Positions 1 to 64,000 of a stretch of DNA of 64,000 nucleotides are shown piece after piece. The stretch is from Bilabrum cf. latius (taxonomy: Eukaryota), in the NCBI GenBank assembly GCA_965178125.1, contig OZ237776.1:186001-250000 (forward strand), in the 5' to 3' direction. Position 1 is the first letter of the stretch. The number at the start of each line of letters is the position of its first letter. The position numbers and the translations under genes are program-made. The notes under the pieces were generated by a model. That model ran no database searches and was not told where the DNA came from. It worked only from the letters and a program-made list of their open reading frames with translations.

Positions 1-1720
1 CGGCAACACTTCTTGAGGAGCAGCACTGCCACTAAGTTTGGTGAAAGGGTAATGATGAGCCTCGTCCTACAGCAATGTTGTTGCGACTTCACCCCTCGGC
101 AATTCAATACCACTGCTGCACTCAACTGCAAGCAGGTCGGATGACTATGGTGATTTTAGGTCTGAGAGGTCGTTGCTGGGCAACCAGACACAACCAGACT
201 CCCCAAAACTACCTATTGCATCTGTGTGCCTGCGGCATCGCTTTGAGTGTGCCATAGATCGTTTCAAAGCAATTCTGCTGGCCGATTGCGATCTACTGCG
301 TAGATTCGGCGCCGAGTTTGCGACTGAATCTCCGCAATCAATCGGTTCAAGGGATAACCAGCGCGACCCAGATACTGCGTTTGATTCTTGACGCGCGTTG
401 TTATTGTCCAAGTCGTGTGGGGAATGCCGTGGAAGATCCTATCTGGCGGCTGGCAGCTGCACTTGCTTGCTCGGTTTGTCGGGGGTTTTCTCCGGCTTTG
501 AACCATATGAAGGGATGTTTATAGCCCTACCAGTACCTAGAGCGACTTGCGGAGACGATGTAGATAAAACTCCCTACCCCTGATGTTGGGGACGGAATAC
601 AGTGCTACTGGGTTGCAGTGTCTCGCACCATTGTTGACTTGAACCCTCTCGGGTCCCGCCTCCAAAAATGACGTGGTTTCCAATGGTATAATCTCGCACT
701 GCCCAGTTGGAGTGGTCCGACGTAGCAGAGAGCACAACATCGCTAGCGACTCCTCCTCGATGATTTACTTGTTTCTCACTGGCAGGGCAGTCACTCGACG
801 CAGTTCCATGTCTACTCCCATTATTGGATTGTTGGCTACTATGTACCACGCAATAGACACGACGAACTGCGGTGTCGCCAATGAATTCGATTACAAATGA
901 AGATAGTGCAGATCCGGACAGCATACGTGTCCATTCAATTACATGGTTTCCAGTCGAAAGCATGCCCTTGCCGCCATTAAGAAACTTAAAACGAGACCGT
1001 GTTGTAGTAACTGACTATGCACCTTTCTAAAGCGGCCACATGAACAGGCAAGATAGCTGTCGTCGCGCCAACCGCACTAACAGTTAGCCAGGCGATTGCG
1101 CACTAGCGGGCAACTGCCGGCAATGACAAGATTCCAGTGACTAGTTTGCGAAATTGACCTTCCAGTGCTTTCAAATCCCAACACAATTCTTACTTTTTGG
1201 CCGATTGCAGCTTGATCTCCATGACGATCGGCGCCAGGGCCGGCTACTCGGCAGTATTCCGCCACCCGCGTCGCTACCCTTCGGCAGTGATGCCTCAGTG
1301 TCGGCTTCTGCAGCGTGATGCGCATGCACCCGTGCAGCAGATCGAAACGATGCATTGCGTTTATCATGCTCCCCGTCACCAGACTGCTGGCCTAGGCAAT
1401 TTCCCATTGTATGAGCCCTGTTTGTAAGGCTTGCCGCCACAGGGGTGTCTGGGTGCCACGCAGTGCGGAACTGGTGAGGCGCCGCGACACAGATCTAAGG
1501 CAGGAGGTGCGTACCGGACCATGCCAATGTGCTCGTTGGCTCGCAGAGACCGTATGAAATCATTTTTATTTCGCCGCCAATCAGCCTGCATGCACGCGTG
1601 ACTTAACTCGCGTCTTGCCGGCGCCAAGGATAACCACTGCTCGATGGCAACCACCGTCGATCCTGGCAACCACGCACACAGTTCACCGTAGACTTCACCG
1701 CACGGCGTAGAATGGAACAA

Positions 1721-3001
1721 TCACTGCTGGTCGCCAACACCCCCGTCGATTTTTACTAGCACGTCAGCACGCACCCCGATGGCGCAAGCATCCACACCCC
1801 TGCCCCCCTCCCCTTCCTCATCTGCATCTTCTCCAGAGTCCTCGATTTCATCTCCAACCGTGGCACCACCACCACCACCACCATCATCATTCTCGCCACT
1901 ACTGCTGCTGCATACTCCCCGCACGCTGCCCTCTCCTTTGCTCTTCGTAGCCACAGTACCGTTCTCTAAGGCTGGGTGCTCTGATTCCATGATCTCCTCC
2001 CCCTCCCCCTCCCCCTGCCCATCCCCCGCACCCCCCTCGCTCGCAGACCCAAGGTCACCGTGCTCCGAAGCCATGTCGTGCTCCGACCCAGGACCACTAT
2101 CTCCGGGTCCCCCATCTGCCGCGCTCTGTGACGGCGGTCTTGTGCTGCTACCACCCCCTGTGTTTGAAGATTTTCCGTCGTCTGATCCTGACCCTGATCC
2201 TGACCCGGAGCCCTGCCCGTTGCTGCTGCTCGTGTCCCCTACGCGCTGCCCGCCGCTGCTGGACCCACCAGCGGACACCCTCCCAGCATCGCTGCCCCCA
2301 GACCCTGACCCCGACCCTGACCCTGACCCATTCCCGCCCTTGCTGCCCCCCGACCTGGTGCCAGACACGGTTGTCCCACCCTCCTACTCGGTATTTGGTG
2401 GGCTACTGCTGCCACCGCTGCCACCTCTTCTGGGCTCATCCTCCCCCCCCCCCCGTGCTAACCCTCTCTGTCGAGGGGTAGGAATGCCCGACACGCCGTC
2501 GACGACAGGCCCTGGTCCTGCACTGGGCCCAGTCGCCACATCGCCCGTATTTCCACTAGTGCCACCATGCGTGGAAACGCTCGTCTGCGGGGTTGAGCGT
2601 AACTGAGCGCCAGCAGCTCCTGAGGATCCCACCGCCGGACTTCCCGAATCCCCTTGCTTTACGAGGTCCAGACCCACAGTGCGTGTTGCAGACTGCAAAT
2701 GTCGCTTTTGCTTGTTTCTGTTGCGAAGTCTGCGTTTCTTTGCTTTTTTCCGGGCGGTCTTCTCGCGAAGTCTCGGCTCATTGCGTTCCGACGGATCGTC
2801 ATGAGCCGTCCAGCGCGTGATGGTGCGTTTATGCGGTTTCCTGGTAACAGCTGCACCCTAAACTTCAGATAGTGGCTCACTTTGCCCATCATTTGCCTGT
2901 GGTGCCGCTCCTAAAATGGGCGGCGAGGCTGCAGAGCTCAACTCTCCATCGCGAATTTGCGCGTTGCCAGCTCGATTTAATTTGGCTTCGTTCTTCAACA
3001 T
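1721..3001 (-). CDS. Hypothetical Gly/Ser-rich low-complexity protein (TAG=Gln); boundaries uncertain
   Basis: ORF-track pieces 2858-3097, 2384-2698 and 1721-2368 are one frame separated only by TAG (2858, 2384). Ends at TGA 1721. ATG at 3001 is assumed as the start. No recognisable domain. Confidence 0.35.
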
Positions 3002-3559
3002 GCGGACTCTCTTATCTATGTTCCCCCTATCAACTGCAGAATTAGTGAAATCGAATACACTGGCGTGGAGTATAATTATAGTGCAGCGTACTAACAACCC
3101 AAAATGGCTGCAGCTCTCTGTGGTTCTGATTTTTTCATAAATCTCGCTTTTCTGGCCTAGTAGGTTTCCTTAGACTTGTTTTGGAAGCATTATTTTCACA
3201 TGTTGCCATAAAAAACAAAATCAACCAGTTGGTGCGCATTTCTTTTTATAAATAAAGGGCAGCAGCGAAGCAGATCTGAACAGCAATTCTCAGGAAGCCA
3301 TTCTAATTTTTTGCACCAACCTCATCGAAACTTACCTTGGTCGTGTACTTCAGCTACTATTTCTTCACTAGCATTGCCTTTGTACTCAGAATCGCAACAT
3401 TGCCCCATTCAAGTTGGAATAATAGCTATGATATGGTTTGGAGCGGCCAACATCGAGAACCTCGGCATTTCAACTGCGAGGACTGCCAGTGCCGATCCGG
3501 TCGAGAACCCCCGAAGAAACACCCAACGCGATATGCTGCACATCAAGGAATAGGGTCAT

Positions 3560-4531
3560 TCAAGCAGCAAACTCTAGGCCAAACTTCAAATCAAGTAACC
3601 TGTGCGGAAGCGAAATGGCTCTGGCAGGCTGTGCTGCACCAGCAGCGCCGTATACTCCGCCAGCTGGTCTTCTTCCGGTCGACTTGGTGCCCGCCTTGCA
3701 AATGGTGCCCGCAGGGCACAAGGTATGCGGATCCACCCATTTACCTTGTGATCTACATCTGGGCGGCTTCCGCGCTCCGGCTGCCCGCTCGATCGAGGAA
3801 TCGTCAGCACGGTGTCCCGAGAGGGAATCCACCGTGGACTGCGACACGGACCCCGACCCACTGCTGGAGGAAACAACCGCGCGCCCCTCTTCTAGTGCAG
3901 AACCTCCATGTAGATGGGGTCCCGTCGCCTCTATCCTATGCTTCGGCAACCGCATGGAGGTGCACCCGTTCCGACGCCCACTGGCCGTCTGCGCCTTGCG
4001 GCGCCACACAAGCACGGGCTCATTTTCCGGAAGGAATCCAGGCCGGGCCACAAGTCCAGCATGAATTTGAATTCCTCCATATCCGCTGCCACTGGGTAGC
4101 GGGCGGGGCGACGGCGACGGCGTCTCTTCCCGTGCTCCTCGACCGGCGCGATGCCAGGCGGCACGGTTCTTGGCCACTCCTTCTGCTTGCAATCCTGGCA
4201 TTCCGCTGCTGGGAGCAAATTGATCCATTGGTGAGCGGTGATGATTCCAGCCGCTATCCTCGAACCTGGGAGCAGATGGTTTCCACTCGACCGGCGTGGG
4301 AAGAACGAAATTCGCCCATCCCGTTGTCAGCGCGCTGTCACAGCTATCGCTCGATCCTGACCCACTGCCATCCCGACGATGCTGAGCCCACCTTGATGTA
4401 ATCCTTGGCTCGTGGAATTGCATCGCCTGATCCTACTAGGGTTCGATATGTCGCTCGGACGGAGACGGCTCATGTCGCCTTTCCAGTACATCACGGCCAT
4501 CATTGGGCTATACCGCAAGATCAGCATTCAT
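3560..4531 (-). CDS. Hypothetical protein (TAG=Gln)
   Basis: The 287-aa ORF 3560-4423 extends through three TAGs to an ATG at 4531 and ends at TGA. Overlapping plus-strand ORFs make strand assignment uncertain. Confidence 0.25.
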
Positions 4532-6080
4532 CTGCTTTGTAAATTGTCAGGGTGCATCAAACTTAAAGAGCGTGGAAGTTGTATGGCGAATGTGAAGTAA
4601 TTCCCGTCGAATCCCGTCGAAAACGTCCTCACGATTGGCAGCTACCTACGTTGCCCAGCCTGCTCCTGGGACCGTTCACGGGCTGCAAACACATAAAGGG
4701 CGGAATAGAGAGTAGTTCGACGGAGCATGTACATAGGTTACGGCTGTGCTTGAGCACATGAGGCAACATGTCAGCGGTATGCGCAAGCTGCTTGCACCCG
4801 TACAATGGAAACAAGCCTGCAAAGCAACCCATGATCGGTGATTACCACAAAATTTATGATATAAATGATCGGTGCGCATCTTTGTGCAATCAGTAAGGTA
4901 CTCAAGTCGATTCCAGCGCGATGCGTTCCAGCTGCCAGAAAATATGTAACAATCCAAGGATAGGCCAAACAGTGCTTACATTCTACATTCATGGATGCAC
5001 ACACACCCATATAAGTCGTTTTAGGTAAATATTAATGTATAAAAGTGTTCAGCGACGCTCTTCGCTCCAAGCCTTGGGCGCGAACGGGGGTGTTCACAAC
5101 TTGCGACCAATAGCTTTGTAGCGTGTTGAACTTTCAGGAATAATCAAGAAGAAGACTACCGAATTGGGCCTACCACAATGGGACAGTTTCGACAGAAGGA
5201 TTTGCAAACTGGCTGATTCAAAGTGCCGTTTACTCGTTGGCGAGGCCCACAAGGTCTCTGAGATTGAGGTCGAGCGTTCGGCGCATTACCCGGTCGAGGT
5301 GCAGGCTCAGAGGCAACGCAGCGATGCGGAGGAAAGAGCGTGCGGCTAATGAGGCCAGGTTAGTGATGAGGAGCGGAAGCGGTGGCCAGGGGTGGGTGAG
5401 AGGTGGGTGCAGGGCGGAGTAGAGAGGGGCGACGGTTCACCAAGCGGGTGAGGGGGCAGATCTAGCGGAGCAGGAGATGATTGGTGGGGCCATCTGATTG
5501 GTACAACGAAGTGGAAGTGGGGGGGGGGGGGGGGGGGGGGCACAGGCTGGGCACATGGAGGTGCGGGCTTCTGGGTGACTCGGATCAGGCGATCGGATCA
5601 ACCGACCACATGCGGATGAGAAAGTTGGGAGATCAATATTAGACTTGAGCGGTAACTATCCGCGAGCTGTTCGAGTGCTGAGGACCAGTGCTCGCCAGGT
5701 TTTTAATGGGTGTGTGTGGGAGCAGTGTAGCGATCTCGAATCACGATGCACATGTCGAGTAGTGGTCAGGCCGGCTTGCCACCCCTGAAAGCTCCTCAAG
5801 TGGCGGTGATTCGGCAGAGAATGGGACTGGTGAGACTCCGTCTCGAAAATGCCGTCGCTTAGAGCAGTCGGATCTATTTCGTTTGATGCAGATCGCCGAA
5901 AGATCTTTGTCATTCGGTACAACAGGTGTTACACGTCCTCGGCGATGCCAAACTTGGTCGGCCACTGGCTCCAAATTTTAATTTTCTCGCACTCGCCGCA
6001 CGATTTAAGGGCAACAGCCGACGTCGGAATACGTTTACGAGCCTGGCGACTAGAATGCAACACTCTGTCGGATTTCATTC

Positions 6081-8213
6081 GTGGATTGCCGCGAAAGCAC
6101 CTGCATACGTGACCCCTTGCCAATAGGAAATTCGAGCTGCTGCACCGCAGATGAGCCACTAACGGAGACATCGAGGGGGAAAACATCGGAATCAGAGCAA
6201 GTTCTGGCAATTGGAAAGTGGAAGCGTCACAGAGACAGCAGCAACACCGCTGCTATTGCTCCAAGAGACCGAGCAAACCCGAGCGTCGCACCAAAATGCG
6301 ATGCGCCCCGCACTTCAGACGATAACTTACCTCTACGCACCGCACCAAATAGACAATTACGAGCTGAGCGAGTAGTGCGCGAGGTAAGAAGCCTGCAGGA
6401 ACAGCCGCTGGTGCTCCATGAGCTCCGTGGCGCGGTGCACGGCGGTGCCATACCAATCGACATCACAACCGGCCTGCAAAGGCAGCCACACGCTACCAGC
6501 CGGGTGGCTGCTCCTGGAAATAGCCGCGATCATACTTCTAGTGGGACTGGTGGATCTGCCGATAGGAAGTTGGCTCACCTGCCCCTGCAACCATCAGAGC
6601 AGCCGCAGCCGCGTGATGCCAGCCGTGAGACGGCGGCGGGTAGCCTACCGAGTTCGATCGTATCTACGCCCACGGGCGATTCGAGCGGTCATGACGCTTC
6701 ATCTGGTGATGTTTCAGCCGACCTCGGCTCGATGCTTCGCAGGATGCGGGATGCGAGCCACAGCATCGCCGAAGCTCGCCTGTTTGGCACGGGCAGGGGC
6801 AAGGGCAGGGGCTCGCACCAACCCGCAATGCAGCCACTGGCGCTCACTGGCGAACTGCCTATGGGCTTTGACATCGAGGCCGAAAGTAGCATCGATTCCG
6901 ATGAACACAACAATGCGGTGGCATCAGGCTCAGGCACGAAAGTGCATGGACTGGGGCTAGCTGCGCGAGCCGCAGTTGGAATCAAGCAGGGAGGGGCACC
7001 CAGCTATCGGGGAGATCGGGAAATCAGCATTGACGGTGATGAAGCTGTGCAGCGCCATGCGGCCAAAGCCGGCAGTGCTAGCGGCAGCGCCTGCGTGAGC
7101 GCGACCGGAAGCATTCGGATTCGGATCCGTAGCCTAGTGGGCGGGAAGAAATGGGGTCTACAAGGCAGAAGCCGAGATGGGGGGAAGAGGAGGGGGCGAG
7201 GCAGTGGCAGAGGCAGTGGTAGGGGGAGGGGCAGAGGCGTATCGCTTGGTCACGTGCGGGGACCAATCGCAGCATCGCCCGGGGCTGGACCTGCTGGATT
7301 ATAGTCCTCGGTTGCTGACGCTGGCACTGGGGGTGCAATGGCTGCAACAGAGGGCGAGCTTCACCCCAACTATGCCATGCATCCAGCGAGTCGGAGCCAA
7401 GGAGCCCAAGACCAGGGGCAAGGACCCCAGGACCGGGGGCAAGGAGCACAGGACCAGGGGCAAGGACCACAGGACCAGGGGCAAGGTGACAGGCGACCGG
7501 AGGAGAGAGACGGGTAGTGGCGGCATCTACGTCTGGACGACAAGTTCTGCGGCTGTGTTGACGAAGATGAAGACGAGGAGGTTGTGATGGGAGACATATT
7601 CGGTGAACTGGGCTCGGCCGAATCAGATGAGGTCAATGCCATGCTGGACGACAGATTCCGTCGTCCAAGGCCAGGAAGAGTGCGTAAGGACAGGCAAGGC
7701 CGAGAAGAGGGCGGTCGCAGCATTGGAGGCGGACTGGTACCACCACTTCAAGTGAGCGCCCGTGGAAGCAACAGCAGCGGAGGCGTGTTTGGGGGTGACA
7801 GTCCAGGGCGTGCGGCCCGCGAGTTGAGCGAAGGCGCCGTGACCAGCCTAGAGAGGCTGGCAGTCAGGCTAAAAGCGTGGAAGACAGAGGCGGACAATGA
7901 GGAAGAGGAAGAAAGAGCGAAAGAGCGGTCCACGAGGCGGCGAGCGGCACGCAAGCTGCCATTAAGACCAAACAAAGAGTGGAGCACGCATGAACCAGAG
8001 GACAGGCACGTGGCGGCAGACGCGACTGGGCCTCCTGGCGGCAACCCCAGGGCCTCGTCCGTGCCGACAGTCGGGTAGGAAGAAAGGTAGGCGGAAGGGT
8101 AGCAAGCACCCCAGGAGGAGCCTCAGCGAGGCACTGGTGGCATGCCCAGCTAGCTGGAGGCTAGATGCACTTCATGGAGAATGCGAGAAGGAGAATGGGA
8201 TTCATCCAGCTGA
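6081..8213 (+). CDS. Hypothetical low-complexity protein, paralog of 9938-11221 (TAG=Gln; 5' end uncertain)
   Basis: 6081-7304 and 7584-8078 are one frame joined through TAGs and end at TGA 8211-8213. Three motifs are shared with the convergent gene, e.g. PLVLHELRGAVHGGAIPIDITTG vs PIVLDEFRQLMQRGKVPVDITGG. Confidence 0.6.
7398..7486 (+). repeat. 21-bp coding tandem repeat, about 4 copies (QGxQD(Q/R)G)
   Basis: caaggagcccaagaccagggg-like units start at 7398, 7419, 7440 and 7461. Confidence 0.85.
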
Positions 8214-8355
8214 TGAATATGCCTTGAAGGTGCGGCAACAACTTCGTGCGCATCCAGGATTAACTAATTAAGAGCAGGGCTACGTAGCTATCCAGGCGGT
8301 GTCGCCCTTGCGCTGACTCTCTGCAATATTAGACAGCTAGTGTTTGTGCAGATCC

Positions 8356-10021
8356 CCTCACCTCCAATCTCCCCCAGTGCCCCCCTTCCTGTCCCACTCC
8401 CTCAGTGCCCGCACCCTCCTGGCCAAGTCATCCACCTCACCGCCCATCTCCCCCAGTGCCCCCCTCCCTGTCCCACTCCCTCAGTGCCCGCACCCTCCTG
8501 GCCAAGTCATCCACCTCACCGCCCATCTCCCCCAGTGCCCCCCTCCCTGTCCCACTCCCTCAGTGCCCGCACCCTCCTGGCCAAGTCATCCACCTCACCG
8601 CCCATCTCCCCCAGGGCCCCCCTCCCTGTCCCACTCCCTCAGTGCCCGCACCCTCCTGGCCAAGTCATCCACCTCACCGCCCATCTCCCCCAGTGCCCCC
8701 CTCCCTGTCCCACTCCCTCAGTGCCCGCACCCTCCTGGCCAAGTCATCCACCTCACCGCCCATCTCCCCCAGTGCCCCCCTTCCTGTCCCACTCCCTCAG
8801 TGCCCGCACCCTCCTGGCCAAGTCATCCACCTCACCGCCCATCTCCCCCAGTGCCCCCCTCCCTGTCCCACTCCCTCAGTGCCCGCACCCTCCTGGCCAA
8901 GTCATCCACCTCACCGCCCATCTCCCCCAGGGCCCCCCTCCCTGTCCCACTCCCTCAGTGCCCGCACCCTCCTGGCCAAGTCATCCACCTCACCGCCCAT
9001 CTCCCCCAGTGCCCCCCTCCCTGTCCCACTCCCTCAGTGCCCGCACCCTCCTGGCCAAGTCATCCACCTCACCGCCCATCTCCCCCAGTGCCCCCCTCCC
9101 TGTCCCACTCCCTCAGTGCCCGCACCCTCCTGGCCAAGTCATCCACCTCACCGCCCATCTCCCCCAGTACCCTCCTCCCTGTCCCACTCCCTCAGTGCCC
9201 GCACCCTCCTGGCCAAGTCATCCACCTCACCGCCCATCTCCCCCAGTGCCCCCCTCCCTGTCCCACTCCCTCAGTGCCCGCACCCTCCTGGCCAAGTCAT
9301 CCACCTCACCGCCCATCTCCCCCAGGGCCCACCTCCCTGTCCCACTCCCTCAGTGCCCGCGCCCTCCTGGCCAAGTCATCCACCTCACCGCCCATCTCCC
9401 CCAGGGCCCACCTCCCTGTCCCACTCCCTCAGTGCCCGCGCCCTCCTGGCCAAGTCATCCACCTTACCGCCCATCTCCCCCAGTGCCCCCCTCCCTGTCC
9501 CACTCCCTCAGTGCCCGCACCCTCCTGGCCAAGTCATCCACCTCACCGCCCATCTCCCCCAGTGCCCCCCTTCCTGTCCCACTCCCTCAGTGCCCGCACC
9601 CTCCTGGCCAAGTCATCCACCTCACCGCCCATCTCCCCCAGTGCCCACCTCCCTGTCCCACTCCCTCAGTGCCCGCACCCTCCTGGCCAAGTCATCCACC
9701 TCACCGCCCATCTCCCCCAGTGCCCCCCTCCCTGTCCCACTCCCTCAGTGCCCGCACCCTCCTGGCCAAGTCATCCACCTCACCGCCCATCTCCCCCAGG
9801 GCCCACCTCCCTGTCCCACTCCCTCAGTGCCCGCACCCTCCTGGCCAAGTCATCCACCTCACCGCCCATCTCCCCCAGTGCCCCCCTCCCTGTCCCACTC
9901 CCTCAGTGCCCGCACCCTCCTGGCCAAGTCATCCACCTTACCGCCCATCTCCCCCAGTGCCCCCCTCCCTGTCCCACTCCCTCAGTGCCCGCACCCTCCT
10001 GGCCAAGTCATCCACCTCACC
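8356..10021. repeat. 79-bp minisatellite, about 21 near-identical copies, strongly C-rich on + and G-rich on -
   Basis: ctcagtgcccgcaccctcctggccaagtcatccacctcaccgcccatctcccccagtgcccccctccctgtcccactcc recurs at 8401, 8480, 8559 and onward. Confidence 0.97.
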
Positions 10022-11221
10022 ACTCGACATCCTACGAGCCAGAGATCGGATTCTGTCCATGCTTGCCATGGCTGCCTATCTATTCGTTGCCTGTGCATTG
10101 GCGTGTGGCAAGCCATCGATGGGATCCCCATTGCGTGCTGCTGCTTGCCACCGTGCCGGTGTGCTGCCTGTTGTTCCTGTGCCGCTAGCTTCATGGCCAG
10201 GAGCAGCCTACTGAGCGAGTGCTTCTTCGTCGCTTGCTGAGTCACGCAGCATCTGCTCTAGTGCTTCCGGCGCTGCCGCGCTTGTGTATATATCGCGCAC
10301 TACCCGTCGAGGTCGGGCATGCTCGCCTTGCGAATCAGAAGAAGAGGAGCACGAAGCAAGTGCTCCACCGGCGCCGTCAGCCACCTGTGACTGCACCTGA
10401 CTCCCTCCAGCTGTTGCATCCGTGGAGGTAGCAGCAGTGGGACTCTATCTTGTGAACAATGTGGTTGTCTTAACCGCGGGTGTAGGTGCTTCGTAGCTGC
10501 CAGTGCCAGTGCCAGTGCCTGTCCCACTGGCAGTGCCCGTCCCAGTGCCCACTGCCCCTATGGCTCCACGAGCGCCACCGCCACCAGCGGTGGTGCTGCT
10601 GCGCGGCGTAGGCTGCACAACATGGTCGCGGCTGTTGTCGCTGCCCAGTGAAGGGGTAGGGCCGCGAAACTTCCCGCCGGTGCCAGCGGTTTCGGCGCTG
10701 CCTGACGGGCTGTCTGAATTCGTCGCAACCGTCGGTCGGGAGGATGCCGTCGTCTGGCCCATCGAGTATGCGATTCCGTCATCGTCTCGCTCTGAACTGG
10801 AAGCAATGACACCTCCAGTAATGTCTACCGGGACTTTCCCTCGTTGCATGAGCTGCCTAAATTCGTCAAGCACAATTGGCACGTCTCGCAACCGTGCAAA
10901 CTCGACAAGCAGAGCAAACGCTCTTTCCTCGCGCAAGAGTTTTATCGAGGAGTCCAGTCCATGGTTATTATCGTGTAAATTCTCAATTAACGGCTTATTT
11001 CGGCCACCCCGGCTTCCATTTGCGCTGTGCTCTGCCGTGGACAGCCCCGGGCCGACAGCGACTGCGCTACTGTGGCTCGCTACCTGCCCTTGCGCATTCA
11101 CGGTCAACGCCCCTTCTCCGGGCAGCGAGTCAGCGGTGGTTGATGCTTGACCTACGTCGTTTTGTTGACCTTTGTACACAGGCATAAATGGGCGCTGTGG
11201 CTGATCGCTAGTTGCAGTCAT
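9938..11221 (-). CDS. Hypothetical protein, paralog of 6081-8213; its C-terminus lies in the first minisatellite unit (TAG=Gln)
   Basis: 10445-11221 and 10208-10396 join through TAGs and read on as ...LARRMSSGEVDDLARRVRALREWDREGGTGGDGR to TAA at 9938-9940. The frame is also open upstream to ~11370. Confidence 0.6.
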
Positions 11222-12567
11222 TCCAGCTTCATCAGGCGCACATTCAATCCTATTCGCCTGCGTTTGGCTTTGAGTCTACTGCTGTACGACATAATTGTTC
11301 CGTGAATCCCTTGGATCCTACTTCCCGGTCAACCTAGCACCCTCTGCTGCGTCATTGGTCGGCAATTGCCAGGATCATTCAAGCAGGACGATACACTGTT
11401 GATGCTACTACCCACCCAAGAGGCGCTACCGGCAGCGAGAGTCATATTGATTGAGATTTATCAATACAATTTGCTCCAGAACTGAACATGGCGAATGCTG
11501 GAGCCCCGTACGAAGCAAGCGTGGTGCTGTGCGGTTGGCAACGGAGCTAGTGAATTGCATCGCTGGGGCGGCGAAGTCCATCTTTCGGTGTGGATTGCAA
11601 TGTATAAACTCATGTCTCTATATTCTAGCTGTAACACCCTCAGCATTGCCTAGGATATGGGGCATGCACCACAGTAGGCAACTATGAAAGCCGCAAGCTT
11701 GATGTTGGACGTGTTGTCCACGAAAAATAGCAGCCAAGTCGACCGGTCCATGAAACTACATCAGATGCGAGCATTTTGTATTATCATGAAAGTCGTGGTC
11801 TACAAAACTCGGCACTCACACTGTGACAAGATCGCGTCTGCAGATTCCTTGGGGCGCCGTCGGGACGGAGGACCAGCCTTGTTGCCCGCCAGTCCGACCG
11901 GGTTCTACGAGCAGCATAGTCCCATATGGAATTGCAGTGCTTCGTAGGACGGCACTTCTTGAGAGCTGGCGATTTCGAGTGCTTGCCGAGAAGCCGCGGC
12001 GGAAAACACTATATTTATCATCATGGATCCATCATGGTACCATCACATTGCCGGACGCACGCCCACGCCGGGCCTGTCGCCTGTTGCCTCCGCTCCCACG
12101 CAGCTTCTTGAGCTTAAATGTAACGTTTGGTATTATTTAGTTGACTGGACTGCCCCATGTCGTTTACACTGGCCGCGAAGTTGTCCCGCAGAAATGTTTT
12201 CGGGATCTAGCCGTCCCCATCAAGCGGAGCTCTGTGCCTCCCGGGGCCTAGCGCCACCGCTGGCAGACTTGATGCGTGGTCGCAAGGCCTAGTGCTCGCA
12301 TACCGTAAGGATGCATATCCCAGACTCACTGGACACCGCTGAAGTTGTGTACCACCTTCTGCAGCATGCGGCGGTGCAACAGGGACCTGAACACTCTGGG
12401 TACAATACCCGGATGCTTGGGAACTTACGGTGGTTACAACACTGTCAGTCAAGCCAAAACGTAAAGTTTGGTGGTACCAAACATTGCCGCATGCAAGTGT
12501 GCAGCAACCTTTGCGGTGCGTCCCCAGCGCACACCGAGCCAGATTGCACGAAACGTCTGTGCTGCTG

Positions 12568-13782
12568 TCAACAGCTGGAGCCTGCAGCATGCGCTGTAGG
12601 CCATACTGTTTTCCCGGACCACCTCCGACCGGTCACTTCGACGCCTTTGGAGGCAGCCGAGCCGCCGCCGCTTGCAACCGCAAATTCAGGCCACTCGGCT
12701 GATGATCCACCCTGGCCGTCGCCATTCACCGGCTTGTTTTCGTCCTCCTCCGCCTCGTCGTTGTTGCCTTTCCCTGCATGCGTGTCTGTATCATCGTGGC
12801 CAAAGTCGCCGCCCACATCGAGCTCCCGCACATCGGGCCCTCTCGCAGTGAGCGCGACAGACACCGACCGAGGCAGCCTGGAAGTATCCAAGAACCTGAG
12901 ACCCCCTTCACAATGAATGCGCTGCCCGTGATCCCACCTGTTCTTCTTCCTGCCTTGCTTCCTCCACCACTTCTCCTCCGTGCACGGGGACAGCAGTCCT
13001 TCCATCGGACCCCCGGTGTGCAGATCCAGATGCGAAGAAGGACCGGAGGCCAAGCCGGGCCTAGTTTCTGTCCCTGCACCATCGCGAGGTTTTCTAGCAA
13101 GGCTACCTGCACCAAAAGCATGCTCAATGCCAGGCCCACTGCTCGCGCTGGCCATGTCATCATCGTGATCTCCGTTGTGAACAGAGCCAGCGGACGGGAG
13201 TGCCCAGCGGCTCGCCGCCATCGCCTTGCCTACGCTCTTCGCGTAAATATGCATATTCCCTGCTGCCGATACAGCCTCTATCTGTAGGAAGCCCTCTCGC
13301 TTGCCCTCGTCGCCGATCCCTGCACCCCGCGCGACAACTGCGGCGACGACTCCTTGCGATATTGCCTTGCCACTGGCAGTGGGCTAGAGTGGTTGGCTCT
13401 GCTCGTTCAACAATCGCGGCCGACCGCTCTCGAGTACAACTCCAAAATTTTCCATAATGGTGTCCGATGCTCCGGACGGAGAGACCCTTGATGTGGGCCG
13501 GCACTGTGCCAGTGGGCGGATTCGAGCTTCGGTGCTCCTTCCTCTGGCTTGATGGCACTTGCATGCCGGTGCGCATGACAAACACAGGTCAGCTTCTTGC
13601 AGTGAGCTTATCCCTTTATGGCCAATTACGTTGTCTTTATCGCAGCCTGCGCAGTGAAGCCCCTGGGGCGAACGTAGGTTGGCGACTTGCGTGTCTTTTT
13701 GAAGGCAGCTGTTCGCCATTCGTTTTGTCCTTTCAGATGCATGCAGACCACGGTTGACTGCAAAATATACGAGAATGTTCAA
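12568..13782 (-). CDS. Hypothetical protein (TAG=Gln)
   Basis: 13384-13782 and 12568-13254 are the same frame separated by one TAG; ends at TGA. No recognisable domain, and the gene may be spliced. Confidence 0.3.
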
Positions 13783-14831
13783 ATGATACTACATCTTGAG
13801 CCTGTGAATTTCAAAGCGATGGTCAGGTCGACGGTAGCTGCCGTCAAGGATTGGGCCGGCCATTTTCTTTGCAGCAGCTCTACGAGCCTTTACCTGCATG
13901 TATCCGTTCCGTCGCATCAATGGATTGATTTATTGGATGCAATTTCAAAAGTTTCAGGTATAGGATGGCTGTTAGTTGTCGCTTGAAGCCAAATCTTACC
14001 AAAAGAAGTAGTAGTCAAGCAGGCATCGCAGCTGTACTCTGCACCCTGTGATGAGACCTACCGTCCATCGGGGAAACCTTCACGCTTACCAAAACTGCTA
14101 CATTGTCCCATTGGTGTTATACGCGGCGGATTGCCGTTTGATTCCTCCTGTAGGCTCGCCAACACACTGCTCTTCTGGAGCCTCTTGAGGTGCGGTCCTC
14201 CGGTGGATTTCAAACCGGAACTCCGAGTCCGGCCAGTGCGTGCCACCAGTGGCCGCTGCTCTGAAATTCGGACTCTCTCTCCATTGTCAAGAAGTCACTC
14301 GACTGCTCATCCACAGGCCGCACTTTCCCGCACAGATCCCGGCAGGACATTCCGATACCATCCGTTCTGCAGGCCGCACGATGCCGCAGACGCACCACCA
14401 GGCAAACCTATGTGAGAGCACAGCCCAAGGGTGGGGACACAGGGAGCCAGGGGGTGCCGTGGACACTTGTTGAATGGCATTGACATTGTGATATGTGAGC
14501 TGCTGGCTCCATGCTACGACGCCAACAAGATCGGGTCCAACGCGGCGCGGCGCCGTTCACGACGGTGGTTCCGTTCTTTTCTCGAGAAGTTTGCTTGCCT
14601 GCAGTCTCGAGGAATCATAGTAATACAGCGTTAATCGCGCTCTAGTAGTCACCACAGTAAGCCAATGCCGCAACTTGGAGCGTAGCGCAGCGAGTCGCGC
14701 AGGTTACAAGCGTGCGGGTATGCTTCGCTACTCCCGAGACTGATGTTTGCGCTTCTTCACATTCTGCAGTACTTTCCGCACATTGATTAGTGCCACACCA
14801 AAGACATAGTTTAAAGCATCAAAACTAATCG

Positions 14832-17800
14832 ATGGGGACATCTACTTCAGTGCCATCGGCAGGAGCCGGCGCAGCCAGCGGCGCTCTGGGTACGCAAGGC
14901 AGCGCTGCGGCCGGCAGCGGCCTCCGAAACGGAGCAGAAATAATGTTGGACGATGGCGTGTGCATCCAAGTGGGTAAATTGCTGGGAGAGGGCGGGTTCG
15001 GATCCGTCTGGTCGGCGCGATTCGTGCTGTCATCCCCCGAGCAGCAGTCGGCAGCCAAACGAGCACTGAACAGAGGCGGCGTATCGGCCCAGGAGCTGGG
15101 ACTCTCTGGGGCCCGGGCAAGGGACCCCTCTCATTTCCCGCTGGTGCTCAAGCGGCAGCTGTACCCCGTCAACTGGGCGGCTGCAGCGGCTGCCGCTGCG
15201 GTTGAGCTCGCACTGGCCACTGGACTATCCCATCCGAGCGTGCGACCGTGGGGGTCCAGCGGGACAGGCCGCAAGGCGCCGCCCCCTGCGACCAACGCGC
15301 GCTAGAGGCACGTTGTGGCATGCCTGGGGGCCCGGCACGGCGCCGCGCAATCCGGTTCCGCCAACGGCCAGGCGCCAGCACTCGGCAGCGAGGGCGCTCG
15401 TCACACCCTGGACCTGCTCTTCGAGCGGTGCTGGGGCGGGACAGCTTACGACGAGGCGCTGGCGGCCGCCGAGTCGGGGAACAAGCGGCTGCCCGTGGCG
15501 GTGGTGCTGGGCCGCTGGCGCGCCCTGTGTCTGGCCGTCGCCGCGCAGCACGAGGCCACTGCGGAACCGGCCGGGGAACAGGCCTTTCTGGACGCCCTGC
15601 GCGGCGCCTGGCCAGCGTCCGCCGGCGGCACCCGCACGCTCGTCACACTGGCCAAAAGCTGGCCCCAGACCCGGCGTGCCCTCGCAGGCACACGCTCTGA
15701 CAGGGGACCGCTGGCAATCGCCAACAGGGACATCAAACCGGAAAACCTGGTCCTTGCGGAACCGCCGTGCGTGGAGGCCTACCTCCTCGACCTTCCTCCG
15801 CGACGGGTTCGCGAACGTTCGTCGTGGAGCCCCGAAGCCGCCTTCGGCAAGCGGGCCAGCCGGAGCAGGAGCCTTCGCGCCGGTGCGGGGGGGCCTGGCG
15901 GCTCGAGGATCGGATCCAGGGAACAGAAGAGGCGGGTCGCCCGCGGCATGGTGCCCGGCGGGGCCCCCGACCTGGGTCTCCCCCCCCTCCCCGCCGCAGC
16001 GTCCACCGGTGGATCGGGATCGGATCAGTCGGGTAGGCGCACGGACGCGCTGTCACTGGTGCCCGATTTTGCCCCGGAGGCAGTGCGCGCGGCGGGCGTA
16101 CCCACCCGCCAGATCGATTTCGGCTCCGGATACTGGTCCCGCGTGGGGGGTCCGGAGGGAAGGCCGGGTGGATTCGGGAACCGCGGTGCGAGTGCATCGC
16201 ACGGTGGTGCGGGACCGCCGGACTCGCTGGGGTGGACACCGGAAGACGAGGAGGAGCCCGGGCTGCCCGGTGTGATGAGTGACGAGAGCAAGCGGATCGC
16301 GGGGCAGGAGCAGGAGTGCGTCCACAACACCACCACGGCGGACTACCGCGCCCCCGAGCTACACGACTGCAAGGGGGGGCTCCCCGTGACCGTCCGATCG
16401 GATGTGTGGTCCCTCGGCTGCGTGCTGTTCGTGCTCGTTACACAGGGACCCAGCCCGTTCGGGGACGGGGAGGGGGGCGTCAGCGGGGCGGCCATCGCGG
16501 CGGGGGCGGGCTGGGACTGCGAGCGGATCCGGAGCCGATTCCCGGACTGGCTGCAGGGCGGTGATCCGGAGTCGAATTGGAAGGAGGAGGAGGGGGACGT
16601 CCCCGGGTGGCTGGCGGCGAGGCTGCGTCGCCTGCTCGGTATCATGCTTCGGAGGAACCCACTCAGGCGGCCGTCGGCCCGCGGGGCCGTGCAACTGGCC
16701 AGGCATCTGCTTGGGGAGGAGGTGTGGAGGCGGGCACAGGGTCTCAGACCTGGGAGCTTCGCCTCTAGAGCCGAGTACGATGAGGCGTGCAGGGTGGCGG
16801 ACGCTGCTGAAGCGGGCCGCGGGTCACCTGCTGCTGGTGCAAGGGCCACTCCAGCGGCGGCGGCGGCGGCTGCGGCTGGACCAGCTGCGGGGCCGGGGTC
16901 GACGGGAAGCGGCGGGGGCGGTTCGAGTGCGGCGGGGTCCGGTGCATTGCACGATCGTGCCACTGGTGTCGCTGATGGTACCGAAGAGGATGGGCAGGAC
17001 TGGAGCCCCTTCGACAACGAGGATGGGGGCGAGGATGGGGGTAGGATGGGTGCACTGCACGAGAGTGCAAGCACATCGCACACAGGGACAGCAGAATTCC
17101 AAGAAGAAGCCAAAACGCAGGATGAAGGCGACGATGACGAAGGTGAAGACGACGAGGAGGAGATCGACCTCGATGCTGCCGCTGCAGCCGCAGGCATCTC
17201 ACCCGTGCGGCCGATCCGTGGAGGCGCCGCGCATCTGCAGAGAGGTTCCGCTACCGGACGGCTCGCGATCCGCGCAACCCGACGACCCACCGGTGGATCG
17301 GCGGCCAGTTCCCCCCGGGACCCGAGCGCCCGTCCACCGTACCACCCCCCTGGGCTGACCATCTTCGACCCCAAGGACCCGCTGCAGTGCGGTGCACCCT
17401 ACCTTACGACCATCCGGGGCAGCAGCCAGGCATCCCACGTGGCGCTGCGATCCTTGTGCCTGGCTTACGCGCCGGCAGTGACGTCAGATGATGTGGCTTC
17501 CCGTCTCCTCCGGATGGGCGGCGGCGAGGCCTCGCGGGCCCAGAGGTGGGTAGCCAGAGCCACCGCGGTGGGCGCCCTCGGGGCACCGAAGCAGAAGTAC
17601 GTCCGCTTTCTGGCGGTGGAGGCGTGGGAGGTCGCGAGGGAGGCCAGGCGCGCGGCGTGGAGCGGAACCTGGGATCGGATCATGGAATCCACCGGTGGGC
17701 CCACCCCCACCCCGGAGTAGGCGCAGGCGCGGCTCCGCAAGCGCTGGATCAAGGCTTGGACCCCCGCAGCGCCCACGGTGCAGGAGCAGCGGCAGCGGCG

Positions 17801-20800
17801 CAGTTCCTCCACCGACGGGGCTTCCGGGAACGTTCCGGGATATTTCTGCGCGAAACCGCTCGCAGGATCGGACGCTCCCGCCGGCCGGGTCCCCGCCCCC
17901 GGAGCCCCTGCCATGCTGTCCGGCCCGCTGTGGCCCTGGCTCGAGCAGCGGCCCTGGGACTCGGAGCCGAATGTCGCGGCCACCAGCGCGGTCCTGCTGC
18001 TGCGGATGTGGCTGGACGGCCCTCCCGAGCTCTGCTGCGGGGCGGCGCTGGCACTCGCGCGGGCCTGGTGCTTCGAGGCGGGGGGCGGCTGGCGGATCCA
18101 GGCGCATCGCATTGCGGCGCAGTCCCCCGGGGGATGGCCGGCGGAACCGATCGAGGCCGCGCGGCTGGGCGCCGCGCGATTTGCCGCCCGCGTGTGCGGT
18201 TCCGCAGGGCGACACGCCGAGGCACTGGGGGCGATCGCCGCGGCGTTCCAGGAGACGAGCGGGCTGCCTGGGGCCTTCGGGGGCGACGGGGCCAGCGATG
18301 GTTCGTTCGGGTTCGCTGGGTTCGACGCGGCTGGCACCGCCGGCGGCGGGGGTACCCCCAGGGGAATGGAGGGGTGGGCGGCGTTCGAGTCGGGTGAGGG
18401 GCTGGTTGCAACCGGTGCGCAGCGGGCAGGGGCCCGCAGGGCTGGGCCGGGCGACGGCGACCGGTCCACCGGTGGATCGTTGGCGGGTCTGGGTGACCCC
18501 ACGGCGGGGACAGTGGGCATGGTGCCACCCGTGGGGGGCGATTTCCGTCCCGTGCTACCCCTGGTTGCGATGCGTGATACGGTGCTTTCGTCGTCCCGGG
18601 TGGCCGCCAGCCGGGAGATCGACCCGTCGCCCATGGAGTCACTCTCGCACCTGGTGTCAGTCGTGCGACCCAAGACCCAGGATCGGATCATACGGCATCT
18701 GCAGGCGGCTGCCTCGTCTGTCGTGTACCCCCTGGCCTCGTGTGCGGCAGCTGCCGCTGGCGTGTCGGCGCGAGCGCGTGCGGATGCCAGCGACGCAGCC
18801 GGCGGGGGCCGTGCGTCGGGTGTGACGAGTGAGGGCGTGACCACGGGCTTCCACCGGGTGAATTTCAGCGGTGGGTCGGGGGGCGACGGGGATGGGGCCC
18901 GCTCTCAATCTACCGGTGGAGGATCGAAGCCTCCCACGGCAGGCCCTCTGGTCCTGGGGGGACTGGAGCAGCTGCTGCTGGGCAGCGCGAGCACGGTGGT
19001 TGCAACCGCCTGCAACTCGGCGCGGGCACTCTCGGAGGCCCTGCGCGGGGTGGCGCTGGCTGCATCGCGCGGCGCCGATGTTCCGCAAGGGATCCGTGAG
19101 AGCTGCAGAAGGGCGAGGAGCACGCTCCGGGCGGTCGCGCCGGCCGTCCGCGCCGCATCCGAAGAGCTCCGGAGGGCCCTGTCGAAAACGCAGGTTGCAA
19201 CCGCGGTGCTGGAGGCGGGAGGATCCACCGTTGTTCCCCGACTGTCTGGGTGGCTGTACGGAGAGGAGACGGAGTCCGGCGGGGGCGGGGACGAGGGGGA
19301 AGAGGCCGGCAAGGCAGGAGTGGACGAGGATCCTGCCGTCGGTGAAGGAGCGGTGGAAGGGGGCTTGCACTCGTCACATCGAGGCGTGCATGATGGTGCG
19401 GACCCTCCGGCGGTCAGCAGCCCGGACGCGTTTCAGCTCGACCCCGAGGACAACGACGGCGCAAGGGATGGCGGCTAGGCAAGGGATTCGGAGGGCGGCG
19501 ATCGGGGCAGGCAGTCAGTCGGCCAAGTCGGGCATCCTACGGACCACCTGGGATTCCAGACGGTGGGCCTGCGTGGCGCCGCTGGTATAGCGGAACATGT
19601 CGACGCCTCTCGCCGGCGAAGGAACCGCCGGGCTAGGGCAAGGGGTGCTGGTGCTGATGCTGATGCTGGTGCTGGTGGCGATCCGCTGGTGGTGGCGGGC
19701 CAAGATCCAGAGGTGGATCTTGGGCTGGGAGGGGTGGCCAATGCGGAGCCAAGTTCTGGTCAAGCTGGACGAACCGGTGACAATGACGAGGATGACGACG
19801 ATGTGTGGGGGGTTGCTCGCGGCGTGGGGCAGGGATAGGACGAGGACGAGGATCCGACGAGTCCACTGGGCGGCATGGGAAACGGCGGCATGGGCGAAGA
19901 CGAGGAGGAGTTTGATCCATTCGGGGAACTGGGGGGTGGTGCCGTGGCAGCGCGGTCGGCAGGTGTGACGAGTGCGATGTCGGGTGCTGCCACGGCGGCG
20001 TCTGACGACCTGCTGCTGGTGGATGCCGGTCACAGCGCCAGAGTGGCGGCCGCGGTTCACTCGTCACAAGGGGCCGGCCTGACGTACGATTCTGAAGATG
20101 AAGATCGTGCGAACGACTTTGATCCGTTCGGTACGGTTGGATCGCACGGCAATGCAGTGCACCGAAGCACGTCCCAGCCGCCCCCGCGCCGCTCGGGCAG
20201 CGCCGATCCCCACCCCCCGCTCGGAACAGATCCGGAATCGGAATTGAAACGCCACCGAGGTGACGCCGACGGAGGCTCTTCGCCCCCGGTCGCTTCCCCG
20301 GCCCAGTTCGCCTCGGGGCCTGGGGGACACCCGCCCCCACACCCTACAGCTCGGCAGGGGCAAGCACAAGCACCAGCGCAAGCACGAGCACGAGCAGCGT
20401 CGCCTGCCGCTGGCCCTGGGCAGTCCACCGGTGGACCGGACTCATTCCGGTCATTCCGCACCTCGACCGGATCGGGCAGCAGGACGGAGGAAGACGGCAG
20501 CGGCAAGACACCAGCGGTTGCAGGTGTGACGAGTGGACGACTCCCGCGGGCGCCGGATGGAGACCACACATCGACCACCCCCGCGGCGCGTGCCGGCACC
20601 CCGGGCGGCCATTGTGTGACGAGTACGGCTGCACCGCACGGCTCCCAGGGTGGATCGAGCGAGCTTGGCTCCCTTGGGAAGCTGGCCAGCGAAACTGGCT
20701 TGAGCAGGGACGAATCCACCGGTGGATCGAGAGCCTCCAGGGGTGGAACCCTCGCTGGTCCTGGAGCCCCCCACGCCTCGTTCGATGGAGAGGGTGGAGC

Positions 20801-22304
20801 GGGCCCGTATGCATCCGAAGCAGGAGCAGCAGCAGCTTAGGGTGGAGATGGTGCAAGTGCAGGCGCAGGCGCAGGCGCTTCAGGGGGCGCTTCACCGGGT
20901 CTCGATCTCACGCTCGCGCAGCTCGAACGATCCAGGATGGGGTTTGACGCTGGGCTTGTCTCAGCGGCCGTGCCTTCCTCGCTGGGCCCGGCCAGCGTCA
21001 GTCCACCGGTGGAGCCAGCCGACCACAAGGTGGCCAAACACGGCGGCGCGCAGCAGACGGGCTACAATCCTTTCGCGACAGGCGCGGGGACGGGAGCCGA
21101 TTCTCTCCCGGATCAGGCCGCCCCCCCAATCGGGGGTGGACCCGCGCAGGCTGGGGGAAAGAAAGAAACCGGCGGGGCCGTCAGCGGGTCTCGCACCCGG
21201 GAGGGGGGCATGTCCACCGCGTGGGCCAAGGCCGCCGAGCTGGACCCCGAGCAGGTGCGGCTGCACCGAAGGATCGGATCAGGCGGATTTGCGGAGGTGT
21301 TCCTCGGAACCGTGAGGGGACGGGAAGTTGCGGTGAAGCGCCTGCTGGGTGACTTCCTGGCGGGTGCAGCGCACGGTGGTGCGGGTGACGGGGGCCGGGG
21401 TCAGCAGGCTGCCAAGGCCCAGCGCGACTTCGAGCGCGAAGTGGCGATGCTGGCGAGGCTCAGGCACCCCAGCCTGGTTGAATTCGTCGGGGTGGTCAAG
21501 CGGCCGCTGTGCCTGGTGACCGAGTTCTGCAGCCGGGGCAGCCTGTTCGACGTCCTGAGGAGGCACAGGAAACCCAGGGAACAACCGGGGCCCGGCGCCG
21601 GATCGGCCGCGATCGCGCTGGCCAAGCAGCTCGCGGCGACTCCAGCGGCCAGGGACGCCGGGGAGCCTGCCTTGGGGTGGGAGGTTGGCCTCAGCTGGAC
21701 GGCTCGACTGAAACTAGCCGTTGACGTGGCCTCGTGCGTGGCGTTCCTCCACGGGCAGAAGCCCGTAGTCATGCACCGGGATCTAAAATCTCTGAATGTG
21801 CTTGTTACTTCCGACTGGAGGGGTCGCGTGGCTGACCTGGGCCTGGCCCGGCTTAGGGGAGGGACCGGGAGCGTGCTTGGCTCCGTGGCGGGAGGCGGGG
21901 CCGCGGCTGCCGCGGCCGTGGGTTCCACCGGTGGATCGCTGTACACGCAATAGGTCGGTTCGTTCCACTGGATGCCTCCTGAGGTGATCGCCGGCGGGCG
22001 GTATGCGGAGCAGGCGGATGCGTTTTCCTTCGGCGTGATCCTTTGGGAGCTGGCCATGGGAACCACGCCATACGCCGGTATGGCGCCGGTGGCAGTGGCC
22101 TATGCCGTGCTACACCGGGGAACGAGGCCGCCCATTCCTCCCGCATCGATGCTCCCGGGCCCCGCGTTCGCGGCTCTGATGCGCGCGTGCTGGCGGGTGG
22201 ACCCGAAGCGGAGACCTCCGTTCCGGAAAATCGAGGCGGCGCTCAGGGGCCTGCTAATGGCGTGGGAGAGAGCTCACCCTGGAGAGTAGACTGTAGTTAT
22301 TTAA
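14832..22304 (+). CDS. 2490-aa dual kinase: N-terminal NAK (AAK1/BIKE-like) kinase, ANTH-like domain, low-complexity linker with DPF/NPF/WxxF motifs, C-terminal TKL kinase
   Basis: Single frame with 7 in-frame TAG (15303, 17718, 19476, 19836, 20838, 21951, 22287), no TAA or TGA until TAA 22302. Kinase 1 motifs: LGEGGFG, NRDIKPEN, IDFGS, TTADYRAPE, DVWSLGC. ANTH-like: RAT...APKQKYVR and LEQRPW...VAATSAVLLLRM. Kinase 2 motifs: IGSGGFA, VAVK, HRDLKSLN, DLG, WMPPE, DAFSFG. Confidence 0.9.
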
Positions 22305-22547
22305 AAAATTATCATGGGGCGTTCATACTCGATGTTTGAAGGCAGTCAATGTGCCGGCTTGGCTGCATCGAATTCGGAAGTAAGGCCGTGTGACTCGGGG
22401 TGCAAGGCCTAAACGCAATCACACAAACACTATAAAATGCTGGTTGTACCAGAAAAATGCGACTTCTGCTCTGGAAATGGGCGTTAAAAGCGCATGCACC
22501 GTAACGTGTGTGATAACTTTGAAAGATCAAGATAAAAACTAGTTTCC

Positions 22548-25500
22548 ATGGGGCTATCTATCATCTTCACCGATTATTGTACAAAGTGGCCTATGGACTG
22601 GCGAGAATACGTGTATTTCGGTGTTATATGCTTTGGGGGTATTTCATTTACGCTGCTGGGGTTTATAGACCCGTGGATCGAAGCCGGCGGGGCCGATGAC
22701 ACAAACGTACCAGGTGACCTTCGGAGCATACGGACGGGCACAGGTAGTATTATTGCAATGCTTGGGGTGTTTACCATGTGTATGGCAGTCCTGTGGCCGA
22801 ATAGTAGGACTCAGCTCTATCTTGTCGCTGCCACAGCCGTGAACTTTGGGGTGAGCAAGGTATACGTTGCTGCGTCATGCGGACCCGTCATGCTTCCAGT
22901 CGCCGTGTCGTATTACTGCTACACAAAGTATCGCAGTGTGCCATTCCAATGATTCAACTCGGGGAAGGTGTTTCCTCGATTCGTGTCTCTGATGATGGCG
23001 ACACCGTGCTGTCCCAGAGGTACCTCTACATCGGGTCTCTCGCGATGGCGACTGCGGTCGACATAACCATTGCGGTACGGGTACGCAACCATAGGCTCGT
23101 TTGTTCAGCTGTCATTGCAGTAGTGCTAGGTGCGCTATGCTTAATGATCGCGTATTCATCGAACGAGGTGGTCGGATTCCTGACAGGAGTCCTTTCCTTG
23201 GTTGTATATCCCCTTGCAGTTTGCATAATTCTTGCTGAGCTGTATCCAGGTCTTCAGATGGATCTCTGGGTGGATACGTGGGGTTCGTGCGGTTCGATGC
23301 GCGACCCACAAGGTGGAGGCGAGACCTTTGCCTGCCTCTGTGGGCGGATCTGCACGCCGGCATTCTGGATATGCCTATCTTGCTGCGGGGGTCAAGCAGT
23401 CTCTTCCAAACACTCATCGCAATTGTACTGCTGCGAATCAGTTGGCGCGAGGCAGAACAGAGTCCATGCTGCAGAAGAGGCAGCCGCTAAGGGGACTGGC
23501 AGCCCCCGGCGCGGTGGTCCGGGGGGTCGCAACGACGTGGCCAAGCAAGATATGGTCGCGCTTTCGCCTCCCAACACGAACGCCATGTCCCGGCCCGGAG
23601 CCGAGCATAGCACGGGCTCCGCCACCCCGGTTGGCCAAACGGACGACAATATAGGAGTGTAGAGATATATCATCATGGGGATCGTCCTCTGCGGCTTTGT
23701 CTACGTCTTCAATTACGTCCTGGTCCGGTGGGCGCGAGTCGGTGAAAAATCATCGAGGTTCGTGCTAGTGGCGGCTGACTGCGCTGTGGTGCTGCTCCGC
23801 TGCGCACTGGCTCTCTCCGTCGTGCACAATGACGTCATGAAGGTGGCCAAACAAGCCGCCGAGTCGCAGAAGTGGAAGCGAGAAGCCGCTGATGCCCGCC
23901 TCAGCACCATCCAGCAGTTCACCAGGTACATCTTCCACGAGGCCCGGGTGCCTCTTCAGGCGGTGTCGCTGTCGGTGCAGGAGCTGCAGCAAAGCCTCAA
24001 GGAGATCGGAGAGCACAGGAATGCGCTTAAACAGGTTCTACGGGGCATGCACGATAAAGCCGAAGACTAGGAAAGCGATAGCCTCGAGCGGCCGGTGACC
24101 CGTGGCGACACTGCTGACGGGAACTCTCTGTCCCGGCTTGCGGCACTGCACAGCAAGCTCAAGGCATCTGTGCTGGACGCCAATGACGTGCTCCGGTCCC
24201 AGCAGGAAGGGTGCAAGGGACTGCAGTGCATCTTCGACGACGTGCTCGAGGCCCAGCGCATCGAGCAGGGCAGGCTCAGGCTAAGGGACGAGGTGGTGGA
24301 CGTGCGGAAGCTGCTGTCTGACATGGTGTCTACATTCCATCGCACGGCTGACCACAATGGGCTGGATCTCGATGCACATGCAGCACAGGACGTGCCTTCT
24401 CACATTCGCGGCGACCCGGTGCGAATCAAGCAGGTGCTCGCCAATCTGGTGTCAAACGCGCTGAAATTCACTCCAAGGGGGGGCAACGTCGCCATCTCAT
24501 TGTGTGTTGCGAGATTCCTGTCATTTGCCGGGGAGGAAAGCCAAATGGTCCGACAACACCGCGATTGCTTAACCTCGTGGGCGTTGGAGAAGAAAATTGC
24601 TGCCGACGATGCAGCTCCAGACTCACGATCGAAATAGTCTGCGTGCGATGAACCCGCAGGTAGTCGTACGCGAGAGCAAGGTGCCCCTCCCGAGGGGGGA
24701 GGTGCTACCCCAACCCCCTGCCGTGATGATGATGATGATGATGCTGTTGGCCGGGGAGGTCGGCTTATCGTCACGAGCCCAGGTAGTATTGTGTTGCTGT
24801 CTGCTAATGTCACCGACTCTGGCTGCGGCATTTCACAAGACGACATCAAACAACTGTTCACACCCAACAAGCAGGCCAGACACGGAGTCGAGTACACGGG
24901 GTCTTCCTCCGGTCTGGGCTTGTACATCTCCCGCGGGATCGCTCGTCAGATGGGGGGCGATCTGGTGGCATCGAGCGAGGGAGAGGGCAAGGGCAGCGTG
25001 TTCACGTTCGAGTTCGAAGCAGCTGTGGGTCGTCCAACAGGACTTGGCATGCGCTCGTCACTAGATGGACCCATCAGAAGCCTCGAGGTATCCAACCCTC
25101 CTAGCATGGCTGCATCAAGACGCCCTTCACAGCTGCAGTTCGAGCCAGTGTCGGTGGCATCTGAAAGCGATCGAGACAGGGCGTCATACACGTCAACGTC
25201 GAGCCATCCCAGGTCTGCTGCCGCTGAAGTCCGCCACGGATCGGGCGCTGCGACTCCCTCGAGCCATAGCAACATTGCAAAAGGATTCGGGAGGTACAGA
25301 AGCGCGAGCCAGCACGAGCATGTTGTTGGAATCAGCCGTGCCAGCGGTCTTGATGAGGGCATGGATGCTACAAATGCTCTTATGCCCGCCTCTTCGGCTG
25401 GCCTGCAGTCTGCGTCAACTCAGCGGAGGTCGGAGGATCCAGGCACTGTGTTTGGGAGGGCGAGGAAGGTAGCTGCGGGTGGATCCACTGGGCAGCCGCT

Positions 25501-26485
25501 TGAGGATGCAGCGGTTGATCCAGAGAGTGATTCGCGCATCACCATCGGTAAATCAACGCAGCGGCAGCTGAAAGGTGCGTCAACCTCAAAAGGTAGCGGG
25601 CCTTAGCAAGTAGTAGCCGGCGATCGATGGCACACTGACGCAGACGGAGATCCAGATTCACCGGGGCAGCAAGCAGACACATAGGCCGGATTGGCTGGCA
25701 ATGAGCATTTGCAAGGAGCCACTAGCACCAAGTCACCGCCTGCAACACCGAGACCACACAGCAACACTAAGATGATTGCAGCGACGGGATCCATGGGATC
25801 CCCGAAATTTTTGGGTAGATCTGTAATCCCAGAGATTTCGAGTGCAACATCAGCAAAATCTGCAACTGGAGTGGGCGTGAACGTCGGTGTTGCGCCGATG
25901 GGAAGTGGAAAGACAGAGAGAAGTATCAGTGGTGACGGCAGTGGGGCTGATGGCTCTGCAGCTGCAACTAGTGGGGCTGCAGGTACTACCCCGAGACCTG
26001 GGGCCAAAGCAGGGACTGGAGCTACAACGACAGCGAAAGCCCCTGGCAAAGGTATGGCTATTGCTGACTATGATCGACAAGAAGGCGCCCTCAAGGCGTG
26101 GTGCCTCATCGTGGATGACGTGCCCACCAACAGGAAACTGCTAGCCAGGGGCATGCGCAGGCTCGGATACACCGTGCACCAGGCCAAGGACGGGCAGAAG
26201 GCAGTGGAGGCGTGCCGGGCCCGGGCCTTGGAGGCGGGGCCGGGGATGGAGTGCCTGGGCCTGATCACGATGGATAAGTCGATGCCAGTGATGGACGGCG
26301 TGGAGGCGACGCGGTCGATCCGCGGTGAGTTCGGGTCTCGGTTCTTGATTGTGGGCTTGACGGGGGATGCGCTTGGCGAGGACCTAGTTTCTTTCAAGGC
26401 GGAGGGGCTCAACGAAGTGCTGAGCAAGCCTGCGAGCGCGAAGGAAGTGCATGGAACAGCCGTTATTTGCTGCTCAAGATCCTGA
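22548..26485 (+). CDS. Hybrid histidine kinase 1 (8-TM rhodopsin-like sensor, HisKA, HATPase, REC); intron 22851-22936
   Basis: Phase-0 GT..AG intron; 5 in-frame TAG; ends at TGA. H-box FTRYIFHEARVPL, N-box QVLANLVSNALKFT, G1 VTDSGCGI, G2 SGLGLYIS, REC LIVDD...TMDKSMPVMDG...LTG...KP. Confidence 0.9.
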
Positions 26486-26710
26486 CCTAGAGTTGCTGGC
26501 CTGAAAACCCGCGCAATAGATCCAGAATATTCCTGCTTTGTAGATCCTGGATGGTTTGAGCAGAGATTAGACCGGTGAAAAGCCATGGGATATAATTTGC
26601 TGAATTCACTAGTTACAGATCTTACGGCGCAAAGCTAGAAAATAATCAAGTGTACAAACTTGCCTCGGTTCGGCAGGAACCACACAGTTTGGCTCGGAGC
26701 ATCGAACAGC

Positions 26711-29700
26711 TCATACGGCTGCAGCACTGGCAGGGTGGCTCTGCTCGGTGCTGCGCGGGTGACCGCTTGAGGCCTCTGGCTCGTCCAAAGCTGGGTGCGT
26801 CTTGGCGGTCTTGCTCCCGTTTCCGGTAACCTGCCCTTCGCCTCGGCAGTGGAAAACGGCCAGCCCCGCGACCAGCAGCACGACCACTCCGCCCACGAGT
26901 GCAATGCCGATGATGGCGGCGGTGGCCAGCGGCGGGTCATCACCTCCATCTTCATCTTCGATCTGGTCTCCCAGGTCGGGCCGCGTGGCTGGCACGATCC
27001 CATTGTCGATCAGCTGCTGCTCCAGCACCGTCAGGTTGGCCGAAGCTGCCTCAACGGAGGCCTCGAGTGACACCACGGTGGTGCTCAGCTGGCTCACGTT
27101 GGCATCTAGCACGTCGATGACTTCGTCCAGCTCGTCCACCTCTGCCTCCAGCAAAGACTCCTCGGTGGTGTGGTTCCTCTCCGTGGCCTCCTCCATCCCC
27201 TTGTTCCTTGACCGCTCCTCAGAGGCATCAGCGGCCGTGGCAGACGTCTCGACCAGCTCGCGGAATCCAGCGGCAAGCACCTCAATCGTCACATCAGCAG
27301 TGGACTCCAGGTCCTCAACCGCGAGTGTGGCTGACGTCTCGGCCCCGGTGTCGTTGGATACCCAGACGGGCCTCCTGTCCCGCAGCTGTAGAAGGTTCTC
27401 TCGCATCCGAAGAACCGAGCAGACCGACGATGCGTAGTCAACGGACAGGGAGTTGTAGCGGGAGAGAACGTTCTCTGAGAAGTTCTCCGGGAGATTCTCG
27501 TCGGCGAGCGATCCGTTCAACCGAGCTAGCTCAACTGACAGTTCTCCTTTGTAAGACTCAACGGACAGGTACCGACGGTGTAGGCCGGAGACTTGTTTGA
27601 TGAGGCGGTCGATCCAGCTCTGCTGAGTGGGCCGCAGCGACGTGGCGTTCTCGAACTGGGACGGGAGCTTGCGGAACTCAATGGTGCAGTCGACGTCGAT
27701 CGGAGCATCCATCACCTGGCCAGTGCTGTCGATGTCAAGCCCAGCAGTAGACAGCCCGTCAGCGAAGGCCTCGAAGGCGAGCTCGCGCACGTGCGGGCTC
27801 CTGCTGGACATGCCTGGCACCCTGCCCGACTTCTTCTTCTCTTTGGACACCTTCTCGATCTTGCCCTACACCTTGTCGTACTGCTTCTTCTCTTTGGAAC
27901 CTGACCGAGGCCCGCCATCACTGTTGCTGATTCTGTCACCTCCACCTCCACCACCACCACCACCGCCACCGCCACCGCCTTGCATGCGCCTGGCATTCGG
28001 ACCGAAAAGTTCCAATGCGATGTCTCGCTGCGGGCAGTAGTTTCCTGAATTCTCGTCGTTCACGTTGCTGTCCTCTTCCGCGCTCACCATGTTGGTAATA
28101 GTCCTGCGAGCAGCGACTGAGGCATCCAGTCCGCCGGTGTCAATGGAACCCCCGATTGATGCCCCAACCGGCATATCTCCGAATTCGTAGTTACTCTGGA
28201 ACGCCATCGACATCCCGACACCCACTCCAGCGACGGTACCGGAGATGTCCACTTCGTACCCGTCGCCACAGATGGCCGACTTGCTCTCCATCACCCCGAT
28301 GTCGAATCCGGCTTCAACAGCCGGTAGTGCAGCTGCGACGCCCCTGCCCATGCCAATGTAGCAACCCCTATCGCCGCGTTTGTCAAGCCACAGCCCCACA
28401 TCAAACTGATACTACTCTAGGACCGATGTGTACGTAACACCCACTCCCATGGTGAATGCTGGGACTCGCCATCCCGTGAGAAAGCAGGCTTCCACCGTCG
28501 GGAATGATTCCATCAGGTCAATCCAGCACTCGGTGATGGGCGCAACCAGCTCGATACCGTCCCAGATTAGCCCGCAGGTCGCCTCGGTGATGTACTGGTC
28601 TGTAACGATCCTTTGCAGGTCGATAATCCCCTGTGGATCTTCGAGAAGGTCCTTGAGCGCCCGGACCATGCGAAAGGGTGACTGCTGTACCTGGTTCGAG
28701 AAAGCGTACCCCGAACACTGGCCGACCGACTTGAGGTCGTTCACAGACGGCCAAGAGCCGCTCAGCGAAAAACAGGACAGGATCTGCTTTGCCAGCTCAA
28801 CGGCTAGCTCCGCGACGTCGACTCCGAATCCCTCCACTTGGTCCCAAATGTCGGCGAACTCGTTGCACGTCGCCAGGCAATCGTCGTACTGGCTCTCGCA
28901 GGCACCTTCACAGTTCCCGCAGGACTCGTCGCATGATGTCGTGCACTACTCGTCACACCCTCCCACGCAGTTTTCATCGCATGCTAGCGTGCAGCCACCG
29001 TCGCAGTCGGTGGTGCACGCGTCATCGCAGCTTCCGGCCTTGGCACAGCCCGCGTCACATGAGGTGCTGCAGGTGTTGTCACACGATCGCGTGCAGGCCT
29101 TGTCGCACGACTTTACTCCCCACTTGTCACACCCACCGATGCAGCCCTTGTCGCAACCACCAAGGCAGTTCCCGTCACAATCGCTGGTGCACACGCCGGC
29201 GCTGTCGCAACCAGAGACGCAGGTGCCGTCGCAGCTGGTGGTGCATCCGCCGTCGCACCCAGCCGTGCAGCCATCATCACATCCCGCAAAGCACGGCGCA
29301 CCGTCACATCCGCAAGCCTTCGGCTCGAGCTGGCAGAGACCGTTGCAGACGGACCTGGCTGTCCCACACGTGCTGGCGCAGGTGGACGAGAGCCGCCGGG
29401 CCCGACCCAGGCTGCTCGTCTCCTCGGCGATGTGCACGGCCGTGGTCGCAGGTACCTTTTCATGCTGCATCACTTCGTACGGGCTGATGGGACCGGGCTT
29501 GTGGACGATGCTGGACCGGAGTGAAGACCTGAGCGAAGCAGTTGATGCTGCGGCACTGGACGGTGAAGACGAGGATGATGTTGAAGCCCGTGCGCGGGTG
29601 TGCATCGTGGCGAAGAACCTGCGGATCCCAGCGGCAACTGCCATCGGGTCCTTCAGTCGATGGATCAGTGCACGGATCGTTTGCTCCACGGCCTTGTGCG

Positions 29701-31051
29701 AGTCGGTCAGCTGCTGATAGGAGGCGATGTGAGCGGTCGTCTTGAACTCGGTGCGGGAAACGAGCTGCCTGCCGAGCTTCAGGGCTTCACTCTCGATGTG
29801 AGAGAGCACCTGCAGGTGATGCTGCATCAAACCTGAGAGAACACTCCGATCATCACTCGTCACACCATTGCCCTTGGTGCTGGGCTTCGTGCCCGCCAGC
29901 GCGGCCTGAACAGCTGACATGTCCCCTCTCACAGCGGCTCTCTTCACCTTGGCAAGGTCCCACATGGGCAGCAGAGACCGCAGCTGGATCCCCTCCTCCC
30001 CTTGGCTGGCCAGTCGGACTGCCTCGCGAAGTACTGCACTCGTCACACGAAGCTGCCCATTGGGAGACTCGCCGGAAGCGGTTTCGTCGTCGCCCGCGGT
30101 GGAGCCTGCTGCATCGATGATGGCACCTTCGAGGTCCATCCACTGAAGGTTTGTTCGTTCTAATCCGATGGTAAGATGTGCTGATAGACCCGAGCCGGAC
30201 GCCTCGACGGCGGCGTGGATCACCCCCTTGGGCATGTAGAGGAAACCGCCCTGCTTGGTCAAGATCTGCTCGCACTCCATGCCCGGGATGCCGGTCGTCT
30301 CGTTCCACGAGGATCCGCCGTACTGCGTGCATCCTTCTTGTTGGTTCTTGCATGCCTCTGCGATCTCGGCGCGCTCGGCCTGCGACTTGTGCTCGCTCAG
30401 ATCGGGCAGAGGGACGCAAACGGTCCAGCGCTTGCTCCCAATCAGCTGCGTGATCACAGTGTCCCAGCGGTCCGTGTGCGGGTTCAGGGCCACGGAGCCC
30501 GGACCACCGACGTAGAGATTGGAGGATACCGGCATCCCGAAGGTGTCCCGGGCGAGGTGTCTCACATTTCCGAGAAATGGATCCGCGTCGACAACATGCG
30601 CAACGATCGCTCCACCCGCGTCTATGTGCTCCAGCACTTCGTTCGAAGTCGTTCCTGCAGGCCACGCTCGCATGCTACCCTTAACAGAGTATTCCACCGC
30701 ACCTTGGCGCGCAAGAGCGGCGTCCAGCAGTTCCTTGAGGGCACCCTTGTCGAAGTTGAAGGGCGTGCTCGTTGAATCGGTTTCCGCGGTTTCCTCGACT
30801 TTTAGGAAAGTCTGACCATCTGCGACCTTGGAGGATTGCGTCGAGGACGCGAACGCAATCTGTCGGGATATATCGTTCTCGAAAAAGGCATGCGCATCCA
30901 TGTTTGGTGCAATCTGTCCAAACAGGCCTTGCTTGTCTAGGGGGCCTACCCCTTCCGTCAGACGGGGAGTGGCTGACGTATGCGACGCGCCCGTAGACAG
31001 TCCCGCAGCGTAAGCCAGTGATGCAATTGCAACAGAGCTTAACATTTTCAT
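26711..31051 (-). CDS. 1446-aa type I membrane protein: signal peptide, JmjC/cupin 2OG-oxygenase (NO66/MINA53/ROX-like), CxxxC-rich repeats, coiled coil, TM helix
   Basis: Four ORF-track pieces join through TAG at 28946, 28412 and 27866; ends at TGA 26711. Signal-like MKMLSSVAIASLAYAAG. Motifs SNLY...LNPHTD...QLIGSKRW, LYMPKGVIHAA, SAHLTIG. TM AIIGIALVGGVVVLLVAGLAVF. Confidence 0.85.
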
Positions 31052-32173
31052 TGGCGTGCAGGCAAAGTCAAGACTGATTCTCCGAAGCAAAAAATGTGAG
31101 GAAATAGATCGCAAGATTCGGTCGCTGTTCGCGGTTTCGCAGGCTCCGAGTTCGAGTCCGGTTCCGTTTGCGCGGCGCCTTGGTAGCTGCGAAGCCGACT
31201 TCATATTCTTGATCCCATACATACTCACTTTAACAGCGCCAGCCCATGGGTCAATTCTGCAACTCAGCACAAGTGTGCGTGAGGCTTGCACCTCTGAGGC
31301 TAAGGCCGAGCTTTGGACGCAGCGCTTGGGCAAGTCGACAGGTCGTGTGAGGTCGTGAAGATGAAGGCCATGGATGACTAAAGTAGGTCTGGAACAGGGG
31401 TGACGGTAAGTGGCAGGCACACGCAGGGCAGGATCGTGTGAAGGGGGCCGTGGTACCCGGATCAGTCCAGGAAAGGTATTAGGGGGGATATCGAAACCAG
31501 CAGACCACAGATCAGCCTTGTTCCTTCAACCGTACGTCAAGAGAAAATTTTCCTGCTCACGGTCCCACGGACCCGCTGGGCTTCACGCCGAATCCGGATG
31601 ACAGGTTCGTCACCGGTCCGTCTGAATGCCGTATACCCCTTATATAAGGAATGTACACACCACTTTCCCACTGCACGTCGACTGGCCATATCGCTGCATG
31701 GCTTCCCTGTCACGTTCCCCGCCCAAACATCCTTGTGTGCAGCTCGTGTGCAGCTCCCTGCATCGCCACCTTGGCCCTACCGGATCCTTTCAGCTTGCTC
31801 GCGCCGGTCCTGGCCGACCAGCCGTGCGCCCCATCGGATCTATCCACCCGCCTGTTAGCCCTCTGCGCGCTGCTCGCCTTGCAGCCCGCCGCCACCCGCG
31901 TTTCTCTCCTGCCTGGCATGCGAAGCCCCTTTCCACCCGCTATGTTCTCCCTATTGACACTGCACTATCGTCGCCTGTGCCGGTATCCCCCCCTTGTTCC
32001 TCTCTGCCTCGCCGGCGCCCACCTGAACTTCCGAATCTTCTATGGTCTCCATCGCCTCAATCCTGACGTCCAAACACATAGGCCTATACCAAGAGGATGC
32101 ACTGCATTCCCCCATTCAAATGCAGTTATCGGAAGAATCGACGTCGCGTTGAGCAGCACCATGCAAGCCATCG

Positions 32174-35100
32174 TCAATCTAATGGTGAATTTCCAGCTGT
32201 TGCCGATCGCACTGCACTTATATGCACTTCTTTCGCGCTCGCAGGCTTGCCCAGCACCGCATCCAGCCCCTCCGCCTTGAAAGCCTCCAAGTCCTCGCCC
32301 AAAGCATCCCCCGTCAGGCCCACTATCACGAACCGAGACCCGAACTCTCCACGGATCGACCGCGTCGCCTCCACGCCGTCCATCACTGGCATCGACTTGT
32401 CCATCGTGATCAGGCCCAGGCACTCCACCCCCGGCCCCGCCTCCATGGCCCGGGCCCGGCACGCCTCCACTGCCTTCTGCCCGTCCTTGGCCTGGTGCAC
32501 GGTGTATCCGAGCCTGCGCATGCCCCTGGCAAGCAGCTTCCTGTTGGTGGGCACGTCATCCACGATGAGGCACCACGCCTTGAGGGCGTCAAGGGGCGGG
32601 GGGGCTGGTGCACCACCGTGCGATGCACTTGCTCGCTCCTCGATGGGGCGGCGAACTAGCCCAGAGTAAGGCCCCGTCGCTGTCGGAGCGCTACCAAGTT
32701 GGTCCACCTTGTGAGTCGAGCCAGCGACGTTCGCTTTGGCGACACCAGTTCTGGAAGCACCGGCATCCCACCGCTTTGCAGAGGTAGCATTAGCATCTCT
32801 TGGCATGGCTACCTATGCTGACGTAGCAACTGTTGCGCTCGGTTCTCGCGCCTCAATATCACCGCTCTATGCATCGGCAGCACCGCCACAAGGCAATGCG
32901 CCTGAGGAGTCGCGAACAGCCCCCCAGTTGCTTGGTTCCGTGGCAGCTTGCTGTACACCTTTGCGACTTTCACTTACTGCCGTTCCCGCGGTCAGCGAGC
33001 ATGTGCCTATCTCAATCGAACGAGCGGTAGCTGATCGGCCACCGCGTGTTGAGTCAACCTGCAAACCCTCAGAAACGCGCCTCGTGGTCGTGGACCGCCC
33101 AACCAGTTTCGCACTTGGACCAGGAACCGGGCTGTGGTCAACCAAATTCCCATCATCAGCCGCTTCAGCAACCTCCTGGATGCTGTACAAGCGAGCTGGT
33201 CCACCGCTTGTGCTAGCGCTGCGGTATCTGCCAAACCTATTGGCAATGCTAGTGGATGCTGATGATGACGTACTGTGGCCGGCTTGGGCAGGTGGAGGCA
33301 GTTCTTCTGGGCCACCGGACTTAGAGCTATGCGAGTCAGCAGCAGCAGACGATGGATCGCCACGCCGCGATTGGGACAGCACGGTCACAGGTTGAAACTC
33401 CAGCTAGGAATTCCGCCTTGAACGAAGAGGTGAGTGTAGGTGTGGGTGTGGCAGTGGGTGGCCATTCTCGTCAACAGGCGCGGCTTCAGCTTCTTCAAAT
33501 GATTGATGCAGGAGATCGTGGCCCAAGCCCGCTTCGAACTCGAACGTGAACACGCTGCCCTTGCCCTCCCCCTCGCTCGATGCCACTAGATCGCCCCCCA
33601 TCTGACGAGCGATCCCGCGGGAGATGTAAAGGCCCAGACCGGAGGAAGAGCCCGTGTACTCGACGCCGTGCCTGGCCTGCTTGTAGGGTGTGAAGAGCTG
33701 TTTGATGTCGTCTTGTGCCATGCCGCAGCCAGTGTCGGTGACAGTTGCGACAATGCAGATGTGCGAGCGATCGGCAGCAGCTGTCTCTTGTGGCCTCGGG
33801 GTAGGCGTGTAAGGGTGCTTCTGATGCTAGGCCTAACGCATGTCATCGTTGTTGATTTGGCCGCCGGTGTCCGCTGCAACTTTGGGCTTAGACTCAGGCG
33901 GGCTAGCCTTGCTTTCCGCGGACCCCAAATCTACTTCAATTCCATAAGCTCCCCTGTCAGCAGTAGGAAGCGACTGGGCCTACTTCGAAGTTAAGTGCAC
34001 CGAAACGGTGCCCCCCCTTGGAGTGAATTTCAGCGCGTTTGACACCAGATTTGCGAGCACCTGCTTGATACGCACCGGGTCGCCGCGAATGTGAGAAGGA
34101 ACGTCCTGCGCTGCATGCGCATCGAGATCCAGCCCATTGTGGTCAGCCGTACGATGGAACGTGGACACCATGTCAGACAGCAGCTTCCGCACGTCCACCA
34201 CCTCGTCCCTTAGCCTGAGCCTGCCCTGCTCGATGCGCTGGGCCTCGAGCACGTCGTCGAAGATGCACTGCAGTCCCTTGCACCCTTCCTGCTGGGACCG
34301 GAGCACGTCATTGGCGTCCAGCACCGATGCCTTGAGCTTGCTGTCCAGCGCCACAAGCCGGGACATGGCGACATTACTTTGGCTCTCCCTGGATCCCTAT
34401 TCAGAGCTCTTGGACTGTACGCGAGTTGTCCTACTGCCCCCCTCTTCCACATTCTGCTTGCCGTCCTAGCGCATGTGCAGTAGAACCTCCCTGAGCGCAC
34501 GCCTGTGCTCTCCGATCTCCTTGAGGCTCTCCTGCAGCTCCTGCACCGACAGCGACACCGCCTGAAGAGGCACCCGGGCCTCGTGGAAGATGTACCTGGT
34601 GAACTGCTGGATGGTGCTGAGGCGGGCATCGGCGGCTTCTCGCTTCCACTTCTGCGACTCGGCGGCCTGTTTGGCCACCTTCATGACGTCATTGTGCACG
34701 ACGGAGAGAGCCAGCGCGCAGCGGAGCAGCACGACAGCGCAGTCGGCAATGGCTGTGGCTTGTTCGGATATCTCTCGTTGGAAGCCGAACCATGTGACCC
34801 CGTGGTAGTCGAGAATGTAGACAAATCCCCAAAGCACGAGTCCAACGACTAGAGCGTACTGCACCGGGGTCGTTTCTGATGATGCATACTTTTGTGCGCC
34901 TTGGTTCTGGCTAGCCTCACTTGCGATCGGAACTCCTGCAGTGTTGCTAGCAATTGTGCGACCTCCTTGTGCGCCCGACCGGTCGATAGGGCCCGCAGCA
35001 TCAAGCGCTTCCCGTGCGACTGCGACACTGGTAGTGCCCCTGCCACATAAACACAACTTTGCGTTGCATTCTCTGCCAGGTGCGCACATCCAGAACCGGG

Positions 35101-35907
35101 GCGAGCACACGCCCTGGCACAGCCAAGCGTCCGAAACACCGCTTGGTGCACCGGGCTCGCGAACCCGGCCGCACGATGCCCATGACCCGACCCATACATC
35201 CAGTGGGCCTTGAAATGGTTCCGCCAGCATAATGCATGCAAGCAGTGGATACGTGGAGACTGCAATCACGATACACGCGACGTCGAACAGCCAGTGGAAC
35301 GTATACACTGGCATCAAGCAGGATATGCAGGTGAGTAACATGCAGATGAAGTACGCTACGAGTCGCTCACTGCGAATCGATATTGCAATGGAAACATCTA
35401 CGCTGGTAGCAAGCACGAGCGAGCCGACATAGAGCCAACGCTGAGCCAGCACGAGCTCCCCGTTGGACAATCGCACGTTCGATATGCCTTCTCCAAGTTG
35501 AATGATGGGTATGGCAACCTGCAAAAGATATGAAAGCAATAATCAAATTCAGGCATATGATGTGCGCATACTCATGGCGCAAACTACCACAAAACGAGAT
35601 AGCAAGCAACTCGATTGGTTGCACTGCAGCTCACAGCGATGTTCACAGCGGTCGCTGCAATTAAGTAGAGCTTTGTTCGACTCATAGGCCACATATATGC
35701 TGCAAAGCACGTGAACATGCTAAGCACGGCTAGAATCCCTCCCGATGCGGTCCTTAGACTCTGCAGGCTGATAGAAAGTTCATAGTTGGCATTCAAGCCG
35801 TTAGCAAGGGCATCATCGGCAATAGAAAGCACTGCTAATACAATTCCAAGTAGAGAAGTACCAGCATAGTAGACATTATCTCGCCAGTCGGTCTGAACGA
35901 GTGTCAT
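32174..35907 (-). CDS. Hybrid histidine kinase 2; intron 35519-35634
   Basis: Same domain order and intron position as HK1; 8 in-frame TAG; ends at TGA 32174. Confidence 0.88.
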
Positions 35908-36044
35908 TCTCGTCGAATCGTGCCGGAAATGGAGAAGGGCGTTGCGATCTGATGACAATCTGCCAGTCGGTGAGAAATGCTCGTCACATGGATCCGTAGG
36001 CCCTAACCCTAATTTCAAGGTCCGCATGATAGAAAGCCTTCGCA

Positions 36045-39000
36045 TCACGTGCATGCAACATACTACCTACAAACCACGTCTACTTCTTTCGCGCTCGCAG
36101 GCTTGCCCAGCACCGCATCCAGCCCCTCCGCCTTGAAAGCCTCCAAGTCCTCGCCCAAAGCATCCCCCGTCAGGCCCACAATCACAAACCGAGACCCAAA
36201 TTCTCCACGGATCGACCGCGTTGCCTCCACGCCGTCCATCACTGGCATCGACTTGTCCATCGTGATCAGGCCCAGGCACTCCACCCCCGGCCCCGCCTCC
36301 ATGGCCCGGGCCCGGCACGCCTCCACTGCCTTCTGTCCGTCCCTGGCCTGGTGCACGGTGTATCCGAGCCTGCGCATGCCCCTGGCGAGCAGCTTCCTGT
36401 TGGTGGGCACGTCATCCACGATGAGGCACCATGCCTTGAGGGGGTCAAGGGGCGAGGGGGCTGGTGCACCACCGTGCGATGCAGCTGCAGATTTCGGCTG
36501 CACAGCTGCGCCATCACCTTTATCAGCGAGTGGATCGGTGTCAGATATCCCTGGGCTGTCACTGCATACTGCTACTTTACATGCTTCAGAGGCTTGCGGT
36601 ACACCAGGACACATGCTGGTCGATGGAAGGGAGCCCGATGGCCGCAAAGGGTGCGATGGGCCGTCCGCTGCGCCTGCCACAACCTTCGCATGCTCCCCTA
36701 GCCCCCACCTCCCTTGCTTGGATGAAGCACTGGCAGACTAACTGACTGGCACGTGGACAGTGGCAGGCATAGGACGCGTATTGCTTGCCATGTCTGCGTT
36801 CTGAGCTCGCTGCGCCTACCCGGCATGAAAGTTGTTGCTAGTATACGAACCCAGGGTGGTAGAGGCTGCCTCCAGCCCGGTTGGCTCCTGCTGCAAGGGC
36901 AAGTGCTGGCATACAGGGCTCCCCCGATTTGGGGTAGGCACTGCCTCGGGGCTAGACTTGCCGATGCTATCCTGTGCCGATGTGCATGTAATGACGATGC
37001 TTCCCTCGTCTCTAGTCGAATTTCTCTATGCTTGCAGCACTAGTTGCAGGCCAATTGGATTGCTTGGCTGGCCACTTGCGTCCTGTGTCGGCTGACCACC
37101 CTTGTCCTGGCTCTGGTTACCCCAAGCTGAGCTGGTGCGATGGGATGTAGACATTGACATGGACCGCAGTCGCAGCACTCCTGACCCGCCGGAGGAAGCA
37201 CTCAACTAAAGGTTGCCTTTGTCGCCCGGTCTGGCCTTGACCTTGCTTCGGATCGGCCCGTTGCCGTGCCGCGAAAGATGCCTGTGCCTGTTGTCTGCAG
37301 ATGGAAGCAGCTGCACACCACCACTGGCATCCAGGCTGCCATTCCGGCCTGGAACATCAGTGCATGCATCGATGGCAGCCTCGAACTCGAACGTGAACAC
37401 GCTGCCCTTGCCCTCCCCCTCGCTCGATGCCACCAGATCGCCGCCCATCTGACGAGCGATCCCGCGGGAGATGTACAGGCCTAGACCGGAGGAAGACCCT
37501 GTGTATTCCACTCCGTGTCTGGCCTGCTTGTACGGTGTGAAGAGCTGTTTAATGTCATTTTGTGAAATACCGCAGCCAGTGTCGGTGACGCTGGCGGTGA
37601 TCACGTGTGTTGCCTATACCGCCATGTCCTCGTAGGCTACAGCCGATGCTGCCGATCCCGAGTCGGCAGCTGCTTCGCCACTTTGCGCCATTCTGCCAGT
37701 GCTGATGCTTGATGCGACGCGGCCTGATCGAGCTCGCCGACTACTGTGTGCACCGCCAGATGAGGCCGGCACGGACGGACCACTGCCATGCTTGCCACCC
37801 AAAGTGCTTGCATCACCGTCCAGTTTCCTGCAGCAAACAAAGACTGATACCGTGCCTCCTTTTGCAGTGAATTTCAGCGCGTTCGACACCAAATTAGCAA
37901 GCACTTGCTTTATCCGAACTGGGTCCCCGCGGATGTGAGAAGGCACGTCCTGCGCAGCATCTGCCCGAAGATTCACGCCGTGCTTCTCGGCTGTGCGTCG
38001 GAACGTGGACACGATGTCTTGCAGCACCTGCGCCACGTCCACCGCCTCGTCCCTTAGCCTGAGCCTGCCCTGCTCGATGCGCTGGGCTTCGAGCACGTCG
38101 TCGAAGATGCACTGCAGTCCCTTGCACCCTTCCTGCTGGGACCGGAGCACGTCAGCCGAATCATCTGCAGAGACTGCCTGTCTCATCTGGAGGTCAGTCA
38201 GGTGGGCAGCGATGTTCTCGAGCTAGCTAACGTGATCATTCAAAAACCCACGATCAACAGCAGGGTGCTTCGATTGAAGTTGTTCGCCTGACCTATCGGC
38301 CACCGCCCCAATACTGGTGTCTCCAGGCAGATGACGCTTAGCGGCGACAACCGATCGTGACAGCTACGCTGACAGGTACTACAGCTGCTGACGCTGCTCG
38401 CCGATCTCCTTGATGCTCTCCTGCAGCTCCTGCACCGACAGAGACACCGCTTGAAGAGGCACCCGGGCCTCGTGGAAGATGTACCTGGTGAACTGCTGGA
38501 TGGTGCTGAGGCGGGCATCGGCGGCTTCTCGCTTCCACTTCTGCGACTCGGCGGCTTGTTTGGCCACCTTCATGACGTCATTGTGCACGACGGAGAGAGC
38601 CAGTGCGCAGCGGAGCAGCACCACCACGCAATCTGCGAGGGCCATCGCGACCGAGGATGCGCCAGGGTCAAAGTTGAGGAATCGAATGCCCTGGTATTGC
38701 AGGATGTACACAAAGCCACCTGCAATCATTCCAATGATAATGTAGAACTACCGTTGCCGCGTCCCGCCGTCATCTGCGATCGGTAATGACTGGCTCCAGG
38801 TCCTGGATAAATCATCAGCGCTGTGTGCAGGTTGGCCATCGGTTCCTCTTACGTTCCTACGCCTGAGGTGGGCATCATCCGAGCGTGCCTGGCCGCGTGC
38901 AAGCGACTCGGAGTGCGCCGGCGTTGTTGGCGCATACCTTCGGTCCGGCGACGAGCCCTGGCTGCCAGAGATGCTATAGTCGCGTTTTGGCTTGGGTTTC

Positions 39001-39990
39001 TCTGTTACTGCATCCGCTTGCATAGATCTAGCCGCTGGTGAGTGATGGCTTGTTCCGGATTTTGGTCTTGGCGCAGCCGGCGATGGCGTGGGCGAAGGCG
39101 CTGCCAGCACCGATGGAGTTCTATCCAATTGTTCGCTTTCACCCTCGGAAGCGCCTGCTGTCACTGTGGGATCGTTGCTGGCGTAGCAGCAGCATCCGCG
39201 GGCCGTAATGCAGCACCGCCCGTCTACTAGCCCGTCGCACAGGACGGCGTACCTTCCTTCTTCGTCCGAATCTATGCGCCCACAAGATGCCCATGTACCG
39301 ACCCAGGCATTGCATGGGCCCTTTGATAGCTCCCCAATAACAATGCACGCAAGCATGGGAAAGAAAACTGCAGTCAGCAGCACTGACGCGAGTTCAGTTG
39401 TCCAATGAATCGGGTATGCCGTCGACATCCCTGACAGGACGGTACCGACGGTCGCTATAGTGTATGATATCATCCTTTCATCGCGAAAATTTACGGCAAC
39501 TGCAATATCAGTGCACGCTGCAAGTCCCAAAGAGGAAACATACAGCCACCGCTGCACCAACACTGGTGCATTATTCGACATTCTAACATTAGACACACCC
39601 TCGCCCAAATGTATGATAGGAATTGCTGCCTGCGACAATATTGCAAGGTTGTAGTCCGAATATGCAGCTCAGAATAGTCTGAAATCGGCTGTGCAGGTAG
39701 GCCCAGTCACGACTCACAGCTAGATTTATGATCGTTGCAGAAGCCAAGTACAACTTCGTGCGACCTGCTGGCCATACGATTGCAGTATAGCAAGTAAATA
39801 TTGTAAGCAAGACAAGGATACTTCCGGTAGCTGTGCGCAAACTCTGCAATCGAATGGGAACAGATATATCCTGTACGGTACCAGCGCTTGTTATATCATC
39901 CACCAATGAAAGGGCGATAACGATGGCTGCTAGAAGCCCACATGAATGAAAGAATGTGTTCGCACGCCATCCATTCGATGAAAGGGCCAT
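36045..39990 (-). CDS. Hybrid histidine kinase 3; intron 39630-39717
   Basis: The gaps between ORF-track pieces contain only TAG; ends at TGA 36045. All HK and REC motifs are present. Confidence 0.88.
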
Positions 39991-40224
39991 TTCAGTACTG
40001 AAATGTCGTTGGTCGCTGTGCTGGTGCTCGGTCGCAAGCACAAATTATACATACTACTAGTAAAGTACACTAATCAAATTCTAGCATGCAGCAAGTTGCC
40101 AGCAACCCTAACCCCAAAACCCTTATTTTAGCAAACACTGAGGCACATTTAAAGTTTCATCTTCACGCAACGCACAGCATCAACAAATTCAGAAGAGAAT
40201 CAACGAGCGATAACACTCAGGACG

Positions 40225-43200
40225 TCACGCCACACGATCAGATTTCAAGGTCGCGCTCGCCATGTCATGGACCTCAGCGGCGCTCGCAGGTTTCCCAAGC
40301 ACATCATCGAGTCCTGCCGCCACAAATTCATCGGCTTCAGGGCCTGCAGCATCCCCCGTCAGGCCCACAATCACAAACCGAGACCCGAACTCTCCACGGA
40401 TCGTACGCGTCGCCTCCACGCCGTCCATCACTGGCATCGACTTGTCCATCGTGATCAGGCCCAGGCACTCAACCTCCGGCCCCGCCTCCATGGCCCGGGC
40501 CCGACACGCCTCCACTGCCTCCTGCCCGTCCTTGGCCTGGTGCACGGTGTATCCGAGCCTGCGCATGCCCCTGGCTAGCAGCTTCCTGTTGGTGGGCACG
40601 TCGTCCACGATGAGGCACCACGCCTTGAGGGCGTCAAGGGGCGAGGGGGCTGGTGCACCACCGTGCGATGCAGCTAAGCTTTTCGCACGCAGCGGGCTGC
40701 CCCTTGATGAGGTCCCAGTCACACCCACAGCTTCAGCCCCATCACTCCTTGCCCTGGCTTCAGCCCCAGCGCCAGTCGCAGTCACAGCAGCCGAAACAGC
40801 ACCGGTCATAGCACCAGTCACAACCCCCTGCCTACCACCTGGACTGTTCCTGTCCATCCCACTCCAGGTTGCCTTGGTGAACACGAATGACCCTGCGTTC
40901 TAACTGCTACCAGGGGCCACAGCTGCACAGCCAATGCCGCTGCTACCATCGCCAGCCGCACTATCATCACAACCACCGCCAGCATCCTCTTCACCACCAC
41001 GCGTTGTAGCCGGCCCTGATCTGCTCAGTCCCACGTGTTCATCGAGCTCATTGATGTTGCGGCAAGACACGGCGGTGTGCGATTGACCCTGTCTATCGGT
41101 TGACTCAGGAGCATCTGCCTCGAATTCAAACGTGAACACGCTGCCCTTGCCCTCTCCATCGCTCGATGCCACCAAATCGCCCCCCATCTGACGAGCGATC
41201 CCGCGGGAGATGTACAGGCCTAGACCGGAAGAAGAGCCCGAGTGCTCTATGCCGTGTCTGGTGCGAGTGTACGGATCGAACAGTGTTTCCATAGCCATCT
41301 GGCTGATACCCCGGCCGGTATCGGAGACCGATATTCGAATGCGATAAGTAATACGATCTTCTGAACCCGTGTCGCGGGCCTGATTCTCACTGTCCTGTGT
41401 TCGGTCTTTGGGCCGGGCGTGGGTTGAGCCAGGAGCACCGCTGCTGGTGCGCATCGCGCTGCTGCTGCTGCTCCGCAATGGCGCCTGCGCTTGCCGCTGG
41501 AATCCAATGCCACTACTCAAAGCGAGTGGGTCGAAGGAGGATCCCTTGGAGGGAGATCCGTCGTAGGAGGATCCGGAGGAGGAGTGAGGAAGGGCGACAG
41601 CGGCAGCAGGAGCAGCGGAAGCTGCGTTGCCATCGTTGACATTGTCAGCGTCCTTTTCCTTGCCAACCAACCCACGGCTGTCATGCCCCGCACGCGACGA
41701 TGTGGTAAACGCCACATGATTGCCTTGCATGCGCCTGGCTGTGGCCTCCACCGTAATCCTGCCTTCCTTACGGTCGGTGAATTTGCGCGCGTTGCTGATC
41801 AGATGAGCCAGCACCTGATGCACCCTCTTGCTATCCCCACGCACGGTCGAAGGGAGGCCGAGCCGCACCACTAGCTGCACGGGGCAGCCCCCTTGGGACT
41901 ATAGGGAAACTTCGGCGGCGTTTGAGCGAGCTCGCTTTGCTGCCAGCGGTGCGGCTGCCCCCCTCGGTGACTCGGGTGGTGCGGTGGCTCCCCGGAGCAC
42001 TTGCATCAGGTCGAAGGGTTCATCCCTTAGCCTGAGCCTGCCCTGCTCGATGCGCTGGGCCTCTAGTACGTCGTCGAAGATGCACTGCAGTCCCTTGCAC
42101 CCTTCCTGCTGGGACCGGAGCACGTCCAATGCCTCTCTAACCTCTGCTCCGAGCCGACCCAGAGCGCGCACCATGTCTCGGTGGAATCGCCTCGTGGTTG
42201 TCTCTGTATCTTCTGGCTTGAGCCGGGTTATGGGATGCTGCCCGGAGGCTTCTTCCAAAGGACCTGCAGGGTGTCGAGGACTTTTGCTGCTGCTTCTGCT
42301 GCTTGAATTGTGACCGGAGGCGCCGTCGCCCGTGAAGCCGAGTTGCGTGCGACCGCCTGTTCCGGGGACGAACGCACGCGCCAGAATCGGATCCCAAGCC
42401 ACGGTTTCTTTTACTATGAGCTGCTAAATGCTGCCACATTTGGCCTCAATGGATGGAAGTCCCTCCTTCAGCTCCTGCACCGACAGCGACACCGCCTGAA
42501 GAGGCACCCGGGCCTCGTGGAAGATGTACCTGGTGAACTGCTGGATGGTGCTGAGGCGGGCATCAGCGGCTTCTCGCTTCCACTTCTGCGACTCGGCGGC
42601 TTGTCTTGCTATAATCACGATGTCACCGATGGCAACAGCTAGAGCAAGGGCGACTCGCAGCACGACGATACTTGCATCGAATGCAAGAAGCATCCACTCA
42701 GCCGCTGCTACTGAGAGACCCCAGTACCGCTTGCCGTAGTACTATACTGGATACAGTACGCTGGAGGCTATGGCTGCCATGAGGAGCCACTGGGGGATTG
42801 TAATATCACTCAGGTGAGTTGCCCGTTTGAAGCATCCTTCGCCTTGGTCTGAGGCAGTGACCTGAGCACCTGCATCTGCGAGCTGCACAATCCGGCTAAG
42901 CTGCCCCTAACCTTGGGGATGTATCGCAGTCGCGTCCAGATTCGACGGCATGCATTTCGCTGGAGGCCCAGGCGATGCACCGTCGATGCCTCCTTCTAGC
43001 GGCAATCGGCTGCATCGTTGCTCCACCGCAAGAAGCCATCCATCCACAATTCCATCCAGGGGCCCCTTAAATGTTTCAAGAAATATTAAGGCGCCGAAGA
43101 TGCATTGGAAAGCGAGGGACAGTATCATTCCTGAAGCACCGACTGCCGGAGTCCAGGCCACCACAACTGATAGCGTCGCGAGGCCGAACACTGCTATGCA

Positions 43201-43748
43201 AGCACACCACATGCGTCGCTTCCTCATCACAGTCGCAACCTGGGCATCAATAAATATGCCTAGTAGGAATGCTGTGTTGACATACTGTCTGATTCTTGAA
43301 AGGTATGCATACTCCACGAACACCTCGGTCGATAAGTTGAGGCAAAGTGCTGCCATTGATAATCCGACCTGCGATGCGACCGTCAGCAAGTAGTAATACT
43401 TAGGAGCATGTTTCATTAGTTTCTTGGTTTCAATCACTTCCTGGCGGTAGTACTTACTACAAAGCATGATGCAAAATCAGCTGCGAACAAAAACTTCGCC
43501 ACCACAGAGCTGTGCGCCAGTATACCATAAACGAAGGGTATGGATGCAACAAACATTGCGCTTGCTAGAGCTAATCTAAGCTGGAGCACTCCCGACTGAG
43601 AGTTCTATGGCTTGCATCGCAGTGCAGGTTGACTTCGGAATGCACCGTGACTGTTGTCGCAGTGTCCCATATCCACGCATACGAGAACCGCACATACTAG
43701 ACACACAGCTATTATCAATAAATACGATGTCATTTGAACCGAAGTCAT
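40225..43748 (-). CDS. Hybrid histidine kinase 4; intron 43369-43457
   Basis: Exon 1 MTSVQMTSYLLII...ADFASCFV is followed by gtaagt; in-frame TAGs only; ends at TGA 40225. N-box variant HQVLAHLISNARKFT. Confidence 0.85.
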
Positions 43749-43917
43749 GGAGGACTCGGCGAAGGCATACGTAACGTATAAATGTGACAGTATATGCGGA
43801 AGCAGCAGTCGTGGCCAATTATGTTCCGTGACATGAATGCGCGGCGCCTACGTCACTCACCAAAGTGGCAGTGTACAAGCCTTGATCCTTAGGCAGAGGA
43901 GTATATTGGCGCGATCA

Positions 43918-46900
43918 ATGTTGTTTGTTTCCAAAGGAGAGTTAGTACTCTACTTTGGAACCATTGCAGTTTCGTTGACACTCCTTGGTATCTCGCTCGT
44001 CGACGGGATTCGGTGTTCAGACGATCAGCCTGAATGCTCTAGTCCGGCAGAGTTCTCCATCTCAAGTGTTCAAACTGCGACAGCATTTGGCATGCATGCC
44101 TGCTTTGCCATTGCTGGCTGCATGTTGGAACCGAACCCAAGGACCCTGCTGTACCTTTCCACCGTCGCCGCCACTGATGCAACTGTGAGTTCAAGACTGG
44201 AGCGAGGGACTTCTGCGCCCTTCAACTTGCATCCCAAAAAACGAACATGTTTTGTACGCCCTCGCTACGCAGATGTTTGCGGCGTCGGTCTTTTTAGAGC
44301 TGCATCGTAGCGGTACGGTTCAGAGTTTTGGTGTTCCAGTGAATCGGTAGCGGATGCTTTTTGGTGCGGCATCAGCCTTGGCAGTAGTAAACGATAGCTA
44401 GCTGATATTCCAAATGCGGTATAACCGAATGCTTGCAACCGCTGCATGGCTAGCCGTCCTGTGTGGTGTAGTCATAGCCAGCTTGTACGTCTCGGCACTG
44501 GCTGGAAACATTGCTCTTGTGTTCATTCAATGGACTTCCTAGGCCGCTTTTACAGTAGTATTGGTATCAGAGGTACTTCGTGGCAGCGTCGACCGCGCTT
44601 TATCTTGCTGCTTCGATTGTAACCTGGAGCAGCAGACGACCCCGGAGCGTAGGCAGAATGCCCCGGGACCTCCCGGCATGGACAATAAGCCTGGCAGTGG
44701 GAGTGGTCGATTAAAGGGGAATGATCCGTACCCAAGTTTGTTGACGAGCGATACTCGCCAGCTTCTCCTCCTGGATGACCGGCCTCTGCAACCACACAGG
44801 ATGCCCCAAAGCAGCCCCGCAATTGATGGAGAGGAGGACAAGCCTGAGGAGAGGAGCGGGTGCCGACGCGTCACTCCCATCAGCGCCCTAGCCCTCGTTG
44901 CACTCGCAGGCGGTCTTTCATACTCGATCGAGTTCTACGGGCGCCGATTCCTCGGCCTCTCCGTCGAGTCGGGCGCCTACGTCCTCCTCGTGTCGGATGT
45001 GCTAATCGTGCTCTTGCGGTATGTCACCTCAATCGCGATCCTGCACAACGACCTGGTTCTCGTGGCCAAGCAGGCTGCCGAGTCGCAGAAGTGGAAGCGA
45101 GAAGCCGCCGATGCCCGCCTCAGCACCATCCAGCAGTTCACCAGGTACATCTTCCACGAGGCCCGGGTGCCTCTTCAGGCGGTGTCACTGTCGGTGCAGG
45201 AGCTGCAGGAGAGCCTCAAGGAGATCAACCAAGAGGCGATTGAGCTCAAACGAATCGCCAAAGAACACCGCAGAGAACAGCGAAGGGAGCGGAATCGGGC
45301 GACCGACCTCACCGAGGCACAGGAGCAGGAGCAGGAGCAGGAGCTTGAGCAAACAGGAGCAGGGGCAAACACAGGATGGGCAAGACCAGGAGCAAACGCT
45401 GCATCTGCACAAGCGATTGAATCGCCGGAGATGTCGGAAAGTGCCATTCGGCGAGAAATCGCCGAGCTCCTGTAGGAGGTGACCGAGGCACGTGACGTGC
45501 TCCGGTCCCAGCAGGAAGGGTGCAAGGGACTGCAGTGCATCTTCGACGACGTGCTCGAGGCCCAGCGCATCGAGCAGGGCAGGCTCAGGCTAAGGGACGA
45601 GGTGGTGGACGTGGCGCAGGTGCTGCAAGACATCGTGTCCACGTTCCGACGTACAGCTGAGAAGCGAGGCGTGAATCTTCGGGCGGATGCTGCGCAAGAC
45701 GTGCCTGGCCACATCCGCGGGGACCCCGTGCGAATCAAGCAGGTGCTTGCCAATTTGGTGTCGAACGCGCTCAAGTTTACTCCCAAAGGTGGGGCTGTCC
45801 ATGTCCACGGCAGGATATCAGAGGTCCAGACCATGTGGGCAGCCACAGGTGCAGGTGCAATCACAGATGCGGGAACAGATGCGGGAATGGGTGGCTCTGC
45901 ATTAGCGGACGTTGTTGTTGGAAGGGATATGGCCGGTAAATAGGACTAGCATGGGCGTGATGGAGCTGACAATGACGTCATTGTGCTCGCTCATCCAGGT
46001 GATGCAGGTGCAGACACGGCCGGTATGGGACCAGCCGGTGAGGCTGATGCACGTGTAGAAGCCGAAGGCAGTATAGGCACTAGCCGGGGACTGCTGGGAC
46101 CCGCGCGTGAAGCATCGCCTGCATTTCCCAAGCCCAATCTCAAGCCCTCACCCCAATCGAGGGCATCTGTGGGAACTGCGCACTCGTCATACCGCAGCAC
46201 CTCCAAGATAGTCCCAGTCATCGGTTCCGGAGGGTCGTCTGTCGCTAGCTCAGTCTCCTCTTCATAGAAAGGCAAGACCAGCAGAACTGCTTGGGCGGGC
46301 CGCCAGGCAGCCGATGCCACTGCTGACTTGGCTGCCGGCAGTCCACACGGCAAGGCACGCACTGCAGACCGAGTCCACTCTGCTGCCCACAGCGGCGATC
46401 TCCTCGGAGGTGCCCTGCGAGAAATATCGCCCCATGGTAAAGGTAAAAGTGGGGGACGATATCGGTCAAGCAGCACTGGCAACGGCGGCGTTGTCTCGCC
46501 CGCAGGCCAAGCACCGGTGCCTGCCGCTGACGACACCGGTGGTGAGTCGGAGGGATAGACGGCCATCGCAGCGGGCACCGAGGTGGCCTTCCGGCTCGTC
46601 TTTGAGGTAACCGACACCGGCTGCGGCATTTCACAAGACGATATCAACCAGCTCTTCACGCCCTACAAGCAGACCAGGCACGGCGTGGAATACACGGGCT
46701 CTTCCTCCGGTCTGGGCTTGTACATCTCCCGCGGGATCGCTCGTCAGATGGGCGGCGATCTGGTGGCATCGAGCGAGGGAGAGGGCAAGGGCAGCGTGTT
46801 CACGTTCGAGTTCGAGGCGATGCCTGCCCCCGCACCACGATCGAGTCGGCTGAGCGCCTCCTCTGACGGTTCGTTCCTGACGGACGCTGGTCTCTCTGGC

Positions 46901-47806
46901 TCGCTGGTCTTCTCCGTACCGGCGGGGGATGCAAGCAAGGTGGACTTGAATGAAGGCTCGGCAGTGTTCCCAGATGCTGTTGGGACCCAGCTGGGTACAA
47001 GCACTACTGCGGGGCTGTTTCCCGGCTTGGATCCTGCGGCTGGAAGCGGAAGCAGGGCGAGAGGTTCGACTGCCAGTCACGGGGGTACCGTCAGTCACGC
47101 GCGGGATGATGTTAGCGGTGCAGCTCGCGGTGGTGCAACCATTTGCGATACCAACAAGCTCGTCGCTTCAACCCTGGATTCGGAAGTCCAAGACAACGAC
47201 ACAGAGACCTCCCCTTCAGCAGCAGGTGCGGATGCAGCGGCAGCATCCGGGACTACAAAGCGGAGGAGGGTCGTAAAACGGAGCAGGAAGGGAGGCGCGA
47301 GTGGTCCCGATGAACGTGTGCTAGGAACCATGCATGCCGATGGTGGTGAGCCTGGTGGGGGGGCGGGTGCATCGCACGGTGGTGCACCAGCCCCCTCGCC
47401 CCTTGATGCCCTCAAGGCGTGGTGCCTCATCGTGGACGACGTGCCCACCAACAGGAAGCTGCTCGCCAGGGGCATGCGCAGGCTCGGATACACCGTGCAC
47501 CAGGCCAAGGACGGGCAGAAGGCAGTTGAGGCGTGCCGGGCCCGGGCCATGGAGGCGGGGCCGGGGTTGGAGTGCCTGGGCCTGATCACGATGGACAAGT
47601 CGATGCCAGTGATGGACGGCGTGGAGGCGACGCGGTCGATCCGTGTTGAATTCGGGTCTCGGTTTGTGATTGTTGGCCTGACGGGGGATGCTTTGGGCGA
47701 GGACTTGGAGGCGTTCAGGGCCGAGGGGTTGGACGCGGTGCTGGGCAAGCCTGCTGGGGCGAACGAAGTCCAGCAGAAAGTCAATCGCGTGAACAACCCA
47801 GAATGA
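43918..47806 (+). CDS. Hybrid histidine kinase 5; intron 44185-44272
   Basis: 8 in-frame TAG (44348, 44399, 44540, 45473, 45941, 45947, 46265, 46556); ends at TGA. All HK and REC motifs are present. Confidence 0.88.
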
Positions 47807-47929
47807 ATTTATGTGAGTATGCGAACTTAGTTTCTCTGCCATCCCAAGTTCTTGTGGAGACCATGGGAATTGCGGAACCTCGTGAAGCGCGCGGCGACCA
47901 GGCGCAATCATTAGAAAATCTACGAAGCT

Positions 47930-48790
47930 ATGGCCGAGGCTTTGACTAGTACCGTTATGCCGACGTAGCTTCTCTCATTCTTGTTTGTATTTACTCTGCT
48001 TATATCTTTCGGCAGCATCTTGGTTGTCCTTGCCATTCTCGATGCAATCAACTGCACGACTCACGAGACGACGTGCGTGTCTGAACATGAGATTCCTTTG
48101 CGGTGGTTGCGACAAGTAGTTGCGTCATCAATTTTCGTGCATGCTTGCGTGTATGCATACGGGATGTACGCATGGCAAGGCGCCGTAGTGAAGTGTTTCT
48201 TTGGAGCCGCGGTGTGCATTGATGTTGCGGTAAGTCTTTACTCAGAGCAAGATGTTTAGGGGTGATTTTCAAAACCTTACCTTCATCATTCCAATGTATT
48301 TTGGTTCAATTCATTGGCGCAGCTTGGAACGACAATGACCCTCATGGGATATGCAGTGTCGGGCGTCAACACGGTGCTCGGACAGCCATATCGAGTACAG
48401 AGATGGCTTCACAACACGGCGTCTGTCCTTGCTGTGTTCAATGATGCTTCCATCGGAGTCTAGGTTCGAAATGATCGTTTCGTTTACGCAGCGTTGGCAT
48501 GGATGGGTCTTGCGCTTTGCGTGCTGCTTTTCGCGTACGTGCGCAGCGATGCTGCACAACTGGCCAACGTGTTTGTCACGCTGCCCTTGCAAGGCTTCAT
48601 GAGCATATTGATATTATTAGAGGTATTTCGCGGGCCAATAGATGCCTCTGTCAACTCGTGCCTCCTGAATATGTGCTGGTGGCCCCAGTGGCTCAAGCAA
48701 ACCCAACCAGTTGCTGGCGAGCCTTAGCCGACAGACAGCGTGGCTTCCCCTGCCCGTATTGGCGATGGCGCTACGAAGCGAGAATCTGTT
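47930..48790 (+). pseudogene. 5' part of hybrid histidine kinase 6 (intron 48230-48322), interrupted by the virophage
   Basis: Sensor helices align with HK1-5 (VQRWLHNTASVLAVFND; PLQGFMSILILLEVFRGPID). Homology ends at the G10 run where composition switches to AT-rich. Confidence 0.8.
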
Positions 48791-49255
48791 GGGGGGGGGG
48801 ACAACAGGTGGTGGTAGGTACACCAAGCGTTGAGGACGAGGGCTACGCTACGCTCGCCCCTCCTTTAAAGGCATATTTAGCAACTCAAGTGTTTTCCCTA
48901 TAAACCTAGATGATTTCCCAAGGGGTTCCCCAAGAACCCCTATAGAACCCCTCTATGTACCCATTTTCAGATATAAAATTTACTCCTACGAAGTAGGGGT
49001 AAATTGAAGAATTCTAATCTTTATCCCCCTTATAAACTCTAACAGCAAAGACAGAGATGTTTTAGTAAAGTAGGAAAAAATGAAGAAATTAACCAAGTGT
49101 CAAAAACCTCTCTGTGTTTGCTGTAGGAACGAAAGGATGAATTCCCAAGAGACCAAGAGACCAACCGAGGATTTTCCCAAGAGAACAAGGTATTTTATCA
49201 AGAGAACAAGGTAGTTACACCAAGCGACAAACCGATGAACCGACCGATGAACCGA

Positions 49256-49326
49256 CCAAGGATTTCCCAAGGATTTCCCAAGGATTTCCCAAGGATTTCC
49301 CAAGGATTTCCCAAGGATTTCCCAAG
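49256..49326. repeat. 11-bp tandem repeat ccaaggatttc, about 6 copies, in the putative left terminal repeat
   Basis: Directly visible; related (t)ttcccaag words are scattered over 48913-49915. Confidence 0.9.
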
Positions 49327-49408
49327 CGACTAAATTGTTCTCCGAAGCAACCAAACCGATTACCCAAGAGATGATACATTATAAGGAAAACGAAAACAAA
49401 TTATAATT

Positions 49409-49904
49409 GTATTTTAAGTCCCTTTGGAAAAGTCCCCCAAAAATTGAGAGATTTGACAGGTCAATTATAAGAGACTTAGAAAGAATAAATATATTTTCCA
49501 ATTAAAATTAAATGTTATAATTCCAATGATGCCACCATAAAAATTAAAAGGAAAACGAAAACGTATTTTAAGTCCCTTTCGAAAAGTCCCCAAAAAACTT
49601 GTCAATTTTACAGGTCAATTATAAGAGACTTAGAAAAAATAAATTAAGTTCCCAAGATGCTCGGGCTTTGCCCTCCGCTCTTTTGATATCTTTTTCAAAG
49701 ATTAAAATTAAATGTTGTAATTCCTATGATGCCACCATAAAAATTAAAAGGAAAATAAAAAACAAATTATAATTGTTTTCCAATTAAAAACACAAAAATT
49801 GATTGAAAAATTTTGACAATATAGGATACAAAGAAATATTAAAATTAATTTTCCAAGATGCTCGGGCTTTGCCCTCCGCTCTTTTGATATCTTTTTCAAA
49901 GATT
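49409..49904. repeat. Interleaved 50-90 bp direct repeats in the non-coding left end
   Basis: Pairs: 49409-49490 vs 49563-49645; 49501-49555 vs 49701-49755; 49652-49703 vs 49853-49904. Confidence 0.85.
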
Positions 49905-49953
49905 GGATTTCCCAAGAGATGATAATTTAAGCCATTCTATATCACTATAGTAA

Positions 49954-50067
49954 ATGAACCCATTTTTAAAGGAGTTGATGATAGAGCATATTGTCAAGCA
50001 AATTAATCCACGTATTTGGAAAAAATTACACGAAAAACTAAAGGAATACAAGAAGCTCGGGCTTTGA
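49954..50067 (+). CDS. 37-aa virophage hypothetical peptide
   Basis: ATG is directly preceded by CTATAGTAA like other genes of the element; ends at TGA. Confidence 0.45.
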   Translation: MNPFLKELMIEHIVKQINPRIWKKLHEKLKEYKKLGL

Positions 50068-50098
50068 TATAAGTAGAAGACTATACTATAAAGTACTT

Positions 50099-50383
50099 AT
50101 GAAGCCACATACCTACGATTTTGAAAAGGTTGTTGAAAATTTTCAATTTAAAGCACCCTCAAGACGCAAGAATAAGAAGTATGATGTTTTTGACGAAAAT
50201 GATGAATATATTACATCGTTTGGTGATAGGCGGTATTAGCAATTTTACGATAGAATAGGGTATTACAGCCATTTAAATCATTTAGATACGGACCGCCAAT
50301 TTAGATACTTCAAACGACACGGTATCGAAGTAAAACCAAGAACCCCAAAGTTCTTCTCACATTTTTACCTTTGGAGTTCATAA
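50099..50383 (+). CDS. 94-aa small conserved viral protein (DUF5754-like, from recall)
   Basis: SRRKNKKYDV...SFGDRRY[TAG]QFYD...H.D...RH...FFSHFYLW; one TAG at 50237; ends at TAA. Confidence 0.75.
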
Positions 50384-50443
50384 ATGACACCATTTTAACA
50401 GCAAGAAGCATCAGAATTTTATGGGGACTTAATATCATCTTTA

Positions 50444-50755
50444 TTATTTAGATACATTACCGATTATCTCTTTGATTTCGTCTTTGTTAAGAATTCGTGT
50501 TTTCGCCTATTTTACAAGATACTCTACTTGCTCTTCAAATATAATGTTTTCCACCATATTTGTCAGTGATTGAATTTGTTCATGATACTTCTCAGGTTCC
50601 TTTTCAAATAATGTTATATTATAAAATAAACTCTAAATTTCCTTAATTGCTGTTTCTGATAGAACACCTTGTTTGACGTTTAAATTACATATTTTGTCTT
50701 CTATTTTATTTCTTAATCTCATACATTTATCTTGGTCTTTTGAAGTCCAACGCAT
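50444..50755 (-). CDS. 103-aa virophage hypothetical helical protein
   Basis: MRWTSKDQDK...; two TAG; ends at TAA; TATAGAA upstream. Confidence 0.65.
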
Positions 50756-50797
50756 TATTTCTATAAAGTGATATAATAATATTTAATGTATGCCCGT

Positions 50798-51352
50798 TTA
50801 TATTTCCTGTATATCATTAAGATGATACGTCAATAAATACACTAATTCATCAGGATTTAATGTATGTTTCTTACAAACCTTATCCACCCACTTTTTATAC
50901 TAATTAGCGTTTTTCGCTCTATTCCAAAGACGAACTATACAATGTCTCCCGCAGGTTGCTATATCCATTCCATCCGCCTAAAACTAATATGGGTTATAGT
51001 CAATCTTATACGGAGAATGATACATTAAATAAATTAACTCAGGGTCTTCATAAAAACGTTTCCGCACGCTTTCACTCATTGTCTGCTATTGCCTATCAGG
51101 ACGAATTCCATAACTGTCAAAGAAGTATATTGTTTTATTACGCTTAAATAAGCACACCCAGTGTCCAGAGTTTATTTCTTCTTGATACAAAATAATGCAA
51201 CAATTACAACGGGAAAACAATCCATCAATACTATTGTACTATCCTAATTCGGTATAAGGTACAATATTTACCGACGTAGGAAGAAATCCTTTAATATTTG
51301 GTGGATTTTGGAGGAGAACACGAATATCACTATCGCTAAGAGCATAATCCAT
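50798..51352 (-). CDS. Virophage maturation cysteine protease (adenain/Ulp1 clan CE), 184 aa
   Basis: SGHWVCL (H64), YFFDSYG (D79), YNPY[TAG]F[TAG] (Q125), ATCGRHC (C134); 5 TAG; ends at TAA. Confidence 0.93.
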
Positions 51353-51526
51353 AGATTTATTATATACATATATATTGGGGGAGATGAATTCTCTTAACCA
51401 CTATTTAAGTGTAGAAGTATTTCTACAAAATCCATTTAGGAATTTGTGGAAAACAAATCGGTATTAAAAAGTCCCCAAGAAAAATTGATACATTTTCCCC
51501 AACGATACACAGACACAATTAAAAAA

Positions 51527-51913
51527 ATGTCAGCAGGACGACCAAGGAAATATGGTAATTGGAAAAGGTATATGGAAGTATATAAAGATTATTTAATTGC
51601 AAGGAAAGCATATTTTGACCTTAAGAAGTAGTATAATCTACTCAAAACCAAAAAGGAAGAAACTGAGGAGCACATAGAATTATTGCTTGAGATAGGACAA
51701 CAGATTTGTCCGGTGAATGGAGGTAAAATATATACTTAGTGGAAATTGTTGTCAAGTGATGTAAGAGTATTGCGGAATTCTATTAATCCAAAACGAAGGA
51801 GTTACAAACATAGGTTCTAGAGGAAATGGAAAAGTCCCCACAAAATCTAGAAACTGTTTAAGTCATTCAAAATAAGTTTTCAACAAAAAGACAAAACACT
51901 TTAGAAAATATAA
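51527..51913 (+). CDS. 128-aa basic protein with N-terminal AT-hook-like GRPRK
   Basis: MSAGRPRKYG...; 5 TAG; ends at TAA 51911; AAAATTGA at 51481. Confidence 0.65.
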
Positions 51914-51936
51914 AAACATATAGTAAATACACTAAA

Positions 51937-52839
51937 ATGGCATATTTTTCTTGGAAGGAAACTACAAAATCATCACCTATCGCATATGACACTCACGGAA
52001 AACGTATTTTATACACAGCGGAAAACACAGACAACCAATTTGGAGATGATAGTGTTACATTCTAGGATTTTCAAGTATCATCACTTACAGGGAAACGATT
52101 TCCGCAGAGGAAAATGGATTTATTAGCACGACACTTAATCAAACAGGTCGAACCCCTAGACGAAGACATCAAATACTTGTATGAAAAAGCATAGGAAAAG
52201 AAACATAAAGAGATTACATTAAAATAGGGTGAATTCCAATCATTACCAAATTTAAACGGAAGAGAGGTAATATATATCACCGCACCATCAGGTGCTGGGA
52301 AGTCTACTTGGGTTTCCAAGTATGCTAAGAAGTATCATAGAATGTTTCCAAACAGGAGAATTATTTTATTTTCACGAGTATAGTAGGATAAAGTCTTAGA
52401 TGAAGTGAAAGGACTGAAAAGGATTATTTTAAATGAGGAACTGGTGGAGAACCCGATTGATATTCATTAGGAATTAAGGGACGCCTTAGTAATCTTGGAT
52501 GATATTGATACAATCAAAGATAAGAAGTTAAGGGAAGCCCTCAATCATTTACAGGATGAAATATTATAGGTTGGTCGCCACTCAAATACTTCAGTATTAA
52601 TCACAAGTCATTTATCCACCAACTATAAAAGTACCCGTATTATTCTTGCGGAAAGTCATAAGTTCGTTATATTCCCTTAGTGTTCTTCCGCACATTCTCT
52701 AAGGTATTTACTAAAAAATTATATTGGACTTGAGAAACAAGAAATCTCTAAAGTCCTAAAAATGCCTTCTCGGTGGGTTTGTGTTCATAGGAATTACCCG
52801 AGGTATTTAATTGGAGAAAGGTAGGCTTACCTTCTATAA
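51937..52839 (+). CDS. FtsK-HerA family genome-packaging ATPase, 300 aa
   Basis: IYITAPSGAGKST (Walker A), LVILDDID (Walker B), GRH..TSVLITSH, SRWV...NYP; 9 TAG; ends at TAA. Confidence 0.95.
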
Positions 52840-52868
52840 TTTTGGTCAAACTTGTTATAAAAGTTTCT

Positions 52869-53108
52869 TTAAATAATATTCTATTCTCTTATATACCGAC
52901 TTGCTTGAGGTAAACTCATACCAGTCTACTACATCACCATTTTTACAAGTTTATTGCGGCGTTTCATTTTGGCGCTCACTTTCCGCTTAGGCTTACTACG
53001 GCCTTTCCCAACTTTAATATGATGGTTTTTAACTCTATTTAAAGCGTCTTGTTCTTTCTATAGCGCGAGTTGTTTGGTTCTCTATATAATCCACTTATCA
53101 ATATCCAT
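52869..53108 (-). CDS. 79-aa basic putative core/DNA-condensing protein
   Basis: RNKLVKMVMQQTGMSLPQASRYIRE resembles a short helical motif I recall from virophage core-like proteins; 5 TAG; ends at TAA. Confidence 0.7.
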
Positions 53109-53171
53109 TATACTATACACAAACACTTTTTTTTATTTTTTGGTCAAGCTTTTTATAAAAGCTTATAGTAA

Positions 53172-54434
53172 ATGAAAACTGCTAAAGTGAATGCTCTTAT
53201 TCAGCAAGCCCTAGAGAGGGAACTGGACAATGCTAAAATGTTAGATTTACAGGCAAGGGACGACGTAGATTTAGAAACAGAATATAGTGATTTTATAAGG
53301 AAAAGGGCAAAAATTGAACGATTAAAAGAAAGTGGAAGGTATGGAACTCCAGCGTAGAGAAAATAGGCAGACCAAAGCAACGAGGAAATCATATCTAAAT
53401 CAATATCTGGTATAATGAAAGGTATTATTGAGGGAAAGAACGTGTAGCCAGCCGTGAAAGCGTTAAAGGATTTTGTTGGTAATATCAATATGTCTCCACA
53501 AATGAAGCAACAACTCGCCCGTCAATACGTTAACATAGAGAGGTTTCAAAGGAAAGGATACGAAGGACTGCAGAGAGTTCCAGCTGAGGATAGAAAACAA
53601 CTCTTAGAATTAGGAAAAGTTATTTAGGACGCATCCGGAAAAAGAATACCGTAGGGAATGTTGGGAATTGATTTCCAGCAAACACCTATGAGAACACCAA
53701 CAACTAACACATTTCAAGAAGATTTTGGAGAATTAGAAAATTCTACAGAGAGTTTAAACAGGAGATAGAGAGGTCAAATTTTACGACGAGCACGCGAAAG
53801 GATTTCCAAAGGACAACCACTTTCATAGCAACAAAGTAGGATATTGGAAGAAGAATAGGGACAATAGTTCTCACGGAGAACTGATGGACAACAATCTTTA
53901 CTTCAACATTTTCCAGAACAGAGTGGGTCATCCAAAAGTAAAACTAGCGAAGTGGATGATTTATTAAGGAGCATACAAGGAGAAGAAAGGGGGCAAGCTA
54001 TTGACGACGACGACACAACAACAGAAAAAGTCACCTCAGTTGCTTGGAAAAGTCCCGCAAGACCACCCGGGTTTTGGGAAGGTTCGCCGATGTTTAAAAA
54101 AAGAGAGGGAAAACGATACAGACCCGAGGGAGGTCCAACGGAAAGGCCGAAAATGGACTTGGGAAAACGGGCAAGCAAACCTGTAGAACGTTTTACCGGA
54201 TTTTCTCCACCGCACGGAATAGCACAACCTGGTTCTATGTCTGTAAAAGAAAGTAGAATACCGATAGGAAAACCAAGAGGGAAAAAGAAGAAGAAGACCG
54301 GAAAAGGATTACGAGGTGGAAAAAGGATTATCTATGATACAGCAATGAATGTAGCCAAGAAAGTAAAAGGAACCACTAAAGATATTCATCATTAGGTTGC
54401 TATGGAACTATTACATCTTTTAGGAAAAGATTGA
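53172..54434 (+). CDS. 420-aa hypothetical virophage protein with basic C-terminus
   Basis: ORF pieces 53172-53357 and 53952-54395 join through many TAGs; ends at TGA; TATAGTAA precedes the ATG. Confidence 0.8.
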
Positions 54435-54474
54435 CGCAACCTGATAAAAATTATTTCTGTGGATATACTATAAA

Positions 54475-54966
54475 ATGTCAGTTTCAAATCTTCTATCTAA
54501 GAACAGTCTAGACCTTATGTCTCAAACTATTACGTGTAATGTTGTGAGTAGCGACGCAATTAAAGTGTCCGCAATTACTAACTCTACGGGAGCAGTCATA
54601 GGCAATCCAAGTATTGAGTTCACGGACGGAGAACCATATATGGCGTGGGGAGACACAGTTTTACGATTTGGGAAAAACGGAGCGTCTGCTGGTTGTCAGT
54701 TCAGTATGAGCGAAGAAGGAGAAAGATGCGATATTTCACTAGTTGGTTCATTCAAGACTTCTCAAGAGGGTGTCGTTGGGCTGAGTGAGGTTGCTGGAGC
54801 AACGCTTGCTGATGCTTCTGTCCCAATTAATACGTCACCAGAGCGAAAGTTCAAGGGGGCTTTAGTGTATAATGGAAGCGACAACGATGTCTATGTGGCG
54901 ATTGGCAGTTCTTCTACATCTAGTTGGAAATCCTTAGTGTCAGGTTCACTTATTACACCATCTTAA
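54475..54966 (+). CDS. 163-aa putative fibre/virion protein
   Basis: Uninterrupted ORF with MSVSNLL N-terminus, beta-rich, directly upstream of the penton; ends at TAA. Confidence 0.7.
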   Translation: MSVSNLLSKNSLDLMSQTITCNVVSSDAIKVSAITNSTGAVIGNPSIEFTDGEPYMAWGDTVLRFGKNGASAGCQFSMSEEGERCDISLVGSFKTSQEGVVGLSEVAGATLADASVPINTSPERKFKGALVYNGSDNDVYVAIGSSSTSSWKSLVSGSLITPS

Positions 54967-55022
54967 TTATACTTTAGAAAAGTAATCAAACCCACCCCAT
55001 AATTATAAGCCTCTATAGTAAA

Positions 55023-56132
55023 ATGAGTTCTCCAGACCGATTTTACATTACCGCAAACATACGAAATAACGAAGATACTTTCCAACCAGCGACCTATAGC
55101 GAAACCCGCAAGTAGCCATTATTAGATAAGGATGTTGGTGATTATACGATGTCAGTGTTCAGGTTTTCCATAAGCACCAATTCAATACCTTTATGGGTTC
55201 CACACATAGAAACCGATAAAGTGAAAAATCCATCTTCAAATCCTAATCAAACGGTGTATAGAATAAGCATTACAGATGAAAGTGGAGTACAATTATGGAC
55301 GGAAAGTATTATATGGAGACCCTAGTTAACAGGGGAAAACCAACCATCTTTTTCCAATCCTATGTAGTTTGTTCCTTATTATTATATGTATTCCGTGTAG
55401 CATTTTGTTGATTTATTCAACGAAACCATATAGAATGCTTTATCAGCGGATATTACATCAGTTCCGGTTTTACTCTTTAAAGATGGAAAGTTCAGTTTAG
55501 TAGCAAATCCCGATTACGACGAGGAAAACTCAGGACAAAAATTTAAATTAGTGTTGAATGAAGCCCTTAACGAACTGATGACGGGTTTTCCTATGGAACG
55601 AATGGATATCCAAGATGACGACTTATACGCCAGTATTCTATTCAAAACCCTAGGAACCAATGTTTTATTCGATGATGGCTCTTCTGTTGGAAAATATGAA
55701 CCTTAGGCATACTTCGAGGGAAACCCAACGGGAGACTACAGATTAATGATGACCTAGGAACGAGGGAGTTTAGTGTAGTTTTAGATTTTTCGCGGAATAG
55801 TTTTCACATCTTCAAGTCTTCCAGTGAGGAGTGAGGCAATATCCTAGAAATCCGCCTATGGACAATCCACAAATACAGATTAGAATTCAGGTTCAGGGAC
55901 CGAGAGTTTATTAGTGGATATGGACTGTGTATTAGATGACACTGAAACAGTTAATTAGTAGGTTCTTCAATACCAGCCCCATATTCTCCACGAAATTGAT
56001 TTTTTAGATACACATTCAGTAGATAGGATTTAGTTTAATCTTTATTGGAAAGATAATTATTCAAATCTAAGACCTCTTTATTTACGCCACGGAAGTGTGA
56101 GTGTGAAGTTTTTAATTTAGAAACGGAAGTGA
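55023..56132 (+). CDS. Minor capsid protein (penton), 369 aa
   Basis: ETR.QP, YTMSVFRF, IPLWVP, IWRPQ, YYYMYSVQHF, MTQE, IVFTSSSLPV, LYWKD...KFL; only TAG interruptions; ends at TGA. Confidence 0.92.
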
Positions 56133-56237
56133 AATTAGTTTTGTATTACTTTTATGAAGAAACGAGTTTGCGTTCTTTTCTAAAGAACTGAGTGATAGAA
56201 TTTTATTCGTTGTATATAATATACAAGGAAAACAAAA

Positions 56238-58004
56238 ATGTCATTGAATACCTTTGCCCTTCAGCCAGTCAAAGTATCACCCGCAACACTAGATGTACAA
56301 CCGAAGCCGTATGAAGTTCAAGAAGGTTATGAGAACCGGACTTTCCGTAAATATAACCCCTCCGGGTCTGCCGGAAACTACAACAGCGGGGTCAACTGGA
56401 ATATTAGTATGCCTTCAGGTGTAGGTTTGTGCCGTCGTGCCTATGTCTCGTGCCGATTTTCTATCACCTTTTCCGTGAATAATCAAACCGCAGGTGGTCT
56501 AGCACCCTTTAGACCAGATTACGATGCTCCACGCTCCTATCCACTTAATCGCTCCATCGCAACATAGACAGTTGGCATTAATAACCTTCGCTATACCCAG
56601 AACAACGGCGAACTAATGGACGCTCTGTCCCATTTACTAGATGATGATGTCCACCGTGTGAATTGCCTTGATAGTGTGTATAGACGCGATAATGTGCCTT
56701 CATACGCGATGATGAGTTAGTCTACGAATAACGCTCTTGCTTCGTATGAGGACGTGCTTTAGGACCAACCAGCCCGAGGAAGTGGATTTTACAATTTGTA
56801 TCAAATGGATAATACTGATGTACCCGCAGGTCAAACTCAAAATCGTGTTCTTGTTTTTGAATGCACTGAGGCGGTATTATGTCCACCTTTCCACTACGAA
56901 AGTAAATAGGAACAAACGGCTATATACGGAATTCAAACACTCTCCTTAAATATTAATTGGTCTCAACTGAGTAGAACCGTGTGGTCTCGTATTCCACAAT
57001 AGGGCTTAACTGCTACCATTTAGTCGGTAGATGTCCAAGAACCAGTCCTATACCTTGAATAGATTACACCTAAAACAGGATTTGTGCTTCCTAAATAGGT
57101 CTCGTATGATATTTTTGAGATGACTTCGTATACCCAAAGTCATAGTCCAACAATTGCCGCAGGTACTACAGCAACTCTTTACAATAACAATATTAAGCTT
57201 AGTAATTCAGTTCCAAGTCGTTTATTTGTGTTTGCCCGTCGCTCACCTACAACCCTTTCAGTAGATTAGGGAAACACATTCATGGCAATTGATGGAATTA
57301 GTATAGAGATGAATAACCATAGTGGATTACTCGCCGACGCATCGCCACAGCAGTTATGGGACTTATCCAGAAGCAACGGACTTGAATAGCAATATAATGA
57401 ATGGGCTATGCGTAAATTCGGGGATAGGGTGCTATCAGGTGGTCTGTTATGTATTGACCCCGCCAAGGACTTAAGCTTAGATGTGGATTAGACAAATGGT
57501 AGCAACGGGTCTAACCAACTGTCTATAACCCTACGAGTGAAGAATAATGATGATGTGGGCTACGATAATGTGTAGTGTGTTGTGATTGGATTATACGAAG
57601 GAGTATTAAATTTGATTGATGGGTCTAAGTTCGAGTATTAGCAGGGTGTCATCTCACGGGCAGATGTTCTTTCCGCCTCTAAATTACCCGTAGTATATGA
57701 AAGTCAATTAAGCGGACTACACGGTAGGGGTCTTGGTAAAAAGATTAGACACGCCTTAAAAAAGTTCGCACACAAAACCGCTGATTGGGTAAAGAAAGGC
57801 AATCTCAAAAAAGTATTAAAGGATGGTAAGTAGGTATTTGACACCGCTAAAATGGTGGGTGAAATGGCTGGAATGGGTCGCCAAAGGAAACCCCGAAAAA
57901 CTACCAAGAAAGGCAAGGGCTTAACAGGTGCCAAGTTAGGCTCGGGCTTAACAGGTGGGAAATCTTTATCTCGTAACCAACTACTCGCAATGTTGTAGCA
58001 GTGA
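56238..58004 (+). CDS. Virophage major capsid protein (double jelly-roll), 588 aa
   Basis: SYPL...INN, NNALASY, ARG, YGIQTL, ISIEMNNHSGLL...QLW..S..NG; Gly-rich C-terminal extension; about 15 in-frame TAG; ends at TGA. Confidence 0.95.
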
Positions 58005-58059
58005 ATATGAAAAGGGTAAACCAATAAATATTTGTCTTGGTATATAGTATATCAAAACA

Positions 58060-58677
58060 ATGTCAGTATCAACTGCTGTAATGGTTGCTGGGACTTTAGC
58101 CCCTTTAGCTTATACAGGAAGCAAGTGTCTGTATTCTTGGTGGACGAAAGACGGAACTTAGAAACAGAAATCGTGCGTGGTTGTTCCAAAAGGAAGCGGT
58201 AAAACTACGTTATGTCGTTCCCTAGAAGCGGTGGATAAGGATACGCTAATTATTGATTTAGACGAGTGTGTAAATGCTCAAATTTCAGGACAGGAAAAGC
58301 AAAAGATGGAGAAAATGTTGGTTGACGGTGATGAAAGTACCCACCGCCTCTTTTATTATTCCCAATCAAGATTAGTGTATGAAAAAATTAAAGCGGATTG
58401 GCTCACGAAGAAATCCAGACGTTTAATTGTTATGGTTGGTTCGTTGGAATTAGCGAAAGATTTATTTAAGGAAAGTTCAATTTTTGTGTGTGTGCCTTCT
58501 CACAGTCTTTTTGAGGAAATCCGTGAAGGGAAAAAATCGGGGGACTTATTGTCTGTGGAACGCTCAAGAACGAATTTAATCGCTGGATTACATTAGAGTT
58601 AGTACTGTGTCTATTCATCCTTTTAGCAACTGGAGGAATTCGTCCGGAAAACCTTCGGTCTTGGAAGTCGTCTATGA
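58060..58677 (+). CDS. 205-aa P-loop NTPase/kinase-like protein
   Basis: VVVPKGSGKTT, IIDLDE; hydrophobic N-terminus; 4 TAG; ends at TGA. Confidence 0.8.
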
Positions 58678-58702
58678 GTTTTTTAATACAAGCCTATACT
58701 AA

Positions 58703-59908
58703 ATGGATAGTTTTTATACACTTAGTGGCGGAAAAATGAATTCTGGTTTTGTTAAGACGTACATTAGTGTGAAAGAACCAAAGAGTAAAACAACAAGGAC
58801 TTGGAGAAGTGAATATCCTTATTCTAAAGAAGCTCTTGAAAAAGCAATTAAGTTTGAAGATGGTCTGGGAACAAAAGGAAAACCCAAAAAGAAATCCAAG
58901 AAGAAATCCACACAATCCAACACACTTCATAAATATTTAAAAGATGGTTTGCGAAGCACCCCCTCTCGGCGCAGTTAGCTGGCGCAACAGCTTAAAGGTG
59001 GAGTAGTGTATGGAAATACAAACGAAGTCCAGAGAAATCTTCAACAATACGGGGATAGAACAATCATTGCTATGAAAGTAATTAGAACCCCTATTAGTGG
59101 TGCGATTAATCGGTTACTCAACTGGATAACCTTGGGAAAAATGAAAAAACTAAAAAATAAACACGGATATAATGATTTCTTCCATTTAGCCTTAGAATTG
59201 AACCTTGGAGGTGGAAAAAAGATTTATCTTGAGAAGAATGAGAGGGTTAATTTGTCCCCACGATTTTCCACCAACAAGAAAACTCAAACTATGGAAGTAA
59301 ATATTAATGGAAAACCTCAGAAAACAGTAAGGGAATTATTTGAGACCACTTTACAGAAAATTGGAGAATACAACTTTTATCAGTACCGTGCTTTTAGTCT
59401 GAACTGCCAAAAATTTATCCAAGATGTTCTGCGCACAAATGGGTTTTTGACACCACCCTTAAACCAATTTATTATGTAGGACGTAGAGAGTATTGCTAAG
59501 AGTGTATCGGGATTTACTAAGAGAGTGGCTAATGCTGCTACTGACGTCGCTGGGTATTTTTCCAAATGGTTCGGGAGAGGTTTAGATGATTTACCGGAAG
59601 ATGTCAGAAACGCCTTAATGAAAAATTAGAAAAAGCATAAGTAGAACACAGAAAGGGATTTTGGAACAGACTTTAAGGAAGGTTGGGATTTAGCAACTAA
59701 AACAGTTGGAAAACCAATTATGAAAGAAATCCATTCGCATACGAATGACCCAGTATCGGGTATGTATCTGGAATTATTTGGAGGTCAATGTCAGTGTGAA
59801 ACCAAACGTTCAAGAGTTATGAAAATGGCGTCCATTTTAAGAGGAAAAGGAATATCCAAGAAGAATGCCCTAAAACAGGCTTGGAAAATATTTGCCTACG
59901 ATACTTAA
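58703..59908 (+). CDS. 401-aa conserved virophage protein (Sputnik V21-like from recall; permuted NlpC/P60-like H...NCQ motif)
   Basis: RTPI...LN..TLG, FFHL, LEKNERVN, Y.AFSLNCQKFI, FIM[TAG]D; three ORF pieces joined by TAG; ends at TAA. Confidence 0.8.
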
Positions 59909-59944
59909 ATCTAACTCTATAGTATAATACTATAGAATACAAAA

Positions 59945-60217
59945 ATGACACTCAGTCATTCAGAAAGAAAAGAACAGGATAAGCTGTATGCCCGTGAATA
60001 CTACCGGAAAAATAAGGGAAAACTTGGCGAGTAGATACAATGCTCGTGTGGTGGCGTATATAAGAAGTACAATAAATCACATCATTGTAGAACCAAAAAA
60101 CACCTTGATTGGCTTAAAAAAGAGGAAGACACAAAAAGGGAACAAATTAACATAATGGATGAACTTGATAGTTTGCGACAGGAAATTGAGAAGCTTAAGG
60201 AAAAACAGACTATTTAA
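59945..60217 (+). CDS. 90-aa Zn-ribbon protein
   Basis: YY..NK...CSCGG.Y...NKSHH.RTKKH followed by a coiled coil; one TAG; ends at TAA. Confidence 0.85.
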
Positions 60218-60218
60218 T

Positions 60219-62060
60219 TCAATCTTTTCTAAAAAGTTTCTTCTTACTGTGAATAATTTGACATTCACCTGATTGCTCCAACTTCATACCCCCAAGGTTC
60301 GTTGATAACTTTAGAGGTAATTCTTTCTCACTAATGAAACCATCCGTATTGACATAGTGAATGTTTTCAAGATATGGCTCAATCATTTTGGACAATTTAC
60401 TTCGTCCAAGTCCAGTCAGAAAGGGGCCCATTCTTGCGTAGGCTGTTTTGTAATCGTACTCTTCGTCATATAGTATACCCGATACAAGTCGTCCAGATGC
60501 TTTAGGATACGCGTTCTTTAATTGTCTAAAATTCATACAATCACCATCTCGGAGTGTTTTTGTGATTGTGTTTTTCTAACATAGAGAACCCCAAATATTA
60601 TTTAGTATCTCCTTCGCACACTTCAATCCCTATTTTTTATAACCGTACAATCGCTCAATCATCGTTTTGAACAGTCCATTTGCCTTCACCCTTGTTGTCT
60701 CATCGTAAAGTAAAGCGTTGGCTTCACCGTCTTCAATCAGAGACACCTAAGCGCCCGTCTCAATCGCTCGGTTAATGTCATATTGGGTATAATAATTGTT
60801 TTTTCTTTTTTGTACTAATTTAGAATTGAGATTTTCAATATGTACCCTAAAAATGCCGTACGGATAGAACCCACTGGATGGTACTTTAAATTGTACGAAC
60901 TTACCCCTTCTAACCGGAAATGTAAATGTACCCTTCATAATACTTGGATAAAATGAGTTAATATCGTACTGGTATGCGTTTTTCAATGTAGTATTCTTGT
61001 TTGCCCAATTCAATCCACCACCTGATGCTCTTGAAATCCATAGTGCTTCAACTTGGTCAATCGGGTCGGCAGGGTAAAGTTTGGAAAACTTACTGAAATA
61101 CGACTTTACAAATAGGGATGTTCTAAACATAAATCGTGATAAATCCATATATCCACCCGTCTCCTTCGCTAATGCCCTTACATTTTTCATCCGTTCTTCG
61201 TGTTTTGTTCTTAGTTCTTCCTTGGACTTGACTTCAAAGATGAATTTATCCTTGGAAACTGATGTAATGCCTTCTGATTGATACTCACGGTCTCCATCAA
61301 ATAGTAAATAAGAATTCTCGGATTGATACAAGCGGGTAATTAGCGTACACGGTTCTTTAGACGGCGGTGTAAATAATTCTTTCTAACTAATGGGGGGAAC
61401 ATACTTGTAATGCCCATTTGTTAATGAAACAGTTAGAAGACGGTCAAAATGAGTTTTTCCAGATGTGTATTCAAAGTCGCCTACAACATGAATGCGTACT
61501 TGAAGTTCGTCTTCTATCTCTGGTATTCTTCTGTAATCAACGGGGTCATCACGTCCAATTTTCAAGAGTTCTTTGAGGTCGGACTTCGACAATCTTTTAA
61601 TAGTAGTTTTCCATTTGCCTTTTGCGCTCTTTACATTTACCTTACGACCAACTGAAAAAGGAAAAGCCTGTTTTATAGCGTTATATAAACAATCGTTATG
61701 TTCGTCAGCACCGCCTTCTGGTTCTGGCTTTCTAATAAGCAGTAGTTCAAAAGAATTCAATTTTCTATATTCGTCGTCATCGTCGTCTTCGTAGCCCGCC
61801 CATAAACTATCTTGATTTTCTAAATCATCTGTAGTAATCCAAGTGCTTCGTGTTCGCCAACCTGTATCTTGGTAATTGATATTCACCTTAAATTTAAAGT
61901 CATCAAACGGATTTTCACCACCATCGTCGTAATCACGAATAAATTCCAAGACATTTTTTACGGTGATAAGGTCCTCGCTCTCAAATCGCATACTCCATAT
62001 TGGTTTCCCATTAAGACGCAATTTGGTTCTTTGGGGTTCCATAAAATCGATTTCGGGCAT
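60219..62060 (-). CDS. Protein-primed family B DNA polymerase, 613 aa, with N-terminal TP-like and vOTU-like region
   Basis: YDINSFYP (motif A), K.ILNNIWG (B), YVNTDG (C); NDCLYNAI...NGHY; three pieces joined by TAG; ends at TGA. Confidence 0.92.
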
Positions 62061-62079
62061 TCTATAGTATCTAATATAT

Positions 62080-62132
62080 TATAGAATACGATAATTATTC
62101 TTAAGGTACGAACTCACTCACTTCTCAATTTT
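62080..62132 (-). promoter_or_regulatory. Putative promoter of pPolB (AAAATTGA plus a block shared with the helicase upstream region)
   Basis: Near-identical to 63791-63841. Confidence 0.65.
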
Positions 62133-63776
62133 ACAGAGGAATTTGGAAAGTTTTCCTTTTTTGCTTGGAGGGTTTTCTTTTATCCATTTTTGAATAGCGA
62201 TGCTATTCTCAACACTCAGTTGTTTCTGGATTTTCTTATGGACTTTTTCCGTCGGTGTAATCTCCTTTTCCAATTCCATCTATTCAATCGTTTCCTACTG
62301 CTATGCGACTTGTTTCTGTAGTTCTCTAATCTATTCTCGAAGAACATCCACCTCGGATTTTGCTTTTTCCATCTCAGCAGAATGACGAAGTGCCTAAAAC
62401 TTAGATTGGAAGCCTTTTAGTAAGTCTGCGTGTTTCACATTAAATTCTTGTTTTCTCTATTTGTTCATCGTTGAATGAACACCCACCTCTGACAATAGTG
62501 TTTTAATCATAGGTGTACCAAGGTTCTTCACTCTACCGTTCAGTTCCTACTTTAGATAATTGCGGAATTCCAAGACTGTCATTTTAAAATCTCTGCCTTC
62601 GTCCAGCCACTCTTCTTTTAGAATTTTTAAAACCGGATGTGCGCCATCAAGAATTCCTTTGTAAAAATTCTTTGATTTTGGTGCGAATTGTCCTGTAAAG
62701 TCTGGTGATTTATCATAGATTTCAACCAATAACATATAAAATGCCTTAGCCACTTCTGGATTTTCTGTAAAACGTTTTAGTGTTGTAAAGTATTCTTTGT
62801 CTCCTTTCTTTGATGTATTCACATCCAAAACACAATATCTACGGATTTCCTCGGTGATTTTGATTGGACTATCATTCGTATCAATAATTAGATTGAATGT
62901 ATTCGGACGACTTTCGGATTTGACAAACTTCTCATTACAGGAAAAGTGTTTTTCCGTAATAAGATTTCTTAGTGTTGCCTACATGGCGTCCCAAATAGTT
63001 GGCGAGGCTTTTGGAATTTCATTAAAATTGACTAATAGTTTCCCGTCCAGAATTGAGTTGAAGGCGTCGGGTTGAAGCATCTTGTGTGTAAGCGTCTATA
63101 GTGTAAGGGTATATCCGAGTAGTTTTCTCATAAGGAAGGTAATAATCATCGATTTACCAGTTCCTTGTGGAGATTTCAAATATAGTGCTGTTCCCAACTT
63201 CTTTCCGCCCACAATAACGTGAGCCAACCATTTCATCACAAAATCACACTATTCTTTGTCTTCTGAAGTCCACACCTTCTGGATATGTTCATAAATCATA
63301 GTCGCGCCTGCTTTTGCGTCTTCGGATAAATCCTCTATGTTTCCACAGTTTTCCCGTGTAAGTATAGGTGAACCCATAACGTTAATTGTTTGATTGTCGT
63401 AATCCACGGTAGGTGAATTAAATTTTCTTACAATCGTAAATACGTCGGTATTCTCATTTAAGAACCAGTCTCGTGCTGACCAAGTCTTTACTCTTTTGTT
63501 GCCCACAATCGCGTAAATACAGTGTCCCCCAATCAGGTAATTTTCAGTAATATTTTTATTCGTAAGGAACTACCAGACTGGTTTCTGGGGTTCGTCATCA
63601 CTTATGTTATTCCGATTTAATTCAGATGCTATTAGAAAATACACCCCGCCACCTTGCTCGTGGGTGCGGTAGAAGTATTGTCTAAGGTATTGAATACATT
63701 CCTCTTGTTTTCCGGCATTACATAGGTCCATAAGGCTTTTTGACGAATACGCTTTAGTCGGCAGAGTGAATGACAT
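62118..63776 (-). CDS. Superfamily 3 (D5-like) helicase, 552 aa, C-terminal coiled coil
   Basis: LYLKSPQGTGKS (Walker A), LLVNFNE (B), IIDTN (C), RRY; only TAG interruptions; ends at TGA. Confidence 0.92.
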
Positions 63777-63790
63777 TTTTGTTGTTGTAC

Positions 63791-63841
63791 TATAGAATAC
63801 GAAAATAATCCTTAAGGTACGATACGGGGCATCTCAATTTT
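63791..63841 (-). promoter_or_regulatory. Putative promoter of the SF3 helicase (AAAATTGA plus shared block)
   Basis: Near-identical to 62080-62132. Confidence 0.65.
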
Positions 63842-64000
63842 CTATATCCCACTCCAAAATTAAATTAGGAGCAATTTCTTGGATTTTATTCTTTGGTTCC
63901 CACGTCCAATGTTCTGGTTCTGGAAAATCTTTCCATTCGATTTGATACTCTGTTTCGTTCTCGGATTTTATCTTTTTTGGGAGAAAGATTGTCTGAGCAT
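63834..64000 (-). CDS. 3' end of a chromodomain-containing gene, probably the rve integrase (partial)
   Basis: EYQIEWKDFPEPEHWTWEPKNKI matches the chromodomain pattern Y.IKW...TWEP..NI. The mavirus integrase carries a C-terminal chromodomain, but the catalytic domain is outside the window. Confidence 0.7.
   Translation of the reverse strand, partial: AQTIFLPKKIKSENETEYQIEWKDFPEPEHWTWEPKNKIQEIAPNLILEWDIEN

Follow-up and report, generated by a model that had tools for sequence, protein, structure and literature searches.

The nuclear genome sampled by the 64-kb window (the whole stretch of DNA analysed, 64,000 nucleotides) very probably uses a code in which UAG specifies glutamine and UAA and UGA terminate translation, and a virophage integrated in it appears, from sequence comparison, to follow the code of its host. 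A preliminary description of this DNA had made the same core claim for the host, which is supported by invariant glutamine columns in metagenomic relatives, by an exchange of TAG and CAG in both directions with a syntenic orthologue, by the retention of TAG in spliced, RNA-like contigs and by an AT-rich virophage with many TAGs and no in-frame TAA.

Seven host genes were analysed. A large protein-kinase gene (14829–22304, plus strand; 2,491 amino acids) contains seven in-frame TAGs, starting at 15303, 17718, 19476, 19836, 20838, 21951 and 22287, before a TAA stop at 22302, and matches Pfam PK_Tyr_Ser-Thr with 166 bits (residues 2144–2342 and beyond). The hybrid histidine kinase HK1 (22718–26485, plus strand) has eight TAGs and a TGA stop, and its HATPase_c and Response_reg domains share a single frame; the true start may be downstream of the first three TAGs, at 22745, 22802 and 22805. 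On the minus strand are a gene encoding a JmjC-domain protein that has Cys-rich repeats (26711–31525; Pfam JmjC_2, 45 bits), with TAGs at 28946–28948, 28412–28414 and 27866–27868 and a TGA stop, and three further hybrid histidine kinases with Pfam matches and TGA stops: HK2 (32174–35542; eight in-frame TAGs), HK3 (36045–39668; ten) and HK4 (40225–43476; five). HK5 (44189–47806, plus strand), which has Pfam matches as well, contains eight TAGs and ends at TGA. HK6 (48266–48794, plus strand) is the N-terminal fragment of a sixth family kinase that matches HK1–HK5 over their N-terminal membrane part and is interrupted by the virophage; in contigs from sequencing runs aligned to the window, loose ends and joints marked this border at 48793/48794. 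GC content is 58–70% in the host genes and 54–70% over 48 kb of the window, where each contig carries several long genes, a layout that seems unlike ciliate macronuclear DNA.

Read with TAG as a sense codon, the seven host genes hold 49 in-frame TAGs and neither TAA nor TGA across 9,967 codons, which bears out the preliminary description's account of in-frame TAG without TAA or TGA. Over these stretches, the two off-frames contain 67 TAA, 358 TGA and 128 TAG (summed by hand), so that TAG is about equally common in and out of frame, and TAA and TGA are kept out of frame. Together with nine virophage ORFs, all 16 ORFs terminate at TGA (12) or TAA (4), and of the three stop codons a single one is found in frame, with 130 occurrences across 13,778 codons; against 295 TAA and 565 TGA in the off-frames there are none in frame, a zero that is partly built in because ORF boundaries were set by TAA and TGA. 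The argument from frames is made from their length, domain continuity, off-frame counts and C-termini matching those of homologues. Under the standard code the host frames split into fragments of 200–860 amino acids. In host and virophage ORFs, Pfam domains lie on either side of TAGs within one frame, and some domains run through TAGs; in HK1, TAGs at residues 963 and 989 fall between HATPase_c (residues 695–767) and the receiver domain (residues 1130–1245). Host TAGs lie mostly in poorly aligned linkers. Every codon position given by the preliminary description was confirmed in the sequence: TAGs at 23660, 44348, 44399 and 44540 and a minus-strand TAG at 38748–38750; a minus-strand CAG at 34859–34861; and TAA stops at 22302–22304 and, on the minus strand, 9938–9940. 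That account ended at 48790, and the same TAG usage goes on through the virophage at 48795–64000. Leaky readthrough of TAG, with 3–17 TAGs per gene, would yield almost no full-length protein.

The integrated virophage (48795–64000, continuing past the window end; GC 32–42%) begins where GC content falls from 0.62 to 0.32–0.42. Its nine ORFs (3,811 codons; GC 33–43%) contain 81 in-frame TAGs, at least one in every gene, with no TAA or TGA, and their off-frames hold 228 TAA and 207 TGA (summed by hand). TAG accounts for 38% of virophage glutamine codons (81/214) versus 11.5% in host genes (49/425). The double jelly-roll major capsid protein and the penton protein of virophage families are both present, with all three Pfam scores above their cut-offs and matches to structures 3j26 and 6g45. 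The major capsid protein (56220–58004, plus strand; 15 TAGs, TGA stop) matches Sputnik_MCP_1st with 84 bits, MCP_V20_C with 90.7 bits and the Sputnik V20 structure 3j26 with an E value of 2.7e-31, and the penton, or minor capsid, protein (54873–56132, plus strand; 17 TAGs) matches Pfam V18-19 with 29.8 bits (cut-off 27). A D5-like primase-helicase (62118–63833, minus strand; 11 TAGs) matches DUF5906 with 56.2 bits and VapE-like_dom. Below their cut-offs are the matches of a probable packaging ATPase (51862–52839, plus strand; nine TAGs, TAA stop; AAA_22, 24.7 bits, cut-off 27) and of a probable protein-primed family B DNA polymerase (60219–62078, minus strand; four TAGs; DNA_pol_B_2, 21.2 bits, cut-off 25.8). 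The ORF at 50798–51463 had no Pfam match and is presumably, from its position and size, a candidate cysteine protease. Scans of viral contigs with the capsid protein, the capsid alignment and the ATPase gave no matches, and a scan with the D5-like helicase matched a single contig, with 29% identity (L014, L015).

The same pattern was found in environmental relatives. In all 13 metagenome loci found with the same histidine-kinase family, the kinase-family frames contain 2–14 in-frame TAGs; the 17 frames of these loci carry 116 TAGs in 13,157 codons and close at TGA (8), TAA (2) or the contig end (7). Genes unrelated to the kinases in these loci, encoding proteasome Rpn3, phosphatidylserine synthase and DGAT, show the same use of TAG. 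The evidence on stop codons covers the 64-kb window and 57 kb of these relatives, and because the relatives share the code, it is a property of the lineage and not of a single strain.

It is improbable that TAG has a dual meaning here, glutamine within genes and stop in some 3′-end contexts, in the manner of Condylostoma or, for UAA, Blastocrithidia. TAG occurs within six codons of the stop in 5 of 16 ORFs against 1.35 expected (P ~ 0.012), an excess from a post hoc test on 16 ORFs that could hint at some termination, and frames cannot separate a stop at TAG from one at TAA or TGA shortly downstream. The C-termini of homologues, however, favour translation through these codons. The capsid homologues P0002–P0004 end level with the TGA of the virophage gene, and P0003 and P0004 have glutamine at the TAG position; the syntenic orthologue of the large kinase, in locus L012, runs three residues past the last TAG of the window gene; and the tail of HK3 is as long as that of HK1. 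Moreover, the next base after TAG has the same distribution as after other codons, giving no sign of a special context.

Very unlikely is a code in which UAA and UAG both specify glutamine, as in Tetrahymena and Hexamita, with UGA as the sole stop and TAA merely rare through high GC. Such a code would fit the GC content of the host genes and the predominance of UGA, the commoner stop in the window (12 of 16 ORFs) and among the closed frames of relatives (8 of 10), and the use of TAA to delimit frames partly builds in its absence inside them. The virophage, however, prefers CAA to CAG (98 to 35), and if TAA were a glutamine codon it would contain more TAA than TAG, yet all 81 of its in-frame UAR codons are TAG. 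Likewise, the host genes use CAA 106 times and TAA never. TAA also closes frames where related proteins end: the TAA of the large kinase lies within one codon of the TGA stop in L012, and a kinase in another relative (L001) has a TAA straight after the receiver domain, where its paralogues have TGA.

The residue at TAG was assessed in alignment columns that contain a TAG and in which one residue occupies at least 60% of the other sequences. Glutamine was the conserved residue in 7 of these 17 columns (8 TAG codons), including IQ[TAG]FTRYIFHE (16/16 other sequences), RIE[TAG]GRLRLRD (15/16), CKGL[TAG]LIFDD (14/15), GIAR[TAG]MGGDL (10/11) and the column of the HK5 TAG at 44348 (9/11). The conserved residues of the remaining ten were G, V, R, L, S, P, H, K, L and A; inspection of all of these but columns 1542 and 1963 revealed misaligned tails, gappy linkers or TAG facing Arg or Lys. 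In a likelihood test, glutamine was the best residue for TAG, ahead of the runner-up arginine by 32.1 nats in the metagenome loci (n = 15) and 38.9 nats overall (n = 17), with 61 of 61 sense codons recovered as controls in both sets; for the window genes alone it led alanine by 3.6 nats (n = 2), with 56 of 58 control codons recovered. Few of the window's own TAGs fall in well-aligned columns (two in the likelihood test, and one codon pair), and most of the strength of the assignment comes from the relatives and one orthologue. That orthologue, in L012, has CAG at the kinase TAG at 21951, in a context where 20 of 21 neighbouring residues are identical, and the reverse exchange also occurs, with TAG in L012 where the window has CAG. 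The paralogue matches proposed for the histidine kinases held on alignment: the HK1 TAG at 23660 occupies the same position as the HK3 TAG at 38748–38750, the HK5 TAG at 44348 corresponds to glutamine in 9 of 11 family members and that at 44399 to glutamine in HK4 and in fragment P0157. In addition, the HK2 TAG at 33404–33406 lies opposite a glutamine of HK1.

A different residue at TAG has very little probability, for example Leu, the meaning of UAG in the rhizarian exLh; Ser, its meaning in Scotinosphaera; or Glu, Lys or Tyr. In paralogues and capsid homologues, many TAGs do lie opposite Lys, Arg, Glu, Ser or Tyr, and a profile built on 153 capsid homologues, most of them distant, placed Ser and Ala first for TAG; the same profile misread CAA as Ser or Glu, which makes it uninformative on TAG and not contrary evidence. 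Alignments to solved structures (human Rpn3, PSS1 and PSS2, and the Sputnik and mavirus capsids), which placed TAG opposite K, Y, H, E, Q, A and M, were too distant to be informative. Against another residue stand the likelihood margins and their controls, the seven glutamine columns, with only Leu recurring among the others and both times in misaligned sequences, and codon pairs in well-aligned context, in which TAG lay opposite CAG 81 times and CAA 10 times out of 144, followed by Lys (13), Arg (12), Ser (7) and Thr (5). Comparison of the capsid protein with five close homologues gave glutamine at 15 of 56 residues facing TAG and glutamate at 10 of 56 (BLOSUM sums 55 and 29; 57 of 59 control codons recovered), although glutamine in these homologues may itself be TAG translated as glutamine by a gene caller. 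P0001, the same capsid protein from another record, has Q at every TAG it covers. Pyrrolysine was rejected because TAG aligns with glutamine.

Contigs from sequencing runs provided a check for editing and splicing. Two minus-strand GT..AG introns, at 35517–35632 (5′ end of HK2) and 43367–43455 (5′ end of HK4), are skipped by contigs from runs X6 and X7, and contigs from X1 and X5 continue unbroken across both stretches; the HK2 joint, 35516 to 35633, was present in X6 and X7 only. The introns detected are short and lie at 5′ ends. These splice joints are the basis for regarding X6 and X7 as RNA; no run is on record as RNA, and the automated assignment of X6 and X7 to RNA is a guess that also marks X6 as ‘probably DNA’. 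A spliced X6 contig joining 42575–43366 to 43456–43771 retains the HK4 TAGs at 42907 and 42742, and an X6 contig spanning 36457–37407 carries four HK3 TAGs unchanged. In the X6 and X7 pieces listed, 15 of the 31 TAGs of HK2–HK5 were unchanged, two of them on the contig with a splice joint, and among the differing letters listed none fell on a TAG. Because these RNA-like contigs keep TAG, editing and splicing-out are excluded for the 15 covered codons. That the TAGs are untranslated, as pseudogene nonsense mutations, sequencing errors, sites edited to CAG or intronic codons, is exceedingly unlikely: the kinases are a recently expanded family, of a kind that often includes pseudogenes, and RNA status is assigned to no run on record, but one stop type alone recurs in frame throughout the 16 ORFs, in the relatives and in unrelated genes, the stretch is present in eight runs from four studies and the spliced contigs retain their TAGs.

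Under the favoured reading, UAG as glutamine with UAA and UGA as stops, the first 48.8 kb would come from the nucleus of a GC-rich eukaryote in which cytoplasmic ribosomes decode UAG as glutamine, and the virophage inserted at about 48795 would rely on the host translation system and be adapted to the host code. By analogy with known cases, decoding would involve a tRNA-Gln whose anticodon, CUA, pairs with UAG and not UAA and would thereby let the two UAR codons differ in meaning, together with an eRF1 that no longer recognizes UAG and still recognizes UAA and UGA. Neither tRNA genes nor an eRF1 gene were found in the window or in L001–L013, and no Rfam families in the window. A broader proposal, to which we give roughly even chances, is that a GC-rich, free-living lineage outside the ciliates and metamonads reassigned UAG to glutamine independently of the described cases, with a virophage and, by implication, its giant virus dependent on that code, which would act as a barrier locking the three-way system to the host lineage. 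As part of this proposal, codon rarity would hardly explain the change of UAG, because UGA and not UAA is the main stop, and environmental metagenomes would contain several species of the lineage.

Nuclear codes that split UAG from UAA are rare and show that the translation machinery distinguishes the two codons, and independent cases test the routes of reassignment: codon capture, an ambiguous intermediate or release-factor change. The present case would differ from those known in its GC-rich genome stopping mainly at UGA, in apparently having cultured material, four studies having contributed DNA and RNA-like runs, and in a virophage that follows the host code, offering a handle on the role of the code in virus–host specificity. 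Gene callers using the standard code truncate the proteins of this lineage at TAG. The protein collection searched contained no full-length HK5 relatives (662–2109 amino acids), and the kinase-family relatives in it were 13 fragments of 73–532 amino acids, indicating that such organisms are under-annotated in public data.

The code type observed is that of NCBI table 15 (UAG as glutamine, UAA and UGA as stops), and the case is probably a new example of a type already known from Iotanema and some ciliates. The earlier list of lineages in which UAG and UAA are uncoupled agrees with the accessible text of PMC11687900, which adds Protocruzia tuzeti (UAG = Gln) and Scotinosphaera (UAG = Ser). A literature search of open-access main texts found neither a virophage with a reassigned stop codon nor UAG = Gln in a GC-rich, virophage-bearing protist; the only match combining virophage and reassignment, PMC12480563, concerns in its accessible portion a plastid UGA = Trp. 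The nearest likeness is to the fornicate Iotanema spirale, for which the available parts of PMC5304391 and PMC9161772 describe the same codon with the same new meaning, UAA and UGA still terminating, in a nuclear code outside the ciliates whose UAR codons are uncoupled, and report a GTS to GGS change in eRF1. In that account, UAA is the primary stop and the organism, an anaerobic endobiont, is represented by a transcriptome, whereas here UGA predominates and the code is read from GC-rich, multi-gene contigs that carry a virophage as well as histidine kinases. In the ciliates Hartmannula sinica, Trochilia petrani and Protocruzia tuzeti, UAG alone has likewise changed to glutamine and is in wide use within genes, but in the portion of PMC11687900 available UAA makes up 86.9–98.3% of their stops and GC content is 27–54%, unlike the GC-rich contigs with several long genes each described here. 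UAG is also a sense codon, with UAA a stop, in the rhizarian exLh and Tara phyllopharyngeans (Leu) and in Scotinosphaera (Ser), and two Tara genomes combine UAG = Leu with a tRNA of anticodon CUA; the residue differs, as Leu and Ser were rejected by the likelihood test. Codes of NCBI table 6 (Tetrahymena, Hexamita, some Ulvophyceae and Amoeboaphelidium) share TAG = Gln but also read TAA as glutamine, whereas here TAA is missing from frames even in the AT-rich virophage genes, and closes them. Among viruses, ‘code 15’ phages such as crAss-like phages, as described in the accessible text of PMC9523058, have many in-frame TAGs read as glutamine, as here, but depart from the code of their hosts, whereas this virophage follows that of its eukaryotic host. 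With virophages of the Sputnik and mavirus types it shares capsid and penton proteins, a D5-like helicase, a probable ATPase and polymerase, and integration into a protist genome, and it differs from them in carrying in-frame TAG in every gene.

GC content is 54–70% over bases 1–48,000 of the window and 32–42% from about 48.8 kb to its end. Under the standard code, the region that had been flagged for internal TAGs splits into frames of 200–860 aa, but reading through TAG yields seven very long frames: a protein kinase (2491 aa; 14829..22304, plus strand), a JmjC-domain protein (1604 aa) and five hybrid histidine kinases, HK1–HK5 (1083–1255 aa), each with HATPase_c and receiver domains in one frame (Pfam). 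A sixth family member, HK6 (48266–48794), is represented only by its N-terminal membrane part, because the AT-rich element starts there. This element, a virophage extending from about 48.8 kb to the window end, encodes a Sputnik-type major capsid protein and penton above Pfam cut-offs, together with matches to a D5-like helicase and weaker ones to an ATPase and a family B polymerase. All five full histidine kinases are packed into 25 kb, on both strands (22718–47806); their core blocks (DHp-like motif, HATPase_c and receiver) are near-identical and their linkers unrelated, a pattern that points to a recent expansion or homogenisation of the family. Elsewhere (8352–10021), a C-rich 79-bp unit is repeated in tandem 21.2 times with 97% matching; as its length is not divisible by 3, all three plus-strand frames stay open across the array, and they translate to a proline-rich repeat for which a Pfam search returned no match.

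The codons and coordinates quoted in the preliminary description proved correct on checking. With open reading frames delimited by TAA and TGA, seven host frames contained 49 in-frame TAGs in 9,967 codons and nine virophage frames 81 in 3,811, with no TAA or TGA in either set, a zero that is partly built in because those two codons delimit the frames. Across these stretches, the two off-frames together held 67 TAA, 358 TGA and 128 TAG in the host and 228 TAA, 207 TGA and 124 TAG in the virophage (hand sums). Thus the frequency of TAG is similar in and out of frame, while TAA and TGA are shut out of frames as long as 2,491 codons. The case rests on frame length, on Pfam domains flanking TAGs in one frame and on C-termini that match homologues; in HK1, for example, TAGs at residues 963 and 989 fall between HATPase_c (695–767) and the receiver (1130–1245) in the same frame. 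TGA closes 12 of the 16 frames and TAA the other four.

The paralogue matches used initially to identify the residue are real, yet most host TAGs lie in linkers that cannot be aligned. Scanning metagenome contigs with the conserved core of the kinase family yielded 13 loci from relatives (L001–L013; 53–60% GC, 40–80% identity), whose kinase-family frames carry 2–14 in-frame TAGs each. Across 17 frames in these loci there were 116 TAGs in 13,157 codons; eight frames ended in TGA, two in TAA and seven at a contig end. Frames at L005 7034–9229, L010 4799–6616 and on the minus strand of L010 (strand-oriented 2928–4715, L010:2700-4487:-) are housekeeping genes, and TAG occurs in frame in the relatives' genes for phosphatidylserine synthase (7), DGAT (1) and proteasome subunit Rpn3 (4), so the code extends beyond the kinase family.

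Aligning the family gave 82 columns that contained TAG and at least six other residues, and one residue reached 60% in 17 of them. Gln was the majority in seven of these 17 (eight TAG codons), several within invariant motifs: IQ[TAG]FTRYIFHE (Gln in 16/16 others), AI[TAG]QFTRY (15/16), RIE[TAG]GRLRLRD (15/16), CKGL[TAG]LIFDD (14/15, two loci), GIAR[TAG]MGGDL (10/11), ES[TAG]KWK (14/15) and the window's own TAG 44348 (9/11). The remaining ten columns gave ten different answers and, other than columns 1542 and 1963, comprised misaligned tails (L002, L011, L013 and HK6), linkers with many gaps or positions where TAG faces Arg or Lys. A Codetta-like likelihood calculation on the well-aligned columns favoured Gln by 32.1 nats over Arg in the loci (n = 15 TAGs), by 38.9 nats overall (n = 17) and by 3.6 nats over Ala in the window genes alone (n = 2); as a control, sense codons were recovered correctly in 61/61 cases in the loci and overall and in 56/58 in the window genes. 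Among 144 codon pairs in well-aligned context, TAG faced CAG in 81, CAA in 10, and Lys, Arg, Ser and Thr codons in 13, 12, 7 and 5, respectively. Locus L012 carries a syntenic orthologue of the window kinase adjoining a histidine kinase, the same kinase-then-HK order as in the window. There, TAG 21951 (YTQ[TAG]VGSFHWMPPE) is replaced by CAG with 20 of 21 neighbours identical, and a window CAG (LTLA[CAG]LERSRMGFDA) is replaced by TAG. Comparative inference from these sequences thus identifies the residue at TAG as Gln. Relatives of the kinase family in the protein collection were 13 fragments of 73–532 aa, with none found at full length, consistent with standard-code gene calling that cuts at TAG.

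TAG could also terminate translation at some sites. A TAG lies no more than six codons from the stop in 5 of the 16 frames, against 1.35 expected (P ~0.012, post hoc): at 22287 in the kinase, 36063–36065 in HK3 and, by hand-derived coordinates, 52822–52824 in the virophage ATPase, 56118–56120 in the penton and 57996–57998 in the capsid gene. Against termination there, homologues that reach the C-terminus extend beyond the position of the near-stop TAG, and the base 3′ of TAG is ordinary; the clustering could reflect chance, old TAG stops that are now read through, or some TAG termination. The other alternative, a code in which both UAA and UAG mean Gln and TAA is merely rare in GC-rich DNA, is settled against by the virophage, whose genes have 33–43% GC and prefer CAA (98) to CAG (35), so that TAA should exceed TAG if both meant Gln, whereas the in-frame counts are 0 and 81; moreover, the window kinase, with TAA, and its L012 orthologue, with TGA, stop no more than one codon apart, and the L001 kinase has TAA directly after the receiver domain, where paralogues stop with TGA. 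UAA and UGA terminate translation. The original proposal, that UAG means Gln and that UAA and UGA remain stops, is borne out by the Gln columns of the relatives, the exchange of TAG and CAG between orthologues and the absence of TAA from virophage frames.

The stretch 30000–39000 is present in eight public sequencing runs from four studies, none on record as RNA. Four runs were compared with 30000–49999, using contigs that show presence only and counts from the pieces listed. Contigs from runs X6 and X7 omit 35517–35632 (116 nt) and 43367–43455 (89 nt), near the 5′ ends of HK2 and HK4, whereas X1 and X5 contigs are continuous there. Both omitted parts begin with GT and end with AG on the minus strand, the coding strand of these genes; apart from these two short spliceosomal introns, HK2 and HK4 are single long exons. 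From the splice joints we read X6 and X7 as spliced cDNA, although automated labelling gave only 'RNA?', and 'probably DNA' for X6. Of the 31 TAG codons in HK2–HK5, 15 are covered by the listed X6 and X7 pieces without a gap or a differing letter, and the contig that holds two of them, TAGs 42907 and 42742, bears the HK4 splice joint as well. No TAG codon was hit by differing letters in the 21 listed rows spanning 30352–48832, a set that leaves out rows past 48832 in the virophage end. Unchanged TAGs in these contigs exclude editing and splicing-out for the codons covered.

The virophage capsid protein matches the Sputnik V20 structure (E 2.7e-31). Against five close homologues, its TAG positions faced Gln in 15 of 56 cases and Glu in 10 (BLOSUM sums 55 and 29; control codons correct in 57/59). 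Another record of the same protein (P0001) already shows Q at every TAG covered, so some gene caller applies code 15 to viral contigs; Gln in the close homologues may lack independence. A profile built from 153 capsid homologues, most of them distant, returned Ser or Ala for TAG but was powerless: the true Gln codon CAA also came out wrongly, as Ser or Glu. TAG accounts for 38% of virophage Gln codons versus 11.5% in host genes; it is the cheaper codon for an AT-rich genome, and its share points to long adaptation to a UAG = Gln code. No tRNA gene was found within the 15 kb of virophage seen, which must therefore rely on host decoding. The insertion lies inside the HK6 coding region (48266–48868; junction ~48794/48795), and one X1 contig (47688–48821) crosses the junction. 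Ends left loose at 48793, and joints linking 48794 to other sequence, suggest that more virophage copies exist at other places. Across 48676–49999, word depth in the DNA-like run X1 was 1044–2165 on the virophage end versus ~31–33 on neighbouring host DNA, and was near zero on the virophage end in the RNA-like X6 and X7; word depth is not copy number, but such values would be compatible with numerous copies or with free virophage DNA, little of it transcribed.

With 3–17 TAGs per gene, leaky readthrough would leave almost no full-length product; UAG is decoded efficiently as a sense codon. By analogy with described cases (PMC11687900, PMC5304391 and PMC9161772), decoding would involve a tRNA-Gln with anticodon CUA, pairing with UAG and not UAA, and an eRF1 that may no longer recognise UAG; in Iotanema, eRF1 is reported to carry GGS in place of its N-domain GTS motif (PMC9161772). 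Searches of the window and L001–L013 revealed no tRNA genes, and the window gave no Rfam match.

Very probably, then, both the observation and its core interpretation hold: UAG encodes Gln, and UAA and UGA are stops. The literature covered, which left most subscription journals and supplements outside, described neither a host of this kind nor a virophage in which a stop codon is reassigned. The code itself is already known (NCBI table 15): according to PMC11687900, UAG on its own has come to mean Gln in Iotanema spirale, Hartmannula sinica, Trochilia petrani and Protocruzia tuzeti, while it stands for Leu in a rhizarian and in Tara phyllopharyngeans, and for Ser in Scotinosphaera. UAA is the primary stop in Iotanema and accounts for 86.9–98.3% of stops in Hartmannula, Trochilia and Protocruzia, whereas the main stop here is UGA. 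Unlike the known UAG-only cases, the present one combines 54–70% GC, multi-gene contigs and short GT..AG introns with several metagenome relatives and a virophage that use the same code. The host may be bicosoecid-like, and its code may have arisen independently, as the preliminary description supposed. The window thus probably adds a further case to a known type of variant code, made more interesting by a GC-rich background in which UGA is the main stop and by a virophage co-adapted to the code.

What the first reader, a model, noticed from the sequence alone, without database searches (positions are those of the whole stretch)
48791..64000. Intact endogenous virophage written in the same TAG=Gln code as the host genome it sits in
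Seen: almost every virophage gene is interrupted only by TAG (9 in the ATPase, about 15 in the MCP, 5 in the protease) and ends in TAA or TGA. With TAG=Q the proteins have typical lengths (MCP 588, penton 369, ATPase 300, protease 184, pPolB 613 aa) and no frameshifts. The flanking host genes use the same code. Known: virophages use host ribosomes and giant-virus factories, and mavirus-like elements integrate via an rve integrase. Inference: this is a potentially reactivatable, code-adapted provirophage with a physical link to its host. It cannot be expressed in standard-code hosts, it implies a helper giant virus that avoids or recodes TAG, and standard gene callers would miss it.
Basis: partly seen in the sequence, partly recalled or inferred. 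Interest (0 to 1): 0.95.

Follow-up and report, generated by a model that had tools for sequence, protein, structure and literature searches.

The report
Integrated virophage using TAG as glutamine
A small virus that parasitises giant viruses sits inside the genome of a microbial eukaryote, and both read the usual stop codon TAG as glutamine, so this virus lineage appears tied to hosts with that unusual genetic code.

Summary
From about 48791 to the window end lies a low-GC element (0.32-0.42, against 0.53-0.71 in the host). It has a Sputnik-type major capsid protein, a penton, a P-loop ATPase, a protease-like ORF, a protein-primed polymerase and a primase-helicase. Fifteen ORFs carry 91 in-frame TAG and no in-frame TAA or TGA.

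Alignments with metagenomic relatives, which also need TAG as sense, put Gln opposite TAG far ahead of any other residue. Host genes also read TAG as sense: a kinase domain continues for about 110 aligned residues past a TAG.

Contigs from two studies, one of them spliced RNA, run from the host flank 28-32 nt into the element. Another contig joins the same terminus to a different flank. This favours real integration into a truncated histidine-kinase gene.

New here:
- The TAG-using capsids form one deep clade.
- Contig depths hint at many copies.
- A chromodomain tail at the window edge suggests an integrase just outside.
- AAAATTGA and TATA[GC]TA motifs upstream of genes hint at a mimivirus-like helper.

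"Intact" and "reactivatable" cannot be judged because the right end is missing. This is a new variant of a known kind.

The parts
48335..48790 (+). Start of a sixth hybrid histidine-kinase paralog (HK6), cut off by the element after about 150 codons. It has an upstream exon and a 93-nt GT..AG intron at 48230-48322.
   Evidence: It aligns with the N-termini of the five full paralogs. Spliced X5 contig covers 47933-48228 + 48322-48822. Intron ends read.
48791..48794 (.). Left host/element junction, inside a run of 10 G.
   Evidence: X1 contig 47688-48821 and X5 contig 48322-48822 end 28-32 nt inside the element. X5 contig 48794-49285 carries a different GC-rich flank before 48794. Sequence read.
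48794..50098 (.). Non-coding terminal region with tandem 11-mers (GGATTTCCCAA, 49256-49332) and 60-93-nt direct repeats. Probably one arm of a terminal inverted repeat (inferred).
   Evidence: Repeat families D1-D5, D9, D11. Contig depth is about 3 times that of the element body in X1. The other arm is not in the window.
50099..50383 (+). ORF of 94 aa, unknown function, 1 TAG.
   Evidence: No PHROG hit.
50444..50755 (-). ORF of 103 aa, unknown function, 2 TAG. Absent from some copies.
   Evidence: Joint 50388>50827 in X1 and X6.
50798..51352 (-). Protease-like ORF, 184 aa, 5 TAG. Assignment by position, size and motifs seen by eye only.
   Evidence: 55% identical ortholog next to the ATPase in L002/L004. 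No Pfam, PHROG or credible PDB hit.
51527..51913 (+). ORF of 128 aa, unknown function, 5 TAG. AAAATTGA lies 38 nt upstream. Absent from some copies.
   Evidence: Joint 51450>51863 in X4 and X6.
51937..52839 (+). P-loop ATPase, 300 aa, 9 TAG; presumed packaging ATPase.
   Evidence: PF13401 6.8e-6 (26.9 bits, cut-off 27). PHROG terminase large subunit 8.6e-4. 60% identical ortholog in L002 with 3 shared TAG positions.
52869..53108 (-). ORF of 79 aa, 5 TAG, basic C-terminus. It shares that C-terminal end with the L002 134-aa ORF (by eye).
53172..54434 (+). ORF of 420 aa, 10 TAG, Lys/Arg-rich, unknown function.
   Evidence: 38-39% identical ortholog in L002/L004. No credible family.
54475..54966 (+). 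ORF of 163 aa with no TAG. Its N-terminus resembles that of a 381-aa L002 protein; possibly a fibre or spike (inferred).
55023..56132 (+). Penton (minor capsid) protein, 369 aa, 15 TAG.
   Evidence: PF21507 3.2e-9. PDB 3j26_N 5.5e-13.
56238..58004 (+). Major capsid protein, 588 aa, 15 TAG.
   Evidence: PF22031 1.6e-27 and PF21915 8.1e-25. PDB 3j26_A 2.1e-30. 2273 hits at E<=1e-3 among representatives.
58060..58677 (+). P-loop protein, 205 aa, 4 TAG, unknown function.
   Evidence: Weak PF13479 hit at 0.0025. 56% identical ortholog after the MCP in L001/L002/L004.
58703..59908 (+). ORF of 401 aa, 4 TAG, unknown function.
   Evidence: 46% identical ortholog in L001/L002/L004. No family.
59945..60217 (+). 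ORF of 90 aa, 1 TAG, unknown function.
60219..62060 (-). [quoted passage not shown] AAAATTGA lies 64 nt upstream.
   Evidence: PF03175 3.2e-5 (23.5 bits, below the 25.8 cut-off). phrog_1907 4.7e-13. 60% identical ortholog in L002, which passes the cut-off at 2.1e-9. Motif.
62118..63776 (-). Primase-helicase (DUF5906/VapE-like), 552 aa, 11 TAG. AAAATTGA lies 57 nt upstream.
   Evidence: PF19263 3.6e-15. phrog_1156 4.6e-19. Motif.
63834..63998 (-). C-terminal 54 aa of a protein that starts beyond the window end; a chromodomain. Probably the tail of an rve integrase (inferred).
   Evidence: PF00385 2.9e-7, 30.7 bits against a 25.1 cut-off. HP1/CBX chromodomains in PDB, 4.8e-4. ORF listed.

Best explanation
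A virophage-type element of at least 15.2 kb, cut by the window end, is integrated in the nuclear DNA of a GC-rich, intron-poor eukaryote that reads TAG as glutamine and keeps TAA and TGA as stops. The element belongs to a deep, separate clade of virophages whose members all need TAG as a sense codon, so the clade has evolved for a long time in hosts with this code. It inserted into the 5' part of a hybrid histidine-kinase paralog. It carries a Sputnik-type capsid module (MCP and penton, plus a P-loop ATPase and a protease-like ORF). It also carries a mavirus-like replication module: pPolB, primase-helicase, and probably a chromodomain integrase just outside the window. Shown: gene identities, TAG=Gln in the element, TAG as sense in the host, and the junction in contigs of two studies. 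Inferred: (a) the element stays largely silent and is transcribed by a helper giant virus through the AAAATTGA motif (replication genes) and the TATA[GC]TA motif (most other genes); (b) host ribosomes and a host tRNA-Gln(CUA) translate it; (c) integration is done by a chromodomain integrase.
For: Identity: see the observation check.

Code in the element: 91 in-frame TAG against 0 TAA or TGA in 4289 codons. TAG makes up 91 of 240 Gln-type codons. In 13 pairwise alignments with metagenomic orthologs, 124 residues lie opposite a TAG: Gln 33, Lys 14, Glu 12, Arg 11. Log-likelihood is -314.5 for Q and -380.0 for the next best, K. Window and L002 share 11 TAG positions.

Relatives: L002 and L004 have full-length genes only if TAG is sense, with orthologs 38-60% identical.

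Clade: the 9 TAG-type MCP rows sit on one branch (SH-aLRT 100, length 1.47) apart from 45 other virophage MCPs.

Host code: a CTR1-like kinase domain (PDB 3ppz, 7.4e-37) has a TAG in its activation loop and continues aligned afterwards. In HK1, TAG codons at residues 963 and 989 lie between HATPase_c (695-767) and the receiver domain (1130-1245), and the five full paralogs carry 5-10 in-frame TAG each. In paralog columns Q ranks best, -53.8 against -59.7 for T, from 21 comparisons.

Integration: X1 contig 47688-48821 and X5 contig 48322-48822 have 0 mismatches. X5 is spliced RNA, lacking the GT..AG introns 44185-44272 and 48230-48322. X5 contig 48794-49285 joins the terminus to another flank.

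Motifs: TATA[GC]TA lies within 40 nt upstream of 10 of 15 ORFs (about 0.4 expected), and by eye upstream of 7 of 10 L002 genes. AAAATTGA occurs 10 times in the element against 2.8 in simulations, reached in 1 of 500. It lies 64 nt (window) and 63 nt (L002) upstream of pPolB.

Chromodomain.
Against: The right end, TIR, TSD and integrase body are not in the window, and no whole genome is held. The junction contigs reach only 28-32 nt into the element. That is at or under the 31-letter bridging rule, and no long read was seen. The 48794-49285 segment could be a dispersed solo terminal repeat through which an assembler joined host and virophage. ATPase and protease family membership is not established. 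At distant MCP homologs (24-32% identity) several TAG columns are dominated by other residues: Y at aa 275, G at 161, L at 110. No tRNA was found in the window or in L001-L005. The host evidence for Gln specifically is thin, at 21 comparisons. The tool states that contig depth is not a copy number. The link between the promoter-like motifs and a helper virus rests on analogy with papers.
Confidence: 0.8

Rival explanations
1. The join is an assembly chimera. A free or episomal virophage present in the culture was joined to host DNA through a shared repeat or the G-run at 48791-48800.
For: Element contigs are 6-15 times deeper than host contigs in X1 and X4, which could mean replicating or packaged DNA. 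The junction lies in a run of 10 G. Junction contigs extend only 28-32 nt into the element. X6 holds the element without the host flank.
Against: The same junction sequence, without mismatch, occurs in runs of two studies, one of them spliced RNA. A second, different GC-rich flank joins the same terminus at 48794. The flank is a truncated gene, as expected of an insertion.
Confidence: 0.12
2. The element is a decaying relic. The TAGs are nonsense mutations (CAG to TAG by C-to-T change) in a dead insertion, not sense codons.
For: TAG differs from CAG by one transition. Integrated copies show indel variants. No RNA cover of the body was listed (see Tried and rejected).
Against: There are 0 in-frame TAA and 0 TGA beside 91 TAG, although 111 CAA codons could mutate to TAA in the same way. 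No frameshifts occur in the 9 genes shared with L002. Independent metagenomic relatives show the same pattern, with 11 shared TAG positions. Host genes have it too.
Confidence: 0.02
3. TAG is sense but stands for another residue (Glu, Lys, Tyr or Leu), or is read ambiguously as both Gln and stop depending on context.
For: Glu and Lys are the next most common residues opposite TAG. Some TAG columns in distant MCPs are Tyr- or Leu-dominated. Whether any gene truly ends at TAG cannot be seen from ORF calls that treat TAG as sense.
Against: Q beats K by 65 log-likelihood units and E by 70. The spread of residues opposite TAG resembles that of CAA/CAG-coded Gln in the same alignments: Q 0.39, E 0.12, K 0.08. 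The conserved-Q column at MCP aa 468 has 75 Q of 139.
Confidence: 0.05
4. The chromodomain ORF at the window edge belongs to a separate retrotransposon inserted next to or into the virophage, and the virophage itself has no integrase.
For: L002 shows no integrase among the ORFs scanned with Pfam in the 13 kb held of its 15-kb contig. Retrotransposons are reported to insert into endogenous virophages (PMC8547959, passages).
Against: The ORF lies directly beside the helicase-pPolB module, in the same orientation, in AT-rich DNA like the rest of the element. The rve-INT of EMALEs is said to have a CHROMO domain and to sit with pPolB and the primase-helicase (PMC8547959, passages).
Confidence: 0.2

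Closest known systems
Endogenous mavirus-like elements (EMALEs) of Cafeteria burkhardae (PMC8547959; abstract and passages read)
   Same: Low-GC virophage DNA integrated in a GC-rich protist genome, apparently in many copies. Insertions can disrupt genes. The replication module has pPolB and a primase-helicase, with an rve-INT carrying a CHROMO domain. Promoter motifs point to giant-virus helpers.
   Different: The standard code is recalled for Cafeteria; no call tested it. Here TAG is Gln. The MCP here is nearer to Sputnik V20 (2.1e-30) than to the mavirus MCP (7.7e-8), and it sits in its own deep clade. The integrase body, TIRs and TSDs are unseen here.
Sputnik virophage capsid (PDB 3j26)
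   Same: MCP V20 and the penton (minor virion protein) are the best solved matches.
   Different: The MCP aligns with V20 at E 2.1e-30 over residues 24-490 but with low identity. A pPolB is present here. Sputnik's own replication and integration genes are recalled, not tested. The code and the host kind differ.
Endogenous Maverick/Polinton-like viruses of Streblomastix strix that use the host's TAA/TAG=Gln code (PMC10120064; passages read)
   Same: An integrated capsid-encoding DNA virus written in the variant nuclear code of its host, taken as a sign of long association.
   Different: Those are Maverick/Polinton-type MCPs of the Metamonada group, not Sputnik-type virophage MCPs. Their code reassigns both TAA and TAG. 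Here only TAG is reassigned and TAA still ends 9 of 15 ORFs.
PgVV-14T, a polinton-like virus acting as virophage of Phaeocystis globosa virus (bioRxiv 10.1101/2022.07.28.501842; passages read)
   Same: The AAAATTGA early-promoter motif of the mimivirus-like helper lies upstream of the parasite's replication genes, including its DNA polymerase.
   Different: It belongs to a different virus group (polinton-like virus, by its title). The passages read say nothing about its code. Here the helper is unknown and the motif link is only an analogy.
Nuclear codes with UAG=Gln and UAA kept as stop (PMC5304391; seen in the search listing only; NCBI table 15)
   Same: TAG is sense while TAA and TGA terminate.
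   Different: The host here is not identified, and no tRNA or eRF1 data are available.

Membership tests
Virophages (Sputnik/mavirus-type, class Maveriviricetes) | Double jelly-roll major capsid protein of the virophage type | tested here: met
   PF22031 1.6e-27, PF21915 8.1e-25. 3j26_A 2.1e-30, 6g45_A 7.7e-8. 2273 hits at E<=1e-3.
Virophages (Sputnik/mavirus-type, class Maveriviricetes) | Penton (minor capsid) protein | tested here: met
   PF21507 3.2e-9. 3j26_N 5.5e-13.
Virophages (Sputnik/mavirus-type, class Maveriviricetes) | FtsK/HerA-type DNA-packaging ATPase | tested here: inconclusive
   A P-loop NTPase of typical size. The best Pfam hit, AAA_22, scores 26.9 bits against a cut-off of 27. 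PHROG terminase 8.6e-4. No PDB match below 0.06.
Virophages (Sputnik/mavirus-type, class Maveriviricetes) | Adenain-like cysteine maturation protease | tested here: inconclusive
   No Pfam or PHROG hit. The PDB hits are spurious WD40 repeat sums. His, Asp, Gln and Cys motifs were seen by eye only, and the family's motif is recalled. A conserved ortholog lies beside the ATPase in L002.
Virophages (Sputnik/mavirus-type, class Maveriviricetes) | Replication depends on a co-infecting giant virus | not testable with these tools
   Only indirect evidence: AAAATTGA and TATA[GC]TA motifs upstream of genes.
Mavirus-like integrating virophages (EMALE-type) | rve-family integrase with chromodomain | tested here: inconclusive
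   Only a C-terminal chromodomain is in the window (PF00385 2.9e-7). The catalytic core would lie beyond 64000.
Mavirus-like integrating virophages (EMALE-type) | pPolB plus primase-helicase replication module | tested here: met
   pPolB: PF03175 3.2e-5 (below the cut-off) and phrog_1907 4.7e-13. Primase-helicase: PF19263 3.6e-15 and phrog_1156 4.6e-19.
Mavirus-like integrating virophages (EMALE-type) | Capsid genes group with mavirus | tested here: not met
   The MCP matches Sputnik V20 far better than the mavirus MCP (2.1e-30 against 7.7e-8). It lies on its own long branch. Named mavirus rows were not in that tree.
Mavirus-like integrating virophages (EMALE-type) | Terminal inverted repeats and target-site duplication | not testable with these tools
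   The right end is outside the window and no genome is held.
Nuclear code with TAG=Gln and TAA/TGA as stops (NCBI table 15 type) | TAG in frame inside conserved genes, with no in-frame TAA or TGA | tested here: met
   Element: 91 TAG, 0 TAA or TGA in 4289 codons. Host: 56 TAG, 0 TAA or TGA in 10673 codons. A kinase domain is spanned by a TAG.
Nuclear code with TAG=Gln and TAA/TGA as stops (NCBI table 15 type) | TAG positions align with Gln in homologs | tested here: met
   Element clade: Q 33 of 124, log-likelihood -314.5 against -380.0 for K. Host paralogs: Q best but weak, 21 comparisons.
Nuclear code with TAG=Gln and TAA/TGA as stops (NCBI table 15 type) | Cognate tRNA-Gln(CUA) and an altered eRF1 | not testable with these tools
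   No tRNA in the window or in L001-L005. No genome is held.

The most novel reading that the evidence does not exclude
A whole deep clade of virophages, and by implication the mimivirus-like giant viruses that transcribe them, has co-evolved with a eukaryote lineage that reads TAG as glutamine. The genetic code then acts as a host-range barrier for a three-partner system. The many integrated copies would serve the host as an inducible defence against its giant virus. The window would give this otherwise metagenome-only clade its first physical host link.
Probability: 0.45. Interest if true: 0.85.

Novelty: new variant of a known kind. Interest (0 to 1): 0.75.

Why it matters
Endogenous virophages are known, and one case of integrated polinton-type viruses written in a host's variant code is in print (PMC10120064, passages). 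In six full-text searches I found no report of a virophage that uses a variant code. The nearest was a note on an ochre-suppressor tRNA in one metagenomic virophage clade (PMC6905037, passage).

- **Host link.** A clade of environmental virophages gets a host link and a code signature that can be used to find its hosts and helper viruses in metagenomes.
- **Blind spot.** The closest database capsids are 133-270 aa fragments, two of which end just before a window TAG position, and three scans of viral contigs found nothing.
- **Testable question.** Does a giant virus that infects a TAG=Gln host also avoid TAG as a stop?

Tried and rejected
**Tools unavailable**
- Whole genome of the window: none is held, so no search for other copies, tRNA(CUA), eRF1 or the right end was possible.

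**Searches that found nothing useful**
- 'phages' collection, MCP by tblastn: no match.
- Viral contigs: three scans (MCP alone, A3, A2) found no relative. These are pattern-based scans of limited sensitivity.
- Alignment A1, made of fragments, was too gappy for a metagenome scan. The narrower A2 worked.
- tRNA scans of the window and L001-L005: none found.

**Protease and ATPase**
- Protease against PDB: only spurious WD40 repeat sums.
- ATPase against PDB: nothing below E 0.06.

**Weak or uninformative tests**
- Distant MCP homologs (24-32% identity) gave only a weak signal for the meaning of TAG: Q enriched 1.75-fold, E 2.37-fold. The closer metagenomic orthologs were decisive.
- blastn of the left terminal region against L001-L005, the rest of the element and the host part found only chance-level matches of 18-31 nt. 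No second repeat arm is visible in the window.

**Expression and habitat**
- No RNA holder was listed by the look-up of sequencing runs. X5, shown to be RNA by its splicing, has almost no cover on the element body. This is not evidence for or against expression.

**Rejected reading**
- Rejected: CAG-to-TAG hypermutation of a dead copy (see rivals).

**Not looked at**
- Supplementary files of the papers were not requested. Those of PMC8547959 (integration sites, TSDs) and PMC10120064 could bear on the comparisons.

Full report
**What is there**

GC content is 0.53-0.71 in 2-kb windows up to 48 kb and drops to 0.32-0.42 from 48-50 kb to the window end. Under the standard code, 7 ATG-started ORFs of 100 aa or more lie within this part. 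With TAG read as a residue, a compact gene set appears. The 15 ORFs I take as genes hold 91 in-frame TAG and no in-frame TAA or TGA in 4289 codons. Nine end in TAA and six in TGA. That the ORFs end in TAA or TGA follows from the way they were called. The absence of in-frame TAA and TGA is the real signal.

**Gene identities**

- The 588-aa protein is a virophage major capsid protein. It matches PF22031 (1.6e-27) and PF21915 (8.1e-25). In the PDB it matches Sputnik V20 (3j26_A, 2.1e-30) and the mavirus MCP (6g45_A, 7.7e-8). It has 2273 hits at E<=1e-3 among 1.84 billion representatives.
- The 369-aa protein is the penton (PF21507 3.2e-9; 3j26_N 5.5e-13).
- The 613-aa protein is a protein-primed polymerase. 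PF03175 scores 3.2e-5, which is below the Pfam cut-off; phrog_1907 scores 4.7e-13.
- The 552-aa protein is a primase-helicase (PF19263 3.6e-15; phrog_1156 4.6e-19).
- The 300-aa protein is a P-loop NTPase just under a Pfam cut-off (AAA_22, 26.9 bits against 27).
- The 184-aa 'protease' has no family hit at all. It is called a protease only from its size, its position next to the ATPase in relatives, and motifs seen by eye.

**What TAG means**

A metagenome scan gave five loci, L001-L005. In L002 and L004 the MCP, penton, ATPase, protease-like ORF and pPolB are full length only if TAG is sense. Their proteins are 38-60% identical to the window's.

In 13 pairwise alignments, some of which share a partner, 124 residues lie opposite a TAG:

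| Residue opposite TAG | Count |
|---|---|
| Gln | 33 |
| Lys | 14 |
| Glu | 12 |
| Arg | 11 |

- Using substitution frequencies from the same alignments, Q scores -314.5, K -380.0 and E -384.2.
- The window and L002 share 11 TAG positions.
- CAA/CAG-coded Gln behaves alike in these alignments (Q 0.39, E 0.12, K 0.08).

Distant MCPs give a weaker, mixed picture. Column 468 has 75 Q of 139, but column 275 is mostly Tyr.

A dead copy mutated from CAG to TAG is excluded. There are 111 CAA codons and not one in-frame TAA.

**The host**

The left 48.8 kb holds long ORFs with short GT..AG introns:

- a 2491-aa protein with a CTR1-like kinase domain;
- a JmjC protein;
- five tandem hybrid histidine kinases.

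Eight such ORFs hold 56 in-frame TAG and no TAA or TGA in 10673 codons. One TAG lies in the kinase activation loop, and about 110 well-aligned residues follow it (PDB 3ppz, 7.4e-37). In HK1, TAG codons at residues 963 and 989 lie between the ATPase domain (695-767) and the receiver domain (1130-1245). Among well-aligned paralog columns Q ranks first, but from only 21 comparisons (-53.8 against -59.7 for T). One column reads Q, Q, Q, I, TAG, Q.

So TAG as sense is firm for the host, and Gln is likely. TAG is 12% of Gln-type codons in the host (56 of 463) and 38% in the AT-rich element (91 of 240).

**Integration**

The host ORF starting at 48335 matches the N-termini of the histidine-kinase paralogs and is cut off after about 150 codons. 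Evidence from the runs laid:

- In run X1 a contig of host-like depth (41.7) covers 47688-48821 without mismatch.
- In X5, from another study, a contig covers 47933-48228 and 48322-48822.
- X5 lacks the GT..AG introns 44185-44272 and 48230-48322, so it is spliced RNA.
- Both contigs stop 28-32 nt inside the element, where a de Bruijn graph would branch at a repeat.
- A further X5 contig covers 48794-49285 and continues into a different GC-rich flank.

The element terminus therefore starts at 48791-48794 and is joined to host DNA at two or more places. This is good support but not proof. The overlap is at the edge of the tool's bridging rule, and I saw no long read.

**Copy number and variants**

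- Element contigs are 6-15 times deeper than host contigs in X1 and X4 (about 590-630 against 42-51, and 541-682 against 64-110).
- The terminal region is about 3 times deeper again in X1.
- Variant contigs lack 50388-50827 or 51450-51863.
- Many contigs are only 90-99% alike.

This hints at a multi-copy family, or at extrachromosomal copies; the tool warns that depth is not a copy number. Run X6, under another organism label, holds 61285-64000 with 18 differences but none of the host flank.

**The right edge**

The last 165 nt of the window encode, on the minus strand, the C-terminal 54 aa of a protein that begins beyond 64000. It is a chromodomain (PF00385 2.9e-7, above the cut-off; HP1/CBX matches). 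It lies next to the helicase and pPolB in the same orientation. In endogenous mavirus-like elements the rve integrase carries a CHROMO domain and sits with pPolB and the primase-helicase (PMC8547959, passages). An integrase just outside the window is therefore likely but unseen. 'Intact' cannot be judged.

**A separate clade**

The 9 MCP rows that need TAG, or are fragments ending at TAG positions, sit on one branch with SH-aLRT 100 and length 1.47. These are the window, L002, L003, L005 and fragments P0001, P0002, P0003, P0069 and P0081. They stand apart from 45 other full-length virophage MCPs (quick method; the other 105 listed hits were left out).

The closest database proteins are fragments of 133-270 aa. 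P0003 and P0081 end exactly before the window's TAG at residue 384. Their sources are metagenome collections, and one related cluster member (P0151) is also held by NCBI.

**Likely expression**

- TATA[GC]TA lies within 40 nt upstream of 10 of 15 ORFs, against about 0.4 expected from density or shuffles.
- It occurs 25 times in the element against 5.4 in simulations.
- By eye it lies upstream of 7 of 10 L002 genes.
- AAAATTGA occurs 10 times against 2.8 in simulations, a count reached in 1 of 500.
- AAAATTGA lies 64 nt upstream of pPolB, 57 nt upstream of the helicase and 38 nt upstream of the 128-aa ORF. In L002 it lies 63 nt upstream of pPolB.

AAAATTGA is described as the early promoter core of mimivirus and mesomimiviruses. 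It also occurs upstream of replication genes of the virophage-like PgVV (bioRxiv 10.1101/2022.07.28.501842 and PMC11464507, passages). By analogy the helper would be a mimivirus-like virus. This is inference.

**Comparison and novelty**

The element works like an EMALE or mavirus provirophage, but its capsid genes are not mavirus-like. A variant-code precedent exists for Maverick/Polinton-type insertions in Streblomastix strix (PMC10120064, passages). An ochre-suppressor tRNA was noted in one virophage clade (PMC6905037, passage). Six searches found no virophage written in a variant code. I rate it a new variant of a known kind, with interest 0.75.

Noticed in passing
window 22718-47806 (and fragment 48335-48790): A tandem array of five hybrid histidine-kinase paralogs (HATPase_c plus receiver domain) on both strands, with long near-identical blocks between copies. 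A sixth copy is truncated by the element.
   Followed up: partly
window 8264-10455: A highly repetitive stretch with GC 0.67 and GC skew -0.51. All three + strand frames are open, and one gives a proline-rich repeat of about 45 aa. No Pfam family matched.
   Followed up: no
window 60219-62060 (-): Pfam matches only residues 347-501 of the pPolB. The N-terminal third carries a Cys-protease-like 'DEHNDCL' stretch (OTU-like by eye, recalled) that is conserved in the L002 ortholog.
   Followed up: no
window 54475-54966 (+); L002 3057-4202 (-): This 163-aa ORF has no TAG at all. Only its first ~20 residues resemble a 381-aa Gly-rich protein of L002, which looks like a swapped fibre or spike tip.
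   Followed up: no
window 50388-50827 and 51450-51863: Contigs in runs X1, X4 and X6 skip these stretches, each holding one small ORF. Copies of the element therefore differ by whole-gene indels.
   Followed up: partly
window 61285-64000: Run X6, filed under a different organism label and study, holds this part with 18 differences in 2.7 kb but shows none of the host flank. This is either a related host or recent movement of the element.
   Followed up: no
window 62077-62111 and 63788-63822: A 35-nt block, 89% alike, is repeated just upstream of the pPolB and helicase start codons. It is probably a shared regulatory region together with the AAAATTGA motif further upstream.
   Followed up: partly
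window 58703-59908 (+): The 401-aa ORF has a conserved 'FSLNCQ(K/R)FI' stretch shared with L002. By eye it recalls the Cys motif of NlpC/P60 or LRAT-type enzymes. No family hit supports this.
   Followed up: no
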